Assembly: GCA_051294375.1 (NCBI GenBank)
Contig: JBJCIZ010000239.1
Location: forward strand, 2,555,476 to 2,619,475
Reading direction: 5' to 3'
DNA: 64,000 bases
From: Paraspadella gotoi
Lineage: Eukaryota; Animalia; Chaetognatha
In this document: positions 1-64,000 of the stretch, in pieces
How the letters are laid out: each line of letters opens with the position of its first letter
Numbering within the stretch: position 1 is the stretch's first letter
Position numbers and translations under genes: made by a program
The notes under the pieces: model-generated
Databases searched by the model: none
What the model was told of the DNA's origin: nothing
What the model saw: only the letters and a program-made list of their open reading frames with translations

Positions 1-730
1 AGTATGTGATTGAGCTGGATATGAAGTTTCGATTGAATCGTCCGAGTGGAAATGAGTTTAAATGGAAAAAACAAAAAAATATATTTCACTATTTGAAGAC
101 CAATTATTCATGAGTGGATTGGGCGATTTGTAGTCGGGCATAGCAAAGTTCACCCCGCTCTAAGCATGACACCTTCAGTCGTGACCCGGTGGCTCATTGA
201 GTAAAGCCATCAGCTCATGACCACTAGGTACCGGGTTCAATCCCAACCGGTACCTACCCTGCGGGAAGTGTGAGGACGGCCGTAAGCTGCCTTGGGGGTG
301 TGGAAAACCCTCAAGCCTGGTTCCAACCCCAGGACCCGTTCCATAGCTGCTAGATGGGGTTAAAGATAAGTCATCTTCAGCCCACTTAGCGCCTTATCCA
401 CAGATTGACGTTAAAATTTGTATGTGGGTAGAAAAGTGTGTGATTAAGCCGGAAATCAAGTTTCCATGGAATCGTTTAAGTGGAAATGAGTTTAAATTGA
501 AAAAACAAAAAACCTGTTTTCACTAATGATTATGCTTTTTTCTTTTTATATTAAATGTAATTGCAAGATGTAAGAATTAATCAAATAATTAATCAGTTAA
601 TTAAACAATTAGTCAATTAATTAATAATTAATCAATCAAACAAAACATTAATTAACTTGAATTAATTAATTATTCATTAATTACCGATAATGATCGTGGG
701 CAGATCCGACATTGTTTGCTCAAACTTGTT
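1..730 (+). mobile_element. 3' part of a DINE-1/HINE-like non-autonomous Helentron element (5' end outside the window)
   Basis: Ends in GCAGATCCGAC (700-710), a GTTTG-CT-CAAAC hairpin and a T-run, the same 3' end as the copies at 1107-1759 and 7459-8321. Internal blocks (gtggaaatgagtttaaa, aaattttgtgtgtgggtag) are shared with those copies. Confidence 0.75.
184..402 (+). mobile_element. tRNA-derived SINE nested in the HINE
   Basis: Pol III A-box-like TGGCTCATTGA (190-200) and B-box GGTTCAATCCC (234-244), bracketed by ccgg...ccgg. A GC-rich non-tRNA body follows. No clean anticodon arm. Confidence 0.55.
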
Positions 731-1106
731 TTTTGTAATTGTACAAGTGGTTTTTGTTATTGGTTTTTTATAAAGATTACCTTCAATATTAGTAGTGTTT
801 TGTGCTATTTTTATTTTTCTACTACAGCTTAAAACAAGGGACTCATGGCTTCATAAATCTCGATAAGGATTAACAATTACTTATAGCGTTGAAATTCACT
901 ACTCATGGATGATTCAATTCGTTTTGATCAACATTGATTAAGGAGGGACGGATCCATTAATTTCAAAAAAATTACAAAAATATTTGAAATATTGGAAACT
1001 TTGTCCTGATGGTCACTGATTCATGTTTTCCTGGGCTACAAGATGCACCAATCAAAAATTTTTCTAGTGGTCTACTTTTGAAAAAAATCTGAGATCGGCG
1101 GTTTTA

Positions 1107-1759
1107 TTTTTAGTCGGATCTGCTTTCAGCAGATCCCGACTTTATAATTCACTTTGTCAGTCCGTCAGTCCGCCGCCTCAATCTTGTCGGGCATCCATTT
1201 ACATGTCAGAACATTGTATTATGATAATGCAAAAAAAGTGTTCGTCCGTCTATCCATCCGTCCCTGCGTCCGTCCCACCTTAGCAAAAAGCTCCAATAAC
1301 TCGGGGTGGTTGGATTGGAATGAAATTTTGTGTGTGGGTAGAAAAATATGAGTCACATATACTTGAATCTTTTTACTTATTTTAACCCATAATTACTCGA
1401 ATTAATCATAATTGAATTAATAGATTGAGATGAAATTTTGTGTGTGTGTAGGAAAGTGTGTGAAGAAGCTAGATATAAAGTTTTGACAGAATCGTGCCAG
1501 TGGAAATGAGTATAAATGGAAAAAACATAAGTCACATTTACTTGAATCTTTATTATTTATGATTACAAATAAATGTTTTAATTAATTAATTAATGTGAAA
1601 AAATGATGCAAGTTGAAAAAATGATGCGAATTGTAAAAATGATGCGAGTTAATGAAGCAGTTAAAAAATTTTTTTTAAATATTGTGATTTATCATCTGAT
1701 TAGCTGATTACCGCTTAATTATTTTAGGCAGATCCGACATTGTTTGCTCAAACTTATTT
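1107..1759 (+). mobile_element. DINE-1/HINE-like non-autonomous Helentron, complete copy
   Basis: 5' T-run, subterminal IR GTCGGATCTGC (1113-1123) with an adjacent partial IR GCAGATCCCGAC, GTCC/GTCY microsatellite, 3' GCAGATCCGAC (1728-1738), short hairpin and T end. No TSD. This is the DINE-1/HINE architecture. Confidence 0.85.
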
Positions 1760-2566
1760 ACTTTTCAGGTTTTGGAAAGAAAAATTTTGTTTCTGGTTTA
1801 CTTTTTGGGTTTACTATGTTTTTAGAGTTTTTACAAAAAAAATTTCGCTTGAATTAGAAGATGACTATAAAAGAAGAAGCCAATGGTAGTTTTTGTATAT
1901 TCTCAGATTGGAAGATGTGGAATGACATCAATATTGTAATTCTTAAATATCGTTTTAATTGGACCTCTTCTCGTGGATAAAACTTTAAAAAAAGTATCAA
2001 AATTTCCCCTTTCTTTTTCAACATGTTTGCCTTTTATTATTTTCGCCGATTCTGACTGCCGCTTACAAATTTATGAATCCGGTGGCTAATTTTTTCTCTT
2101 AAAGTTTTTCATTTCATTTTCTTTTAAAATAATAATTTGGCGATTCAAACTGGACTATTTCATTTAAACCTGATCATTTTATGTCAAAATTATTATAAAA
2201 TGAAAAAAGAAAAATAGGACAAGCTCTTCAGACACAAAGCTATCGGAAACGCGAAATTCAAAGTCGCTCATGTAACAGGAACATATCGAAATCTCGTTTG
2301 CAATTTTAAGTTTTAACTTTCCCTTTCATTTCTATAGTAAAAATGAGGTTTAAAAATTCTCTGAAGATGAGGAGTGCATTTCCCCTGGCTTGTTTGATAT
2401 TAAATCCTTTATCAAATGCAATAAAATGAATAGGACAAGCTCTTCAGATGTAACGCTATCGGAATCCTGCGTTTTTACAACTGACTTCTACCCGGATTTC
2501 TGGCAATTGCTTTTGCAATTTGGGTAGTCCGATTTGAACGGAACTCTCTATTAGAAAAATGTTGAA

Positions 2567-3500
2567 TTTTTAGTCGGATCTGCTTATCAGCAGATCCCGA
2601 CTCTATAATTCACTTTGTCGGTCCGTCGGTCCGCCCCCTCAATATTGTCGGGCACTAACTTATATCATGTCAGAACATCGAATTATGATAAATTATGCAA
2701 AAAAATTGATGTCCGTCTGTCTCTGTCCGTCCGTCCGTCCGTCCCACCTTAGCAAAAAACACCAATTACTCGTGATTGGATGGATGGATTGGAATGAAAT
2801 TTTGTGTGTGGGTAGTAGAGTGGAGCACTGGGGAACATAAATTTTATTTGAGTAAACAAACATGGATATTTAGACGTGAGATAGTATGATTAAGGAGTAC
2901 AAAAAATATTTTGCTTATATTGTTTGGGGAACAGTATCATTAATTACAATATATTTATAGTAATATCCTTATAAAATCATAAATTTTTAAAATAATTTTT
3001 TTAAAATTTTTATTAAAGATTCTGATTCTTCATAAAAAGTTAGATCAAAAACATAAAATATGTTATAAAAATTTTAATGTCTTCAGCGTTAAAAATGCAA
3101 AAAAAAGTCAAATTCTCCACTTTTTCACGCTATTGTATGATGAAACGTTTTGGTCATTTTTCGCAGCTTTAACCTAAAAATATCATATAACATATTTTAC
3201 AAAAGTTTTTCAGTTTTTTCCGGCGAATCCGAAACTGTTCTTAAAATTAAAAAAAATATGATTTAGAAATTTTATGATTTTATAAGGATATTACTATGAA
3301 GAAAATTTAATTAATGATACTGTTGTGCAAATTTTTTTTGAAAAATGGCTTCATTATTTTTTATTACATATACAAAGGCAGCAAAAAAACATTGTTCCAT
3401 TGCTCAATCTTTTCATCACTCCACCCTAGTGGGTAGGGAAGTGTTCGATGGAATCTTCCGAGTGGAAACTAGTTTAAATAGAAAAAACATAGTTTAAATA
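2567..3500 (+). mobile_element. HINE-like element, 5' part, interrupted by a MITE
   Basis: Same 5' end (tttttagtcggatctgcttatcagcagatcccgac) and (GTCC)n tract as the copy at 1107. The right boundary is approximate. Confidence 0.7.
2816..3428. mobile_element. hAT-type MITE with 8-bp target-site duplication
   Basis: Perfect direct repeat GTGGGTAG at 2808-2815 and 3429-3436. TIRs TAGAGTGGAG / CTCCACCCTA (1 mismatch). Long internal inverted repeat about 2930-2995 vs 3260-3324. Confidence 0.85.
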
Positions 3501-3863
3501 TATTTAAATAAAATCTGAGCTGAAAATATTTTTTCTATCTGAAAAAAACTGTAATTAAGTTAAATTTAATTTTAAATTAAACTTTTTTAATTCTATAAAT
3601 TAAAAATTTTATTTCTTATATTTTTATTATATTTCTTTAAATTTAAGTCTTTTTTTTAAATCCATAACGTTTTTCGATGTTAAAACAGTTTTAAACCAAA
3701 AGGATTGATCTGTTTTATTGCAATATTGCATAATATTATGCTTATACATACTTAAATCTCTAACACACACTCTCTCTCTATCTTCTTTCTTTCTTCCCCT
3801 TTTGCACTGAACAAAAAAGCAAATAAAAAAATATAATAAATAAATAAATCAAAATTATTAATA

Positions 3864-3960
3864 AACAAGTTTGAGCAAACAATGCCGGTTCTGCCCACGA
3901 TCATTAGCGGTAATTAATTGATTAATTAATTGATATAAATAAATTATTTAATTAATTACA
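3864..3960 (-). mobile_element. HINE-like 3' end, reverse orientation
   Basis: The reverse complement reads gatcgtgggcagaaccggcattgtttgctcaaacttgtt, matching the 3' end at 692-730. Confidence 0.65.
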
Positions 3961-4249
3961 TATTAATTAATTAAAATAATACTTGTACTTTGTGAGCCGT
4001 AGTACAGTAGTGTTTCAATAAGAATGACCTGTTTTACCCAATCTTGTTATGGATGACCTTTTCTCAGCCAATGTAAATACTAGTTGGTTGTTATTATTTT
4101 TATCATTTTTACTTTTTTACTGTTTTTGACAATACCAGGTTTTTTTTTATCACAAAAAACACGCCTCAAATTTTTTTATAAATTTTTTGTTTGAGTCACC
4201 GCAAACATTATAAAAATATTCAATTAATTAATTTAGAGAAAGCAAAGAA

Positions 4250-4520
4250 TTTTGAATTTGTAACAACGATTTTTTATTAATAGTTGGACATGTTTCGGCT
4301 TGTTTACTTCAAGCCTTCATCAGCATATGACATTCAATAATAAATTTGTGTAAAAGAAGAGTGTGAGAGAGAGAAAGAGAGAGAGAGGGTAAAAGTTTTT
4401 CCAACAAAGTGGTGAGACAGAATAGTGGTCAGATGTGAGGACAGGTTGAAGGTAAGGGCAGATTGAGTGAGTTGTGAAAAGAAGTGAAATTGTTAAAGAG
4501 AGAGAGAGAGAGAGAGAGAG
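4250..4520 (-). mobile_element. Solo Penelope-like terminal repeat (pLTR) fragment
   Basis: The reverse complement aligns by eye with 30090-30450 (CT microsatellite, acctgtcctcacatctgaccactattc, hammerhead, aataaaa...atcgttgtt). Confidence 0.8.
4284..4326 (-). ncRNA. Minimal type I hammerhead ribozyme
   Basis: Minus strand: CTGATGA-A-GGCTTG(aagtaaa)CAAGCC-GAAAC-AT-GTC. Conserved core, 6-bp stem II, palindromic ACATGT stem III, GUC cleavage triplet. Stem I is weak. Confidence 0.75.
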
Positions 4521-6029
4521 AAACAAAACAACAGGGATAAATAAATAATAAAGATACATTTTTGCAATGTCCAACAAAGATAAAGGAGTTTAATTAATTA
4601 AATAATTAATGATGGCAACCACGACAATGATAATACCGACGATGACAAATTGATTGCTTAATTTTTTGATTGATTGATTGAATATTTGATTAATTGATTG
4701 AATAATTAATTAACTGATCAGTTCTGGCATTGTTAGTTCAAACTTGTTTGTTTTTTTGTCTTTTCATTATGACAAAAAGAAATGACTACCTGATGATGAT
4801 TATGATGACGACGAGGATAGCACCATCATAATTAATTGAATGATTGATTGATCAATAAAATAAATTCATATCAGGCCTGTTAATTTTTAGGTCTTTTTGT
4901 CAGGTCACTGACCAGGACAAAAGCAACAACGATGTTGAGATGACAATGATAATACTGACATTGTTTAATTGATTGATTAATTAATTGATTAATTTATTAA
5001 TTGGTTCTTTTAATAATTTATTGCTAAATAAATTTATTAATTAGTTGATTGATAAATTAATTGATTATTTAATTGATTAAAAAATTGATTCATTAATTTT
5101 TTAAGTGATTTTGATTGATTAGTTGTTTAGTTAATTAATTGATTAATTAATTGATTAATTGAATAATATTCAGCTTATATTATGAATAAAAAAGAAAACA
5201 AATAGGAAAAAGGTTTTTTGTTTTTTTTTTCATTTAAACTCATCTATTCGAACGATTCTTACAATCTTACAAATCTTACAATTTTTCATAGTAAAAATTT
5301 CACTTGTTATTTGTTACAAAAAAGATTGTTTAAAATTATTTTACCAATGAATTACATGTCTAAAAAGAGTATTTTTATAAATAATAACAAATGTAAAATT
5401 TTTAAAGAAAGAAGCGATGTGCACTCGAAACCGAAAGCGATCCGGGCTAAAAAGTGAGATTGCACCCGAAAACGGAGCGGGAGGGGTCTTGGAAGCGCCG
5501 GATTGACGGCGGAAAAATCGATCGCTTCCACATCTCTGCTACCAATTGTTGGCCATGATTCGAAGTATATAATACTAAAATCTGATTGGACTGGCTTTAT
5601 TGCTTTCAGAAAAAAAAAAAAAGAAAAAAAAAGAGAGAGAGATAATTTGGAAGATTTTCCACTTCTGACCCTGATATCTCAAAAAGTTGATGACGAGAAA
5701 AATTTTTGATTGGTGCATCTTGTAGCGAATTAATGACCATCGGGACAAAACTTCCAATTTCTTAAATTTTAGGGTAATGTTTATAGCATAAAAGCCAGTT
5801 ATGAGTCGAATATTATCTCTGCCATAAGTAATTTATAAAATTCCACTCCTTATTGTCATGATTTACTTCAAGCCAGTTTTCAAGCCAGTTCATAGGCGTT
5901 CGAGCAATATATCTATAGAGCAAAGTTTTTTACTTTTCTCTTTTTCAAATATTCTAATAAGTAATATATTTTATTTATTTATTAGTACAATCCGTTATTT
6001 TTATTACATACCAAAAGTGAAGGACTGTT

Positions 6030-9000
6030 ATGGAGAGGCTGGAGCTTCCTCCTCCACCCGATGTCTCGAAGTCTCTTCGTTTCTTCCACTCTAACGCCAT
6101 GTTCTGTGACGTACGCCTCTGGCCATCTTCTACCGATGCCGCTGCAGCAGCAGCAGCGGAGTCTCCCAAGTATCTTCTTGTCCATCGCGTCGTCCTCGCC
6201 GCGTCCTCTTCTTATTTTGCCAACACATTCAAGAATATCGAGGAAAAACAGGATATTTTTCTTCCTTATTCAATTGATGGTAAATATCATCTTAAAAGTT
6301 ATGCCTATTTTGTTGGACGGTTTCTTGCAAAAACTTGGTATCATATGTAATCTCCTGTTTTTTTCGCATTAAGAAACAGAGACAAATGTTTTTTTTCCAA
6401 ATTACAAACGAACAAGAGGTAATTCAAATGTGTTACACCTTATCACATGTATTTTCGTTACATGACATGTCTTTTATTTCTTATTAGATTTAGGATTTCC
6501 TGAAGACGGCACTAGCAGTCTCTTAGATTTGAGGATTTTTTTCTGTCTGAACAAAGAGCAACAAACTATAGGCCAAATTATATGCATTATAACGTAGGTG
6601 GGACAGACTGACGGACAGACATACCGACCGAAGAGTGACGTATAGAGTTGCTTCGCGAGTACTCTCGGCACAACTAAAAAAAAACTACTCAACAGGTAAG
6701 GTTCTATCGTTTCTCCTCTCCTGGATGTACGGCCACCCTTTGGAAATTCAAAGGTCTAGCGACGCTCACAACATTTCATTTCTACAAAATTTGCTCGATG
6801 CCTCACAATGTCTAGGAATTGTTAATTTAGAGGCATATCTCGAGGGTGTGCTCGACCAATTTGGGGAAACCAAGCCGAAAGAGTTAGAGGACCAAGAGTG
6901 CATTTCCATAGTTGACGATGATCTTCAATTCACTGCCACTTCAGATTGCGAGAGCGACTCCGGAGGTAGAGGCTGCGATTCGGAAAACTCGATTGTCGAA
7001 ACTGAAACCAAAATCTGTAATAAAGATTCGCATACTCAACAACAAATCTGTAATGAAGATTCGCATACTCAACCACAAATCTGTAATGAAGATTCGCATA
7101 CTCAACCACAAATCTGTAATGAAGATTCGCATACTCAACTGCAATCGCAGATTGAAAACGTTAAAGTTGGCAAGAACGAGTTAAAATGCGAGAAGAAATA
7201 CCTTGCGAGAAATACCATTGATCCAGTTTTAGCGAAGCACATTGTCGACGACTCGTTTCAATGTTTAGTCTGCGAGTTTTCTTTGTCCAAAGTCAAAAGC
7301 GAACAAACATTTTTTTCTAATTGCGCCAAGCATCTCTACAAAGCTCACAAAATAACCTCCAAATTCTTTCATCATCCTTGTCCCGTGGAGGGCTGCAACT
7401 CAGGTGATGTTCTGCTTTACAAAGTTAAATAACCTTAAAGTGAATTCACTGTGACCGATTTTTAGTCAGATCTGCTTATCAGCAGATCCCGACTCTATAA
7501 TTCACTTTGTTGGTCCGTCGGTCCGCCCCCTAAAAATTGTCGGGCACACACTAAAATTTCAAAATAGTCTTTTTAAATTCTGATAAAAGATTCAGATTCC
7601 TCGTAAAAACTTGTTAAAAGAAAATATAACCCTTTTTCAAAGATTATGTCATTAAATAGGTTAAAATTACAAAAAACTATATTTTTAAGCTGGAAATTGA
7701 AAATCAGCGTCTTAAATATAGTTTTTTACATTTTTGACCAACATAATGAAAGAATTTTTAAAAACAAATTATACTTTCTTATATCAACTTTTTGTATGGA
7801 ATCTAAATCCGATCAGAAAATTAAAAAAATTGTATTTTAAAATTTTATCCTATTATATACTTATTACTATATATAAATATAGCTCACTGGCGCCCACTAA
7901 TGTATAAAATTAAAAAGTAAATTTACCAAAATATTTTTATTGGTGTTTATTTTCATGTTTTATATGCTAAATTTAAATTTTCTAAAATTTTATCATTTTA
8001 ACATCACTCTATTGATTATGCTTCTTTTTCTTTTTATATTAAATTTAAATGCAGGATGTATTAATTAATCAAATATTTAATCAGTTAATTAGACAATTAA
8101 TTAATTAATAATTAATCAATAATTAATTAATCAGTCAATCAATCAAGTCAATCATTATCGGCATTATTCTCATCGTCATTGCTTTTGTCGTGGTGAGTGA
8201 CGAAAAGACCTAAAAACAAACATTTGGGATTAATTAATTAATTAATTAACTTAAATTATTTAATTAATTATTTACGGATAATGATTGTAGGCAGATCCGA
8301 CATTGTTTGCTCAAACTTATTATATCCTTTCAGTGTTTTTCAGCCGTGTTGCTTGGACTGCTCACAATGCTCGCAAGCACAAGAGTAAGCGTAAAGATCC
8401 CATCGAACCCGTGAAAGTTTCCTGCGAAAAGTGTAACGCTGTCTTATTGAAAGTAAGTCTCAGGGAGCACAACTTAAGAAAGCACACTCAGGAAGGAAAG
8501 CATCCTTGCGAATTCTGCCTTAAGGTGTTTCCGAATGCCAATTATCTAAGCAGACATAAGAAAATATGTCACTTCCGAGAAAAAATATCTGAATTCAAAT
8601 GCGCTCATTGTAATTTTTGGGGTGCCAACAAAAATACCTTCGCTCATCATTGTTTTAGACGCCACGGAATCTTGATAAAAGAATTCAAGATTTTCGCGTG
8701 TCAAAGTTGTGATTACAAAAGCCCCGTGAAAAAAGTTGTGACTCTGCACGAAAGGACGGTTCATGTTCGGTCATTTGAGTTCAAGTGCGAGGTATGCGAG
8801 AAACGTTTTGCTACCAAAAGGCTGAGGAAGACTCACGTTGAAAGAGTTCACCAGGACTCTCAGGTTCGAGCATGCGTCAAGTGCGGACTCGTCTTTCGAT
8901 CCCACTGCGGAATGGAATATCATTTGTTGAAGATTCATCACATTGGGAAAAACGGGGCGAAAGCAGAAGACGACAAAGTCAGAATCAAAAAACCTTTCAA

Positions 9001-9187
9001 ATGCGCCTATTGCTCTCGCTCGTACTCCCTTCCGGGAAACGTCAAGAAACACTACAAGAACAAACATCCCGACAGACTTGTTCGATACGTGGACTTGCGT
9101 AAAGATTTAAAGGTGTCAAAGAATCGAGTCGGCGAATTTAATGATAATGTCGTACCCGAATGTCCCTACTCAAATGGAACCGGTTGA
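6030..9187 (+). CDS. BTB/POZ-C2H2 zinc finger protein, copy 1 (exons 6030-6279, 6696-7403, 8334-9187)
   Basis: BTB motif FCDVRL...VHRVVLAASSSYF, joined through GT-AG sites in consistent phase to SFLLSWMYG, then about 8 C2H2 fingers. Confidence 0.88.
6595..6684 (-). mobile_element. 5' end of a second HINE-like family in BTB-ZF intron 1 (paralogous copy about 10430-10530)
   Basis: Minus strand: T-run, AGTTG...GCAACTCTATA, then a GGTC/GTCY microsatellite. Present in both gene copies. Confidence 0.55.
7011..7140 (+). repeat. 30-bp coding tandem repeat (ICNEDSHTQP/Q), 4 units; 3 units in copy 2 (about 10855-10950)
   Basis: aaatctgtaatgaagattcgcatactcaac repeated in frame. Confidence 0.9.
7459..8321 (+). 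mobile_element. HINE-like insertion in intron 2 of BTB-ZF copy 1
   Basis: Both termini match the family. The paralogous intron in copy 2 (11424-11495) is the empty site ccgattttt|gtatcctttcag, with insertion in the T-run and no TSD. Confidence 0.9.
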
Positions 9188-9894
9188 CTAAATTTTTTTG
9201 AAATCTCTACCAAGTATTTTCAGAGTTTGCAAAGCTTGATATACAAATTTATTTGAATTATTTCTAGAATTTGTAGGTACCTACACCGAATTATGAATTG
9301 AATTTTAGATTCTTACCTCGAGTATGACCATTGTCAAGCGGTAAGAATATTATGAAATCGGGCGCAACAGCGAAATAAAACGCTTATCATAAATTTTTAC
9401 TTCGTGAAGATGGGAAGATGATCGGGTATGTTTAATAATAACCAATAGCATTTTGTCGACAAAGGAACATTATCTCGAAATATATTTTTGTTTACTTATC
9501 ACTTAGGTAAGGAACAAAATATCATCTTACCTTCTCTCGTAGCTAATGTGGAGAAAAGTAATGATGCCATCATGGCGGAGAACGGTGGCATCTTCATCAG
9601 TTTAACGGGACAAGAAGCCGTCAGCGATGTGTTGACCCTCAAAACATGATGATTTTGATAAATTTCATGAAATATAGTATTGTTTTAATTATTGTGTAGT
9701 TTTATCCGACTTCATGTTTGCTGAAACCTTTGGTCTGTTTCATTAGGTTTTACATTTTCATATGGAGCTTATTCAGCTCAATCGTCGTTCATACTTTATC
9801 CATTCTTTTTTGAATTTTCTAATAATTAATATATTTTATTTATTTATAAGTACAATCCGTTATTTTTATTACTTACCAAAAGTGAAGGACTGTT

Positions 9895-12328
9895 ATGGAG
9901 AGGCTGGAGCTTCCTCCTCCACCCGATGTCTCGAAGTCTCTTCGTTTCTTCCACTCTAACGCCATGTTCTGTGACGTACGCCTCTGGCCGTCTTCTATCG
10001 ACGCCGCTGCAGCATCAGCAGCGGAGTCTCCCAAGTATCTTCTTGTCCATCGCGTCATCCTCGCCGCATCCTCTTCTTATTTTGCCAACACATTCAAGAA
10101 TATCGAGGAAAAACAAGATATTTTTCTTCCTTGTTCAATTGATGGTAAATATTATCTTAAAAGTCATGCCTCTTTTGTTGGACGGTTTCTTGCATAAACT
10201 GAGTATCATATGTAATCTCCTTTTTTTTTGTAATAAGAAGCGAAGAGACAAATGTTTTTTTCTAAATTACAAACAAACAAGAATGGTAATTCAAATGTGT
10301 TTCGCCTTATCACGTGTATCTTCGTTACATGACATGTCTTTTATTTCTTATTAGTTTTAGGATTTGAGGATTTTTACTATCTGAACAAAAGAGCAACGAA
10401 CTATAGGCAAATTATATGCATTATAACGTAGGTGGGACAGAACGATGGACAGACATACCGACCGACAGACCGACCAAAGACTGACTTATAGAGTTGCTCC
10501 GCGAGTACTCGCGGCTCAACTAAAAAAAAACTACTCAACAGGTAAGGTTCTATCGTTTCTCCTCTCCTGGATGTACGGCCACCCTTTGGAAATTCAAAGG
10601 TCTAGCGACGCTCACAACATTTCATTTCTACAAAATTTGCTCGATGCCTCGCAATGTCTAGGAATTGTTAATTTAGAGGCATATCTCGAGGGTGTGCTCA
10701 AATTTGGGGAAACCAAGCCGAAAGAGTTAGAGGACCAAAAGTGTATTTCCATAGTTGACGATGATCTTCAATTTGCTGCCACTTCGGATTGCGAGTGTGA
10801 CTCCGGAGCTATAGGCTGCGACGCGGAAAACTCGATTGTCGAAACTGAAACTGAAATCTGTAATGAAGATTCACATACTCAACCACAAATTTGTAATGAA
10901 GACTCGCATACTCAACCACAAATCTGTAATGAAGATTCGCATACTCAACCGCAATCGCAGATTGAAAATGTTAAAGTTGGCAAGAACAAGTTAGAAAAAG
11001 TTTTCCAAGACTCGACCCAATTCCTCGTCCATGTTGAAAAAGAATGCGAAAAGACCGAAATCCCTGCAAAAAGACAGAAGTATAAAAAAGGATTAGATTA
11101 TGACCACAAACACGCTCCAGTAGTATGCGAGAAGTGTGGAAAGGTTGTCAAACGAGAAGCCCTAGAAATACACAACAAATATTTTCACTCGAATTATCCG
11201 CCAGATCTTTTGAAGAAATACCTTGCGAGAAATACCGTTGATCCAGTTTTAGCGAAGCACATTGTCGACGACACGTTTCAATGTTTAGTCTGCGAGTTTT
11301 CTTTGTCCAAAGTCACCAACGAACAAACATTTTTTTCTAATTGCGCCAAGCATCTCTACAAAGCTCACAAAATATCCTCCAAATTTTTTCATCATCCTTG
11401 TCCCGTGGACGGCTGCAACTCAGGTGATGTTCTGCTTTACAAAGTTAAGTAACATTAAAGTGAATTCATCATAACCGATTTTTGTATCCTTTCAGTGTTT
11501 TTCAGCCGTTTTGCTTTGAATGCTCACTCGCGCAAGCACAAGAGTAAAGTTCCCATCGAACTCCTGAAAGTTGCCTGCGAAAAGTGTAACGCCGTCTTAT
11601 CGAAAACTAGTCTCAAGACTCACAACTTAATAAAGCACACTCAGCAAGGAAAGCATCCTTGCGAAATCTGCCATAAGGTGTTTCCAAACGCCAAATATCT
11701 AAGTGCACATAAAAAAATATGTCGCCGAAAAAAAAGATCTGAATTCAAATGTGCTCATTGTAATTTTTGGGGTGTCAACAAAAAGACCTTTGCTCATCAT
11801 TGTTTTCGACGCCACGGAATCTTGATAGAAGAATTCAAGATTTTTGCGTGTCAAAGCTGTGATTACAAAAGCCCCTTGAAAAAAATTGTGACTATGCACG
11901 AAAGGACGGTTCATGTTCGGTCGTTTGAGTTCAAGTGCGAGGTATGCGAGAAACGTTTTGCTACCAAAAGGCTGAGGAAGACTCACGTTGAGAGAGTTCA
12001 CCAGGACTCTCAGGTTCGAGCTTGCGTCAAGTGCGGACTTGTCTTTCGATCCCACGGCGGAATGGAATATCATTTGTTGAAAGTTCATCACATCGGGAAA
12101 AACGGGACAAAAGCAGACGACGACGAAGTCAGAATCAAAAAACCTTTCAAATGCGTCTATTGCTCTCACGTGTACTCCCTTCCGGGAAACGTCAAGAAAC
12201 ACTACAAGAACAAACATCCCGACAGACCCGTTCGATATGTGGACTTGCGTAAGGAATTAAAGGCTTCAAAGAATCGAGCCGGCGAATTTAATGACAATGT
12301 TCTTACTCAAATGGAACCGGTTGACTAA
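9895..12328 (+). CDS. BTB/POZ-C2H2 zinc finger protein, copy 2 (exons 9895-10144, 10541-11423, 11496-12328)
   Basis: Near-identical tandem paralog of 6030-9187 with one extra zinc finger (CEKCGKVVKREALEIHNKYFH). Confidence 0.88.
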
Positions 12329-13860
12329 ATTTTTTTTAAATCTCTACCGAATATTTTCAGAGTTTGCAAAGCTTGATATACAAATTTATTTCAATTATTT
12401 CTAGAATTTGTAGGTACCTACTCCGATTTATGAATTGAATTTTAGATTCCTACCTCGAATATTATCATTGTCAAGCGGTAAGAATATTATGTAATCGGGC
12501 GCAAGTAACAGCAAAATAAGACGCTTATTATCACGAATGTTTACTTTGTGAAGATGGGAAAATGATCGGGTATGTTTAATAATAACCAATAGCATTTTGT
12601 CGACAAATGAACATTATCTTTATTTTATATTCTTGTTTACTTATCACTAAGGTAAGGAACAAAATATCATCCTACCTTCTCTCGATTTGTAGCTAATGTG
12701 GAGAAAAAAGTAATGATGCCGTCATGGGGGAGAATGGTGGCATCTCCGTCAGTCTAACGGAACGAGAAGCCGTCAGTGATGTGTTGACCCTCAAAACATA
12801 TGACGATTTAGATAAATTTCATGAAATATGGTATTGTTTTGTGTTAGTTTTATCCGACTTCATGTTTGCTGAAACATTTGGTCTGTTTCATTAGGTTTTA
12901 CATTTTCATATGGAGCTTATTCAGCTCAATCGTCGTTCATACTTTATCGGCGCTTATAGCCACCTGTAAGCTTCATCAACACAAGTGTGGTCGTTTTTAT
13001 CCATTGGTTATGGTCATCATGGGCGTGATTTCACCACTAACAGGTTGGTTCTTCCGTGACTCATTTTATTTTTTTTCACACTTTCTGTTATGGGTAATTT
13101 TTTCAAACAGGCGGTTCCTGTACATGCGCCGTCATTGCCGTCGTTTTTACCGCCGCTAGATGGAAGATGTCGGCCATTATGGCAATGTGTTTTGGCGTCG
13201 GTCAAACTGGACTTTTGATTGCCGTTTCCATGTCTAGAATTCTCGCAACGCTATAGATTTTTTGTGGAATCCACCGGTTGTGATCAATTAATTACATGGT
13301 TTCCAGTCATTTTAATTACCGTATTAAATCTGTAAGTAAAACTTATGTATCCTCTCGGTTAACAATAACTCTTCCGTATTCAAAAACTTCCCATTTATCT
13401 AATAGTTACAACTTGAATATAATTCACAGTGCAATTAAATTCCTAAAATATGATCTTATGTTTGCACATTGTGCCAAGTTTTTTTTGTAATGTAACAAGT
13501 GGTTTTTTGTTATTGGTTTTTATAAAGATTACCTTCAATATTAGTAGTGTTTTGTGCTACTTTTATTTTAGCTTAAAACAAGGGACTCATGCCTTCATAA
13601 ATATTGATTAGGATTAACGATAATTAATTACTTTTGCGTTGAAATTCACTACTCATGGATGATACAATTCGTTTTGATCAACATTGATTAAGATTAGTCT
13701 TTTCTATATTCAAATTTCTGATTTTGTTTTAATGCTGTATAAACCAAGATTTACGTGGGAATCTAATCTTTAAATTGGCGTCTCAGGACTTTCAATGAAA
13801 ACTCCCTTATCTTTTACACAATCAATCTTGGATTCCCCTAAATTTTTTTCGTATCTCCAG

Positions 13861-15759
13861 ATGAGTAAAATGGCAATAACGGATACGACGTTTTTGAGGA
13901 AGAACTCCGAGTATGTTCTTAACTCTAGTTCGGCCGGATCCGATCCCTCAAACAAATCACTCTTTCTGGTCAAGCTCACGGATTCGTCAGAGCGTGCCTT
14001 GGAAAACTTTTTCAAAAATCACAAACGGCTGGATCGAAGACCCATGATCAATTTCGAGAGCGCCACTGGCGGCAGAATCAGCATACCTTCGGAAAACCAA
14101 AAAGGCAAGGACGAGGATGACGACGTCTTCTTCTTCTCCATCGCCACAGAGACCAACCGGAAATGCTCGGAAATCAATGTCGAAACGCCTTCCACTGCGC
14201 TATCGCCGCTGGGCGTGGCCAAATTGAAACTAACCATCCACGCCACGAACGAAACGTTTTCTCAAACGCGCGAGAAGATGGCGCTCATCGAAGACGCCAA
14301 CAAACAGCAGCAAGCTAAGGAAATCAGGCCGGGATTAAAGGGAAAACGAGGAAAGCAGATGGTTGAGACTAAAGCATTCTCGGCTAAACCGACAAAGGCG
14401 TCATTCGTTTCTTCGGCCCCAAAGCCATCTTCTTCTTCATCCGGGTCTCGCGGAAATCCGCCCTCAACTTCGACAAAGTTGGAATCTGGAATCCGGCTTA
14501 AACCCAAACCCGAGCCGTGTTTGCCACCAAAGCAGCCCACTCCTCCGCCTCGATCTCAAGACTCAAATTCCGCGGCAAATTCGACTCCGACGGCTGTGAT
14601 ATTAAGTGGGCGTGGCCTACGCGAACGCGTCGTTCATCTCCTCGCCCTTCGTCCTTACAAGAAAGTGGAATTGATCTTACGCTTGAGAAATGACGGATTC
14701 AGTCTTCCCAAGGGCGACCCGGATCCTTTCGTCGAATTGCTCAACGAGGTCGGCAACGTTCTCCAAAAGGGGACCAAAGCTTCCAGCTACATGTTGAAGA
14801 AAGAGTTGTACAAGGAGGTGAACCGAGATTGGGAAAGTTACTCGGAAGAAGATAAGAAACTGCTAACCAAGCAGATTCATCACTTTGAGGGCGGCTCCGC
14901 GGCGACGACTGCGGCGTCGGCCCCGGCAGATTCGTCGAGATCTCTTTCGACTCCTTCGTCGTTGAAACGTCCGCCGTCGATTTCTCCGCCCGACGAAGCG
15001 GGCGCGCCGCCTTATTCGAAAAAACAACGAATCGCTCACAAACCCAAAGTTGCGTCGTTGCAAGAGGCTTCACCCTCTGAGAACAGAAACGTATCTCCTC
15101 TCCCTCCTTCCGAGTCGGCGCCCTCGACAGTGGTTCCATCATCGAGCGGTAAACAGAATAACGCTCCAGGGCGATCCTTTGGTACTTCCTTCAAAACAGC
15201 GCCGTTGCCGAACGCTTTGAAGCATCCGAAGCTTCTGGGAACGACGCCTCTCGGTCCGACCACCGGGAACCCCTCGGCCGTCAAGAATTCCCGCCCTTTT
15301 GCGGAATCGTCCAATCAGAAGGCGAGAGAGTCTGGCCACGAAGAAGCGAGAGCGACCGACACCGATTACGTCGTCAAGTATCAAAAGATTCTTTCGGACG
15401 ATCAAGAGAAACAATACGCTCGAGATTTTGACCAGGAATACAAAGAATATTCGGAATTGTTGGAACACATCACCAAAACCGCTAAACACGCTCAAATTCT
15501 CGATCAGGAGTTGGAGAATACGAAAGAGGGAACGTCCGAACACGAAGACGCTAAGAAAAATCTTCTCGACTTTCATAAAGAGTTCATTAAAAAAGGCGAC
15601 CGGCAACGAAAACAGCGTTTGACTTATTTGGCTCAAAAACTCTCGCACATAAAACGTCTCATCTTCGATTATAACGAACGGAAAAAGTTGAATAATTCGA
15701 ACAACAACGTCGACTTCCCTTCGAACAGTCCCGAAAACGGTGCTACTGCTCACGCGTGA
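13861..15759 (+). CDS. ELL: RNA polymerase II elongation factor ELL family, intronless
   Basis: N-terminal FLVKLTDSS...IHATNETFSQTREKM, central LRERVVHLLALRPYKKVEL, C-terminal occludin/ELL domain (FDQEYKEY...KLSHIKRLIFDY). ATG chosen directly after a tttttttc...ccag acceptor. Confidence 0.92.
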   Translation: MSKMAITDTTFLRKNSEYVLNSSSAGSDPSNKSLFLVKLTDSSERALENFFKNHKRLDRRPMINFESATGGRISIPSENQKGKDEDDDVFFFSIATETNRKCSEINVETPSTALSPLGVAKLKLTIHATNETFSQTREKMALIEDANKQQQAKEIRPGLKGKRGKQMVETKAFSAKPTKASFVSSAPKPSSSSSGSRGNPPSTSTKLESGIRLKPKPEPCLPPKQPTPPPRSQDSNSAANSTPTAVILSGRGLRERVVHLLALRPYKKVELILRLRNDGFSLPKGDPDPFVELLNEVGNVLQKGTKASSYMLKKELYKEVNRDWESYSEEDKKLLTKQIHHFEGGSAATTAASAPADSSRSLSTPSSLKRPPSISPPDEAGAPPYSKKQRIAHKPKVASLQEASPSENRNVSPLPPSESAPSTVVPSSSGKQNNAPGRSFGTSFKTAPLPNALKHPKLLGTTPLGPTTGNPSAVKNSRPFAESSNQKARESGHEEARATDTDYVVKYQKILSDDQEKQYARDFDQEYKEYSELLEHITKTAKHAQILDQELENTKEGTSEHEDAKKNLLDFHKEFIKKGDRQRKQRLTYLAQKLSHIKRLIFDYNERKKLNNSNNNVDFPSNSPENGATAHA

Positions 15760-16665
15760 GCTTCGGCTAATTTCACTGCAACTTTTTTTTAGGGCAAAAT
15801 AATTGAATTGAATCGAATCGTGTGGAATGATGATTGACGTGAGCTAATTTATTTTCCGGTTCAATGATGAAAAATTGCATTAATATAGAGGGTTTATCGA
15901 GTTTCCGATTTTCGATTTTCTTCTTCCAATTTAAATTTACCCGACGGTGCGGACAGGTGTTATATAAATAGCGTAGTTATTTATTTTCAGACCCTTTAGA
16001 ATAATTTGGTTTCGTGGATTCATTAATATTTTTACGTGTTAGGTTTGAAAGATGTCATTCAGTTTTTGAGCTGCTTCTTTATTCAGTCTTCCTTCTATTA
16101 TCTTTCGCTACTATGAATTTTATATTTATTTTTTTCTTACTCTAAAAATAATGAAAATTTGTGAGCGGGTCCACTATTTAATTTTCAACCGTATATTTAC
16201 TGATTTTTACAGTAATCTTCCTGTATGCTATAAAAGAAAAATGAAAAAATTTTCGGATCAATATTTTGAAAGAAAAAAATGTGCATCAATTGGGATACCA
16301 TGCGAGATCGTTCTTACCATTGCAACAATATTGGCGGGAAAGCTTGATGATCATAACCTAACTACTCACCTCCTACGAAGGTGCTGTTTTGTCTCGTTTT
16401 GCCAAGTGTGGAACCCTCGGGTTGATGTTGGCTCAACAACTTGATGGGATTATTTTGATATGACCCCCTCCCCCCTCACGGCTTTTGTTAAGGAATGCAA
16501 TTCATTCATTAAAATTGGTGGAGTATAGACTATAGAGTCTGCGCTGCAGATGATAGAGCGTTTCCTTCATTTTTTTCATCCCGTCTCAACTTGAGGAAAC
16601 CATTTTGTTTAATATTATAAGGATATAAGGATGAATTTTATTAACGTTAAACTTAAAGAGACGTC

Positions 16666-16668
<3 letters not shown>

Positions 16669-16703
<35 letters not shown>
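16669..16703. repeat. Poly-T homopolymer, about 35 nt
   Basis: Directly visible in the ELL-TENT2 spacer. Confidence 0.9.
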
Positions 16704-16704
<1 letters not shown>

Positions 16705-17071
16705 TTGATTGTCGAAGCGATTAGATTAGATAGGCGCCTCGCCCTTTCAGCATTTTGCTTGAAAACTCATCTAACAAATGATTTCGTTTAAATGCAAGAA
16801 AAGAAACACTCTTGTTAAAACCACCTATAGCTGTATGTTTTTAACTTGCCTTATTTAATATTGTCATACGCTTTACCATTTAGGAATCGTAAGTAAGTTT
16901 TGATATTAGAATACGAACCCAAATTTTTTTTTGGACGAGTGGTGATGACTTACGCTGCTACTTTTTTTTTAAATATTGGCCTCTGTCGTCTGTATGAAAT
17001 TAAATAGTTACAAAATCTTTTTTTTTTACGATTGTCTGTTGGTCCCTAATTCCAGGTTTAATTTGATAAAA

Positions 17072-19063
17072 ATGAAGCGCAATAATTCCTTTCGATCCGA
17101 TTCTTACAACCCTCATAAACGGAGTAGGTCGGATAATTACAATTTTAATCCCTACCTAAACGCCTCATACGCTCAACTTCCGCCCTATTGCTTCCCCCCG
17201 GTTCCGCCCCAACTTTTTTACCCACCACCTCAAATTCCTACAACTTCTCTGTACCGGCATCCCCCGACGGTATGGTCTCAGAACTCGCACCCCGTAAGGC
17301 AGGTTCCACGCACCGAGCCGCTTCACAGACCCCGTCCGAAACAGAACCTTCCTCAGGATAGCAACGTAAAAAACCGTGAATCTGGCGAGGATTCCTATCC
17401 TCTCGTCACTAAATCTATCATGGAATATGTCCGCACAAATGGCCAATCGGAGCAAATTTTGCAAACTAAAATGAATCTACGGAGCAACATGGAACGTGCG
17501 TTAAAGGGATTATTCCCAAGTTGCGATCTTTTCTTGTTCGGTTCGAGCGCCAGCGGCTTCGGCAGTAAAACCTCTGACATGGATATGTGTTTGGTAACCA
17601 ACTTGGTTCAAGCTAAAGACGTTAAGGCACTTTACAAGATCAAAGCGGTTCTCTCGAATCAATTTAACCTAAAAAAACTTCAGGTCATAAACGCCAAGGT
17701 GCCAATTTTAAAGTTTGTCCATGCTTCGACTGAGATTCAGTGCGACCTTAACATCAACAATTCCGACGGGGTGAGAAACACTCACCTTTTGAAATACTTC
17801 ACCCGATCGGATCCCCGATTGGTTCCGCTGGTGTTGGCTATCAAGAGATGGGCGCGTCAGCATAAGATCAACGACGCTTCCCAAGGAACTTTTTCCTCTT
17901 ACGCTTTGACGCTGATGGCTATTCATTACCTCCAATGCGGCGTTCATCCTCCGGTCCTCCCTAATCTACTGGCGGAGAACGCGGAGATTTTTCATCCTCG
18001 GCGACGGCTTCAAAGTCTTTCGTTTAACGATCAAGTCTTTGGTAATTTTCGATCGACGAATCCCAAAACCGTCGGGGAGTTGTTCGTCGGTTTTCTCACC
18101 TACTTTTCGAGAGACTTCCCGTACCAGTATTCTGGGATTAGTCTACGGGAAGCCAGGGTCGTTCCCAAGCGAACGGCGAAAGAGTTTTCCAAATTGGTTT
18201 TCATCGAAGAACCCTACAATCTGGACAACGTGGCGAGAGCCGTTCAAAAACATAACGAGCCTTACATCAGAAGAGTCATCGAGTCATCTTGGAACTTGAT
18301 AACCAAGATGAAACAGTTCGAACCTATTCTTGGATTCAAAGTCAGTGGTTCCGAGAAGATAGTTTCTTTCAATAATTTTAATAAACCCGTAGTTGTACAA
18401 GCTAAGAAAGAGGAAAGAACGACGAGCCAGACAAAGAGCGAAGAGGAATCCTCGCCCACTCAGAAAGACCCAACCCCCGCTCCCCTAATGGCAAAGGATG
18501 AGAAAACTAGGAAAATCGAAGAACTGACCCCCAACCCCCTCTCAGAGAAAGATGTGGTGGTAATCGAAGATGAAACACCCGTTCCCCTCACGGGAAAGGA
18601 AGCGGGGAAAATTGATGACCACACCTCCAGCCCTCTATTAGTAAAAGAAGCGGGGATAATCGTAGATCAAACACCCATTCCCCTCATGGGGAAGGAACCG
18701 GGGAAAATTGATGACCACACCTCCAGCCCTCTCTTGGAGAAAGAAGTTATGATAATCGAAGACCCCGCGGAGAAAACCGAGGACGCCGCTTCTGGTTGCG
18801 GCGTTAGCGAACTTTACCAACTCAGCTTGAAGAGCTCCTTCAAGGTCTCGCTAGAAATCGTCGGTGAGAGCGGCCCAGCTCACGCGCGGGAATTCCGAGT
18901 GAAATGCACTGTGATTCTTCGAAAGGCCGCGATGGAAACTCTTCTCGTTTCGACGGGAGGTGGAACCACAAAGAAGATGGCCAGAAACGCCGCTGCAAAG
19001 AACATGATTAATATATTGAAAGAGAGAACGATGGGTCTGGATATAAAGGAGACCTTCCCCTGA
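17072..19063 (+). CDS. TENT2: GLD-2/TENT2-type cytoplasmic poly(A) polymerase with a C-terminal dsRNA-binding domain, intronless
   Basis: Nucleotidyltransferase motif LFGSSASGFGSKTSDMDMCL, AKVPILKF, CDLNINN, GVRNTHLL, PAP-associated IEEPYNLDNVARAV. C-terminal SELYQL...ESGPAHAREFRVKCTV...GTTKKMARNAAAKNM is a dsRBM signature. Confidence 0.85.
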   Translation: MKRNNSFRSDSYNPHKRSRSDNYNFNPYLNASYAQLPPYCFPPVPPQLFYPPPQIPTTSLYRHPPTVWSQNSHPVRQVPRTEPLHRPRPKQNLPQDSNVKNRESGEDSYPLVTKSIMEYVRTNGQSEQILQTKMNLRSNMERALKGLFPSCDLFLFGSSASGFGSKTSDMDMCLVTNLVQAKDVKALYKIKAVLSNQFNLKKLQVINAKVPILKFVHASTEIQCDLNINNSDGVRNTHLLKYFTRSDPRLVPLVLAIKRWARQHKINDASQGTFSSYALTLMAIHYLQCGVHPPVLPNLLAENAEIFHPRRRLQSLSFNDQVFGNFRSTNPKTVGELFVGFLTYFSRDFPYQYSGISLREARVVPKRTAKEFSKLVFIEEPYNLDNVARAVQKHNEPYIRRVIESSWNLITKMKQFEPILGFKVSGSEKIVSFNNFNKPVVVQAKKEERTTSQTKSEEESSPTQKDPTPAPLMAKDEKTRKIEELTPNPLSEKDVVVIEDETPVPLTGKEAGKIDDHTSSPLLVKEAGIIVDQTPIPLMGKEPGKIDDHTSSPLLEKEVMIIEDPAEKTEDAASGCGVSELYQLSLKSSFKVSLEIVGESGPAHAREFRVKCTVILRKAAMETLLVSTGGGTTKKMARNAAAKNMINILKERTMGLDIKETFP

Positions 19064-19701
19064 GAGTTTTTCAGGTGGAACTTAATGGTTAGATTTGTCA
19101 TCTTTGTAGCTTTTCAGTCGACGCCCATTTAATGTCAATCAAACAAGGAAGGGTAATTTAAAAGTGTTGCGATTAGCGAAAGTTGAATAGTTTTGTCTCT
19201 ATATTTTGAATAAATGCTGTCAAATTAGAATGAATGTTGCTGTCGTTTTCTTTGAACTTCATTTCATAGACTTAGTTATAATATTATTTTAGAAATTTGA
19301 GATGAAAAAATGTACATTTTTACGTTTGGTGTAAGGTCGATTCATAATTAAAATAAGTTCCTTTATTTTATATACTACATATTGATTATGTAATTTGTAA
19401 ATGAAACTCGGCGAAAATTAATTCTATGTAGAAAACAGATTTGCTTTTTTTTTTAAGAATGTTTACCAAAATTTTTGGCAAAAAAAAAAAAGAATGGGTT
19501 TCCGATTTTGAAAACTACGACCTGATCACCACCCCCCCAATTTTTTTTTTCAATATATAAATTAATAATTATGAATTAGTTTTAAATGATTGATTTTTTT
19601 ATTTTTTCTACGAAGTTAGGTACACAAGAAATATTTTGTCCGATTATTTTTTTTTCCAGGTACACGACTTATTAAAAGGGAAAAAAAAGAGAAATATTAC
19701 G

Positions 19702-21686
19702 ATGAGATCTTTGAAAGAGATGACATGGACCGAGCTCGTCGTTCTCGGTGGGTCACTCTCGGCCGCCACCTTCAGCCTTTACCTCCTCTACTTTGACAAC
19801 GACGAAGAACTTCTGCCCGAATCCTCGGGACTCACGATTACTTCTCGTCAAACCGTCATCGAAGTGAAAATCCCCAAAGATATGGCTGGTCACGTGATAG
19901 GGCCTCAAGGTACCGTCGTCAAGAGAATCCAAGCGGAGAGCGGCGCCCGAATTCACTTCAAGGACGAGGCCACCACCGAGACCCACCGCTTTCTCATGGT
20001 GCGGGGAAGCCAAGAGTCCGCTCAAAAGGCCGAAGTCCTCATCAAGCAAATAATCAACGACGTGCCCGAAATCCTCAAGATTGAATTGAAGGTGCCGCAA
20101 CACTTTCTCGGTCGACTCATCGGCAGAAACGGGGACAACATCCGGGCTTTGCAACGCTCGTCCAACGCCAAGGTCATCATCGAACGAACGTCCGACGAAA
20201 GAGATCCCAAAGCGCCTAAAAAAGTGACGATTACGGGGGCGGCGGAACACATCGAAGCCGCAAGGGGTTTGATCGAAGAACAGATGGAGAAAGAAGAGGC
20301 TTTCAGGTAGGAAATACGTTTTTTCGTCCGAATTCGATTCGCATGGTTAAAACTTCTTGCTCAACGATGCATTGCAGACAGAAGCAACGATTCGCGGCCG
20401 AGTCTCGAGGAAAGAGAGACAGGAACAAAACGAAAGCGACAACCGCAACGACGACGACTTCCGCCGCCGCGTCGAGCGGGAATCTCGACTACGAAGGCGA
20501 ATATCAAGACCCGCGGATCGAAATCCAAGGCAGCAACGGAAGTTGTTGTCCCTTCCATGCTCCCGACGCCGTTGACGGATCCGGCGACGCGGAGAAAGCG
20601 GAGAGCGTCCGAACTCCCGTCAAACTCCCCGCTCACCACGGCTTCTTCGACGTTTACGTCTCGGCTCTCGACTCGAGAGAAGCCAACAGACTTTGGATCC
20701 AACTTGGTCGCCAAACGGAAAAACTCAACGCGCTCAACGACGATTTGAGTCTCTTGTATAACTCTCCCGCCGGCGACGAATTCGCTCTCCGGGAGAACGT
20801 CCGGGAAGGCGACTTAGTGGCGGCGAAATTGAACGCTTATTCGGATGTCAAGTGGTTTAGGTATGAGAGAGACCAATTTTCAATAAATCAAAACAAAAAA
20901 AAAACTCTTATTACGCGAGAATATTTTTCTTTACGTCGAAGGCTGTAGGCTGTAATGGTTTTGTATGGTTTTGGATGGTAAAATCAACCGCCAAGTTTTT
21001 CTTTAAAATGTGTGGCAAGGTCTCGGTCGCGAGAGAGAGGGATATTTTGAGGTTTGGCATGATATAAATTCATTGATTCTTTGGCAGTCGTTGTCGGGGT
21101 TGTTGATTGACACCTTGAGTCATAATTTTAAGAGGTTTGTTTTTTGTTGTTGTTTTTTTTTTAATATTTGTCGAATTTTCTATCAAAACTTTGTCATACA
21201 TCGCTTTTGATTTAAATACGTTTTGCAATCCGGCGAGACTGCAACTTTTCTATTGACAATTAACACTGAATTTTCAGGGCCACCGTGAAAAAAGTTCTCA
21301 ACGAGCCGTACAAACTAGAAGTGTTCTACTTGGACTACGGCGACGTCGCCGTCGTCGAATCTTCCGACGCACGACATCTCAAGGACGAGTTCGCCTCTTG
21401 GCCCGCGCAAGCCGTCGAATGTCTCTTGGCCAACGTCCAATCCGTCTCTTTGAATCAAAACTCTGAAGGAGAAGCCGTTTGGAGCAACGATGCGCTCGAC
21501 TTTGTCGACGCCCGCACGTACAACGCCCAATGGGTTCTTCTCTATGCCAAAATTGTCGGCGGGAAGGTGATCGATGGTTGTAAACTGCCGCTGATAGAAT
21601 TAATCGATACGAACGGACCCGAAGATGTCAATGTGGCTCAGAGCCTCGTGGAAGCCGGCCATGCTCGCTTCGTCGAGACTGGATGA
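19702..21686 (+). CDS. TDRKH: Tudor and KH domain protein (PAPI); exons 19702-20306, 20378-20860, 21278-21686
   Basis: N-terminal TM segment, two KH domains (VIGPQG, LIGRNG), extended Tudor (WFRA...VFYLDYGD...PAQAVECLLA). Splice phases are consistent. Confidence 0.9.
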
Positions 21687-21934
21687 GCAGTGGTCTGACT
21701 CGCGTGTATCCTCTGATTATTTAAATGCACCTAGGTACCTCTGTAGATGTACGTAAGCTTCCATTCAATTACGTATTAGTCAGCTTGTTTACAAGCAATT
21801 GTGCATTCTTTGATCTTGTTTTCCTTTTTGATGAACGATTTTATGTCTAAACTCGAAACTTTGTTTAATATTAATATTTTTTCTTTAGTGGTATATATAT
21901 TTTAGGTCTCTTTTGTTAAAGATCAAACGCAAAC

Positions 21935-22928
21935 ATGTTGGCAAAGGGTTCGTCAACCGCTTCGCCCGGACCCAAGTCCCCCAATGACTCCACCGTCATC
22001 GACCTGGAAGGTTTCGACGACTTCGACGCTCTCGAATCCCCCAGCGATATCTCCGAATCGGGACCCGACTCTTTCCCCTCTCACGAAGCCAAGTTCACCT
22101 CTGTCACTGACGAGGACGAGGACGACGACGTGTCCGCTCACTTCCGCAAGCAAATGCAGGACAATATGACGGACATGTTGTGGAAGAGCGGAAAGGACCA
22201 CGCGCAAAAAGCTTTCAACATGTACGCCAAGATCGATATCCTGAGGCCTTATTTCGACGTGGAGCCTTCGCAAGTCAGAAATAGATTGCTGGCCAGTTTC
22301 GTGCCCGTGCTACCGACAGCCAAGAAGCAATCTTCGATCCCGGGCGACCTTTATGGACCGTGTATGATAATATTCACGTTGATCGCCATACTTTTGTTTC
22401 AGATGAAAGGTGAGTGATATCGACTTGAATAAGACCGGAGATCATTAATTGGTAATTGGTTTGTTTCTTGAATTCTTTGAAATTTCAGTCTCCTCTCACC
22501 GCGTAGAGGACGGGACGTTAATGGGCACGGCCTTCGGTCTTTGCTTCACCTACTGGTTCGGATGTTCCGCCGTCCTCTTCGCCATGTCCTACATGTTCAA
22601 TACGAAGCTTCGCCTCCTTCAAATCCTATCCCTCCTCGGCTACGCCATGTTTTCCTATTGCGTCGTCCTTTTCCTCTCTACCGTCGTCCACGCTTATCAC
22701 TCTCACCTTTTCTTCTACGCCGTCTGGATGATTTTCGGCGGACTGGCGGCGCTTCGCCTCGTCGCGGTCTTTTGGGCTCGGACGGGCGACCGGCGGAACA
22801 GAGTCGTCGTTGCCGCCGTCGCCGCCGCCTTTCACCTTCTCTTTCTCATGTATCTTCACTTCGCCTTTCACGAAGACGTCGTCGAGTTTGAGGAAGTGAT
22901 CGAAGAGTTGGCCGCTCGAACTGGATAA
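21935..22928 (+). CDS. YIPF3: Yip1 domain family protein 3 (exons 21935-22409, 22489-22928)
   Basis: YAKIDILRPYFDVEPSQVRNRL, DLYGP, EDGTLMGTAFGLCFTYW, multiple TM helices. Confidence 0.9.
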
Positions 22929-23093
22929 AACGATCAATTTTTCTCAGCTTTGTTTAAGTCTAAAACTTTGACCCTCTCAATATTCTAGTCCGTTTATCTC
23001 CACCGATTCTTTTCTGTTCCTGACAGGTTTGTTTTGTGAAATTAACAGTTTTAAAAAGCAAGTCAAAACTAAAAATATCAAAACAAAAACATT

Positions 23094-24096
23094 ATGGCTG
23101 ACGGGATCAGTGATTTAGACAGACAGATCGAACAACTTCGAAGATGCGAAATCATAAAAGAGAGCGAAGTAAGAGGGATTCCTTCATTTTTATAAAATTA
23201 TTATTTTGTGGATGCGATTCACACCTTCGCGTTCCTCACCCCAGGTGAAAGCCTTGTGCGCCAAAGCTCGAGAAATCTTGGTGGAGGAAAGCAATGTTCA
23301 ACGCGTCGACTCGCCGGTGACCGTTTGCGGCGACATCCACGGACAGTTCTACGACCTAAAGGAACTCTTCAAGGTCGGCGGGGACGTGCCCGAGACAAAC
23401 TACCTCTTTTTGGGTGACTTTGTGGATCGGGGCTTTTACAGCGTGGAGACGTTCCTGCTGCTCCTCGCCCTGAAGGTCCGCTATCCGGACCGCATCATGC
23501 TGATCCGCGGGAATCACGAGTCGCGCCAGATCACGCAAGTCTACGGCTTTTACGACGAGTGCCTCCGCAAATACGGCTCCATCACGGTCTGGCGGTATTG
23601 CACGGAGATCTTCGACTACCTGTCTCTCAGCGCCATCATCGACGGAAAGATATTCTGCGTCCACGGCGGACTCTCTCCCTCCATCCAGACGTTGGATCAA
23701 ATTCGTTCCATAGACCGGAAGCAGGAGGTGCCCCACGACGGGCCCATGTGCGACCTCTTGTGGTCGGATCCCGAGGACACGCAAGGTTGGGGCGTGTCGC
23801 CGCGCGGCGCGGGTTACCTGTTCGGTAGCGACGTCGTGGCCCAATTCAACGCCACCAACGACATCGACATGATCTGCCGAGCCCATCAACTCGTCATGGA
23901 GGGATACAAGTGGCACTTTAACGAGACGGTCCTCACCGTCTGGTCCGCTCCCAACTATTGTTACAGATGCGGCAACGTCGCCGCTATTTTAGAACTGGAC
24001 GAACATCTCCAGCGAGACTTTACGATCTTCGAAGCCGCGCCGCAGGAAGCGAGAGGGATGCCGGCGAAAAAACCCACCCCTGACTATTTCCTTTGA
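23094..24096 (+). CDS. PPP4C: Serine/threonine protein phosphatase 4 catalytic subunit (exons 23094-23168, 23245-24096)
   Basis: [20 protein letters not shown]|[30 protein letters not shown]-terminal DYFL. Confidence 0.97.
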
Positions 24097-24778
24097 AGAG
24101 CTGGTTTCGGTAGGGACTTAAGATTGTGGACTGGACAACTTTTTAATTTAAAAACTTATCCATTGCAGACGTTTTATGTCGTTTTCATTCATTGTTATAA
24201 ATGAAAGGAAGGAATTTTCGTCGGTCGATGAAAAATACTCAATAAATCTAGTATAATTTTTTTTTTCTAAACTTAAGTCGAAAAAACATGAGGACGTTAT
24301 ATAGGGTATCAAGATATAAAAATCAGACAACCCAATGATATGTTTTTGAATTTTTTAGTGTATTTTGCTTTCATTTAGGAAGTTTTTTTTATTAATTGAA
24401 AATTAAATACGTATGTTAAACTGCCTTTTCGAAAAAAATTTTAAAATTAGTAAAGCTGGGTTGAGCTCTGAGTAAAATTTTTTGCCTGGATTCTTTTGGT
24501 ATTTTATTTTCACATACCATGTATTGGGCAATGGGGCTTTCAAATAAAATTCCGTTATGATTATAAATGATTTTTAGAATGTTCAACTGTGACTGAAAGT
24601 AAGAAACCAGTTTCACGATCGGTTTTATCCAATTTAGGCTTCCATTCATTGTACTTTAGAAAGCCTATCTGTGCAAATTTTTCAAATTAATGTTCCATTC
24701 AAATTCACAATTTTCTGTTAAAAATTTAGAACTCTCAAGACAGTCAAAAGGTATAACCGTGGAATCATCGCGACTCTA

Positions 24779-27700
24779 ATGGCTCTCAGGAAGAAAGCGC
24801 CGAATGAGCGGAAAAGACAAATTGCGAAATCTTCCTCCGAGTTTCCCGAAGATTCTTCTCCCGCAAGATCTGCCTTCTCGGTCGAGGAGACCGATGAGAC
24901 GGAGTCTAAAAAACCCAAATTAGTCCAGGTATCTTCTCTTCTTCAACAACGACGCGAGTCGTTAAAATTAATTCCATCTAGCATTCTAAATTATTACTAA
25001 CGCTTCGGCGAACTTGAAGTTCCTAAAATTTCGCCCTAACCTTTAATTATTTTAGTTATTTTTTTAATGTTTAATTATTTCTTAAATGGAGAGCACTTCG
25101 CGCGGAACAGGGGGATCGATGTTCGCAAGGGTATTTTTTTAAGGTAGTGAATACAAAATATAGTCGCTTTTTTGAATGGCGTCGACTTTTTCGCTCAGCA
25201 TGGATCGCATTGTGCCATCGCTGGCGAAGTCTTGACGTTTGGTACTGGCGACACGGGTCAGCTCGGACTCGGCGAAGTAATGGAGAGAAAGAAACCGGCG
25301 ATTGTCAAAATTCAAGGACAAGACTCTCATTCCTTCACTCAGGTTCGTTTATCAAAAACATTAGAATATTTCGCCAATGCTTTCATGAAATGAAATACGT
25401 ATCTGATATACAAGGTATGTTGCGGAGGCATGCACACCATAGCGCTTTCAAAGACGGGATCGGTATTCGCCTGGGGATGCAACGACGAGGGCAGCTTGGG
25501 CCGATTAGCCGACGATGGGTCGCCCTTGACGGAGGAAGAAGATTGTTCCGTTCCGGGAGAGGTTCGTATCGACTGGACCTGTACTTAAATAAAGGTGTCA
25601 AATATCAGCGACGAACTGGGACCACTGTCGCTGTGCAGGTCATCTTTCCCGACGGAACCTCGCCGATCGTTCAACTCTCCGCCGGAGACTCTCACTCGGC
25701 CGCCCTCACCGCCGACGGAAAAGTTTTCTTTTGGGGAGGATGGAGAGACAATTCGGGTAGGTTGAAAATCGGGCTCGTCTGACTCCTCACTTTTTTTCTA
25801 TTTTTTATTTATTTATTTTTTTTTTTTTTTCTATTCAAAAAAAAAGGTATCATGACGGACAAATACCCGGATCCGCAGCTGATTCCCCTTCCCCAACAGA
25901 TAGTCAAGATCGTCTCCGGATTTCATCATCTCCTCTTTCTCGCCGTCAACGGACAAGTTTACAGCATGGGGTGCGGAGAGAACGGCCAGCTGGGTCGATT
26001 GTCCGAGAGATTCGCCACGAGAAACGCTCGTCATTGGCGAGCCTCCCTCATGACGCCGGCCCTCGTCCCTTTGAAATACGCGACTAAAAAGGGTGACGAA
26101 GATGACAGTCGATGATTTCCGATCGAACTCTCTCGGCGGTCTTTATTTATAATGCAACGTGATTTTAATCATTGCAGGACTACGAAGAGGATACCCTGAT
26201 TCCTTGAATGAGAAGACGGTCGCTAATAACGTTTGGGCTGGAGGATTTACTTCAATGGTTCAGGTTGGTTTTTTATTTTTAAATTAAAGAAGAGACCTGC
26301 CAAACACAAAATTAAATATCGACAGTCGAGACGTCACAGTTGAATTTATTACCGTTTCAACGACCCTCTGGTCAAACGGCTTAATTCTATGTCATCCGTG
26401 TCATACAGTTACAATCGGGTCATGTTCTCGGCTTCGGATTAAATAGCTCGTCGCAATTGGCTACGAATGCCGGCGGAAAAGGCGAGGCCGCCTGCGAGTT
26501 TCAGCCCAAATTTCTTCACGCCATTTCCAAGTTGGAGGTGAATTTTATTAATTAAGACTCGGAAGATGACCTTTGCGGCGACGACAACAACCTCGACAAT
26601 GAAACTGACATTTGACCAAGGTCAAGTTCCTGACCTTAAATCAACCTTACCTTTACTATTGTTTAGCGTTTTCCCTTTTTTCTTACTTACCATTGTTTTG
26701 TCTTTTACCTTACCTCGTTTTTGAATGATTTCGATCATTACATGTCTTATCCTTGAACTGAAAACAACTCGATATTTTTCTCTACAAAAATCTACAAAGT
26801 CAGATCCCAAACCTTTGAAGAAACTGTCAAACGTCATCGTTTCTTTTACGTTAGGTCAGGGAAATTTCTTGCGGACATCATCACTCTCTGATACTCACGA
26901 GGACGGGCGACGTCTTCGCTTGCGGACTCAAGGAATACGGCGCCCTCGGTTTCGGCGGAACGATGGGCGTCGTCGTCGACCCGATGAAAGTCGATATAGA
27001 TGGCGCCGAGATCGAAGCCGTCTCTGCCGGGACTCATCTCTCTTTCGCCGTCACCCGCTCCGGTACGCCCCTGCTAGTTTTTGTTAGCGTCATTACTATA
27101 ATGACCGAAAATAGTAACGAATGAATAATCTAGGTTTAGGGCAGAAAAAATAGAAATAAAATGTTTCTTGAGGAATGTTGTACATCGCATTAATTTGCAT
27201 GTAGTTCTAGTTTTTAAGTCACTTGTCGGTCGGTCGGTCGGTCGGTGTGTCACGTCACGAAATATACACGTAATAAGGCAGTCACTGCGGCGCAACAATT
27301 TGAATTACCGTTCTTGTTTTTTTTTTAAAGAATATACAGAATATACAGTATACTGCTATATAGCTTCATTTTTTCTTTTTTTTGTAATATTTTTTTTTAA
27401 TAAAAGAGTTAAGTACTTAAACTGTGTTACGTAAGGGCTTATCTTTTGTTCCAACACCTATTAATATACCCGCTATTGACCTCATTGTCGGCGTTGAGAC
27501 AGGAGCGAAGCTTCTCGATCACGGCCCGAAGCGGCGGCAACCCTTTGGGCAGCGGCGGCGCAGATCCTCACTGCCAAGAGGGCTCCGCCCCCGCAAAATG
27601 TCGGTAAGAGTGAATGCAAGGCCATTGCTTCACTCAAGCGTAATCAGGCAATCATGGTTCATCCGCGGACAAGGGAAGAGCTGCGGTAGTTATGGACGCC

Positions 27701-30084
27701 CATGACTACAAAAACAAAGTTCGCAAAATGATGGCAGATAGGAAAACATACCATCTCCTATCTAAGGATCCAACTCTCGCTTACAGAGCTCGGATTCAGA
27801 CGGTAACGAAAAGAATACGTGAGTACTGTCCCCCGTCAGTATTTCACAGAGTCAACCCTGACTCAACGCAGCCTCCTTTGTTCTTCGGTCAACCGAAGGT
27901 ACAAAAGCCCGATCTACCGTTACGCCCGTATGTATCGGCCCGCAATTCCATTTTTAATGGAATGACGAAGGAGTTGGGGCGCATCCTCACTCCACTCGTT
28001 GGTAACCAACACCACCTCCGGAACTCTGTCGATCTGACGGAAAAGTTGCAACACATAAAAGTGCCCGATAGTCATTGCTTGGTCTCGTGTGATTTAACCA
28101 GCATGTTTACAAATATTCCTCAGGAATTGGCGTTAAAATCAGCAGAGCGCCGCCTGAAGGAAGACCGGACATTGCACGAGCGTACGCCAATCCAATTGAA
28201 TGACATCATGGCACTGTTGCGGCTCGACCTGGAACTGGCGTACTTCAGGTTCGATGGACAGTACTACGCCCAGCCTGGTGGCTTAGGATGGGCAAGTCGA
28301 CATCAAGTCCTCTGGCAGATTTCTATATGGAGGACTATGAGGTGGAAGCTTTGGCCTCTTTTCGATCATTGCATGGGGCAGAGTCTATCCTCTTCTGGTA
28401 TCGGAAAGCAGACGATACCATTCTGGCCGTGCGCAAAGACCTCATTGAGGACTTACTGAACCATTTGAACAGCATTCATGTGAGCATCAAGTGGACATGT
28501 GAAAAAGAGGTGAATGGGTCGATTCCAATGCTCGATGTGCTTATAAAGCGCAAAGAGGGCGGCTCATTGGAATTCTCAGTATATCGCAAACCTACACACA
28601 CAGACCAATACATTCCCTTCGATTCTCATGCCCCTTGTCTCACAAGCTAGCCACGGTCAGATCCCTTACCAGAAGGGCTATATTGATTCCGTCGACCCCC
28701 GAGCTTCAGGCCGCCGAGCTTGAGCATGTCAAAAGAGCCTTGGCGATCAATGGTTACCCATTGTGGGCCTTCGAGAAGGCCAGGTACCGGCCGTATCTGG
28801 TTGAGGGCAGTGGCCACCAAGGGGCTGCCCAAGTAACCGCTAGCGTTGATTCTACCTCCAACCCCCAGGAGGAAGAAAGGGTTCTTGCTGCTGAAGAGCC
28901 TACCGCGCCCACCACAGCGCAACTGGAGATAAGCAGAAGCGCCCTAAGAACGTGGGTCACTTGTCCCTCCCCTACCACCAGGGGATCACTGAGTCATTGG
29001 TGCGGGTGCTGGCAAAGCAGGGGATCTCCACCTCAGTGACGACCCACGGTTCTCTACGAGAGCAATTGGTGAAACCGAAAGATAAATCCCCAGACCGAAA
29101 ACATCAGGAGCCGTCTATTGGGCGGCCTGTGCAGGGGCGGGCAACCAAGCCTGTGCAGCAGCATACGTGGGCGAGACAGGCAAGTCTCTAACAGACCGCT
29201 TTCAGCAGCACACAAAACCTTATCGCGATGCGAGAGGACATTACCTATCTGCGGTAGCTGAACATACAGTAAATACTGGCCATCTATTTAGAGAGTCAGA
29301 CTGTCTCGTGCTGTCCATGACCCAAACTGGTTCTCAAGAGGTATTAGAGAGGCGATCTATATCAAAGCCCTCGAGCCCTCTTTGAATCGTGATGGAGGAC
29401 GATTCGATCTCCCTCCAAGCTATGATACGCTTATCAAAAGCGTGGTGGAGGCCCCGCCACCACCACGTCCGCACAATGACTCCCCGTTTCTACTCAACGA
29501 AACAAGGGGAGACCTTTGCGCAGGCAATGGGCAAACGATGCCTCTCCTTCAACTGCAGCAACTCACTCCCTCTCTCTGTGGAGTAAGCGCCCACCAAAAA
29601 GGCGGCTGCTGGAGGAAGGAGAGGAGTCCACAACTCATGCGTGCAAAAGCGGCAAGAACGGACAACCACCCATCTCGCCAGCAGACGAGAAGAGGGCAGT
29701 CGACAGGCGTACCAGGCCAGAGAGACATCAGGGTAGCCTTTGGACTCTTCCCGCAAGGAAGCCTACCCAGTCCATCACATACAGGCTCAATCGATATGAC
29801 CTCTCAGCCACTGACGCGCCAATGACTCGACCACATCGTCACTACCTCTCATTTGCTTCAACCAAAGGGGCCAGCTCATTTTGAGCTCTTTCTTAATTCT
29901 TAAATTTCACTTTCCACATTAATATCTTCTAAACTTAATTCTCTCTTTCCTTTCACATTTCAATTTCACTGTTTTTATACTCAATTATTTATTAAGTAGT
30001 TTAATGTTAAAAATATTTATTTCACTGTTAGTTTAAATCATTTATCTTTGTTGTACATTGCACAATGTATTGTTACTAAAGTTC

Positions 30085-30127
<43 letters not shown>

Positions 30128-30262
30128 CCTCTCTCTCAAAATTTTTCACCATTTAATTTCTTTTCACAGTCTAACTCAATCTGTCTTCACCTTGACCTGT
30201 CCTCACATCTGACCACTATTCTTTTCTCAACTCTGTGTTGGAAACTTTGCCCTGTCTCATCT

Positions 30263-30301
<39 letters not shown>

Positions 30302-30710
30302 CTCTCTCTCTCTCTTTCCTTTGCACAAACAATTTGTAAAAGTTCACAAAACAATTTTTCTCTATGACGCTGAAGAAGGCTTGTAACTAAGCGAAACATG
30401 TACGTCCTTATGTACTTAATAAAATCGTTGTTGCAAATAAACTCAAACTTATTTCTACTAATCCAAACACAACGAAAGAAAGGAAATTCGCTATGCCTAG
30501 TACTTAAACCTAATTTTCTACAATTTCCATTACACAGGCTTGTTGTATTCCTGGGGATCGGGAACGAATAATTCGCTGGGTCACGGCGACGAGGTCGATA
30601 AAGAGACTCCTTCTCGCGTCACGTCTAAGAATTTAGAAAGGCTGAGTGTCGTCTCCGTTTCCGCCGGGGGTCAACACTCCGCTATAATCGCGACGAACAA
30701 CGACACGTGA
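24779..30710 (+). CDS. RCC1: Regulator of chromosome condensation 1; about 9 exons, last exon 30538-30710 after a 3.5-kb transposon-filled intron
   Basis: RCC1 repeats [17 protein letters not shown]...[32 protein letters not shown], and the terminal [10 protein letters not shown]...VSAGGQHS. Exons join in frame. Confidence 0.9.
27424..30450 (+). mobile_element. Decayed Penelope-like retroelement (RT + GIY-YIG endonuclease, frameshifted) in the last RCC1 intron
   Basis: [62 protein letters not shown]...[21 protein letters not shown], spread over several frames. CT-rich terminal repeat with a hammerhead. Confidence 0.9.
30366..30406 (+). ncRNA. Minimal type I hammerhead ribozyme in the Penelope terminal repeat
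   Basis: GACG-CTGAAGA-AG-GCTTG(taac)TAAGC-GAAAC-AT-GTA-CGTC. Stem I GACG/CGTC, conserved core, palindromic stem III, GUA triplet. Confidence 0.75.
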
Positions 30711-31410
30711 CAATTGCGTTGGATGGAACTCTCTCCCCCTTTTTTTTTTTTCGTTGTGGCGGTATCAACAATTCTTTCATTTAACTTGGCCGGTTTGGCT
30801 CTTAATTTCTTCCAAACTTTTATTATTTTTATGATTTTCTGTACCTCCGTATGAAGGTTTTCATAATTTCTACGAAAATAGGGTGTTAGTTTATTCGACG
30901 AATGTTTTCTCCGAGAAGCCGTTTTTGATTTTATGAGAATCATGATAGTCACGATGATGTGCCATAGTTCATTTGTATGTTTAATCTTGCCGAAAACGTA
31001 CGGACTTGTTTTATAGGCTATTGCTGTTTTTGTTTGTTAGGTTGATGCAAACCAATAATATCCTAGCTAATATGGAAATGGATTTTCAATACGTGCTTCA
31101 AGATTGCGCAGCGAAAAATATGAGCGTGCCGTTCTGGGCATTTAATATGCAAAGTTAAGTTACCCCAGTGGTCGATAAGTCAACATTGTTCGGAATCCTC
31201 GATCGTAGGTTCTTTGTCAGTTTGAATAAAGTCTAACCTGCCCATTCGATGACCATGCCAGTCAATCATTAATGATAACCAAGCAAGATCGATGGCGACG
31301 ACTTGACCATCAGGTGGCCACTGTGATCTAGAACAATATTTCCAGTCATGTTACTTATAATTAAGTCGAAGAATCCAGTAAATAAGTAGTAATTAGAAAA
31401 AACTTTCGCC

Positions 31411-33487
31411 ATGAATTCCAATGGTTTCGCGGAGGAGAAACTCCAAAACGAATCGACTTTTTTGGACGACATCCTCCGATTTTCTTCCGCCTCTCACGCC
31501 AATCATCTCTTGTCAACTTTTCAAGCGCTTCGTTCCGAAAATTTATTTTGCGATGTCGTCGTTAAAGTCGGGAGTTGCGCCTTTTCCGCGCACAAGGTCG
31601 TTCTTGGAGCGAGCAGTCCTTACTTCAAATCGCTCTTTACCAACGATTTGTCGGAAGCGTTGTCTAAAAGTCAAAAGGACCGAGCTTCTATCGACCTGCA
31701 ATTGGCATCTCCGGATGTATTTAAATCTATACTCGATTACATTTACTCTGGAAACATCGATATAACTCAAGACAATGTTCAGGTAACTGCTACTTTGTAA
31801 TCTTTGTTGGGTCTATCGATTGTTATTGATTATTAAATAGATATTATTAATTATTTTCAGGATATTTTGTCTTTCGCGGATATGTATCAAATCGATGGAC
31901 TCATTGCTCCCTGCGAAGCCTTCCTCAAAACCCAGTTGCATCCATCCAATGTTCTCGGAATTTTCCTTTTCGCCGAGTCGCACTCTCTGCTTGAACTGAC
32001 AAATGCCTCTGAAGCTTACATATATTATAATTTTTTGCAGGTTAGAAAGTCCTCTACAAAATATTTGTTATTCGTCGTTTATTAACCTTAATTATTTCTT
32101 CAGATAATAGAACAAGACGAATATTTCAAGTTACCAAAAGAAACTCTTCTACATATTCTGGAAAGCGAGAATCTGAGGGTCGAAAATGAATTCCAGGTGA
32201 CTTTGATATGTGCAAAAATTCCAGTATATTGTTTATTCATTATCATCATCGTGTAATAGATGAAATATACCCTCCTATAATTGTTATTTTTTAAAGGTTT
32301 TTACGTCCGTCATTTGTTGGATCCTTCACGACGTCGTGTCTCGTCGTCGTCTCCTCTTCGAACTTCTTCGTCCCATTCGCTTCGCCCTCATCTCTCAAAG
32401 ACAAATCGCCGCCCACGTGGATTCCCTGGAGGATTTCAGCCTTCGCATCGCCCTCCGCAAACTCCTTCAGGATTTTAAGACTTTCTCCAGGGGAAAAATT
32501 TGGCTGGAGGCTGCCTTCGCGCCCAACCTCGTCGGGAAGTTCTCTCCGCACCTCCTAGTTCCCCGTAAAAGCGCCAAGAAAAGTTTGTACGTCATCGCCG
32601 GGTATCAGCGGCAACCCGGGCAGCGGTGGAGCGACAGCGAAGCGCTGCGCACGGTGGAACAGCTGGACACTTACAAGCAAGAATGGCACCAGATGGCGCC
32701 GATGCGGTATCCCCGCAACGGACACAGCGCCGCCGCCGTCGGCAGATTCATCTACGTCATCGGCGGCGAGAGCGATTCCTTGATTTACGACACGGTGGAG
32801 AAGTACGACTGCGACGCCAACAAATGGAGCATCGCTGCCTCCATGACGGTTCCGCGCTGCAACCACGGAATCGCCGCGCTCGATGATAACATTTACGCTC
32901 TCGGGGGCTGGGTTGGCTCCGAGATCGGGTCTACCGTGGAACGATTTGACCCGAAAAACAACTCTTGGCAAGTTTACGGGACTTTGCCTCAAGCGCGCTA
33001 TGGGTTCGGCATAGTTGCTCACGGCGGCCTCATTTATGTGGTTGGAGGCTGCAACGACGTCCACGAAGTTTTAGTCAGCGTCGACTCCTTCAACCCATTC
33101 ACCAAGGAATGGACGTCTCTTTCTCCGATGTCGACGCCTCGATGCTTTTTCTCTCTCGTCTCCCTCGAGGATCGACTCTATGCCGTCGGGGGTCAAACCG
33201 GACCCAGCGAGCACGACACCGCTCTCTCCACTTGCGAAGTCTATTTTCCGGAAAGAGACGAGTGGACGAAGACGGAGGCGAGCTTGCCCTCCCCTCGAGC
33301 CGGTCATTCCGCCGTCGCTATCAACGGATGCCTCTACGTCGTCGGTGGAAGAGACAATGGCTCCTCGGTGGCCGCGCCCACCACATTGTCCAGCGTGGAC
33401 AGATTCGATCCGGAGACGAAAAAGTGGACAAGACTATCGGTTTCGATGATCGAAAGTCATTGCGAAGCCGCCGCGGTGTTGATTTAG
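31411..33487 (+). CDS. IPP: BTB-BACK-Kelch protein IPP/KLHL27 (exons 31411-31782, 31861-32040, 32104-32196, 32297-33487)
   Basis: BTB (FCDVVV...AHKVVLGASSPYF), BACK, six kelch repeats. IPP-like PRKSAKKSLYVIAGY..GQRWSDSEAL, GGESDSLIYD, GGWVGSEIG. Confidence 0.85.
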
Positions 33488-33707
33488 ACCAATGCCTATT
33501 ACCTACCTACCGTTATCTTTAGTTTTTTTTTATGGTGTCATTAATTTAGAAAATACTTGGCTAGATTCCAAATGATGGAATTTGTTAATTGTTGATTAGG
33601 ATCACGATTGACGCTGATCTTCTCTCCAGTTTTCGGAGATTGTTGCTTATTTTTTAAACAACCACCGCCTTATTTTTATTTTTTTTATGCCAGGAGAAGC
33701 TGAGAGC

Positions 33708-35852
33708 ATGGAACCGAAATCGAGAGCGTCTGATGAGCAAACTTCCGTCTTGAAGTCGTCCTCGGCCTCCGTTCGCCAGTCTTCCGACGAAACTGCCGAT
33801 TCTTTTACAACTTCATCCATCCTCAACGTTAAGACTTACACTCTCCTAATTTCGCTCATATACTCTTGCTGCTCCGCCGGAACCGCGATCATCATCGGCA
33901 CCGTAACGACTCTGCAACGGGCCTTCGGCTTCAGTTCCATGCAAATCGGGGTCATTCAGGCCTCGTATTCGGTCGGCTACGCGGGTTCCATTCTCTTCGT
34001 GTCTCACTTCGCCGAGAGAGGGCACAAACCACGATGGGTGGCGGCGGGCGCGTTCGCCGTCGCCCTCTCTTGCTTGATACCCGTCATTCCACACTTTTTC
34101 ATTTGGTTGCCCGCTTATCGAAACTCGGTGCGATCGCTCGATCCTGAACTGGAACTCGACGGAAATCAAACTCGTTGGAACTCGGCCAGTCTTTGTTCGA
34201 CCCCTCTTCCTTCACCTACCTTCGAAAGTCACGGAGGAACTGATTCGAACGGCTTTATTTTTTCACTGAGCGACGAAGGCGGCACGATCGCTTACTACCT
34301 CTTCGCCCTGGCGTCCATTTGCGCCGGGCTCGGCAACTCTCCCCTCAACACCGTCGGAATGACCTACATCGACGACAACGTCTCCAAGCAAGAGTCCGCC
34401 TTCTACATGGGCATTCCCATGAGCATGTTCGCCGTGGGTCCCGTCCTCGGTTTCTTCTTCCACGCTTACATCATGCACTTTCACGCGGACATCGCCGCCG
34501 CGACAAACGACGCCTCCGTCTCCAAATATCCGAAGACAATTTCCTCCAAAAACGATCCCAACTTCATTGGCGCCTGGTGGATTTCCTACGTCGTCGTCGG
34601 CTCCGCCTGCCTCTTTCTCTCCTCCTTGGCTCTTCTTTTTCCTAAAAAATTGAGCAACGATTCGGAGAAGGAACGAACGAGCGAGGAAAACGAAGAATCG
34701 GGAGACGCCTTCATCGGGGAGGGAAACCCTTCGCCCGTCGCGGAAGTCGTCGCCCCTCGAAGACTCTTCTCCCAATGCGCAACCCTCCTCTTCGCGTTGA
34801 AAGATTTGCTCCTCAATCCCGTCTACGTGCTAACCCTCGTCGGATCGGCCATGTTCTCTACAGGAATGACGGGTCTATTTTATTTTTTCCCCAAAATCAT
34901 CGAACACCAATTCGGCGTGTCCGCGATCGTGGCCAACGTCTGTTTCGGGATCATCGAGATTCCCGTGGGAATCGGAATGTTTTTCGGCGGTTATTTGATC
35001 AAGAGATTCAAGTTTTCTCCTCGCGGGGCGGCGCTGTTCACGCCTTGCGTGCAGATTATCGGAGTCGCCATGGTGATTCTCATGTTGTTCGTCAGATGCC
35101 CGCCGGAGAGATACGCTAACTTCGAAGCTTCGTCGAGGGCGTTGGGCAAAGGAACCTTTCGGAATTTTACCTCGTCGTGCAACGCGAGATGCGGATGCGA
35201 CTCGGAAGATTTTCATCCAGTCTGCGGGGCGGATGGAGCCACCTACTTTAGCGCCTGTCACGCCGGGTGCTCCGAGGAAGTTCTCCGCTCCAACGACGCT
35301 GCCGTCTTTGCCTCGTGCTCCTGCGCCAACTCCACGGCCATGCCCGGTCTCTGCGTTTCGATTCCCGAACCAGACACTACCCTCCCCTCGTTTCTTCCCT
35401 GTTCTTCCCTTATTGGATACATGGTTGTCTTTCTCTTCGCCATGTTGGCCTTTTTTCTCACGCGCATGACGATCATCAACGTTTGCATCAGATCGGCCGG
35501 TGACGCCAGAAAGGGTTTAGCTTTAGGACTCCGCTCATTTCTGGGAAATCTGATGGGCAACTTTGCCTCGTCCGTGTTGTTCGGGGCCATCATCGACGAC
35601 GCTTGCGTGCTCTGGCGGAGAGACTTGAAGACGTTTTCATCTTCGAGCGCCGCTCGAGTCTCGACGTCGGTGGGCGTGTCCGGCGAATCCGGCGGAGACT
35701 GCTTGGTGTACGCCTCGACGCGCTTTCACTTTTTGACTCACGGATTCGCGGGAATTTTGGACTCGGCCGGCGTCGTCTTCTTCTTCATGGCGTACTGTTT
35801 GGCGAGGAGACAATCGTGGGCGGCCAAGCAAGAGGAAACTGAGAAAACTTAA
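33708..35852 (+). CDS. Organic anion transporting polypeptide (SLCO/OATP family), intronless
   Basis: HKPRWVA, GMTYIDDNV, DPNFIGAWW, Kazal-like SCNARCGC...HPVCGADGATYFSACHAGC, FGAIIDDACVLW. Confidence 0.93.
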   Translation: MEPKSRASDEQTSVLKSSSASVRQSSDETADSFTTSSILNVKTYTLLISLIYSCCSAGTAIIIGTVTTLQRAFGFSSMQIGVIQASYSVGYAGSILFVSHFAERGHKPRWVAAGAFAVALSCLIPVIPHFFIWLPAYRNSVRSLDPELELDGNQTRWNSASLCSTPLPSPTFESHGGTDSNGFIFSLSDEGGTIAYYLFALASICAGLGNSPLNTVGMTYIDDNVSKQESAFYMGIPMSMFAVGPVLGFFFHAYIMHFHADIAAATNDASVSKYPKTISSKNDPNFIGAWWISYVVVGSACLFLSSLALLFPKKLSNDSEKERTSEENEESGDAFIGEGNPSPVAEVVAPRRLFSQCATLLFALKDLLLNPVYVLTLVGSAMFSTGMTGLFYFFPKIIEHQFGVSAIVANVCFGIIEIPVGIGMFFGGYLIKRFKFSPRGAALFTPCVQIIGVAMVILMLFVRCPPERYANFEASSRALGKGTFRNFTSSCNARCGCDSEDFHPVCGADGATYFSACHAGCSEEVLRSNDAAVFASCSCANSTAMPGLCVSIPEPDTTLPSFLPCSSLIGYMVVFLFAMLAFFLTRMTIINVCIRSAGDARKGLALGLRSFLGNLMGNFASSVLFGAIIDDACVLWRRDLKTFSSSSAARVSTSVGVSGESGGDCLVYASTRFHFLTHGFAGILDSAGVVFFFMAYCLARRQSWAAKQEETEKT

Positions 35853-36794
35853 AACAATTTTTAGATTATTAGGCACTGAATGAATCAATACTCACTGTTT
35901 TACTGTTCAAAATCATCGCGCATTGTTCTCGAGATCGACTAGGATATATGTTATGTATTACAATATTCACGTCTGGCGATGAATGGCACAAATTTGGCCA
36001 GTTTATTGGGATTTTCAATTTTTGGTGTTATTGTTATTGTGATATATACACCTCTGGCTTTTTTTCTTTCTGCCCTGCTGCAATGAAAGAAATGCGACCT
36101 TGGGCTTAGAGAAGGATTTAAAGTTAAGAAGGTTAAAAAACGGCGACATATTATATAAAAGAGAAGGCAAAGTATACAATTGACTTTGAGCTTTATGGAG
36201 ATTACCGATTCTTTCAAATCCTGAACAAAAATTTTGGGAGATTTTGATGAATAATATGGGTTTTGCAAAATATTTTTTTCTGACCTTGATTTAATTTGTT
36301 GAAGATTTACTCACAAATCATGAGTAATTTGATATACTTTATTCGATTGAGTTTATTGTTAGTGCGTTCTGAATTAATTTCAGTCGGTTATATTTAGCAA
36401 TGTGTTAAACATTCTACTTGCTTTTTTAGATTATTTACATTACAATTAAAGATGTTATTTATTTACTTATTTATATTGATCAACTTCTCCAACAGGTTCC
36501 ATTATATCATTGTAAAAAGATATAGCATGAAACATTGTGGGCATCGTTAATGTTTGTGATACTCGTTATTCAGGGTTGAAAAACTTTCATTGTCTTTGAA
36601 AAAGAGCCTTTTGGCTTTTCCTTTGGACATGATAGTATTTTGAAAGGATACAAGGGTTCAAAGTCCGATATTTTTTTTTTTTTATCTTTAAATTAAACTT
36701 TTTCCCAGGAAGTAAGGAGCGATTTAATTAGGTGTAGACGCTAGGCATCGGTTTTAATTGTCCCACACGACCGCCAGCAATCGCTGCAATCAGC

Positions 36795-37667
36795 ATGCTC
36801 GTTCCCATTTGTCCCCTTTGCACGGAAAGTATGGTAGAGTTGACGAACGTATCCGCCTGCGCCTGCGGACACGCCTTTCATCACGTTTGCATCACGTCCT
36901 GGAAGCGGCTGAGCGCGCGATTCAAAGGCGCCAATTCTTGTCCGTGCTGCGGTTGCGGCGGCGGCGGCTGCCGTCATCGTCGCGCCGACGCTTCCGTTCT
37001 CAAACTTCTCTTCGCTTTCGACCAGAGCCCGGATCCCGGAGGATTGGAGGCGTTGCAAAAGTTGCGAAGTGAAATGCGGAAGCGGGAAAAGGAAACGTCG
37101 ACGATGCTCGACAGCTACGTGAGAGAGATCGACGAGTTGGAAGGAAAACTCAAAACGCTCGTCGAATTGTTGACAACTTTTCGTGAGTCATCCGCCTCTC
37201 ACGATCGGACGTTAGTGTCCGAGAGGAGTCGAAAATTTTTTTCCGAAAGCAACCAGTTTAAAAGGTTCTTCCGTGCGAACATTATTCATCTCGACGCTGA
37301 CGAAAAGTCGAAAACTGGTTCAGTCTCCGCCGAGTGCTCGAGAGCGATCAATCGATCCAAAGTCCTTTTAGCCGGATTGATACAATTGGCGTCCATCTTG
37401 AACTGCGAGGTATCTTCGGGTCGAGAGGTGGGAGGATTAAAAAGACCGTCTTCCGGTTCGTCTATTCCGGATTCCCTTTCGTCGAGAGATGTGCCCGTCA
37501 TTTCGGACGAGCAGGTTATGTCCGGGTCGATCGCGCGACCCTCCACGCCTTCCTACGACTCGAATTTCTCTTTCGTTGACTCTTGTTGCCAAACTGATTT
37601 TATTGAGGACAGCGAATGGGACGAAGAACAATACGAGGTCGACTGGAGCTATGAATACGAATCCTGA
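36795..37667 (+). CDS. RING finger / coiled-coil protein, TRAIP-like
   Basis: N-terminal RING CPLC...CGHAFHHVCITSW...CPCC, then KLLF and a coiled coil. TRAIP orthology is a guess. Confidence 0.65.
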   Translation: MLVPICPLCTESMVELTNVSACACGHAFHHVCITSWKRLSARFKGANSCPCCGCGGGGCRHRRADASVLKLLFAFDQSPDPGGLEALQKLRSEMRKREKETSTMLDSYVREIDELEGKLKTLVELLTTFRESSASHDRTLVSERSRKFFSESNQFKRFFRANIIHLDADEKSKTGSVSAECSRAINRSKVLLAGLIQLASILNCEVSSGREVGGLKRPSSGSSIPDSLSSRDVPVISDEQVMSGSIARPSTPSYDSNFSFVDSCCQTDFIEDSEWDEEQYEVDWSYEYES

Positions 37668-37915
37668 GCTCGATTTTTTTTTTAATAGGCCGATCTATAA
37701 ATACACGTTAGATTTTCGTTTGTTTTTTTTTTGGTAAGTTTTTCCAAATTCAGTTACGTACCTTATCAAACAGCAGAATCCTAAAAGAGCTAAATTAGAA
37801 AATGTCAAGCAGGAGTTACATAAAAAAGTCGCATTTTCCCCTTTTCAGATTAGACATAAGACAGAACCATTAAAATATATCAAGTTAGATAGTTCCCTCG
37901 TTTCTGATCGGCGTG

Positions 37916-40796
37916 ATGGACGCGTCTCGTTATTCGTGGTGCCTCATCGCCGAGCATCTTTACGAGGCGTCGTGGAACTCTTATTTGGCCAACGGTTCCG
38001 TCGCGCCTCATTTGAAGATCGCCTTGGAGGAACTCATTAAAGTTGACAGCGTCGCGGAAATGCTCAGCGATCTCAACAGCGAAGAAAAGGCGGTAATCCT
38101 TTTGCAGAAGCAGGTAACACGGTTTTGCAGCGGGCCCCTTTGGGAGCCCATTTTTCCCTTTTTTTAAGGTTTCTCGGTTGTGACGGTTGATAAGACTTAT
38201 GATTACTCATGGACTGGTAACATTATTCTTGATTCTTTTATATCGTCAAGGTTCGATCTTTCGAATGTCTCGCCAATATTCTCGAAAGCGACAATGACTG
38301 GATTTTGAAGGGCGATGGTCGTTTAACCATTTTGTACGACGCGTTTTTCCGTCTGACTTTCCAGAAAAGTGCCGAGTCCGTGGATGCGAAGATTAGAAAG
38401 GTTTTTTATCCAAGAGATGTAGCTATGTGCCAGCTATAGTAGTAAACTTTAGTTTTTTTATTTTTCCTCTCAGGTAATGGACCAGTTTCTAGTTCAGTTA
38501 GTTTTGGGTGCTTGGTGTTCTCAAGGTGCGATGTACGCTTCAATGGCTTATTCTCAAATGCGTAACATTGTCGGTTTGCAAAACGAAAATTTCAAGACCC
38601 TTCTGCGTTCGGCTTTTGCTTCTGAACTCAAGACAAAAAGTCAAATCTCGCAAGCCGATAGGTTTGGAAGTTGTAATTTATTTTATTATTATGTAGCTTT
38701 TCGAATTTATGCGTTTTGCGCCATGCAGAATTCTCAAGAGCATGTTGGAAGATAACAAGTGGGAAAAATTTAAATCCGTCTTCCTCGCTTGGCTCGAGGA
38801 AGCCTTTCAACCGTCGAAGCTTATTGGATCGGAGACCAAGTTGACCCGTTTGGCCAACGTTTCTCTCGAGAAGTGCGATTCCGGCAAAACAGAACCTATC
38901 GAAGACGATGACGTGAAAGAAAAAAAGGGTGCGTTTATATTCAAACTCTTTATACATAGTTAATTGGAATAGTTATTTAACTAGTTAAAGTTGAATAGAT
39001 TTAGTCTTGGACGAGGATATTCCATGGGATTGTGAAAGCATGTCTTTCTCCCCGGATGAAGACGCCTGGAGTCCCGACGATCCGGCTCATTTGGTCGCTG
39101 ATATCAATGAAGCGTTATACTCTTGGATGAAGAATCCTAACGAGAGAGATTATCCCATTCCTGGAATTATTATTCGATGCAAAGCAAGAGAGATCGCGCT
39201 GAGAAAGGGATGCCGCGACTTCAAAACTACCCCAGCCTGGTTCAACGACTTTCGTACTAATTACGACCTGAGGCCTTTCTACGATCCCTACGCCGAGCTG
39301 CGTTTTCCTGGAGCCGAAGAATGTTCCGGCGGCCATAAAGTTCTGTTAGATTTCCCAAGTCCTCAATCGCATTTCCAGAGATATTGTTACGAGGATCGAG
39401 GACGTCAATACGAGTGGCGCTCGCCTTCGAAATATAGGCATCGATACACGCAGGACAATTGGTTTTCGCAAGGGCGACGAAGTTTCCCCGCGGTTCGCTT
39501 CGAGGGCGAGCAATCACGACCTTGCGAAAATCTCTCCCCGCAGAAGGAAAAATTAGCGAGATTGCGCGAGAAGCTTTGCGATTGGGTCGGGGCCCAACAA
39601 GAACCCGTAAACTCTTTAGAAGCGTCCCCCGCTCTTCACAAAATATGCGACGAGTTCATAGCCATTTGCGAAATCAATTTCGAAAAATTAGGTTTGAAAA
39701 AAGACGAGTGGTTGAAAGAATTTCTGAATACTTACAAAATTGACTCTCACGACGCTATTTCCGAGGAGCAAGCCTCTCATTTGTCTAATAGTACTTTAAG
39801 CATTTCGGACAAACCTCTCTACATTTCCGAGCAGGATTCAGAACTTGTTGAAAACAAAGAAGACGAAAAAGAGATCCAGGTACTTCTATATGATTATGTT
39901 CGTTTTTGTTCATCTGTTTAATTCAAATGTTATCTCAGACTGAAATTGAAGAAAAATGTAAGGCTTTGGCCGAAGAGGCTTTCCGCTTAAATCAACTCGC
40001 CAAGCAGAGTTCGGACTCCAGCTTGGAGTTTGGGGATCACGACTACCGACAGATCGAATCCGATTCTCGTGACAAAAAAAAGCAGCGTTCTTCGCGCGCG
40101 TCCTCTCGCGTCGGCAGCGATCGTTCCAAACTCGAATATAGGCGTTCTCGGTCTCGTCATTCCCGCGCCGCATCGCCCGACCAGTTCCAGGATGAGGAAC
40201 GCAGTTGGTCATGCAAACGCCACAAGTCCGAAGGGCGCGAATCGCGGTTTCGGTCGCGACGAGAACCGCGAGGGTTTCACGACGGCGATGGGGACGTTCG
40301 ACAGGGGCCGAAGGAGCCTCTCTATCATTTTCGCGACGACATAAAGGCCTCAGAACGTGGACGATCCACTTCGAGTTCCACGATCGAAGACGGCGAACAA
40401 TTGGAGACGGCATCGCGGCCGAGACGAAGTTCTCAAATCCTGAACGAGCTGATCAACGTCGAGCTCGACGTCAATCGATGGATCAAGGCCAACGATGCCG
40501 ACGGATCAATTGGCGACGTCCTCCGAGTCAAGGCTTACAAATTCGCGGTGGCGCGCGGGCTCGATATCGACATTGGTCATTTCTCAGAGGAATGGCTCGC
40601 CAATTTCAAGTCTCGCTATTTGAACGTCGGCGAAGCAGAGGATGAAGAAAGGAAGAACGAAAATGTGGGATCGTCAACTTCGGGAGAGGCCTCGAAATCT
40701 TCTTCGGCGAAAATGGAGAAACCCGCGACCGATCCGATTTCATCGAGTACTTCAAAGGACAGTGGCTTTGGGGATAATGGCGAAAGAGCCGAGTGA
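37916..40796 (+). CDS. Uncharacterised protein with a helical N-terminus and 2-3 CENP-B/Tc5-type HTH domains (about 6 exons)
   Basis: Exons 37916-38113, 38251-38400, 38474-38661, 38729-38928, about 39005-39879 and 39939-40796 join in frame. EALYSWMK...IIRCKAREIALRKGCRDFKTTPAWFNDFRTNY and LDVNRWIK...LRVKAYKFA...FSEEWLANFKSRY resemble HTH_Tnp_Tc5. Confidence 0.7.
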
Positions 40797-41739
40797 CGAA
40801 TTCGTTGATTTGTAAGCGTCCGATTTCTTTCTGTAAATGAATCCGAAAGATTATACATGATAATAATGGCGGAATAAATGATCATACGTCCATGTTCATT
40901 CATTCGTGTTTTCTAACATTTGACAATTATTTTAGCTTAGTTTAAGCAAGAGTTTTTTCGATTCGATCAGAACTTTCAAAATACATTTTTGTTGCTAATT
41001 ATAGATAGTTTTCACAGTTTCCAGTGTTTTAATTTTGTGGTTCTTTTCGATTTTTAAATGTGAAGTATTTAAAATCGCATATTTCCCCCGAGTATAATCA
41101 AAAAATTTTTTTTCTGATGCACAGATTACGTTTTTTCAATAGAGCATAAATAAAAGAACTTTTGTAAAGGCCAGTCGACCATAACTCCGATTCTCTCTTT
41201 GTCTCCCAATTAAGTAAGATATATTGACTTTCGTCTCCCCGTCTCTCTATCGCGATCATTCGAGATTCGGCGTTTGAAAAAGACTCATTGGACTAATAAA
41301 CGTTTCTTCGTCTTCTCTAGTATTTCTTAAGTATTTCTTCAGTCTTTCATCGTGATCAATTGTAACTCTTCGTGTTTGATAGTGATTATTACTTTTAGTA
41401 GTATTTAATAACTGTCTGTTTGAATATCTATATGCTTTGATTTTTTTATTAAGGTACCCATTAAATATCAAGACGCCAAGTGGATAAGAACTATTTATAA
41501 ACATTACGGCGCCCGCAATCCCGTCTTCAGTACTGATTCTCTCCCGACGTCTTCTCCCTCTCTGTTAGGTCGAGGAGGGGGTTCTTTTCATTTAGATATA
41601 AAACCGGAGCAATACTTTAAATTCTACTTTTCACTTGGTTTTTCCTACTTTTGCTTCTTTTTTTTATCATTTAGTGATTTTGGCTTCTGTAAATGTCTAG
41701 TACGTTGAACAACTGTCATACTGAGCGTACAGCGTAACA

Positions 41740-41994
41740 ATGGCCAGAAAAGACGCGTCTAAAGCTTCCACGGCCGCGATGCCTGTTGACCGTTATCGAC
41801 AGGAAATCGGACGGCACAATAAACGCAAAGCGGACCGAATTAACAAGGCAGACAAGCAAAGAAGAGAGGCCGACGCGGAGGTTGACGCCACCGTCCAACA
41901 ATGGCCCCTTCTAATTTTCGGACTCATATCTGTCACCTGCGGGATCGTATATCTCGCCTTTTATTTTTGGTTGGACCCGCCTCCTCCGTATTAA
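41740..41994 (+). CDS. TRIQK: Triple QxxK/R motif-containing protein
   Basis: MARKDA...MPVDRYRQEIG N-terminus plus a C-terminal TM helix, 84 aa. Confidence 0.8.
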   Translation: MARKDASKASTAAMPVDRYRQEIGRHNKRKADRINKADKQRREADAEVDATVQQWPLLIFGLISVTCGIVYLAFYFWLDPPPPY

Positions 41995-42245
41995 AACTTT
42001 TGGAAGAAGCGAGACGATTCCCACCGGCACCCAAAGCCACGACTTAAAATCCTGTGATACGTACCAAAATATAGCTTAAATCGGCTGGGGTTTTTTTTTA
42101 ACCATTCCGCATAGAAAATCTTTTTAATATTTAACGGTGATAGGCATCATAAAATTTATTGCCTATCAGTATCGAATGTTTTTTCCATCGGTGCTTTTTA
42201 ATTATTATTTGTCTTTTAGATTATAAATTATTTATCCAAAACACA

Positions 42246-42839
42246 ATGGAGCAAGTTCAAAGCCGCGTTCAAACATCCATCACCACTCTGATGGAAAAAC
42301 TGGACAAAGAATACCTGCGCCAACTTCAAGGCGACATGTATCGGTGCAACGCGAAATGCTGCGACGATTCTTCCTTGCAGATGCATCAGGTACAACGTTG
42401 CATAGAGACCTGCTCGATGCCAATGACCAGCTCTCAAAAGTACGTCGAGGGCGAGGTCCAAAACTTTCAAAATCGTCTCCAACGTTGCGCTTATCAATGT
42501 CAAGATCAAACTCGGGACAAAGTCACTCCTTCGACGACCGAGGCCCAGATGGAAGGCTACAAACGCGAAATGGAATCTTGCATCGTCAAGTGCGGCGACG
42601 ACCACGTGGCTCTCGTGGACAACATGTTGGTCAGAATGCGGGAGACGTTGAAGCTGGCTCGTGATAAGCAGCAAGGAGTGCAGGTTCCGACGACGCCTTT
42701 GGCGACTGCGAGTCCTATACGGCCGGGAATGACTGGTGGATATAGTGGCGGCGCTCCGCCCATGTTTCCGTCCCGCATGCCCGCAGGAGCCTCTCCTTTC
42801 GGGATGCCGATGGGCCTCGGTGCTGGAGATGATGACTGA
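42246..42839 (+). CDS. FAM136A: FAM136A (DUF842) protein with a P/G/M-rich C-terminal tail
   Basis: LRQLQGDMYRCNAKCCDD, VQRCIETC, FQNRLQRCAYQCQD, CIVKCGDDH twin CX3C pattern. Confidence 0.9.
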   Translation: MEQVQSRVQTSITTLMEKLDKEYLRQLQGDMYRCNAKCCDDSSLQMHQVQRCIETCSMPMTSSQKYVEGEVQNFQNRLQRCAYQCQDQTRDKVTPSTTEAQMEGYKREMESCIVKCGDDHVALVDNMLVRMRETLKLARDKQQGVQVPTTPLATASPIRPGMTGGYSGGAPPMFPSRMPAGASPFGMPMGLGAGDDD

Positions 42840-43160
42840 GGCTTGATATATGTTTAAAAATTGCTTCTCTACAGTGAATCTACGTGCCAAGTGTTGAACT
42901 ACGTGTCAAAAGTGAAATTGTGGAATTCTCAAGGCTGTGTCACCGAAAAGGGTTATTTCTGCTTTAAAAGAGGCGTCGGCAATCTTCTGCAAAAATTGCT
43001 GTTTTTATTTTAAGTGTGCCTAAATGCATAATTTTTAAAAATTAAAAAAGTAAGAAAAGTTTTTACTAAAGAACTGGTGACTCTCATCAATCATTTAAAA
43101 TTTGTTTTAATATATTTACACTTGTTGATATTTTTACTTCCCATAGATATTTAATTTACA

Positions 43161-43883
43161 ATGGTTAGTTTTAACTTTAACATCAATGTCCCATGGCCAA
43201 CTCACATGGACTATGCTGGCCAAGGAAAGGCGGAAAAGATATTCCAGATTATCATCATGGTCTTCGCCGGCGTTGGTTTCGTTTGGGGTTACATGTGTCA
43301 ACAGGCAAGACACCAACGTAGACATATATTGTTTAATATTATTTATTTTATTTTTATCTATATTCATTTAATTTATTCCTTCATTCAATTTAATAAGATT
43401 GATTTATTTTTTAAAATTTTAATGATTCAATTTTTGTATTAGTAATTTTTTATTTATATTACTTAAATTATTTTTTTCATTCGTTTATTTTATATACGAT
43501 TTGTTTCTCTTATAATACCGTCGTTGTAAGCAAACCTGCATCTTTTAAGACTATTTCTTTCTTTTTTTCCGGATAAGATTATTATTAAGATTTATAAATT
43601 ATTCATGAACAAACTTTGTTAATAAAGTCCTGCGAGATCATTATACTTTTTTTTTTTTTAGTTCTCCCAGACGATGTACATCCTCGCGGCTGGCTTTATC
43701 CTGAGTTGCCTTCTCACTCTTCCTCCGTGGCCGATGTATCGCCAGAAACCGTTGCGATGGCAACCCGCCCGCGAGATCGTCGTCGATGAGAAGACTGGAG
43801 AGACTCTTCTAGTCGCGCCTGGAGCAGTTAAGGGCACGCCGATCAAGCACGCCACAGCCCCGAAGGGCAAGAAAAAGAAATAA
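43161..43883 (+). CDS. SPCS1: Signal peptidase complex subunit 1 (exons 43161-43304, 43662-43883; GC-AG intron)
   Basis: PTHMDYAGQGKAEKIFQIII...GYMCQQ|FSQTMYI...LTLPPWPMYRQKPLRWQ. Confidence 0.9.
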
Positions 43884-44152
43884 ACGGGATCTGATATCAC
43901 GCAGACAAGAAACATTCCGCGCATTTAACAAGAATTTTTTTTTTTATTCGAATGACATACTAGAAACTCATTTCGTAGTATTTAAATATTCCTGCGATTA
44001 ATTTTCAAGAGAGCTTACAATACTATTTCGATGTTCGATGAGAGTTTTTATGGATCTTATTTAGAAGAGATGAAATCATTACACGGACGAACCAAAAAAT
44101 GTTTATAAACTGTCGTAACGTATAGATCAGTGAGTCCATTTCAAGACGAACA

Positions 44153-45997
44153 ATGCCTCAGATCAGAAGGAACTCGGGAGTAACATCCACCACGAACTCG
44201 GCGGAGCCCCTCAGCAGTCACAACTCTTTGGACCTCGAAAATCTGAGCGCTTCCATCCCTACTGCGCAAACTGCCGACGATTCGCTCACGACACCCGCCA
44301 CGCCCTCTATTCTTCTCGACGCTAGCCTCAATGCCTCGATCTTCACTTCACCGGAAACGGAGGCGTCTCCGCAACCCGTGCTCGACGCCAACATCGAACA
44401 TCTCCTCGCCTCCGTTCCATCGTTGCTCCGTGCCTTTCGCGTCACGCAGAAGATCGGCGAGGGAACTTTCAGCACCGTTTTTAAAGCGAACCCGGTCGAC
44501 TCTCGTCTCAGTCACGTCACTGTCGCTCTGAAGCACATCATCCCCGCATCGAAGCCGCAGCGCACGGAAAACGAAGTCAAATGCCTCAAAGACTTGGACG
44601 GCCGCGACAACGTCTGTCCCATTCTCTCCTGCATCCGAGAGAACGACCACCTGGTTCTCGTAATGCCGCACATGCCTCACGATCGATTCCAGGACTACAT
44701 GCTGGACATGGACGTGGATGACGTTAAGGACTACATGTGGAACCTCATGCTCTCCTTGCGCAAAGTTCATTCTCTCAACATCATCCATCGCGACATCAAA
44801 CCGGCCAACTTTCTCTTCAATCGCGCCGCGCGGACCTACTGTCTCGTCGATTTCGGTCTGGCTCATCCGATCGTAGTTCCGACTACTCCCGAGCGTTCGA
44901 CCGGAAGGCGAAAGTCGACCTCGGCGACCGTCGATGCGGCGGCGCTGAGGAAATCTCCGCGGAAAACGTGCAAACCGGAATCGTATAGTGAGAAGATACT
45001 GGCTTCTCCGCAGAAGCGGAAGATAGAAGCGACCGAATCGGCGGCGCTCGAAGAATCCCCCAAAAAACGAGAGAAGAGGATGACGACTTCGAGGCCTGAT
45101 CTTCGAGGAAAGGCGAAGCAGCTGTTTTCGCCGGAAAAGGAAACTGGCGAGTTTTCCCGCAGGCACCCTCCGCTTCCCGAAAATGACGTTCACAACGTGA
45201 TCGCTGCCAAGGGCACCTTCAAGTCGCCTCGAAGGGTGCTTCTTCAAAAGCGCCTGGCCGATAATCAGGCCGATGGAGGGGCTCAGCCGCAATTGAGACC
45301 TCAAAGCTTGATGTTTGGTCAAGTTTTGAGTCCCGCCGGTCGGACGTTGCTCAGCAAACACTCGTCGGTCGGTGGATCTCGAGGGCGACTTTCGTCGACG
45401 TCCGGGCCTCTTCGTGCCAGCCATCATGCTCTGAAATCCGCACCCAAATGCAATTGTCTTGGCAAAAACACGTTTTGCTCCGTTTGCTCCGTACGCCCTC
45501 ATCAGAACGCGAATCGCGCTGGGACGCCCGGGTTCCGTTCTCCCGAGGTTCTGCTCAAATCCAACCAGCAGGGAACGGCCATTGACGTTTGGTCGGCGGG
45601 CGTTATTTTTCTCTCCATCCTCAGCGGTTGTTACCCTTTTTTCAAAGCCTCGGGCGACACGATCGCTCTGGCGCAGATCATCGCTCTCTTCGGCATCGAA
45701 AAGTTGGAAAAAACCGCGTCTCGTTTGGGTAAAAAACTCGTTTGCAGCGAACGCGCTCCCGCCATCGATCTGCGCGTTGTGTGCGAGCGCTTGCGAGCCT
45801 CCGCCCGCTTGGCCAAGTTTGGTCGAACGCGCGTCGAGGAGATGGGTCCGGAAAGTTTTCCACAAAGTGCCTACGATTTGCTGGAGCGACTTCTAGACGT
45901 CGACGCGCATACGAGGATTTCGGCCGAAGAAGCTCTTTGGCATCCTTTTCTCAGTAACATTTCCGAGAAAAAGTTAAAAAGATCGGAGGAGATTTGA
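44153..45997 (+). CDS. CDC7: Cell division cycle 7 kinase, intronless
   Basis: KIGEGTFSTVF, VALKHII, HRDIKPANFLF, LVDFGLA, long kinase insert with CNC...CSVC, ANRAGTPGFRSPEVL, RISAEEALWHPF. Confidence 0.95.
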   Translation: MPQIRRNSGVTSTTNSAEPLSSHNSLDLENLSASIPTAQTADDSLTTPATPSILLDASLNASIFTSPETEASPQPVLDANIEHLLASVPSLLRAFRVTQKIGEGTFSTVFKANPVDSRLSHVTVALKHIIPASKPQRTENEVKCLKDLDGRDNVCPILSCIRENDHLVLVMPHMPHDRFQDYMLDMDVDDVKDYMWNLMLSLRKVHSLNIIHRDIKPANFLFNRAARTYCLVDFGLAHPIVVPTTPERSTGRRKSTSATVDAAALRKSPRKTCKPESYSEKILASPQKRKIEATESAALEESPKKREKRMTTSRPDLRGKAKQLFSPEKETGEFSRRHPPLPENDVHNVIAAKGTFKSPRRVLLQKRLADNQADGGAQPQLRPQSLMFGQVLSPAGRTLLSKHSSVGGSRGRLSSTSGPLRASHHALKSAPKCNCLGKNTFCSVCSVRPHQNANRAGTPGFRSPEVLLKSNQQGTAIDVWSAGVIFLSILSGCYPFFKASGDTIALAQIIALFGIEKLEKTASRLGKKLVCSERAPAIDLRVVCERLRASARLAKFGRTRVEEMGPESFPQSAYDLLERLLDVDAHTRISAEEALWHPFLSNISEKKLKRSEEI

Positions 45998-46239
45998 GAT
46001 TATTTTGTCTTTTTTTATCCATTGGTTAACCATATTACTGTTACTTGTTTAGATAACTTGCACCGAAATTTGAGCTCGTTTTTGAATAATAAAATCGTTT
46101 TAAATTAGTTTAAAAATCTGTTCATAAAATAGCTTCACATGTGGCAGCAAGACACACACACTTAATATGCCTTTTTGTCGGTTTTGTTTACTGTTTTTTT
46201 GTTTTTTTTTTACTGCTATATTTATTTTTAGTTGTAACC

Positions 46240-46848
46240 ATGGGTATGGAAGACACGTTATTCCAACTAAAATTTTCCTCCAAACAACTGGAAAAATTAT
46301 CCAAAAAATCTGAAAAGGAACAAAAGGTTCAAGAAGCCAAAGTGAAAAAAGCCATCGAGAACAAGAACCTCGAATTGGCTCGAATTCACGCCGAAAACGC
46401 CATCCGCAAAAAGAATGAGGGACTCAACTATCTCCGATTGGCGTCTAAAGTGGACGGCGTCGCCTCCCGCGTCCAGACCGCAATGACCATGAAATCCGTC
46501 ACCCGCACCATGGAAGGAGTCACCAAAGCCATGGCCAAAGCCATGGACAAAATGGATCTTCAAGAGGTGGAGAAAATCATGTCCAAATTCGAGACGCAAG
46601 TGGAGAACCTCGACGTCCATTCGACGACCCTCACCGACGCCATGGGATCCGCGACGACGTTGACCACGCCGCAGAATCAAGTCGACGCCCTTATCAACCA
46701 AGTGGCCGAAGAGTCCGGACTGGAAATTATGGACAAGATGGCCGAGCTTTCCGAGGCCAAAGACTCTGTCGGCGTTGGCGCTACCTCGTCTCGAACGACC
46801 CAGCAAGAGGACAGCCTTAACCATAGGCTGGCCGAACTGAGAAATTGA
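46240..46848 (+). CDS. CHMP1A: ESCRT-III charged multivesicular body protein 1a, intronless
   Basis: [41 protein letters not shown]-terminal [16 protein letters not shown]. Confidence 0.93.
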
Positions 46849-47512
46849 ATTTGAACTTCTTTTGGTCGAATATTGGGGTGGGAATGGTCGGAGAACGTCT
46901 GAAAGTTTCAAAATGTGTAATTATTTTTCATTGGTGGCGAGGAAGCAATTATCTGGTGGCATTGTACAATGTACATTTTCATTAAACTGTGATATTATTT
47001 GGTTTTTTATATATATCCTAAAGCTCGGTAGATTTCTTAAACAATGATTTCCGCTGCTTAAAAAAAAAAGTGTCTTTTTTGCACTTTCTTTTTTTTTATA
47101 GTCGGTTTGTCAGCTTGCTTTTGAATTTGAAAATTGAGCAAACGGAAAAATGAAGGTTTCATGTTCTCGCTTTTTAAAGTTTTTTTGTGACTTGCTTGTC
47201 TCTGAGTTTTACGTAATAGGTCCAGGGCTGTACTTAAGTTTTTTTGGACGCTAATTAGTTAGAAAAAAAGAATAGGTTTTTCAAATTAGCTCATTCCACC
47301 GAAGTCCCGATTAAAATAGCTCAGTAGTAAGCAAAGTAATGTCCCCCCCTGGAGCCAACGTGTGCTTTTTCCACTTTCCTTCCTTTTGATAACGAGTTGA
47401 GCTTTTCTGTAATTTTTTTTCTGTCCTAGCCTCATATTCACGGGGAGATAATATTGTCCTTCTGTGATGTAAACGGCATTTAATCGAAACTTAATGCAGT
47501 AAAAACGTGAAA

Positions 47513-50500
47513 ATGTCGGAAGCAGATCATCAAAGCGGAGGGGACCCTGTTCCGACGGAGGAGGCCTACCTCCTGCCCTCTGTGCCCTCCGCTCCTCAAG
47601 ACACGCCAGGAGTTTCGCCTCTGGCTCTTTTGGCGGCGACGTGTTCCAAGATCGGTCCCGCCACGGACCCCGCTTCTTCGCAGCTGTCAGCCGTTTCCGC
47701 CATTCCTGCCGTCCCGTTGCAGTCCATCCCCGAAGTTACCGTCGGGTCAGCACTGGCGTTACCGGCGTTGCAGGAAGTCTCTTCGCTTACATCGGCAGTC
47801 GCGGCGACGAAAGATGTCTCCCTAATCGGTGGTTACCAAGTCGTGTCCGCCGCGACTCTTCCCACTCACGTCATGGTTCCCGTTTCTTTGGCGACGCCAT
47901 CCTCCAACGGCCCGCCTCCAATAATGGCGGCTTCGTCGTCGGCGGCTTTGACCAGTGGCCTCCTCTCATCTCGTCTTCAGATAGTTCGACCGGAGGAGAC
48001 CCTCTGCGCCGGCTCCCCGATCGTTGCTTCGTCGCCGCAACCCGTCGCCACGCGACCCGTGATCGAAACTCGCGTCGAAGGCTCCAATCTCCTGGCGAGT
48101 CTGCCTAACTCCGCCGCTTCGCCCAAAATATCTTCGTGCGTCATCCCCAACCAGCAGGGGCAGCTCGTTATTCTACCTATGCAGTCTTTTACCCAGCAGA
48201 GTTTACAACAAAAACAAAGCGATAAAAACTCAGTGGAGGTCGACGTCACTAAGTCGGCGACGGCTGAAGTCGTCAAATCCGCGAGAAGCAAAGTTACTAA
48301 ATTTACTACGCATCTGCCTCCTTTGCGACCAAAGACGCTTAAAGATCAGGTGGACAAGATTAGTGTTGGATACGCTTTAATTACTTTAATACGACTATCT
48401 GCACTTTTTAAGGAACCTCCACTGGTGCAAGACGCTCATCAGCTGGCCAAGTCATTGAATTTAACTCCGGCGCAGATGGATACCATTACGAAACTTGTAC
48501 AACTTAATGCTCCGAGCCAAAGCGTTGCCGACACGGGTGTTCCGACCACAGCTGTTCCCGCGGCGGAGATCCCCGCCCCTGCCACGCTATCTACCGATGG
48601 ATTTGTTACCGATAACGCGCCTAAAAGCATAGTGGTCAGACTAGTAGGCTCTTGTATTTTTATTGGGCACTATTAATTGCTATTCTTTTCCTTTTTAGGT
48701 AAACGGCTTAGTCTACAGTCTAAATCCTGGTCAATCAACATCTTCTTCGGTGGCCGAGGTCAACCTCCCGCCGTCTGTCCCTTTTAAAAGACAAATGGTG
48801 GTTCCGTCTAAACCGGAAGTTCCCACGATTCAATACGTCATCAACGGGGAGACTCCGATAGCCGTCGCCCCCTCCGCCAACCCATCAACTTCTCCGTTTC
48901 CGGGGTGGACCGTCATTGGTACGGTCACCGAATTGAACCAAGGCGTTCCCAGCGTGAGGGATGATCAGATTTTGGAGAGACGAATGACGTTGGAGAACGT
49001 CGTCGGAATAAAGTGAGTTGGTTTCGTTTTGTTTTGCGGTTTTACTTGTCGTATTTTGTTTTATAAATTATAATTTATTAACATGAACGTAGAAAACTCT
49101 ACATTAGTTGTTCGTATTGAAATGAGCATTTAAAATTTATATTTGACTCTTTGATCACAGAGAAGAAACATCGCTTTTGGAATCTGCCGTCGTGGAGGCA
49201 CTGGCAAGAGTAGACGGAGACGCATCCCTTCCGCGTTCTCGAGGCGCAATTTTAAGTTCCGGAACTCGTCCTTACGTCATTAATGAGAGACACGGCGTCA
49301 CGCAACAAATTGTTATCGACCCGGAGTCAATAACTAAAGTCATAGAAGACGCTTCCAATCAGGAAACTCCGAGAGCTGCCCTCGGCTCCGCACTGGCTTC
49401 TTTGAATTGGCGGGTACGAGATTACGGAGATCCGGTCAGAATTTTTTGAAATCATTCTTTTAAATTTGTCTTTTTCCTTTTTTTTTTAAGGTGAAGAAGC
49501 AACGTCGCGTTGCTTGCACCTGTCCCAATTGTAAGAAGGGAGACAAAGCGGATTATCGTCGCGGCCGAAAGGTTCATATTTGCCACGTTCCTGGCTGCAA
49601 GAAAGAATACAGCAAAACCTCTCACTTGAGGGCTCATTTACGAGGACACACGGGAGACAAACCATTTGTTTGCAATTGGCTTTTTTGCAAGGCGAGGTAA
49701 TCGTAATAAATAACAAAAACATATCGCGTTCTAATTATATTAGTATTTATTTATTAATTATTTATTCAGCTTCGCTCGTTCCGATGAACTTCTGCGGCAC
49801 AAAAGAACTCATTGTGGAGAGAAACGTTACGAGTGTCCCGGTAACTAAGTTTACTTTTTACTTTTTACTTTAACTTTGATTATTATTGTTTATTACCCAG
49901 AGTGTCGCAAAAGATTCATTCGTTCCGATCATTTGGCAAAACACATCAAGACTCACCTTCAAAACGAACCTAAGAAAAACCAGTCGCGCAAAATGGGGTC
50001 CAACTACAGAATATTGTCCCCTAATTTGCGAGAAGACAACGCCACATCGTCTGTTGTAACATCTTCCAATCAGGTTTAGATTTCAATATAAAGACGACGG
50101 CTTCAGTTATTTGACTTCTCAAAAAAAAAAATTTAATACGAGCTTTTGGTTTGTCGGTTAATAACCGACGGTTATGTTTATCAGTTTATCCTGTCTGTAA
50201 TATAACATGGTTAATTTCACTAATACTATAATTATTACTTGGTGGAAGGGTCATATAATTTTATTTTATTATAATATAATATTTTGTAAATAAGGATTAA
50301 TACTAATTTGCTTTGCCTTGCTAGGTTTCTGACGCGGGAATTATTACTGGTGAAGTGGTTCCCGTCCAAGTCGAAGCCGATCGAAGTCCGTACGAAGAAG
50401 ACGACTCTCCCGATCTTGAAGAGGATGAGGAAGAAGAGGAAGGGATCGAGGACGAGGTCTTCGAACCCAACGACGGCGTCGACAACGACGAAAGAGAAGC

Positions 50501-50513
50501 TGCAGCCCTTTGA
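47513..50513 (+). CDS. Sp1-4 family transcription factor, about 8 exons
   Basis: Sp box [14 protein letters not shown], Buttonhead box [10 protein letters not shown], three C2H2 fingers ([34 protein letters not shown]), acidic last exon ending at TGA 50511-50513. Confidence 0.9.
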
Positions 50514-51463
50514 AGAACTCCTTCGACTGCAGTCAATGCATCCCTTATTTCCTTGACCTTAATCCCTCAGCACTAATGAACTAAAAAAAAAAAAACAAAA
50601 AAAACTATAGCACACACATCCCTGTTTTAGAAAAGTATGGTTTTCTACATGATTTATTTTTGTCCTCGGATTGTGTTACGTGTAATTCTTTTTTTTAAAT
50701 TTAGATGTATTCTACTATTTAATTTGACAGAGTATGTTTGGATTTGTTTTTTGAATGAACTTCATGGTGTGCTTGTTTTCAAGATTGTCTTTACTACCGT
50801 CTAGTCATTTTGCACAATGTAGTAATTGCTCGTTGTACCGAATTTTTTCCCCATCTACTATGACTAAATCTACATAATCATATCCTCAATAAATTCAACA
50901 TTAGTGGAAAAAGTAAAGACTAGAAAGAGCACATGTTGAAAAAGAAGCTGAAATTGTTGTAAATGGTGTTGCGACTTTCGAACATAATTTTGAAATATAA
51001 TTTTGGCGTTTTCGAAAGTTTCAAGAACCTCGCAAGAATTCAGAATAAAAAAAAATTATAAAGCAAATTTGAGACACAAAAAGCAAATTAAACAAAGCAA
51101 TGATTAAAGTCCAAGTCCCTGTCGCCCATGAGTCCGAACGATGACTGATGAAAGATGGCGCCAAAATATAATTACATGGGTGGATTTTTATTTGACTTTA
51201 TCTACTATCTATCATAATAACATATTGTATCATCAAGAGTTTAATGTATTAAACGCTCGGTCGCTGATGATATTTTAGTTAATAAATTATTTTCAGCTTT
51301 ATTAAAGTATCTTTTTGTTGACCAAAAAAAAAATGCTTTGCTCATTCCACTATATGGGGAGATTTTTCGTTTTAGAATATGTAATGTATACTCATTAATT
51401 TATTGTAATCGTAATCCGCGTAATTCATGCTAATATTTTGACTCTTAAGTCAAGAGCGATGTT

Positions 51464-53910
51464 ATGGGGGAAAGTCTCAAGGCGATCGGCCAGGCGGGGG
51501 AAGAGGCCATTCGAGCCCTGGCTTCGGGTTTGCGCGAGAATTATCCCATCGAATCCTTTCTCCGAAAGTTGGCTCAGGTTCGCGTCTTTCGTTCCGCTGT
51601 GGGAGACGGCAGAGGCTGAGGAGGGAGAAGTAGGTTTTTAAACTAAACTTTTTTTTCTCTCAGGCCGCTAACAAGCACGAAGAAATAGACATCGTCGAAG
51701 CCGAGATCGCGGTCGTCGAATCCCGCCTCAAGTCGCTCCAAAAACTCTCTACTTCCGAAAAGCGAGCGATGCTTCTCAAGATGATCCACTCGAAGATCGC
51801 GCACCCCGCGGCAAATTATGAAAAGGCCAAAATCTTAGCCCTTGACCTGACGCAATCCACCGACGTACGGGACAAGCGGATGGGATATCTCGCTGCTTTG
51901 ACCCTTTTTTCTCGCGACGACGATTTCGGCCTTCTCTGCGTCAGTTCCGTTCAACGAGATTTGAAGGCACCCGGCGTGCCAGAAATCTCTCTCGCTCTCA
52001 TCGCGGCCCCAGCGTTAATTCCTCCCGACGCCGTCGTTTCCGTTTGGCCGCTCGTCGAACACAGATGTCGTCACCCGGATTTCCGAGTTCGGCGTCGCGC
52101 CCTCGCTTGCTCGTTCGCGCTGGCGAAAGGAGGAAAAACTCGGGAGGATCAGGGTATGCGTGATGCCGTCTTTGACATCCTCTACGAAGCGACCTGCGAC
52201 AAATCCTTTCACGTCGTCGCGACCGCCCTCAAACTTGTCGTCAATGCGGTGGAGGAAGACCCGTTATGGTGGCTCGTTAAAGGCCTCGCTGACGTCGTTA
52301 CCCACGTTCAAAGTCTCGTCGTCCAACGGAAAATACCTCGAGACGTGGAATACGCCGGAATTCCAGCGCCGGAAGTCCAAGTCAACGCTTTACGCATCAT
52401 GACCTCGTTGGCTCGCGCGGAACGCCCCCTCGTCTCTCGTTTCCTTCCGATAATAAAGGACACGATGGAGCGGTGCGAGGTCAATCACCGAATGACCTAC
52501 GCGATCATTTTCGAGTGCGTCGTCGCCGTCGGCCGGATGTTGACTCTCGAGAACGAAGTGGTGGAGTCTAGAGTCAAACGGGGCATGATCGAAGCGGCCG
52601 TCGGATGCACGGCTAAATTTCTCAATTCTCCCGTGGTCGATATACAATATATGGGGTTGAAAGCCTTAAACATCTTGGTCTCTGTCGAACCGAAAAGCGT
52701 GCTCAAATTTCAGCAACAGATAGTTTCCTTTCTCTCGTCCGATGACCTTTCGCTTTGTCGAGAAGCCATCGCCGTTCTGGACCAATCCTCTAATCCTCAA
52801 AACGCCAAGGCAATCCTCAGTAAAATAGTGGAAAAACTCAAAGCGACCGAAGATAAGACTTTTCGTCGGTTTTTGGTCCAAGCGGTAATGAGGGTCTCTT
52901 CTCTGGTGAGCGTCGACAAAATGTGGTATTTAGACGCTATGTATTATCTCTGCAAAATTGCCCACGAGAGTTTGACCAAAAAAGACGTTAATGGAATGGT
53001 CGACGTCATGCTCGACGATCCGAAAATCTACTTTGAAATTTCATCTCTAGTCATCGAAAAGATCTTCCGCAATTTGGCCTCGAAAAATTCTTATTCCAGG
53101 ACGCCATTTTACTTCGCCTTCTCCCTTTTGATTAGACTCCACGACGAGGTCGACCCTGTCGGCTTTTCGTTGAAATTTCTCGTCGATCCGCTCGAAACCT
53201 TCGTTCATCTTCCCGACGTCGTCGTCGCCATGGTCGAGCACGACTGTTTAACTCATTATTTGTTACTCCTGCACAGACTTGTTCTCAATTCCAAGGCCAC
53301 GGAAAATCTCGACAATGTGGTCCGCATTTTGGATTTCGTCGAGGCCGGTACGAAGGACGATCCGCACCCTCTCGTGGCCGAGTTGCGAAAGACCCTCGAA
53401 GAGCCGGACGAGCTTCCGCAACCGACGATGAAGGTGGAAGAGTTTTGGAAGGCGTTGGAGGATTTTGCTGCGATGGCGGCGAAGAACGGAGATCCTCCCC
53501 ACATCCCCCGAGAAGAACGAGAGAAGAAATTGAAAGAGGAAAATACTTTTTCGCGAAAAAAAATTGTGGAAGCCGTCGCGGAAAACCGCCCCGGCGCGGC
53601 GGAAAGGGCGTCTGCGGCGGAAGCAGCTTCTGCAGCGGAAGCGGCGACGACTCCTTTAAGGGACACTAGTTGGGAAGAAGAGATCCTGGCTTCTCGTCTC
53701 TTCCAGGGAGTGGGCGATGATGAAGAGATTGACCAGAGCTTTAGTTCGTTGACGTCGGCTCGCCACGAGGGCACTAACGACTCTATCTTTGAAACGTTCG
53801 AGGAAACGGTCGACGGAGATTATTTGGTTTTCGGCAGCAAATTCAAAAATTCCATTGAAAACGATAATAGTTTGACTGGAACGCATTCCGAAGATTCTCT
53901 GGACGATTGA
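51464..53910 (+). CDS. AP4E1: Adaptor protein complex large subunit, AP-4 epsilon-like (exons about 51464-51577, 51664-53910)
   Basis: NKHEEIDIV, KRMGYLA, SVQRDL, EYAGIPAPEVQV, YAIIFECV, QYMGLKAL adaptin-N trunk motifs. Confidence 0.75.
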
Positions 53911-54049
53911 AAAAAAAAAGATTTATCTCTGATTTTATAACGAGAGGGGTTTTTGCGCTTGTTTTAAAATTTGTTACTCGTTGATCTATTTATCATTTAG
54001 GCTTTTATAGTAATCTAAAAAAAAACACAAACTCTGATTAGTGATAAAC

Positions 54050-55164
54050 ATGGACAAAAGACGAAACGATCCTGGCGATCATCGGTAAGTTTCGTGATTT
54101 ATGAAATTGGTACAACCAATATAAAAAGTATCCATTCATTTAATAAATAAGCTATCTTGCCCCTGACTTTGGTCAGGCTTTGGAGGCCTCCATCACTCTT
54201 ACAAGATAATGACAAAGCAGGTCCCTGCAAGCTTTCAATCATGACTCTTTTATGTGGAAATCACCTTAACCAGAGTCGCTTGGTCATCTTTTCTTCTGTA
54301 AGAGATGATTATTTAATATGATCTTAAATGAGATTGAATCTATCAATCTCATTTACATATTGCAGTATTGAATCTAAATGTGTCTAATCATGTGTCTAAT
54401 CATCTCTTACACTTCTTTTTTTTTTCATAGGCGAAAATGGGACCGGGAGGAGTACGAAAGGATGGCCGTGATGCGCATCGAGATGGAACAGCGAAAAGGA
54501 GATGTGGACGATTACAAAGAACCAGCGCCGCAGCGCGAGATGCTCAAAGCCAGAGATTACAGAGTACGCGAGTGTAAGAGATGATTATTATCATCTAAGT
54601 TATTATCCATCGTAATCGTTAGACTTGTAATTTCGTCGCAGGTTGATCTCGAGGGAAAATTGGGAAAGAGCGTCGTCGTGACTAAAACGACGCCGAATTC
54701 CGAAAGCGGCGGATATTATTGCAACGTCTGCGATTGCGTCGTCAAAGATTCCATCAATTTCTTGGATCACATCAACGGCAAGAAGCATCAAAGGTTTGGA
54801 CACGATCGTTGAGGATTGAGGGATTCATTCGGACTCCTTTTATCTGTCCTCTTCACGTTACAGAAACATGGGCATGTCCATGAAGGTCGAGAGATCGACG
54901 TTGGATCAAGTGAAGAAAAGATTCGAACTGAAAAAGAAAGAGTTGGAGAAGAAGAGAAAGGAATACGACCTCGAGGAGCGAATGAAGGAGATCAAGGAAG
55001 AGGAAGAGAAGATGAAGGCTTATCGAAGGGAAAAGAGAAAAAACAAAAAGCGAAAGGCCGACGGGGATTTTGACGATGACGAGGAAGCCGGGGGCAGCGC
55101 CGATCCCGACATGGCCTCCATGATGGGCTTTGGCGGCTTCGGGACTTCCTCCAAGAAAAAGTGA
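54050..55164 (+). CDS. ZMAT2: Zinc finger matrin-type 2 (Snu23), 4 exons
   Basis: DHR|[13 protein letters not shown]|[63 protein letters not shown]. Confidence 0.95.
54297..54411. repeat. 115-bp element with 15-bp terminal inverted repeats in ZMAT2 intron 1 (possible MITE)
   Basis: TGTAAGAGATGATTA ... TAATCATCTCTTACA, flanked by CTTC on both sides. Contains an internal perfect hairpin taaatgagattga/tcaatctcattta. Confidence 0.6.
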
Positions 55165-55367
55165 CGAGGAAAAATTGAAATGTATACTGTGTAGTAATTT
55201 TGTATGTATTGTATTTTTATGTTGACTTATTATTTCTTGTCTTACAGCTATTTAAGCATATAGAATGCCAGACTGCTTATGAATTTTCGATAATCAGGCC
55301 GTGGATAAAAAGATATTGAGTTAAAACCAGAAGATTTTTCCTGAAGTAATTCTCAGTCGACCTCGAA

Positions 55368-55968
55368 ATGGCCGATCGAATAACCCAACTTCAAGACGCT
55401 GTTAATCAACAAGCGGATAATATGTGTAATAGCATCGGTGTTATCCAACAATTCGCCAAACCGTCGCCCATCCAAATAGCCGGGGTAGTCAAACCTGCAA
55501 TCATCAGTCCTCAAGGTTTGAAATGTTAATAAATTATTCTTGCAGTATTTACTATTTACTTTATTCAAATACTTATAACGCAAAACCCTGTCATCGATTT
55601 AGCTGTTGGCTACGCTTGGTTTTCATTTGCCGCATTCTTTTTTCACAGGCTCCTCCGCAGCTCACGACTACCCCGTACTATTCGCCCAGTTGATCGCCCG
55701 GACAGCCAAGGACATCGACGTGCTGATCGACTCGTTGCCCTCGGAAGATTCCTCCCCCGAACTTCAGGTGGCCGCATTGCGAAGACTCGAAACAGAGAAT
55801 CAGGAGGCGGCTCGGCAGTTGGAAGAGACCGTCGCCAAAGGGGAGGTGTTGCTCGAAAAGATTCAAAAGGTTTTGAACGAAGTCGCCGATTGTCAGCTCA
55901 AGAGTCAACGCTTGCAACATTTGAAAGCGATGGGGGATTCTCGTGCTTTCGACGACATTCCCCGTTGA
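55368..55968 (+). CDS. MED21: Mediator subunit 21, 2 exons
   Basis: [14 protein letters not shown]...NSIGVIQQ; [22 protein letters not shown]. Confidence 0.95.
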
Positions 55969-56075
55969 TTTTTGATGTTTCATTTTTTGATATTTTTATT
56001 GTTATTCTTTTAATTATGAGCCGCATTAGTACATTCTCTTTTGTTTCATTCCAAAGAATTAAATTAAATCAAGAA

Positions 56076-58164
56076 ATGGCATCTACTGTTTCTGTGTTGT
56101 GCCCCAATGGACATCGGGTCACCGTGAAAGTCACCCCGACATCCAGCATCCTCTATGTGATCGAAGAGGCTTGCAGAAAGAAAGGATTTAATGCCAACGA
56201 ATTCGACATCAAAAGGTGCAGTTTTATTCGAAGTCCAAGAATTAAATTAAATTGTATTTTAACTACTTTTATAGAAATGTAATTCTTATTTTACTAGTCA
56301 ATCATACTTCAAACGTTAAATTTATAATAATATTTTTCTTCCGTTACAAAAATGTCCTGTTTTTTTTCTCAGCGAAGCGGGTAAGACGCTCCTCGATGCC
56401 TCTCTACAAATCCGCTACGCTAATATCCCCAACAACGCAAAACTCGAACTAGTCGCAGCTTCGACGCAGCGCCGCTGCGCCGACGCCAAAGTCTCCATCA
56501 CTCTGCAGCTGCCGGACGGCGCCCGCCTCAAACCCATCGACTTTAGCACCGACGCCACCTTGTGGTCGATCGTGGAGAAGTTCGAGGAACAAGAAGGCAA
56601 CTCATTGTCGGGATCCGCCGACACTGAGGAGCCCGTCCTCGTTTACCTGCGCGATCAGGTCGGCGGCGTTTCCGCGCTCAAACGCACCACCCTGAAATCC
56701 GTCGGACTTATTTCCGGCCGCGGACTCTTGCGTCTTTTGTATCGACCCAAGAGCGAAGATTCGAAGGAAGCGGCCGTCCAAGATGAACGGCCCTCAATCG
56801 CGGACGAGGATCCCTTGGCCGGGATGAAATTGAGCGACGATCATCTCAAGATGATATCCTCGATCAGCCAAGGTTACGCAGAATACCAACGTCAAACGAA
56901 TCTCTCTCGCGACGAAGCGGGCTCGAATAAAGACGGCGCCGTCGCGGGTCCCTCGCCTTTCGCCTTTCCGGGACCCGGCCGGGACTTCTTACCCTCGGCC
57001 CCTCCCGCCGTCTCGAAACCGCCTCCGCCGACGATGGTGCCCGTCGCCGTTCTTTTTCCTCAGCAGCCAGACTTTTCAAACTTCCGGTTTCCCTCGAATC
57101 TTTCGTCGGAGATTGAAGAAAACGAAGCACCGTCTTTGCCCGACCCATCCACGGAGCCCTGCGACAGGGAACGGAAAGTCTTTTATTTGGACGCTCTCCA
57201 GGTTTTTTCTTAGTACCACCGAGAAAGGTTCAACTTTCTCTAAGCTTACTTTTTTTTGTTTAAAATTCACAGACATAGTGTCACATTCTCGTCTCGTTGC
57301 GATTAATAATATATTAAAAACATAAATAATACGTATTACAAGACTTTTTTATCACAGTCTCCTTCGGACGAAGCCTCTATGGATGTCGACGGCGACGAAT
57401 CTTTTTTCGATGTCACCATCGAAGACTTGAGGTCACGAATGCACGACTTGAAGAAGGCGACGGCCGATGAGCCGCCTCTGCTCACCCAAGCGATGCGCGA
57501 AAGATGGGAAGAAGCCAAGTACGCTAATTATCACCGCGCGCTCGTCAGAGTTCACTTTCCGGACAGACTAGTTTTGCAGGTGAGAAATTTTTTTCTTTAA
57601 ACAGAAAGAGTATGTTTAGTTATTTATTACATTTAAACCAGGGAATGTTCCGATTGAAAGAGTCGGTCGCTTCTCTTTACGATTTTGTGTCTGAGAATCT
57701 TGAGAATCCTTCGCTGCCGTATTCGCTTTTTCTCACGCCTCCACGGAAAGACCTCAACGACAAGAGCCTGACCATGATAAAGGCCGGGCTAGCACCGGCG
57801 GCCAATGTTCATTTCTCGTCAAAAGGCGGCGCCGCCAACGGGTTGTCCGCCAAGTGCGTCGAAAGCGCCGTCTCGTCCGATCAAGTATCAGAGTGAGTAA
57901 TTTGTTTTCAATAATAATTTTTTTTCAATAGTGTATTTTTTTACTTTTTTTCTCAGTTCTCTTGGCAAAATCTGCCACTCTGGTCGTCCAGTCAATCACA
58001 ACAAACCAAACTCCTCTGCCCCCAATCGGTCCGCCGTGGATCTCGACCAACCGCCCGCCAAAAGACCGACCGTCGACGATAAAGACAAATCTTCGGGGAA
58101 CTCCGCCGCCAAATCTTCTGGAGGCGTAGTTCCCAAGTGGTTTCCCGTTAAAAAACACAAATGA
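56076..58164 (+). CDS. ASPSCR1: Tether containing UBX domain for GLUT4 (TUG/ASPL), 5 exons
   Basis: STVSVLCPNGHRVTVKVTP ubiquitin-like N-terminus, RYANIPNNAKLEL, FFDVTIEDLR, VRVHFPDRLVLQG UBX, C-terminal VPKWF. Confidence 0.9.
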
Positions 58165-58298
58165 TCATTGCTGTGATTTTTATAGTGATATTGGGCTTTT
58201 TATTTAAAGAGATTTGAAACTATTGTTTCTTTCGGCTGACGTTTATTTTTTATTATTTAGGATGCGATAATTGTTGTCCTAGTAAATCCTAATCATTG

Positions 58299-60252
58299 AT
58301 GTTTGGACGATACGTCCTAAAGTTGGGGCGAGCGTTAACGAAAGCGACGCGAAAGACCAGCGTTAGATTTAATCAAAAAGCCAGAATGACGACCGAAAGT
58401 TCCAGCGGCGAACCCCTGGCGGGACTAATCATTATCGGAGACGAAATACTCAGCGGTCAAACTCGAGTAAAGCCAATAAATCCTAAGCTAAGACGTAATC
58501 GTTGAACCGAATAAGTTAAAATAAAAAAAAAATAAATAAATAAAAGTCCATTCGCAGGACACGAATTCGCATTTCATGTGCAAACGTCTCTACGATCTCG
58601 GGGTCCGCGTCGCCCGCATCTCCGTCATCCCCGACGAGTTGGAGACGATCGCCAGCGAGGTCCGTCGCTTTTCCGATTCCTACAATCACGTGATCACCTC
58701 GGGCGGAATCGGACCCACTCACGACGACCTCACTTTTCAAGGTTACCTAGCAGTTTTCGGTTAAGATTAATTAATTAATTAGTCGAACGAATTTTTAATC
58801 ATTCGACTCTTCATAAGGGATCGCCAAAGCTTTCGGGCACGAATGCCATCATCACCCGGAATTGTTGGCGTTGATCAAGAAATGGGTCAAATCCAACGAC
58901 GAGTCGCAGCCTCACTTCAAAATGGCCTTCGTCTCCAAAGAGGCGACGCTCAAGTTCGGACTCGATCCAAAATCTGGGGAGAAAACCAATTTCCCCATCG
59001 TTTGCCTCAAAAACGTCTACGCCTTTCCCGGTCCGCGAAATTGTTTTCCACGAAACGATTCTTCATCGCTTTAAAGTTTGACCGACCTAATTTCCCCCGT
59101 CAAAAGGCGTGCCGCATCTTCTCGAACACGCTTTTCCTTTGGTGGAAAAGGACCTCTTCGAAACTGGCGCCAACCCAACCTTTCACAAGCGCTTGGTTTA
59201 TCTAAACGCGCGAGAGACGATGGTCACTTCCGTTCTTTACGCCTTCAACGAAGCCTACGCCTCGAAAGGACTTCGTCTAGGATCCTACCCGGACTCTTTG
59301 CATAGTTATTACAAGGTAATTGTAATTATCACGGACTAATGATGAAGCGATATAATTTTGCTGTCCTCATTGCCCTGTCCAAGGTTAAGTTGACTCTGGA
59401 ATCCATGAATTCGGGTCTCTTGGAACAAGGTTATTCCCAGCTCATCTCCGACCTAAGAGACCACGTCGTTGATTTCGACGCGGATCCATCCGAGCATTTC
59501 TCAGAAAAGCTCGACAAGTTCGTGGAGAAACACGGAAAAACTCAGTTCGGGGCGAAATTGAATCAAACTATAAAGACGATTGAAGAATGTCTGGATCGAT
59601 ATTCCATGGACGAAATTTGCCTCGCTTTCAACGGCGGCAAGGATTGCACTGTTTTGTTATATTTGCTCGGAGGCATCGTCAAGAAACGCTTTCCCGATCG
59701 GGAGGCATTCAAAGCCCTTTACATCAAAAGGGGAAAAACCTTTCCCGAAGTCGAAACTTTCGTCTCGAAAATGGCCGAGGAGCATCGCTTGCAGCTGCTG
59801 ACCGTTACCGGGGGCTTCAAAGACAGGTTTAAGCCCAGATTTTCAATTTTCAATTCATTTCTATGGATATAACCAAAGTTTCTCGCCGCAGCCTGACGAG
59901 GGTCAAGGAGGACCATCCTGAGCTGAAGGCCATTTTGATGGGAACTCGACAAACGGACCCGTATTCTAGTCACTTAAACGCTTTCTCTCCGACGGACGAA
60001 GAATGGCCCTCGTTCATGAGGGTCAATCCCATTCTTTCCTGGAGTTTCACCGACGTTTGGACCTTCATTCGATCTCTCTACCTTCCCTACTGCCCCTTGT
60101 ACGATCGCGGCTACACCTCCTTGGGTCTGGCCGACAACACGTTCCCTTGTCCCAAGTTGGAATTCGTTAACGAATTTGGACAAAGAGATTTTTTACCAGC
60201 TTATAAGCTCAAGTGCGACGATGGGGAGAGGGAAGGGAGAATGTCCCTTTGA
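58299..60252 (+). CDS. FLAD1: FAD synthase (molybdopterin-binding plus PAPS-reductase domains), 6 exons
   Basis: AGLIIIGDEILSGQT, TSGGIGPTHDDLT, FPGVP, AFNGGKDCTVLL, MGTRQTDP, MRVNPILSW, YCPLYDRGYTSLG. Confidence 0.95.
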
Positions 60253-60705
60253 TATAGTGATTACTTACACTCGGATTAAAAATCGAAGGTTTCGGGTTTA
60301 ATTTCTTCGCCTATGCCCTCGGAAATTTTTGGTTGCTGATACTAGCCACTAATACTATCTTGTTCTTTTAAAGAATTTTTGAATGTTTATCGATCTGTGA
60401 TCTTTTGGTGAAAATTAGGTTGATTTTTAGCCTAATGTTTTTGTTTTTGTACCTTCCAGGTTTTATGAATAATTAGAGAAGAGATTAAAAAGTTAATTTG
60501 CCCATCGTGCAGTGATTTTTGATTCATTTATTCATTCATTCCTTTATTCACTCATTCATCAAAAATAATGAACCGAGTTTGATTCTTTACTATAAAATTT
60601 TTTTCAGATTCACGTTATAACCAATTGAATTAATAATTTCAACTCTAGAAATGTGTTCCTGACTTTACGAGGCTGAATGGGATCCAAAAACCAAACGTTG
60701 GAATA

Positions 60706-63045
60706 ATGATGCTGAGAATGATGGGCAGCAACGGGAAGGGACGCGGAGATCTCATCGACTACGACTCGGAGGAGGAACGGCGCTTCCGGTTCGCCTCCGA
60801 CGAACGCTCGAGGCACGAGGGATTCCGCAAGGGCGCCGACTACGTCTCGCGTTACGGAGACGAATCCATCCACAACCTGTGGACCACCGTCGACGCCACG
60901 CCCCATCGGCAAAAGTGGAAGAGGAGATTCCGTCATAGCAAGTATCGGGTCGTGGGTAAGTTTTTTGGGTAATAAGATTCGTGATCAAAATGGGAAAAAG
61001 GAGTAACAAAATTTGGAACGCGTCGTCAGGCAACCTTCGAAGCCTCGTTCGCATAATCGGCTCCATGCTGCCGTTGGAGATCGACGCTCGGGTGGTGATC
61101 AATCCGATGCTTCGCAATCCCGACCAACGACCGCTGGAGCTGCAGCAAGTCGCCGCCAACTTCATCGATTGGGCCGGATGTCGCGAGCCAAAGGAGGCCA
61201 ATCTCAGGGTTCCCACTTACGGCGACGTACCCACGTGAGTCAATGTAGAAAACTTGAATAAGTTTAACGAAAATATTATTAAACTTACAATTTGACCAGC
61301 GTCCTGGAAGACTCTGTGCCGGCATCGATCGAGTCCGGAATTTTCTGGCGATGTCTTCCGCAAGACGTCGTCGCTTTGAAATCTCAGTTTGCCCTGACGG
61401 CGGAACCGATCTCAGCTCTCCAAATGCCACCGTGGAAACGCCCGAGGAAAAAGAAGAGATACTTCCGCGCCGAGGGAGTCAAATCGTTGAGGTGAAATCT
61501 TTTTTTTTGTATGATATTCATTGATGAATAATGACTCGATTCTATTATGGTTAATTGGTTATTATGAATTGTTTATTATCGACAATTGATTTTCCACAGA
61601 AAAAGTCCCATTGTCCAGAGCAGCGGTTACGAGAGCAGCGGTCAAGAAACTACGTCGAGCGACGAATACGCCAATCACAACAACAACTTTTTTCGCCACG
61701 ACGTCGCCGCTCGAATGAACAACGAAAGGACGATGGAAACTTCAACGCCTCCGCCTCTGGGCGCCGAGGCTTCTTGGTTGGCCACCTCGACTCCGGTCAG
61801 CAGGGCGGAAGGCTCCCTCGCGGGTATTGACGAGTGATACGCTTCAAAGAAGGAAGCGGACGAATCGGTGATTGACGAATCGAGAGGGTCTTTCTCCAGG
61901 TTCTTCCGTGTCCCAAGACCCCGAAGCGATGGCGAAGATCTCCGCCCTGGAAAGCGAACTGGGCGCGTTGAGGAGTCAAATCGCCATGCTCATCATGATG
62001 CAGGAACGTCGCGTTGAAAGTGCTACGCCCCCAAAGTGCCATCCTCCCCCACCACCACCACCACCTTCTATGGGAGCCCCTCCTCCCCCGCCGCCTCCGC
62101 CACCGCCTCCGCCTCCTCCACCGCCGCCTTTACCCTCTGGCGCCAAGTTATCTCTTAAAGAACAGATAGTAAAGGTATTGTTCGAATAAGTGTAACAATA
62201 TTATATTATCTCTTATATTGTTTTATACCCCTTTATCCATACCATTCATCAGAATAAAACCGGAACGAAATCTTCAAATTCGAGCGACGTCGAGAGCTCT
62301 ACTTCTTTGCCCCGAAAGTCTTCAGTTACCAACAACGGCGCTCCGAATCTCGGAGACGTTCTCAAGGGTAAGCCCGCGCGGGAAAAAAAAAATCATCTCT
62401 CATCGTTATCAGTTGTTGTAATATTAATTATGATTGATATTATTATTTTACAGATTTGGGAAAAGTGAAGCTCCGTTCGGTGGAGAGATCCCCGAACGGA
62501 ACTCCACTCCGACCTCCGCCGAATCCCTCGGCCCCTTTGGACGCGGCGTCTCTCATCGCCGCCGCGCTCAAGAAGAGATTCAACGCCAACTACCGGTACT
62601 AAAGGCTTTTCTCAGAAAAGCGATTCTCTTTCGAGCTCGACGCCCGAAGAGAATCCCCCACTTTTTACCACCCCTACTTCCCAAAGAATCGGATTATTGT
62701 AGACGTACATAGAATAGATACCAGCCTGGGCGGAAAGAAATAAGCTAGTGATTGCTTTTCAGGTGCTTGCTTCGTGAGAAAGTTAATTACATTTAGAAAA
62801 AAACTCGGACCACTAATTTTTTGTTCACCAGAATGGATTCGCCCGAGAAGCCGCAATCGCAGAGTCGCAATTGCAGCGAATCGGAAATCTTCGACGACGC
62901 CACGCCCCCTTTTAAAACTCGGCTCAGGAGCGTGCCGGAAAAGGTCGCGCCTGCCGCCCCTGCTCCCTTCGGGCAACATTTGTTGAGAAAGAGCAAGGAT
63001 GGAATGAGAAGGAAACTTTTGGACGAGCAGGAGTCGGCCAAATGA
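60706..63045 (+). CDS. MTFR1: Mitochondrial fission regulator 1 family protein, multi-exon
   Basis: RSLVRIIGSMLPL, KISALESELGALRSQIA, polyproline tract, KLRSVERSPNGTP, AASLIAAALKKRF. The start codon is uncertain. Confidence 0.8.
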
Positions 63046-63646
63046 TCCCGTGACGCCTTCTTTCCTGGTTTACGTTAAATTTTCGAGAATCGATATCATT
63101 AATCAGCGGACCCCTGTTCAATAATAACACTCAAACTTCAGGTTGCATATTTTTTTTTACTAGAAACTTGTTAAGAGATAGGAGGTAGGATTGATGTTAT
63201 TGACCGGAAAAAAGATAACCGGGTTTTGTTACTATTTTGATTTTTGTGTCTTCACTTTTTAAAAGTCGTGATTAGACTATCGGTGCTTTCAGCTGGTCGT
63301 GATTTAAACCAACTACCTATACAATATTTGATGTAGATTTAGAATGTTAACACTAATTTTGGTTTTTTTTTCATTGTTTCACATAGTTTATAAATTCGTT
63401 ATTGTTAATTTAGGTCTATTTAGTCGAATTAAAAATGAAATTTTTTTACAAAACATTTTCTCTAATTGAATACGGATATTAGGATTATGAAGCGCAAAAA
63501 ATTCGACTCGCGACAATATGTTTGATGATGCCTTTTTTTTTTTGAAATAAAGGTAAGTGCTCTAAAAAAAATATATATTGAAAAATCTATTAAAAAAAAA
63601 ACGTAATGATCTAGTTTGTTCACAGCATCTTCACCACTGGGGAACG

Positions 63647-64000
63647 ATGCCTTTGGTTTCAAAGAAAAGCGCCTCGTTGGTTCTCGTCCGAGTTCAGACG
63701 ATGGACGCCGAACTCGAGTTTCATATCAGTTTTCAAAGTTTGGGACAAGAACTGTTCGACCTCGTTTGTAGAACCATCGGACTCAGAGAAACTTGGTACT
63801 TCGGCTTACAGGTGCAGTGAGGGAAGTTTTTTCTGAAAATAGTGTAAATTCTTTTATTTTTTTATAGTAATTGATGTTCTTACCGATTTCACCCGTATGT
63901 CAGGAAGAAACCTACTTTGCCCCTAATATTTAAATCTTTGAAATCCCCTCAGTTCGTCGATGAAAAGGACTACACGACCTGGTTAAAAATGGACAAAAAG
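63647..64000 (+). CDS. NF2: Merlin/ERM-family FERM protein, 5' part (truncated by the window)
   Basis: [32 protein letters not shown]|F...WLKMDKK, which are merlin-type residues. Confidence 0.8.

Follow-up and report, generated by a model that had tools for sequence, protein, structure and literature searches.

Many start codons in a 64,000-nucleotide stretch of the Paraspadella gotoi genome (the window, in which all positions are given) are preceded by acceptor-like AGs that lack a donor, and these are probably SL trans-splice sites at which polycistronic pre-mRNAs are resolved. This is the best explanation at about half of the sites; against it stand NF2 and probably TENT2, where the AG belongs to a cis intron, and a branch motif that occurs at background frequency. 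The reading is strengthened because the sites lie in an array of 26 genes on one strand, with gaps too short for a 3'UTR, a promoter and a 5'UTR, because short gaps lack AATAAA, and because SL trans-splicing has been published in chaetognaths.

The mechanism that we propose would work as follows. RNA polymerase II would start at a few promoters, probably in long spacers, and would read through several genes. The spliceosome would recognise the T-rich tract and YAG of each spacer and, finding no 5' splice site nearby, would turn to the donor on an SL RNA whose gene lies at another locus, which would cap the downstream mRNA. That spacer would also be where the upstream mRNA acquires its 3' end, in many cases apparently with no AAUAAA. 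A minority of genes would deviate: in NF2, and probably in TENT2, the AG near the ATG would close an ordinary intron of the 5'UTR, so that a trans-splice site, if there is one, would be found farther upstream.

The gene array and its spacers

All 26 protein genes of the array, including two BTB-zinc-finger copies counted from starts and open reading frames only, lie on the plus strand between positions 6030 and 64000 (table 1). The 23 gene models from ELL to NF2 translate without internal stops, and NF2 extends past the edge of the window. Were orientation random, the chance of finding all 23 modelled genes on one strand would be 2.4e-7; three more plus-strand genes lie upstream. ELL was considered as the first gene of the array and ruled out, because TMEM170 lies upstream of it. 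For RCC1, CDC7, Sp and AP4E1, Pfam gives the domain only and the gene names are ones that we take to apply; the tested piece of the RCC1-like gene showed no domain. The human orthologues of the array genes are presumably spread over many different chromosomes.

Eukaryotic operons are recognised by a common strand and short intergenic distances, and both are found here: 26 of 26 genes are on the plus strand, and 12 of the 22 stop-to-ATG gaps measure 107-321 nt, the other ten measuring 453-1312 nt. The gaps of 100-250 bp mentioned in the preliminary description account for nine of the 22 and not for the rest. The 50 cis introns of the window have a minimum length of 59 nt and a median of 78 nt, and its GC content is 43%.

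AATAAA precedes the acceptor in only one of the 12 short spacers (shuffle expectation 1.5). Three of the long spacers carry motifs that we take to be YY1-like (at 31292, 40866 and 51155), whereas no short spacer has one; promoters may therefore sit in long spacers. Such promoters would also suit SL trans-splicing on separately transcribed genes, each with an outron and without polycistronic read-through, and trans-spliced genes of P. gotoi lie mostly outside operons (PMC12460157). We nevertheless regard this arrangement as very improbable, as gaps of 107-250 nt would have to hold a 3'UTR and an acceptor, with no space for a promoter and an outron, and 11 of the 12 short gaps lack AATAAA.

Other searches of the spacers and the window were negative. 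TATTTAA, common to five of the 12 short spacers, failed family-wise control (92/500). Rfam returned no relevant RNA over the window and one chance match to a CRISPR repeat. Neither the 5' motif of the chaetognath SL (0 matches) nor an SL RNA gene (leader, GT and Sm site) was seen in the window, SL genes being expected elsewhere in the genome. Some environmental CHMP1A proteins are 5'-partial; their N-terminal extensions, compared by eye, did not match translations of published leaders.

Table 1. Genes and acceptor sites of the array (window positions; the gene lists carry the position of the whole array). Sites marked 'added' were absent from the list in the preliminary description.
Feature	Position	Strand	Details
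Same-strand array, genes 1-8	6030..64000	+	BTB-ZF copy (two), TMEM170, ELL, TENT2, TDRKH, YIPF3, PPP4C
Same-strand array, genes 9-17	6030..64000	+	RCC1-like, IPP, SLCO, RING, HTH-Tc5 gene, TRIQK, FAM136A, SPCS1, CDC7-like kinase
Same-strand array, genes 18-26	6030..64000	+	CHMP1A, Sp-like, AP4E1-like, ZMAT2, MED21, ASPSCR1, FLAD1, MTFR1, NF2
TMEM170 gene	12724..13256	+	PF10190, E 4.5e-14 and 4.1e-10
ELL candidate trans-splice acceptor	13859..13860	+	no donor (best 3.6); 82nd percentile; AG-free for 72 nt
TENT2 acceptor, probably of a cis 5'UTR intron	17054..17055	+	GTAAGT donor at 16889 or 16893 (167 or 163 nt)
TDRKH candidate trans-splice acceptor, strong	19658..19659	+	94th percentile; no donor (best 3.6)
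YIPF3 acceptor, ambiguous	21904..21905	+	donor of 6.5 at 21735; further AGs at 21888, 21921
PPP4C candidate trans-splice acceptor	23025..23026	+	98 nt past YIPF3 stop; spacer without donor
SLCO candidate trans-splice acceptor, strong	33692..33693	+	94th percentile; no donor (best 2.0)
RING-gene acceptor, strong, pairing ambiguous	36707..36708	+	possible donor at 36496 (213 nt)
HTH-gene acceptor (added)	37847..37848	+	GTAAGT at 37734 could pair, 115 nt
FAM136A acceptor, ambiguous	42218..42219	+	donor of 5.9 at 42137, 83 nt
SPCS1 acceptor, ambiguous	43145..43146	+	donors at 43050 and 43077
CHMP1A candidate trans-splice acceptor	46230..46231	+	78-nt AG-free T tract; no donor; PWM 10th percentile (low)
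Sp-gene acceptor (added)	47428..47429	+	GTAAGC at 47327 could pair
AP4E1 candidate acceptor (added)	51448..51449	+	72-nt AG-free run; best donor 4.4
ZMAT2 candidate acceptors	53999..54010	+	100 nt past AP4E1 stop; no donor
MED21 candidate acceptor	55355..55356	+	no donor; other acceptors at 55247, 55297
ASPSCR1 candidate acceptor (added)	56055..56056	+	88 nt past MED21 stop; 107-nt gap; no donor
FLAD1 candidate acceptor	58259..58260	+	96 nt past ASPSCR1 stop; no donor
MTFR1 acceptor, ambiguous	60606..60607	+	second strong acceptor at 60459, GT directly after
NF2 paired 73-nt 5'UTR intron	63546..63625	+	AATAAA 63546; T-tract AG 63552; perfect donor 63553; acceptor 63625

Acceptor-like sites before start codons

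The preliminary description had placed an AG shortly before the ATG of 15 genes. Every one of these AGs is present: 13 of the coordinates fall on the G, the AG of SPCS1 is real but had been placed one base late (its G is at 43146), and the AG of ELL (13859-60) abuts the ATG at 13861. The suggestion that a leader would supply the entire 5'UTR of ELL agrees with this abutment, but a competing acceptor of equal score at 13786 is followed by an in-frame ATG at 13795. For ZMAT2, the AG at 54010 is low in the PWM (2nd percentile) and the AG ending at 54000 fits better. At FLAD1, two upstream ATGs precede the modelled start at 58386.

An acceptor PWM trained on the 50 cis introns of the window was used to find the highest-scoring site in the 100 nt before each ATG. 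The mean over 23 genes was 5.99 bits, compared with 4.42 ± 0.49 in dinucleotide shuffles, and one shuffle in 500 matched it; 18 of the 23 genes had an acceptor above threshold, a count matched by 18 of 500 shuffles. Windows before ATGs exceeded distal spacer windows (37/68 above threshold; MWU p = 0.004) and windows on the minus strand (46/97; p = 0.0003). The excess over intron interiors was borderline (9/16; MWU 0.037, Fisher 0.13), and there was no significant excess over windows directly after stop codons (12/18; p = 0.14). Strong acceptors numbered 13 per 2285 nt close to ATGs and 20 per 9189 nt at greater distance (p = 0.008). A PWM-free rule, formulated post hoc after the data were seen, was passed at 100 nt by 16 of 26 genes, compared with 26 of the 77 windows in distal spacer (p = 0.012), 15 of 105 minus-strand windows and only 19 of the 50 true cis acceptors; two of 1000 shuffles attained 16 genes. 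At 60 nt the same rule was not significant (10/26 versus 37/150 distal, p = 0.11). Hence, acceptor-like sites near ATGs are moderately enriched, about twofold, with p between 0.002 and 0.012 and two controls non-significant. To say that most start codons have such a site, as had been done, is fair.

Base composition flips at the AG, from 53% T upstream to 39% A downstream, and the signal in AG-free run length close to ATGs is marginal (p = 0.047 and 0.075). The branch-like motif said to precede many of the AGs is at background: YTRAY occurs at six of the 15 sites and at 170 of 438 spacer AGs. It has little power in this genome, because only 26 of the 50 true introns contain it. Directly after true acceptors, AG/GT is common (14/50) and AG/GTRAG does not occur (0/50).

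The enrichment bears on the possibility that the genes are transcribed singly, from compact promoters of their own, and that most of the AGs are unused, being chance AGs that end T-rich 3'UTR or promoter sequence and were picked by eye. Spacers are indeed 39% T, the rule is also satisfied by 26 of the 77 distal windows, the after-stop control is non-significant, and a compact animal genome without operons is known from Dimorphilus (PMC7854359). We consider this unlikely, since the sites are enriched over shuffles of the same sequence (1/500 and 2/1000) and the rule is passed by 16 of 26 ATG-proximal regions, a higher share than among true acceptors (19/50). It would also leave unexplained the 26 same-strand genes, the gaps of 107-165 nt and the missing AATAAA.

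Paired and unpaired candidate acceptors

A site was taken to have no credible donor when the best score was at most 4.0; among true donors, three of 50 score 4.2 or less. Eight of the 15 sites fall in this class (ELL, TDRKH, PPP4C, SLCO, CHMP1A, ZMAT2, MED21 and FLAD1), with a binomial probability of about 1e-4 against the score distribution of true donors, a model built from coding exons that may under-score UTR donors. Adding the upstream CDS to the search still gave poor donors for PPP4C (5.0), FLAD1 (3.6) and ASPSCR1 (1.1). Donor-less AGs are common in spacers (144 of 420 random AGs, 34%). A missing donor argues against a cis intron, without showing that the AG is in use.

The acceptor of NF2 is that of an ordinary cis 5'UTR intron, with a donor AAG/GTAAGT at 63553 in the 94th percentile, and the acceptor of TENT2 probably is one too. 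Pairing is ambiguous for YIPF3, RING, FAM136A, SPCS1 and MTFR1 (donor scores 5.9-8.7). The description of the acceptors as unpaired thus stands at eight of the 15 sites, fails at NF2 and probably at TENT2, and is ambiguous at five. For the RING gene, the possible donor at 36496 coincides with the 3' side of an AG that looks like an acceptor.

One could extend the case of NF2, with its perfect donor and 73-nt intron, to the whole array: the AGs would close ordinary cis 5'UTR introns, and non-coding first exons and promoters would lie in the spacer or overlap the upstream gene. This probably fits TENT2, the HTH gene, SPCS1, FAM136A and Sp as well. As a general account it is quite improbable. Eight of the 15 sites have no usable donor even when the upstream CDS is searched for an intron of 59-160 nt, and the acceptors of PPP4C, ZMAT2, FLAD1 and ASPSCR1 lie 88-100 nt past the previous stop, where the shortest intron is 59 nt.

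Relatives and comparison with known systems

The nearest relatives of three array proteins are environmental: for CHMP1A they reach 77-87% (named animals 65%), for IPP 62-63% (46%) and for FAM136A 74% (47-48%). The IPP tree, which has no tunicate or nematode row and, like our other trees, is unrooted, single-gene and without a named chaetognath, places the window and its environmental relatives in a clade with 100/100 support that lies outside the deuterostomes and the insects. None of the searches matched a protein from a named chaetognath. PPP4C is too conserved for lineage placement. A metagenome scan with the CHMP1A alignment gave 596 pattern matches and one confirmed locus, an unrelated genomic locus (54% identity). 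CpG observed/expected is 1.33 in CDS (above 1.0 in 23/23 genes) versus 0.78 in one intronic retroelement, a contrast expected from P. gotoi, in which methylation is reported in transposons only (PMC12460157). The pattern is not diagnostic of chaetognaths, because ctenophores and some nematodes are reported to lack a gene-body footprint too (PMC12460157). Trees, CpG pattern and strand-uniform layout would all fit a chaetognath. Xenoturbella, a second lineage that we considered, fits less well: X. bocki has an equal GC content (43%), but the array proteins have numerous environmental relatives, and Xenoturbella keeps ancestral linkage, in contrast to the presumed dispersal of the human orthologues; PMC11521371 on Xenoturbella mentions neither operons nor trans-splicing.

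In P. gotoi, 10,197 of 21,072 genes are trans-spliced, 18% are in operons, and the longest operon reported under a <250-bp rule has nine genes (PMC12460157). In a 158-kb BAC of Spadella cephaloptera, 19 of the 24 listed rows are on the plus strand and the four minus rows are a transposon or adjoin one (PMC2481426, Table S5), a same-strand clustering like that found here. The array also shares with these chaetognaths its housekeeping genes, short spacers and CpG-rich genes beside a CpG-poorer transposon (PMC12460157, PMC2481426). It differs in carrying 26 same-strand genes instead of at most nine, but ten of its 22 gaps exceed 450 nt. The main text on P. gotoi contains neither 'strand' nor 'orientation' (PMC12460157), and none of the 119 trans-spliced genes listed for Spadella matches a gene of the array by name (PMC2481426). 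SL acceptors and operons, being already published in chaetognaths, are expected here; SL use was shown in those cases (PMC12460157, PMC2481426), whereas we infer it from sequence.

The operons of tunicates (Ciona, Oikopleura) and C. elegans are alike in that polycistronic RNA is resolved at unpaired acceptors (PMC7986045). In Ciona the intercistronic region is often absent (PMC7986045), which resembles the short gaps without AATAAA. These operons mostly have two to seven genes (PMC7986045) and belong to other lineages, the IPP tree placing the window outside deuterostomes. Within the open-access literature that was searched, we found no paper on same-strand arrays of this length. Potentially new are the scale, with strand-uniform housekeeping arrays far beyond the nine-gene maximum of the 250-bp rule, and 3'-end formation in spacers without a poly(A) hexamer. 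If so, arrow worms would be a test case for the approach of an animal to trypanosome-style transcription.

In kinetoplastids, poly(A) addition is coupled to the downstream acceptor, and coupling of this type would fit the hexamer-less spacers. Their polycistronic units (PMC7986045) are likewise long head-to-tail arrays of unrelated genes. The present array differs in belonging to an animal genome, in its 50 cis introns and in its possible internal promoters. That the whole array (at least 26 genes over more than 58 kb, with the right edge open) forms one or two kinetoplastid-like units seems rather unlikely; such a unit would exceed the longest operon known from chaetognaths about threefold. 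Trans-splicing would then set upstream 3' ends without AAUAAA, and AG/GTAAG sites (63552, 12651) would allow trans-splicing followed by cis re-splicing.

Organization of the gene array

Exon models cover 23 genes, the first being ELL (13861) and the last NF2 (63647), and their translations contain no internal stops; the NF2 model is incomplete because the window end cuts the gene. Gene names are backed by Pfam or homologue searches, and RCC1, CDC7, Sp and AP4E1 are what we take to be the appropriate names for domain matches, although the piece of RCC1 that was tested had no Pfam domain match. Together with TMEM170 and two tandem BTB-zinc-finger copies upstream of ELL, this makes 26 genes arranged head-to-tail on the + strand. 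Within the 23-gene set, the distance from one stop codon to the next ATG is 107-321 nt in 12 cases (short spacers) and 453-1312 nt in 10. Introns are strikingly few across 13861-64000: eight of the 23 genes have none (ELL, TENT2, SLCO, RING, TRIQK, FAM136A, CDC7 and CHMP1A), while PPP4C and AP4E1 have one each. The 50 modelled cis introns have a minimum of 59 nt and a median of 78 nt, and their donors depend on exonic CAG|G, the intronic consensus being weak.

Features of the array and its surroundings (window coordinates)
Feature	Position	Strand	Remark
BTB-zinc-finger copies, tandem	starts 6030, 9895	+	partial models (starts and ORFs)
TMEM170	12724-13256	+	Pfam
Tandem duplication, BTB-zinc-finger gene and part of TMEM170	5939-12800		copies 83-96% identical
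First TMEM170 copy	from 9572		truncated, carries stops
TENT2-like poly(A) polymerase	17072-19063	+	C-terminal dsRNA-binding motif (PF00035, E 3.5e-10)
Last RCC1 intron	27063-30537		3475 nt
HTH gene	37916-40796	+	823 aa, Tc5/CENP-B-type HTH domain
SPCS1 intron	43305-43661		GC-AG type
Hammerhead-like core, end of RCC1-intron element	~30372-30400	+
Hammerhead-like core, left repeat region	~4285-4320	-
AATAAA, then AG|GTAAG site to second acceptor (NF2)	63546-63625		73 nt
AG|GTAAG site to second acceptor	12651-12692		41 nt
ATGGCG words	31292, 40866, 51155		long spacers
Further acceptors without a good donor	56056, 51449, 44145		ASPSCR1, AP4E1, CDC7
FLAD1, acceptor to modelled start	58260-58386		two upstream ATGs
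MTFR1, acceptor to modelled start	60607-60706		two upstream ATGs

The tandem duplication is recent, and the domain of the HTH gene, whose N-terminal part received no domain assignment, is possibly a domesticated transposase domain. The last RCC1 intron carries a broken retroelement-like insert, presumably Penelope-like, with a weak GIY-YIG match (E 0.03) and no RT family match in domain searches. CpG o/e is 1.33 in coding sequence versus 0.78 in this element. Two cores resembling what we take to be the hammerhead ribozyme motif fold no better than shuffles (z -0.5, -0.8), and neither gave an Rfam match.

Acceptor signals and their donors

The preliminary description had proposed unpaired acceptors before 15 start codons as candidate trans-splice sites. 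All 15 AGs exist, with the SPCS1 position one base off, and the acceptor signal before ATGs is moderately beyond chance. A scoring matrix trained on the window's 50 cis introns was used to pick the highest-scoring AG no more than 100 nt from each ATG; these AGs averaged 5.99 bits, a mean reached by 1 of 500 dinucleotide shuffles, and 18 of 23 genes exceeded the threshold (a count reached by 18 of 500). Scores fell below those of ATG-proximal windows in distal spacer (p=0.004) and on the minus strand (p=0.0003), but not significantly so in windows directly after stop codons (12/18, p=0.14). The density of strong acceptors was 2.6-fold higher in the 100 nt next to an ATG (13 in 2285 nt) than farther away (20 in 9189 nt, p=0.008). 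A simple rule, composed post hoc after the data were seen, was passed by 16/26 genes (matched by 2/1000 shuffles), 26/77 distal windows, 15/105 minus-strand windows and 19/50 true acceptors. Widened to 130 nt, it captured 19/26 genes (0/1000 shuffles); narrowed to 60 nt, it gave no significant difference from distal windows. The branch-like motif said to precede the AGs occurs at background level (6/15 sites versus 170/438 spacer AGs). The signal is real but modest, and its uniformity had been overstated.

These acceptors could instead end ordinary cis introns. When the spacer was searched within 420 nt of the acceptor, eight of the 15 sites had no donor scoring above 4.0; only 3/50 true donors score as low, and in the shortest gaps extending the search into upstream coding sequence yielded no usable donor. 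The NF2 acceptor is clearly paired (AAG|GTAAGT, 73 nt), that of TENT2 probably so (two GTAAGT copies, 163-167 nt), and YIPF3, RING, FAM136A, SPCS1 and MTFR1 are ambiguous. Three further sites lack a good donor (Table). The donor-less sites speak against a cis intron but, since donors are also absent at 144/420 random spacer AGs, do not demonstrate use. At two places a T-tract AG is followed immediately by GTAAG, as in 0/50 true acceptors, and then, after 73 nt or 41 nt, by a second acceptor; at NF2, AATAAA overlaps the end of the T tract. Such sites could arise through re-splicing, or they could hold a donor that 3' cleavage takes away.

Proposed transcript ends and extent of putative units

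The AG before ELL abuts the ATG, as described, so that a leader could supply the entire 5'UTR; another in-frame ATG, at 13795, lies just after an acceptor of equal score (13786), which makes a zero-length 5'UTR one of two readings. The upstream ATGs of FLAD1 and MTFR1 may represent either short uORFs or a wrong choice of acceptor.

Three of the long spacers, but no short one, contain ATGGCG words, presumably YY1-like. They are weakly suggestive of internal promoters, and their confinement to long spacers hints faintly at several operons. Between stop and next acceptor, AATAAA occurs in 1/12 short spacers (1.5 expected from shuffles) and either AATAAA or ATTAAA in 2/12. Either another poly(A) signal is used or the downstream splice sets 3' ends; in Spadella, three bases are reported to separate the poly(A) site of RPS14 from the acceptor of PCNA (PMC2481426). 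That the whole array forms a single, very long unit whose 3' ends are coupled to splicing seems improbable. We consider it likely, judging from sequence, that a chaetognath-like animal uses the AGs as acceptors for SL (spliced leader) trans-splicing within operons, and the mechanism originally proposed is probably right.

Relatives and published chaetognath systems

Close relatives of three proteins are solely environmental (JGI, ENA, Logan), on contigs of 1-3 kb: CHMP1A (77-87%; chiton and hemichordate 65%), IPP (62-63%; chiton 46%, annelid 44%) and FAM136A (74%; barnacle 47%). In unrooted trees of 19 IPP and 20 CHMP1A rows, hand-picked from ~120 matches each, window and environmental proteins form 100/100 clades in which the window protein branches first. 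The IPP clade falls outside deuterostomes (98/99) and insects, with no settled placement among molluscs and an annelid. A group that stands apart, is probably protostome, includes several environmental species, lacks an annotated proteome and shows the CpG contrast described above makes Chaetognatha the likely source lineage.

In P. gotoi, according to PMC12460157, trans-splicing affects 10,197 of 21,072 genes and 18% belong to operons, the longest of which has nine genes when a 250-bp rule is applied. The same paper describes tandem duplicates and methylation confined to transposons. Spadella leaders are given in PMC2481426, where a BAC table has 24 rows: 19 on the + strand, one without strand and four on the minus strand, three of these labelled transposon and one, unlabelled, adjoining them. 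SL trans-splicing in operons is an already known kind of system.

What the first reader, a model, noticed from the sequence alone, without database searches (positions are those of the whole stretch)
17072..19063. GLD-2/TENT2 poly(A) polymerase fused to a C-terminal double-stranded RNA-binding domain
Seen: an intact catalytic core (GS-x7-DxD plus the third Asp in CDLNINN). The nucleotide-recognition loop IEEPYNLDNVARAV is GLD-2-like and lacks the His typical of TUTases. An acidic repeat linker follows, then a clear dsRBM at about 18800-19025 (GPAH loop, KKxAxxxAA helix), all in one uninterrupted ORF. Known: characterised GLD-2 enzymes have no RNA-binding domain and rely on partners such as GLD-3, RNP-8, CPEB or QKI. 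Inference: a self-targeting tailing enzyme for structured or duplex RNA (pre-miRNA, siRNA, transposon or viral dsRNA). I do not know of a description of this architecture.
Basis: partly seen in the sequence, partly recalled or inferred. Interest (0 to 1): 0.75.

Follow-up and report, generated by a model that had tools for sequence, protein, structure and literature searches.

The report
GLD-2 polymerase with borrowed Staufen domain
This animal gene joins a GLD-2-type RNA-tailing enzyme, which normally needs partner proteins to find its RNAs, to a double-stranded-RNA-binding domain likely borrowed from the mRNA-transport protein Staufen, so the enzyme would likely find folded RNAs by itself.

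Summary
Confirmed. One 663-aa ORF (17072-19063, +) holds a GLD-2/TENT2 core with all three catalytic Asp and no TUTase His, a disordered repeat linker, and a C-terminal dsRBD (Pfam E 3.5e-10; predicted alpha-beta-beta-beta-alpha fold). Six unnamed relatives (54-69% identity) share the architecture and form one clade (100/100) on the GLD-2 side of the tree, so this is a conserved lineage trait, not a chance read-through. New here: the domain's closest solved relative is Staufen dsRBD3 (family profile; 4 of 4 relatives tested singly). The Staufen RNA-contact positions are kept (four basic sites 7 of 7, His 6 of 7). The fusion is rare: 0 of 124 other listed homologues, and 1 of 132 further representatives, a Plectus gene model with an unrelated, N-terminal DHX9-type dsRBD. 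Likely mechanism: a self-tethering adenylyltransferase for RNAs with duplex stems, most likely mRNA 3' UTRs; pre-miRNA hairpins are the main rival. Activity, binding, substrate and taxon are untested. No description turned up in six literature searches. A new variant of a known enzyme family.

The parts
17072..19063 (+). Whole ORF, 663 aa, no intron in the coding region
   Evidence: no joint listed inside it
17072..17392 (+). N-terminal Pro-rich low-complexity region (aa 1-107), predicted disordered, poorly conserved
   Evidence: pLDDT under 50 for aa 1-87; mean pairwise identity 24%
17393..18337 (+). GLD-2/TENT2 nucleotidyltransferase core (aa 108-422); Asp169, Asp171, Asp225 at 17576, 17582, 17744
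   Evidence: Pfam; best structural match rat GLD-2 6lbk, Z 39.5, rmsd 2.2, 313 aligned; tree
18203..18244 (+). Nucleotide-recognition loop without the His of TUTases
   Evidence: meaning of the His from PMC4931116 passages
18338..18787 (+). Acidic, disordered linker (aa 423-572) with degenerate 48/96-nt repeats at 18501-18762; 46-150 aa long across the family
18800..19030 (+). Staufen-dsRBD3-like double-stranded RNA-binding domain (aa 577-653); His604, Arg606, Lys634, Lys635, Arg638 at the RNA-contact positions; 8 extra residues between strands 2 and 3
19049..19060 (+). C-terminal E-[S/T]-F-P motif, kept in 7 of 7 family members, role unknown
   Evidence: predicted disordered
19209..19214 (+). 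AATAAA, candidate polyadenylation signal 146 nt after the stop; use not shown

Best explanation
The gene encodes a GLD-2-type nucleotidyltransferase joined by a flexible linker to a dsRBD that was likely captured from Staufen (dsRBD3); the dsRBD is predicted to grip duplex stems in RNA, most likely in mRNA 3' UTRs, and would hold the enzyme near the 3' end so that it likely adds A residues without a separate RNA-binding partner. Shown: the two domains in one frame, the catalytic residues, the His-less loop, the conservation of the fusion and of the RNA-contact positions. Inferred from the families: ATP preference, cytoplasmic action, duplex binding. Inferred more weakly: that the substrates are Staufen-type structured mRNAs in germ line or neurons, and that tethering raises tail length.
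For: Fusion kept in 7 of 7 family members, with core 73% and dsRBD 51% mean identity against 16% for the linker: the dsRBD is conserved while the linker drifts. The human STAU1 dsRBD3 residues whose mutation cuts RNA affinity eightfold (H212, K214, K234, K235, K238; PMC6238398 passages) map through the alignment to H604, R606, K634, K635, R638. The four basic sites are K or R in 7 of 7 and the His is kept in 6 of 7. Family profile against PDB: fly Staufen dsRBD3 44.8 bits, against 21-26.6 for the single non-dsRBD3 domains listed (Xenopus dsRNA-binding protein A, TRBP, Loqs, STAU1 dsRBD4, 8igd). Staufen was the top dsRBD match for 4 of 4 relatives run singly. GLD-2 lacks an RNA-recognition domain and is recruited by partners (PMC7988573); human Gld2 alone only monoadenylates and prefers ATP; a His insertion switches it to UTP (PMC4931116). 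A linker of 46-150 aa fits tethering at a distance better than a fixed measuring geometry (inference).
Against: No activity, binding or substrate data exist. For the window's own dsRBD taken alone, TRBP (34.8 bits over several domains) and the Xenopus dsRBD (28.9) rank above fly Staufen dsRBD3 (24.9), so the Staufen origin rests on the relatives. No dsRBD tree was built. P0007 has lost the His loop and has Glu for the third Asp. A single dsRBD usually binds weakly and with little specificity (own knowledge). Origin from Staufen does not fix present substrates. Mammalian GLD-2 is active without an activator (PMC7470959), so the fusion need not be required for catalysis. No listed contig bridges 18632-18703 in this organism's runs (101 pieces not shown).
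Confidence: 0.5

Rival explanations
1. Same tethering, but the substrates are small-RNA precursors: the dsRBD holds pre-miRNA or siRNA duplexes and the core monoadenylates their 3' overhang.
For: GLD-2 family members tail miRNAs and pre-miRNAs. C. elegans GLDR-2 adenylation is skewed to 3p arms, which suggests precursors as substrate (bioRxiv 2021.01.11.426275 passages). The second fusion (P0254) sits in a nematode clade apart from the Brugia GLD-2 row, possibly that paralogue (inference; no C. elegans GLDR-2 row in the tree). The window's own dsRBD alone scores best against TRBP.
Against: The family as a whole matches Staufen, not TRBP/Loqs. The linker is long and variable for a 60-70-nt substrate (inference). 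The piRNA-type KH-Tudor neighbour is one of about 21 unrelated co-oriented genes and gives no support.
Confidence: 0.25
2. The dsRBD and the E-[S/T]-F-P tail mainly serve localisation or protein docking (RNA granules, Staufen-type partners); substrate choice still comes from CPEB-like cofactors.
For: Invariant C-terminal motif in 7 of 7 and an 8-residue insert between strands 2 and 3 are conserved surfaces with no known role in RNA binding; P0007 keeps the domain but has lost the His loop.
Against: The basic RNA-contact residues are kept in 7 of 7 and the domain's net charge is +4 to +7.
Confidence: 0.15
3. A defence enzyme that marks viral or transposon dsRNA with tails for decay or silencing.
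For: dsRBD plus nucleotidyltransferase is a plausible sensor-marker layout (inference); nothing from the calls.
Against: The core is conserved at 73% across the family, it is GLD-2-type rather than TUT4/7-type, and it lies among housekeeping genes.
Confidence: 0.07
4. Artefact or dead appendage: mis-assembly, read-through into a neighbouring Staufen fragment, or a domain under no selection.
For: Contigs break at the linker repeat.
Against: Six clusters from Logan, JGI, ENA and 'merc' carry the same order of domains, five of them on record with contigs of 2.0-4.4 kb; the dsRBD is far more conserved than the linker.
Confidence: 0.03

Closest known systems
GLD-2/TENT2/PAPD4 (rat 6lbk, C. elegans GLD-2 with GLD-3 or RNP-8, fly Gld2 and Wispy)
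   Same: Core fold (Z 39.5, rmsd 2.2), catalytic Asp triad, His-less loop, tree position.
   Different: Known members have no RNA-binding domain and use partners. The listed mollusc, nemertean and flatworm homologues mostly end right after the core; this one continues into a linker and a dsRBD.
Staufen dsRBD3 (6htu, 6sdw, 1ekz)
   Same: Best match of the family's C-terminal domain; RNA-contact positions kept.
   Different: A single copy, not one of several tandem dsRBDs; 8 extra residues between strands 2 and 3; followed by an E-[S/T]-F-P end; attached to an enzyme.
Plectus sambesii UniRef A0A914WKG8 (P0254), labelled only 'DRBM domain-containing protein'
   Same: GLD-2-type core plus one dsRBD.
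   Different: dsRBD is N-terminal and matches RNA helicase A (DHX9); separate clade; its nearest relatives lack the domain; a gene model only, not verified.
TUT4/TUT7
   Same: Same superfamily; tailing enzymes with built-in RNA-binding modules.
   Different: They carry zinc knuckles, two NTase modules and the loop His; split from this clade at 100/100.
NF90/ILF3 (DZF domain plus dsRBDs)
   Same: Nucleotidyltransferase fold followed by dsRBDs (PMC3467086 abstract; Z 19.1).
   Different: NF90 has lost catalytic residues; this protein keeps them and is GLD-2-type.
Animal Dus2
   Same: RNA-modifying enzyme that gained a C-terminal dsRBD on a flexible linker, used to bind its substrate (PMC9775027 section 3.4.2): the best functional analogy.
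   Different: Unrelated catalytic domain; tRNA substrate.

Membership tests
GLD-2/TENT2 | Pol-beta-type palm plus PAP-associated domain with three catalytic Asp | tested here: met
GLD-2/TENT2 | Nucleotide-recognition loop without His | tested here: met
   PMC4931116
GLD-2/TENT2 | Groups with GLD-2 and apart from TUT4/7 in a tree | tested here: met
   71 of 260 core sequences, IQ-TREE: 100/100 split. Place within GLD-2 unresolved; no MTPAP, TUT1 or RDE-3 rows.
GLD-2/TENT2 | Adds A to RNA 3' ends | not testable with these tools
   needs an assay
GLD-2/TENT2 | No RNA-binding domain of its own (typical of described members) | tested here: not met
   dsrm above cut-off; this is the point of difference, not a bar to descent from GLD-2
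GLD-2/TENT2 | Is the organism's only GLD-2 (orthologue rather than extra paralogue) | not testable with these tools
   no genome held
TUT4/TUT7 | Loop His, second NTase module, CCHC knuckles | tested here: not met
RNA-binding dsRBD | alpha-beta-beta-beta-alpha fold | tested here: met
RNA-binding dsRBD | Region 2 His and basic residue, region 3 lysines | tested here: met
   window protein keeps all five; family 7 of 7 for basic sites, 6 of 7 for His
RNA-binding dsRBD | Binds duplex RNA | not testable with these tools
   needs a binding assay
Staufen dsRBD3 descent | Closest solved dsRBD by sequence | tested here: met
   profile and 4 of 4 relatives; window domain alone ranks TRBP first; P0005 and P0006 not run singly
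Staufen dsRBD3 descent | Nests within Staufen dsRBD3 in a dsRBD tree | not tested
NF90/DZF pseudo-nucleotidyltransferases | Loss of catalytic residues | tested here: not met
   Asp triad intact; PMC3467086 abstract
RDE-3/MUT-2 poly(UG) polymerase | Groups with nematode RDE-3; adds UG repeats | not tested

The most novel reading that the evidence does not exclude
A whole animal lineage has hard-wired Staufen's main RNA-reading domain onto GLD-2, making a one-chain cytoplasmic poly(A) polymerase that reads 3'-UTR structure instead of CPE-type sequence. The fusion would expose a hidden Staufen-to-GLD-2 link (localised mRNA to tail extension) that works in trans in other animals, and GLD-2 has recruited a dsRBD at least twice, from different donors.
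Probability: 0.3. Interest if true: 0.8.

Novelty: new variant of a known kind. Interest (0 to 1): 0.6.

Why it matters
How GLD-2/TENT2 finds its RNAs is an open question named in a review of the field (PMC7988573 outlook); every described solution there uses a separate protein. A natural one-chain version with a Staufen-type domain can be expressed and tested directly, with and without the domain, to ask whether RNA structure alone can direct tailing and whether tethering turns a mono-adenylating core into a poly(A) polymerase. It also predicts a Staufen-GLD-2 link worth testing in flies, frogs or neurons, and offers a compact structure-guided tailing tool. The limit: it is a lineage-restricted domain gain in a known family, of a kind already seen in Dus2.

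Tried and rejected
No whole genome is held, so the organism's own Staufen, CPEB and any second GLD-2 could not be checked. A search with the dsRBD region alone found nothing, not even the six known relatives, so it is uninformative. ESM Atlas gave only leads under 0.9. No RNA holder is listed on record. The first structure model (7 sequences) was poor in the central domain, mean pLDDT 45.6, and its Foldseek matches add little; the fold searches were filled by the core and did not test the dsRBD. No closer view of transcript ends or of reads across the linker was obtained. Taxon: not established. The tree leaves the clade unplaced (its sister, a spider row, has 92/58 and is not trusted; the FastTree run put it basal at 0.67), and 0 of 7 look-ups of neighbouring window proteins were in the collection. 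A marine, operon-bearing phylum such as chaetognaths is only my guess; the main text of PMC12460157 has no 'GLD', 'Staufen' or 'TENT2' (supplements not opened). An in-frame AATAAA at 18380 and a donor-like site at 18864 were set aside as likely chance: contigs run through both. GC3 of the dsRBD (0.58) is like that of the core (0.54), so no sign of recent capture. Earlier scan findings: none. Rows left out: P0179 dropped from the FastTree run (its best hit was the N-terminal module); 7 of 267 proteins gave no core of 230 aa or more; the careful tree used 71 hand-picked rows.

Full report
OBSERVATION. The window holds an uninterrupted 663-aa ORF at 17072-19063 on the + strand. Pfam finds the palm (aa 113-244), the PAP-associated domain (334-386) and a dsrm (578-649, E 3.5e-10, 40.7 bits, cut-off 23). 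The catalytic residues are Asp169, Asp171 and Asp225; the motif is GS-x10-DxD, not x7. AlphaFold2 with a 105-sequence alignment gives two confident domains, core 110-421 and an alpha-beta-beta-beta-alpha domain 577-653, joined by a disordered linker; mean pLDDT 73.1, pTM 0.61. The linker carries degenerate 48/96-nt repeats.

WHAT THE ENZYME IS. The best structural match among 48,161 chains is rat GLD-2 (Z 39.5, rmsd 2.2 over 313 residues), then C. elegans GLD-2 (35.2), CutA (34.1) and TUT7 (33.5). In sequence, TUT7 tops the PDB list for the window protein only because its two modules add up (58.3 + 124.2 bits against 179.7 for GLD2). The nucleotide-recognition loop has GLD-2 spacing without His, whereas TUT4/7-like rows have H-N-L; inserting that His into human Gld2 switches it from ATP to UTP (PMC4931116, passages). 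In an IQ-TREE tree of 71 of the 260 core sequences held, the 7 fused proteins form a clade (100/100, stem 0.87) on the GLD-2 side of a 100/100 split from 12 TUT4/7-like rows; the place inside GLD-2 is unresolved, and MTPAP, TUT1 and RDE-3 were not in the tree.

THE FUSION IS A CONSERVED, RARE TRAIT. Of 294 homologues of similar length, 120 were listed: the best 6 (P0002-P0007, 54-69% identity, all unnamed) carry PF00035 and the other 114 do not. Four more cluster members do as well. None of 10 longer homologues (flies, mosquitoes, Brugia, a fish) has it. A profile search of 1.84 billion representatives listed the best 150 of 807 hits at E 1e-30 or better: 2 are family members, 16 were already listed without dsrm, and 1 of the 132 new ones has a dsrm. 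Across the family, mean identity is 73% in the core, 51% in the dsRBD and 16% in the linker, whose length runs from 46 to 150 aa; all 7 end in E-[S/T]-F-P. Whether the six are different species or include paralogues is not known.

ORIGIN OF THE dsRBD. With the family profile, the best dsRBD matches in the PDB are human STAU1 dsRBD3-4 (65.7 bits, best stretch the first domain) and fly Staufen dsRBD3 (44.8 and 41.1), against 34.5 or less for multi-domain Loqs, PKR and TRBP chains and 21-26.6 for other single domains. Staufen is the top dsRBD hit for P0002, P0003, P0004 and P0007 run singly; for P0002, fly dsRBD3 scores 40.7 against 16.6 for a single TRBP domain. Against this, the window's own domain taken alone ranks TRBP and a Xenopus dsRBD above fly Staufen. 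STAU1 H212, K214, K234, K235 and K238, whose mutation cuts affinity eightfold (PMC6238398, passages), align with H604, R606, K634, K635 and R638 (all five fit one numbering offset). The four basic sites are K or R in 7 of 7, the His in 6 of 7; P0007 lacks it and has Glu for the third Asp. Descent from Staufen dsRBD3 is therefore likely but was not tested by a tree.

A SECOND FUSION. P0254, a Plectus sambesii gene model, has a GLD-2-type core and an N-terminal dsrm (E 6e-6) that matches RNA helicase A. It lies in a separate nematode clade (100/99) whose Steinernema and Aphelenchoides members lack the domain. Different donor, different end and different clade point to an independent event, if the model is right.

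EXPRESSION AND CONTEXT. Runs X1 and X2 (near-identical depths, probably one data set) show three GT..AG joints in the downstream genes that X6 does not show, so they behave as RNA although not on record as such. They cover 16880-18632 and 18703-19453/19549, with no joint listed inside the ORF; no listed contig bridges 18632-18703, within the linker repeat, and 101 pieces were not shown. DNA carry-over is not excluded, since 29 of 30 bins had depth. About 21 genes with Pfam hits lie on the + strand (54 of 105 + ORFs scanned) and 0 of 66 minus-strand ORFs of 90 aa or more has a hit; one spliced contig spans two neighbouring genes. This looks operon-like, but a contig across two genes does not show one transcript. 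The taxon was not established.

MECHANISM. Described GLD-2 proteins lack an RNA-recognition domain and are brought to RNA by GLD-3, RNP-8, CPEB/Orb and others (PMC7988573, passages; PMC7470959, passages). Here a dsRBD with intact contact residues hangs on a long flexible linker. The simplest reading is tethering: the domain binds a duplex stem and the core reaches the 3' end and adds A. I give tethering to duplex RNA of any kind about 0.8, split as structured mRNA 0.5 (Staufen origin, long variable linker), small-RNA precursors 0.25 (GLDR-2 precedent, bioRxiv 2021.01.11.426275 passages) and defence 0.07; localisation or protein docking gets 0.15 and artefact 0.03. Dus2 is the closest functional analogy (PMC9775027, abstract and section 3.4.2); NF90 has a similar layout but is a pseudo-enzyme (PMC3467086, abstract).

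NOVELTY. Six searches of the held library for this architecture or a Staufen-GLD-2 link (listings and abstract openings only) showed no description. A review of specificity factors in cytoplasmic polyadenylation has no 'Staufen' or 'double-stranded' in its main text (PMC3736149, term search), and a flatworm survey names GLD-2 once without domains (PMC5594548, passages). The library omits most subscription papers and no supplements were read, where domain tables could hold it. Verdict: real, conserved and apparently undescribed; a new variant of a known enzyme family; interest 0.6.

Noticed in passing
window 8291-62186: About 21 genes with Pfam hits, all on the + strand and closely spaced; 0 of 66 minus-strand ORFs of 90 aa or more has a hit. 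A very long co-oriented, operon-like array.
   Followed up: partly
window 19690-22974: One spliced contig in X1/X2 spans the KH-Tudor gene and the Yip1-domain gene.
   Followed up: no
P0254 / P0268: Plectus GLD-2-type gene model with an N-terminal RNA-helicase-A-like dsRBD: a likely independent fusion.
   Followed up: partly
P0136: Leptotrombidium GLD2-like protein with two tandem catalytic cores; P0008 (Paragonimus) has two palm stretches; P0185 pairs Helicase_C with two NTase stretches. May be gene-model errors.
   Followed up: no
P0007: Family member with Glu in place of the third catalytic Asp and a lost His loop in the dsRBD: possibly a weakened or diverged copy.
   Followed up: no
window 16880-17056: Donor-like GTAAG at 16889 and an acceptor-like site just before the ATG; the X1/X2 contig runs through unspliced and begins exactly at 16880.
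   Followed up: partly
window 6593-12328: Two tandem near-copies of a BTB/C2H2 zinc-finger gene.
   Followed up: no
window 27644-29822: Broken ORFs that look like retroelement remnants by recalled motifs; no Pfam hit at 1e-4.
   Followed up: no
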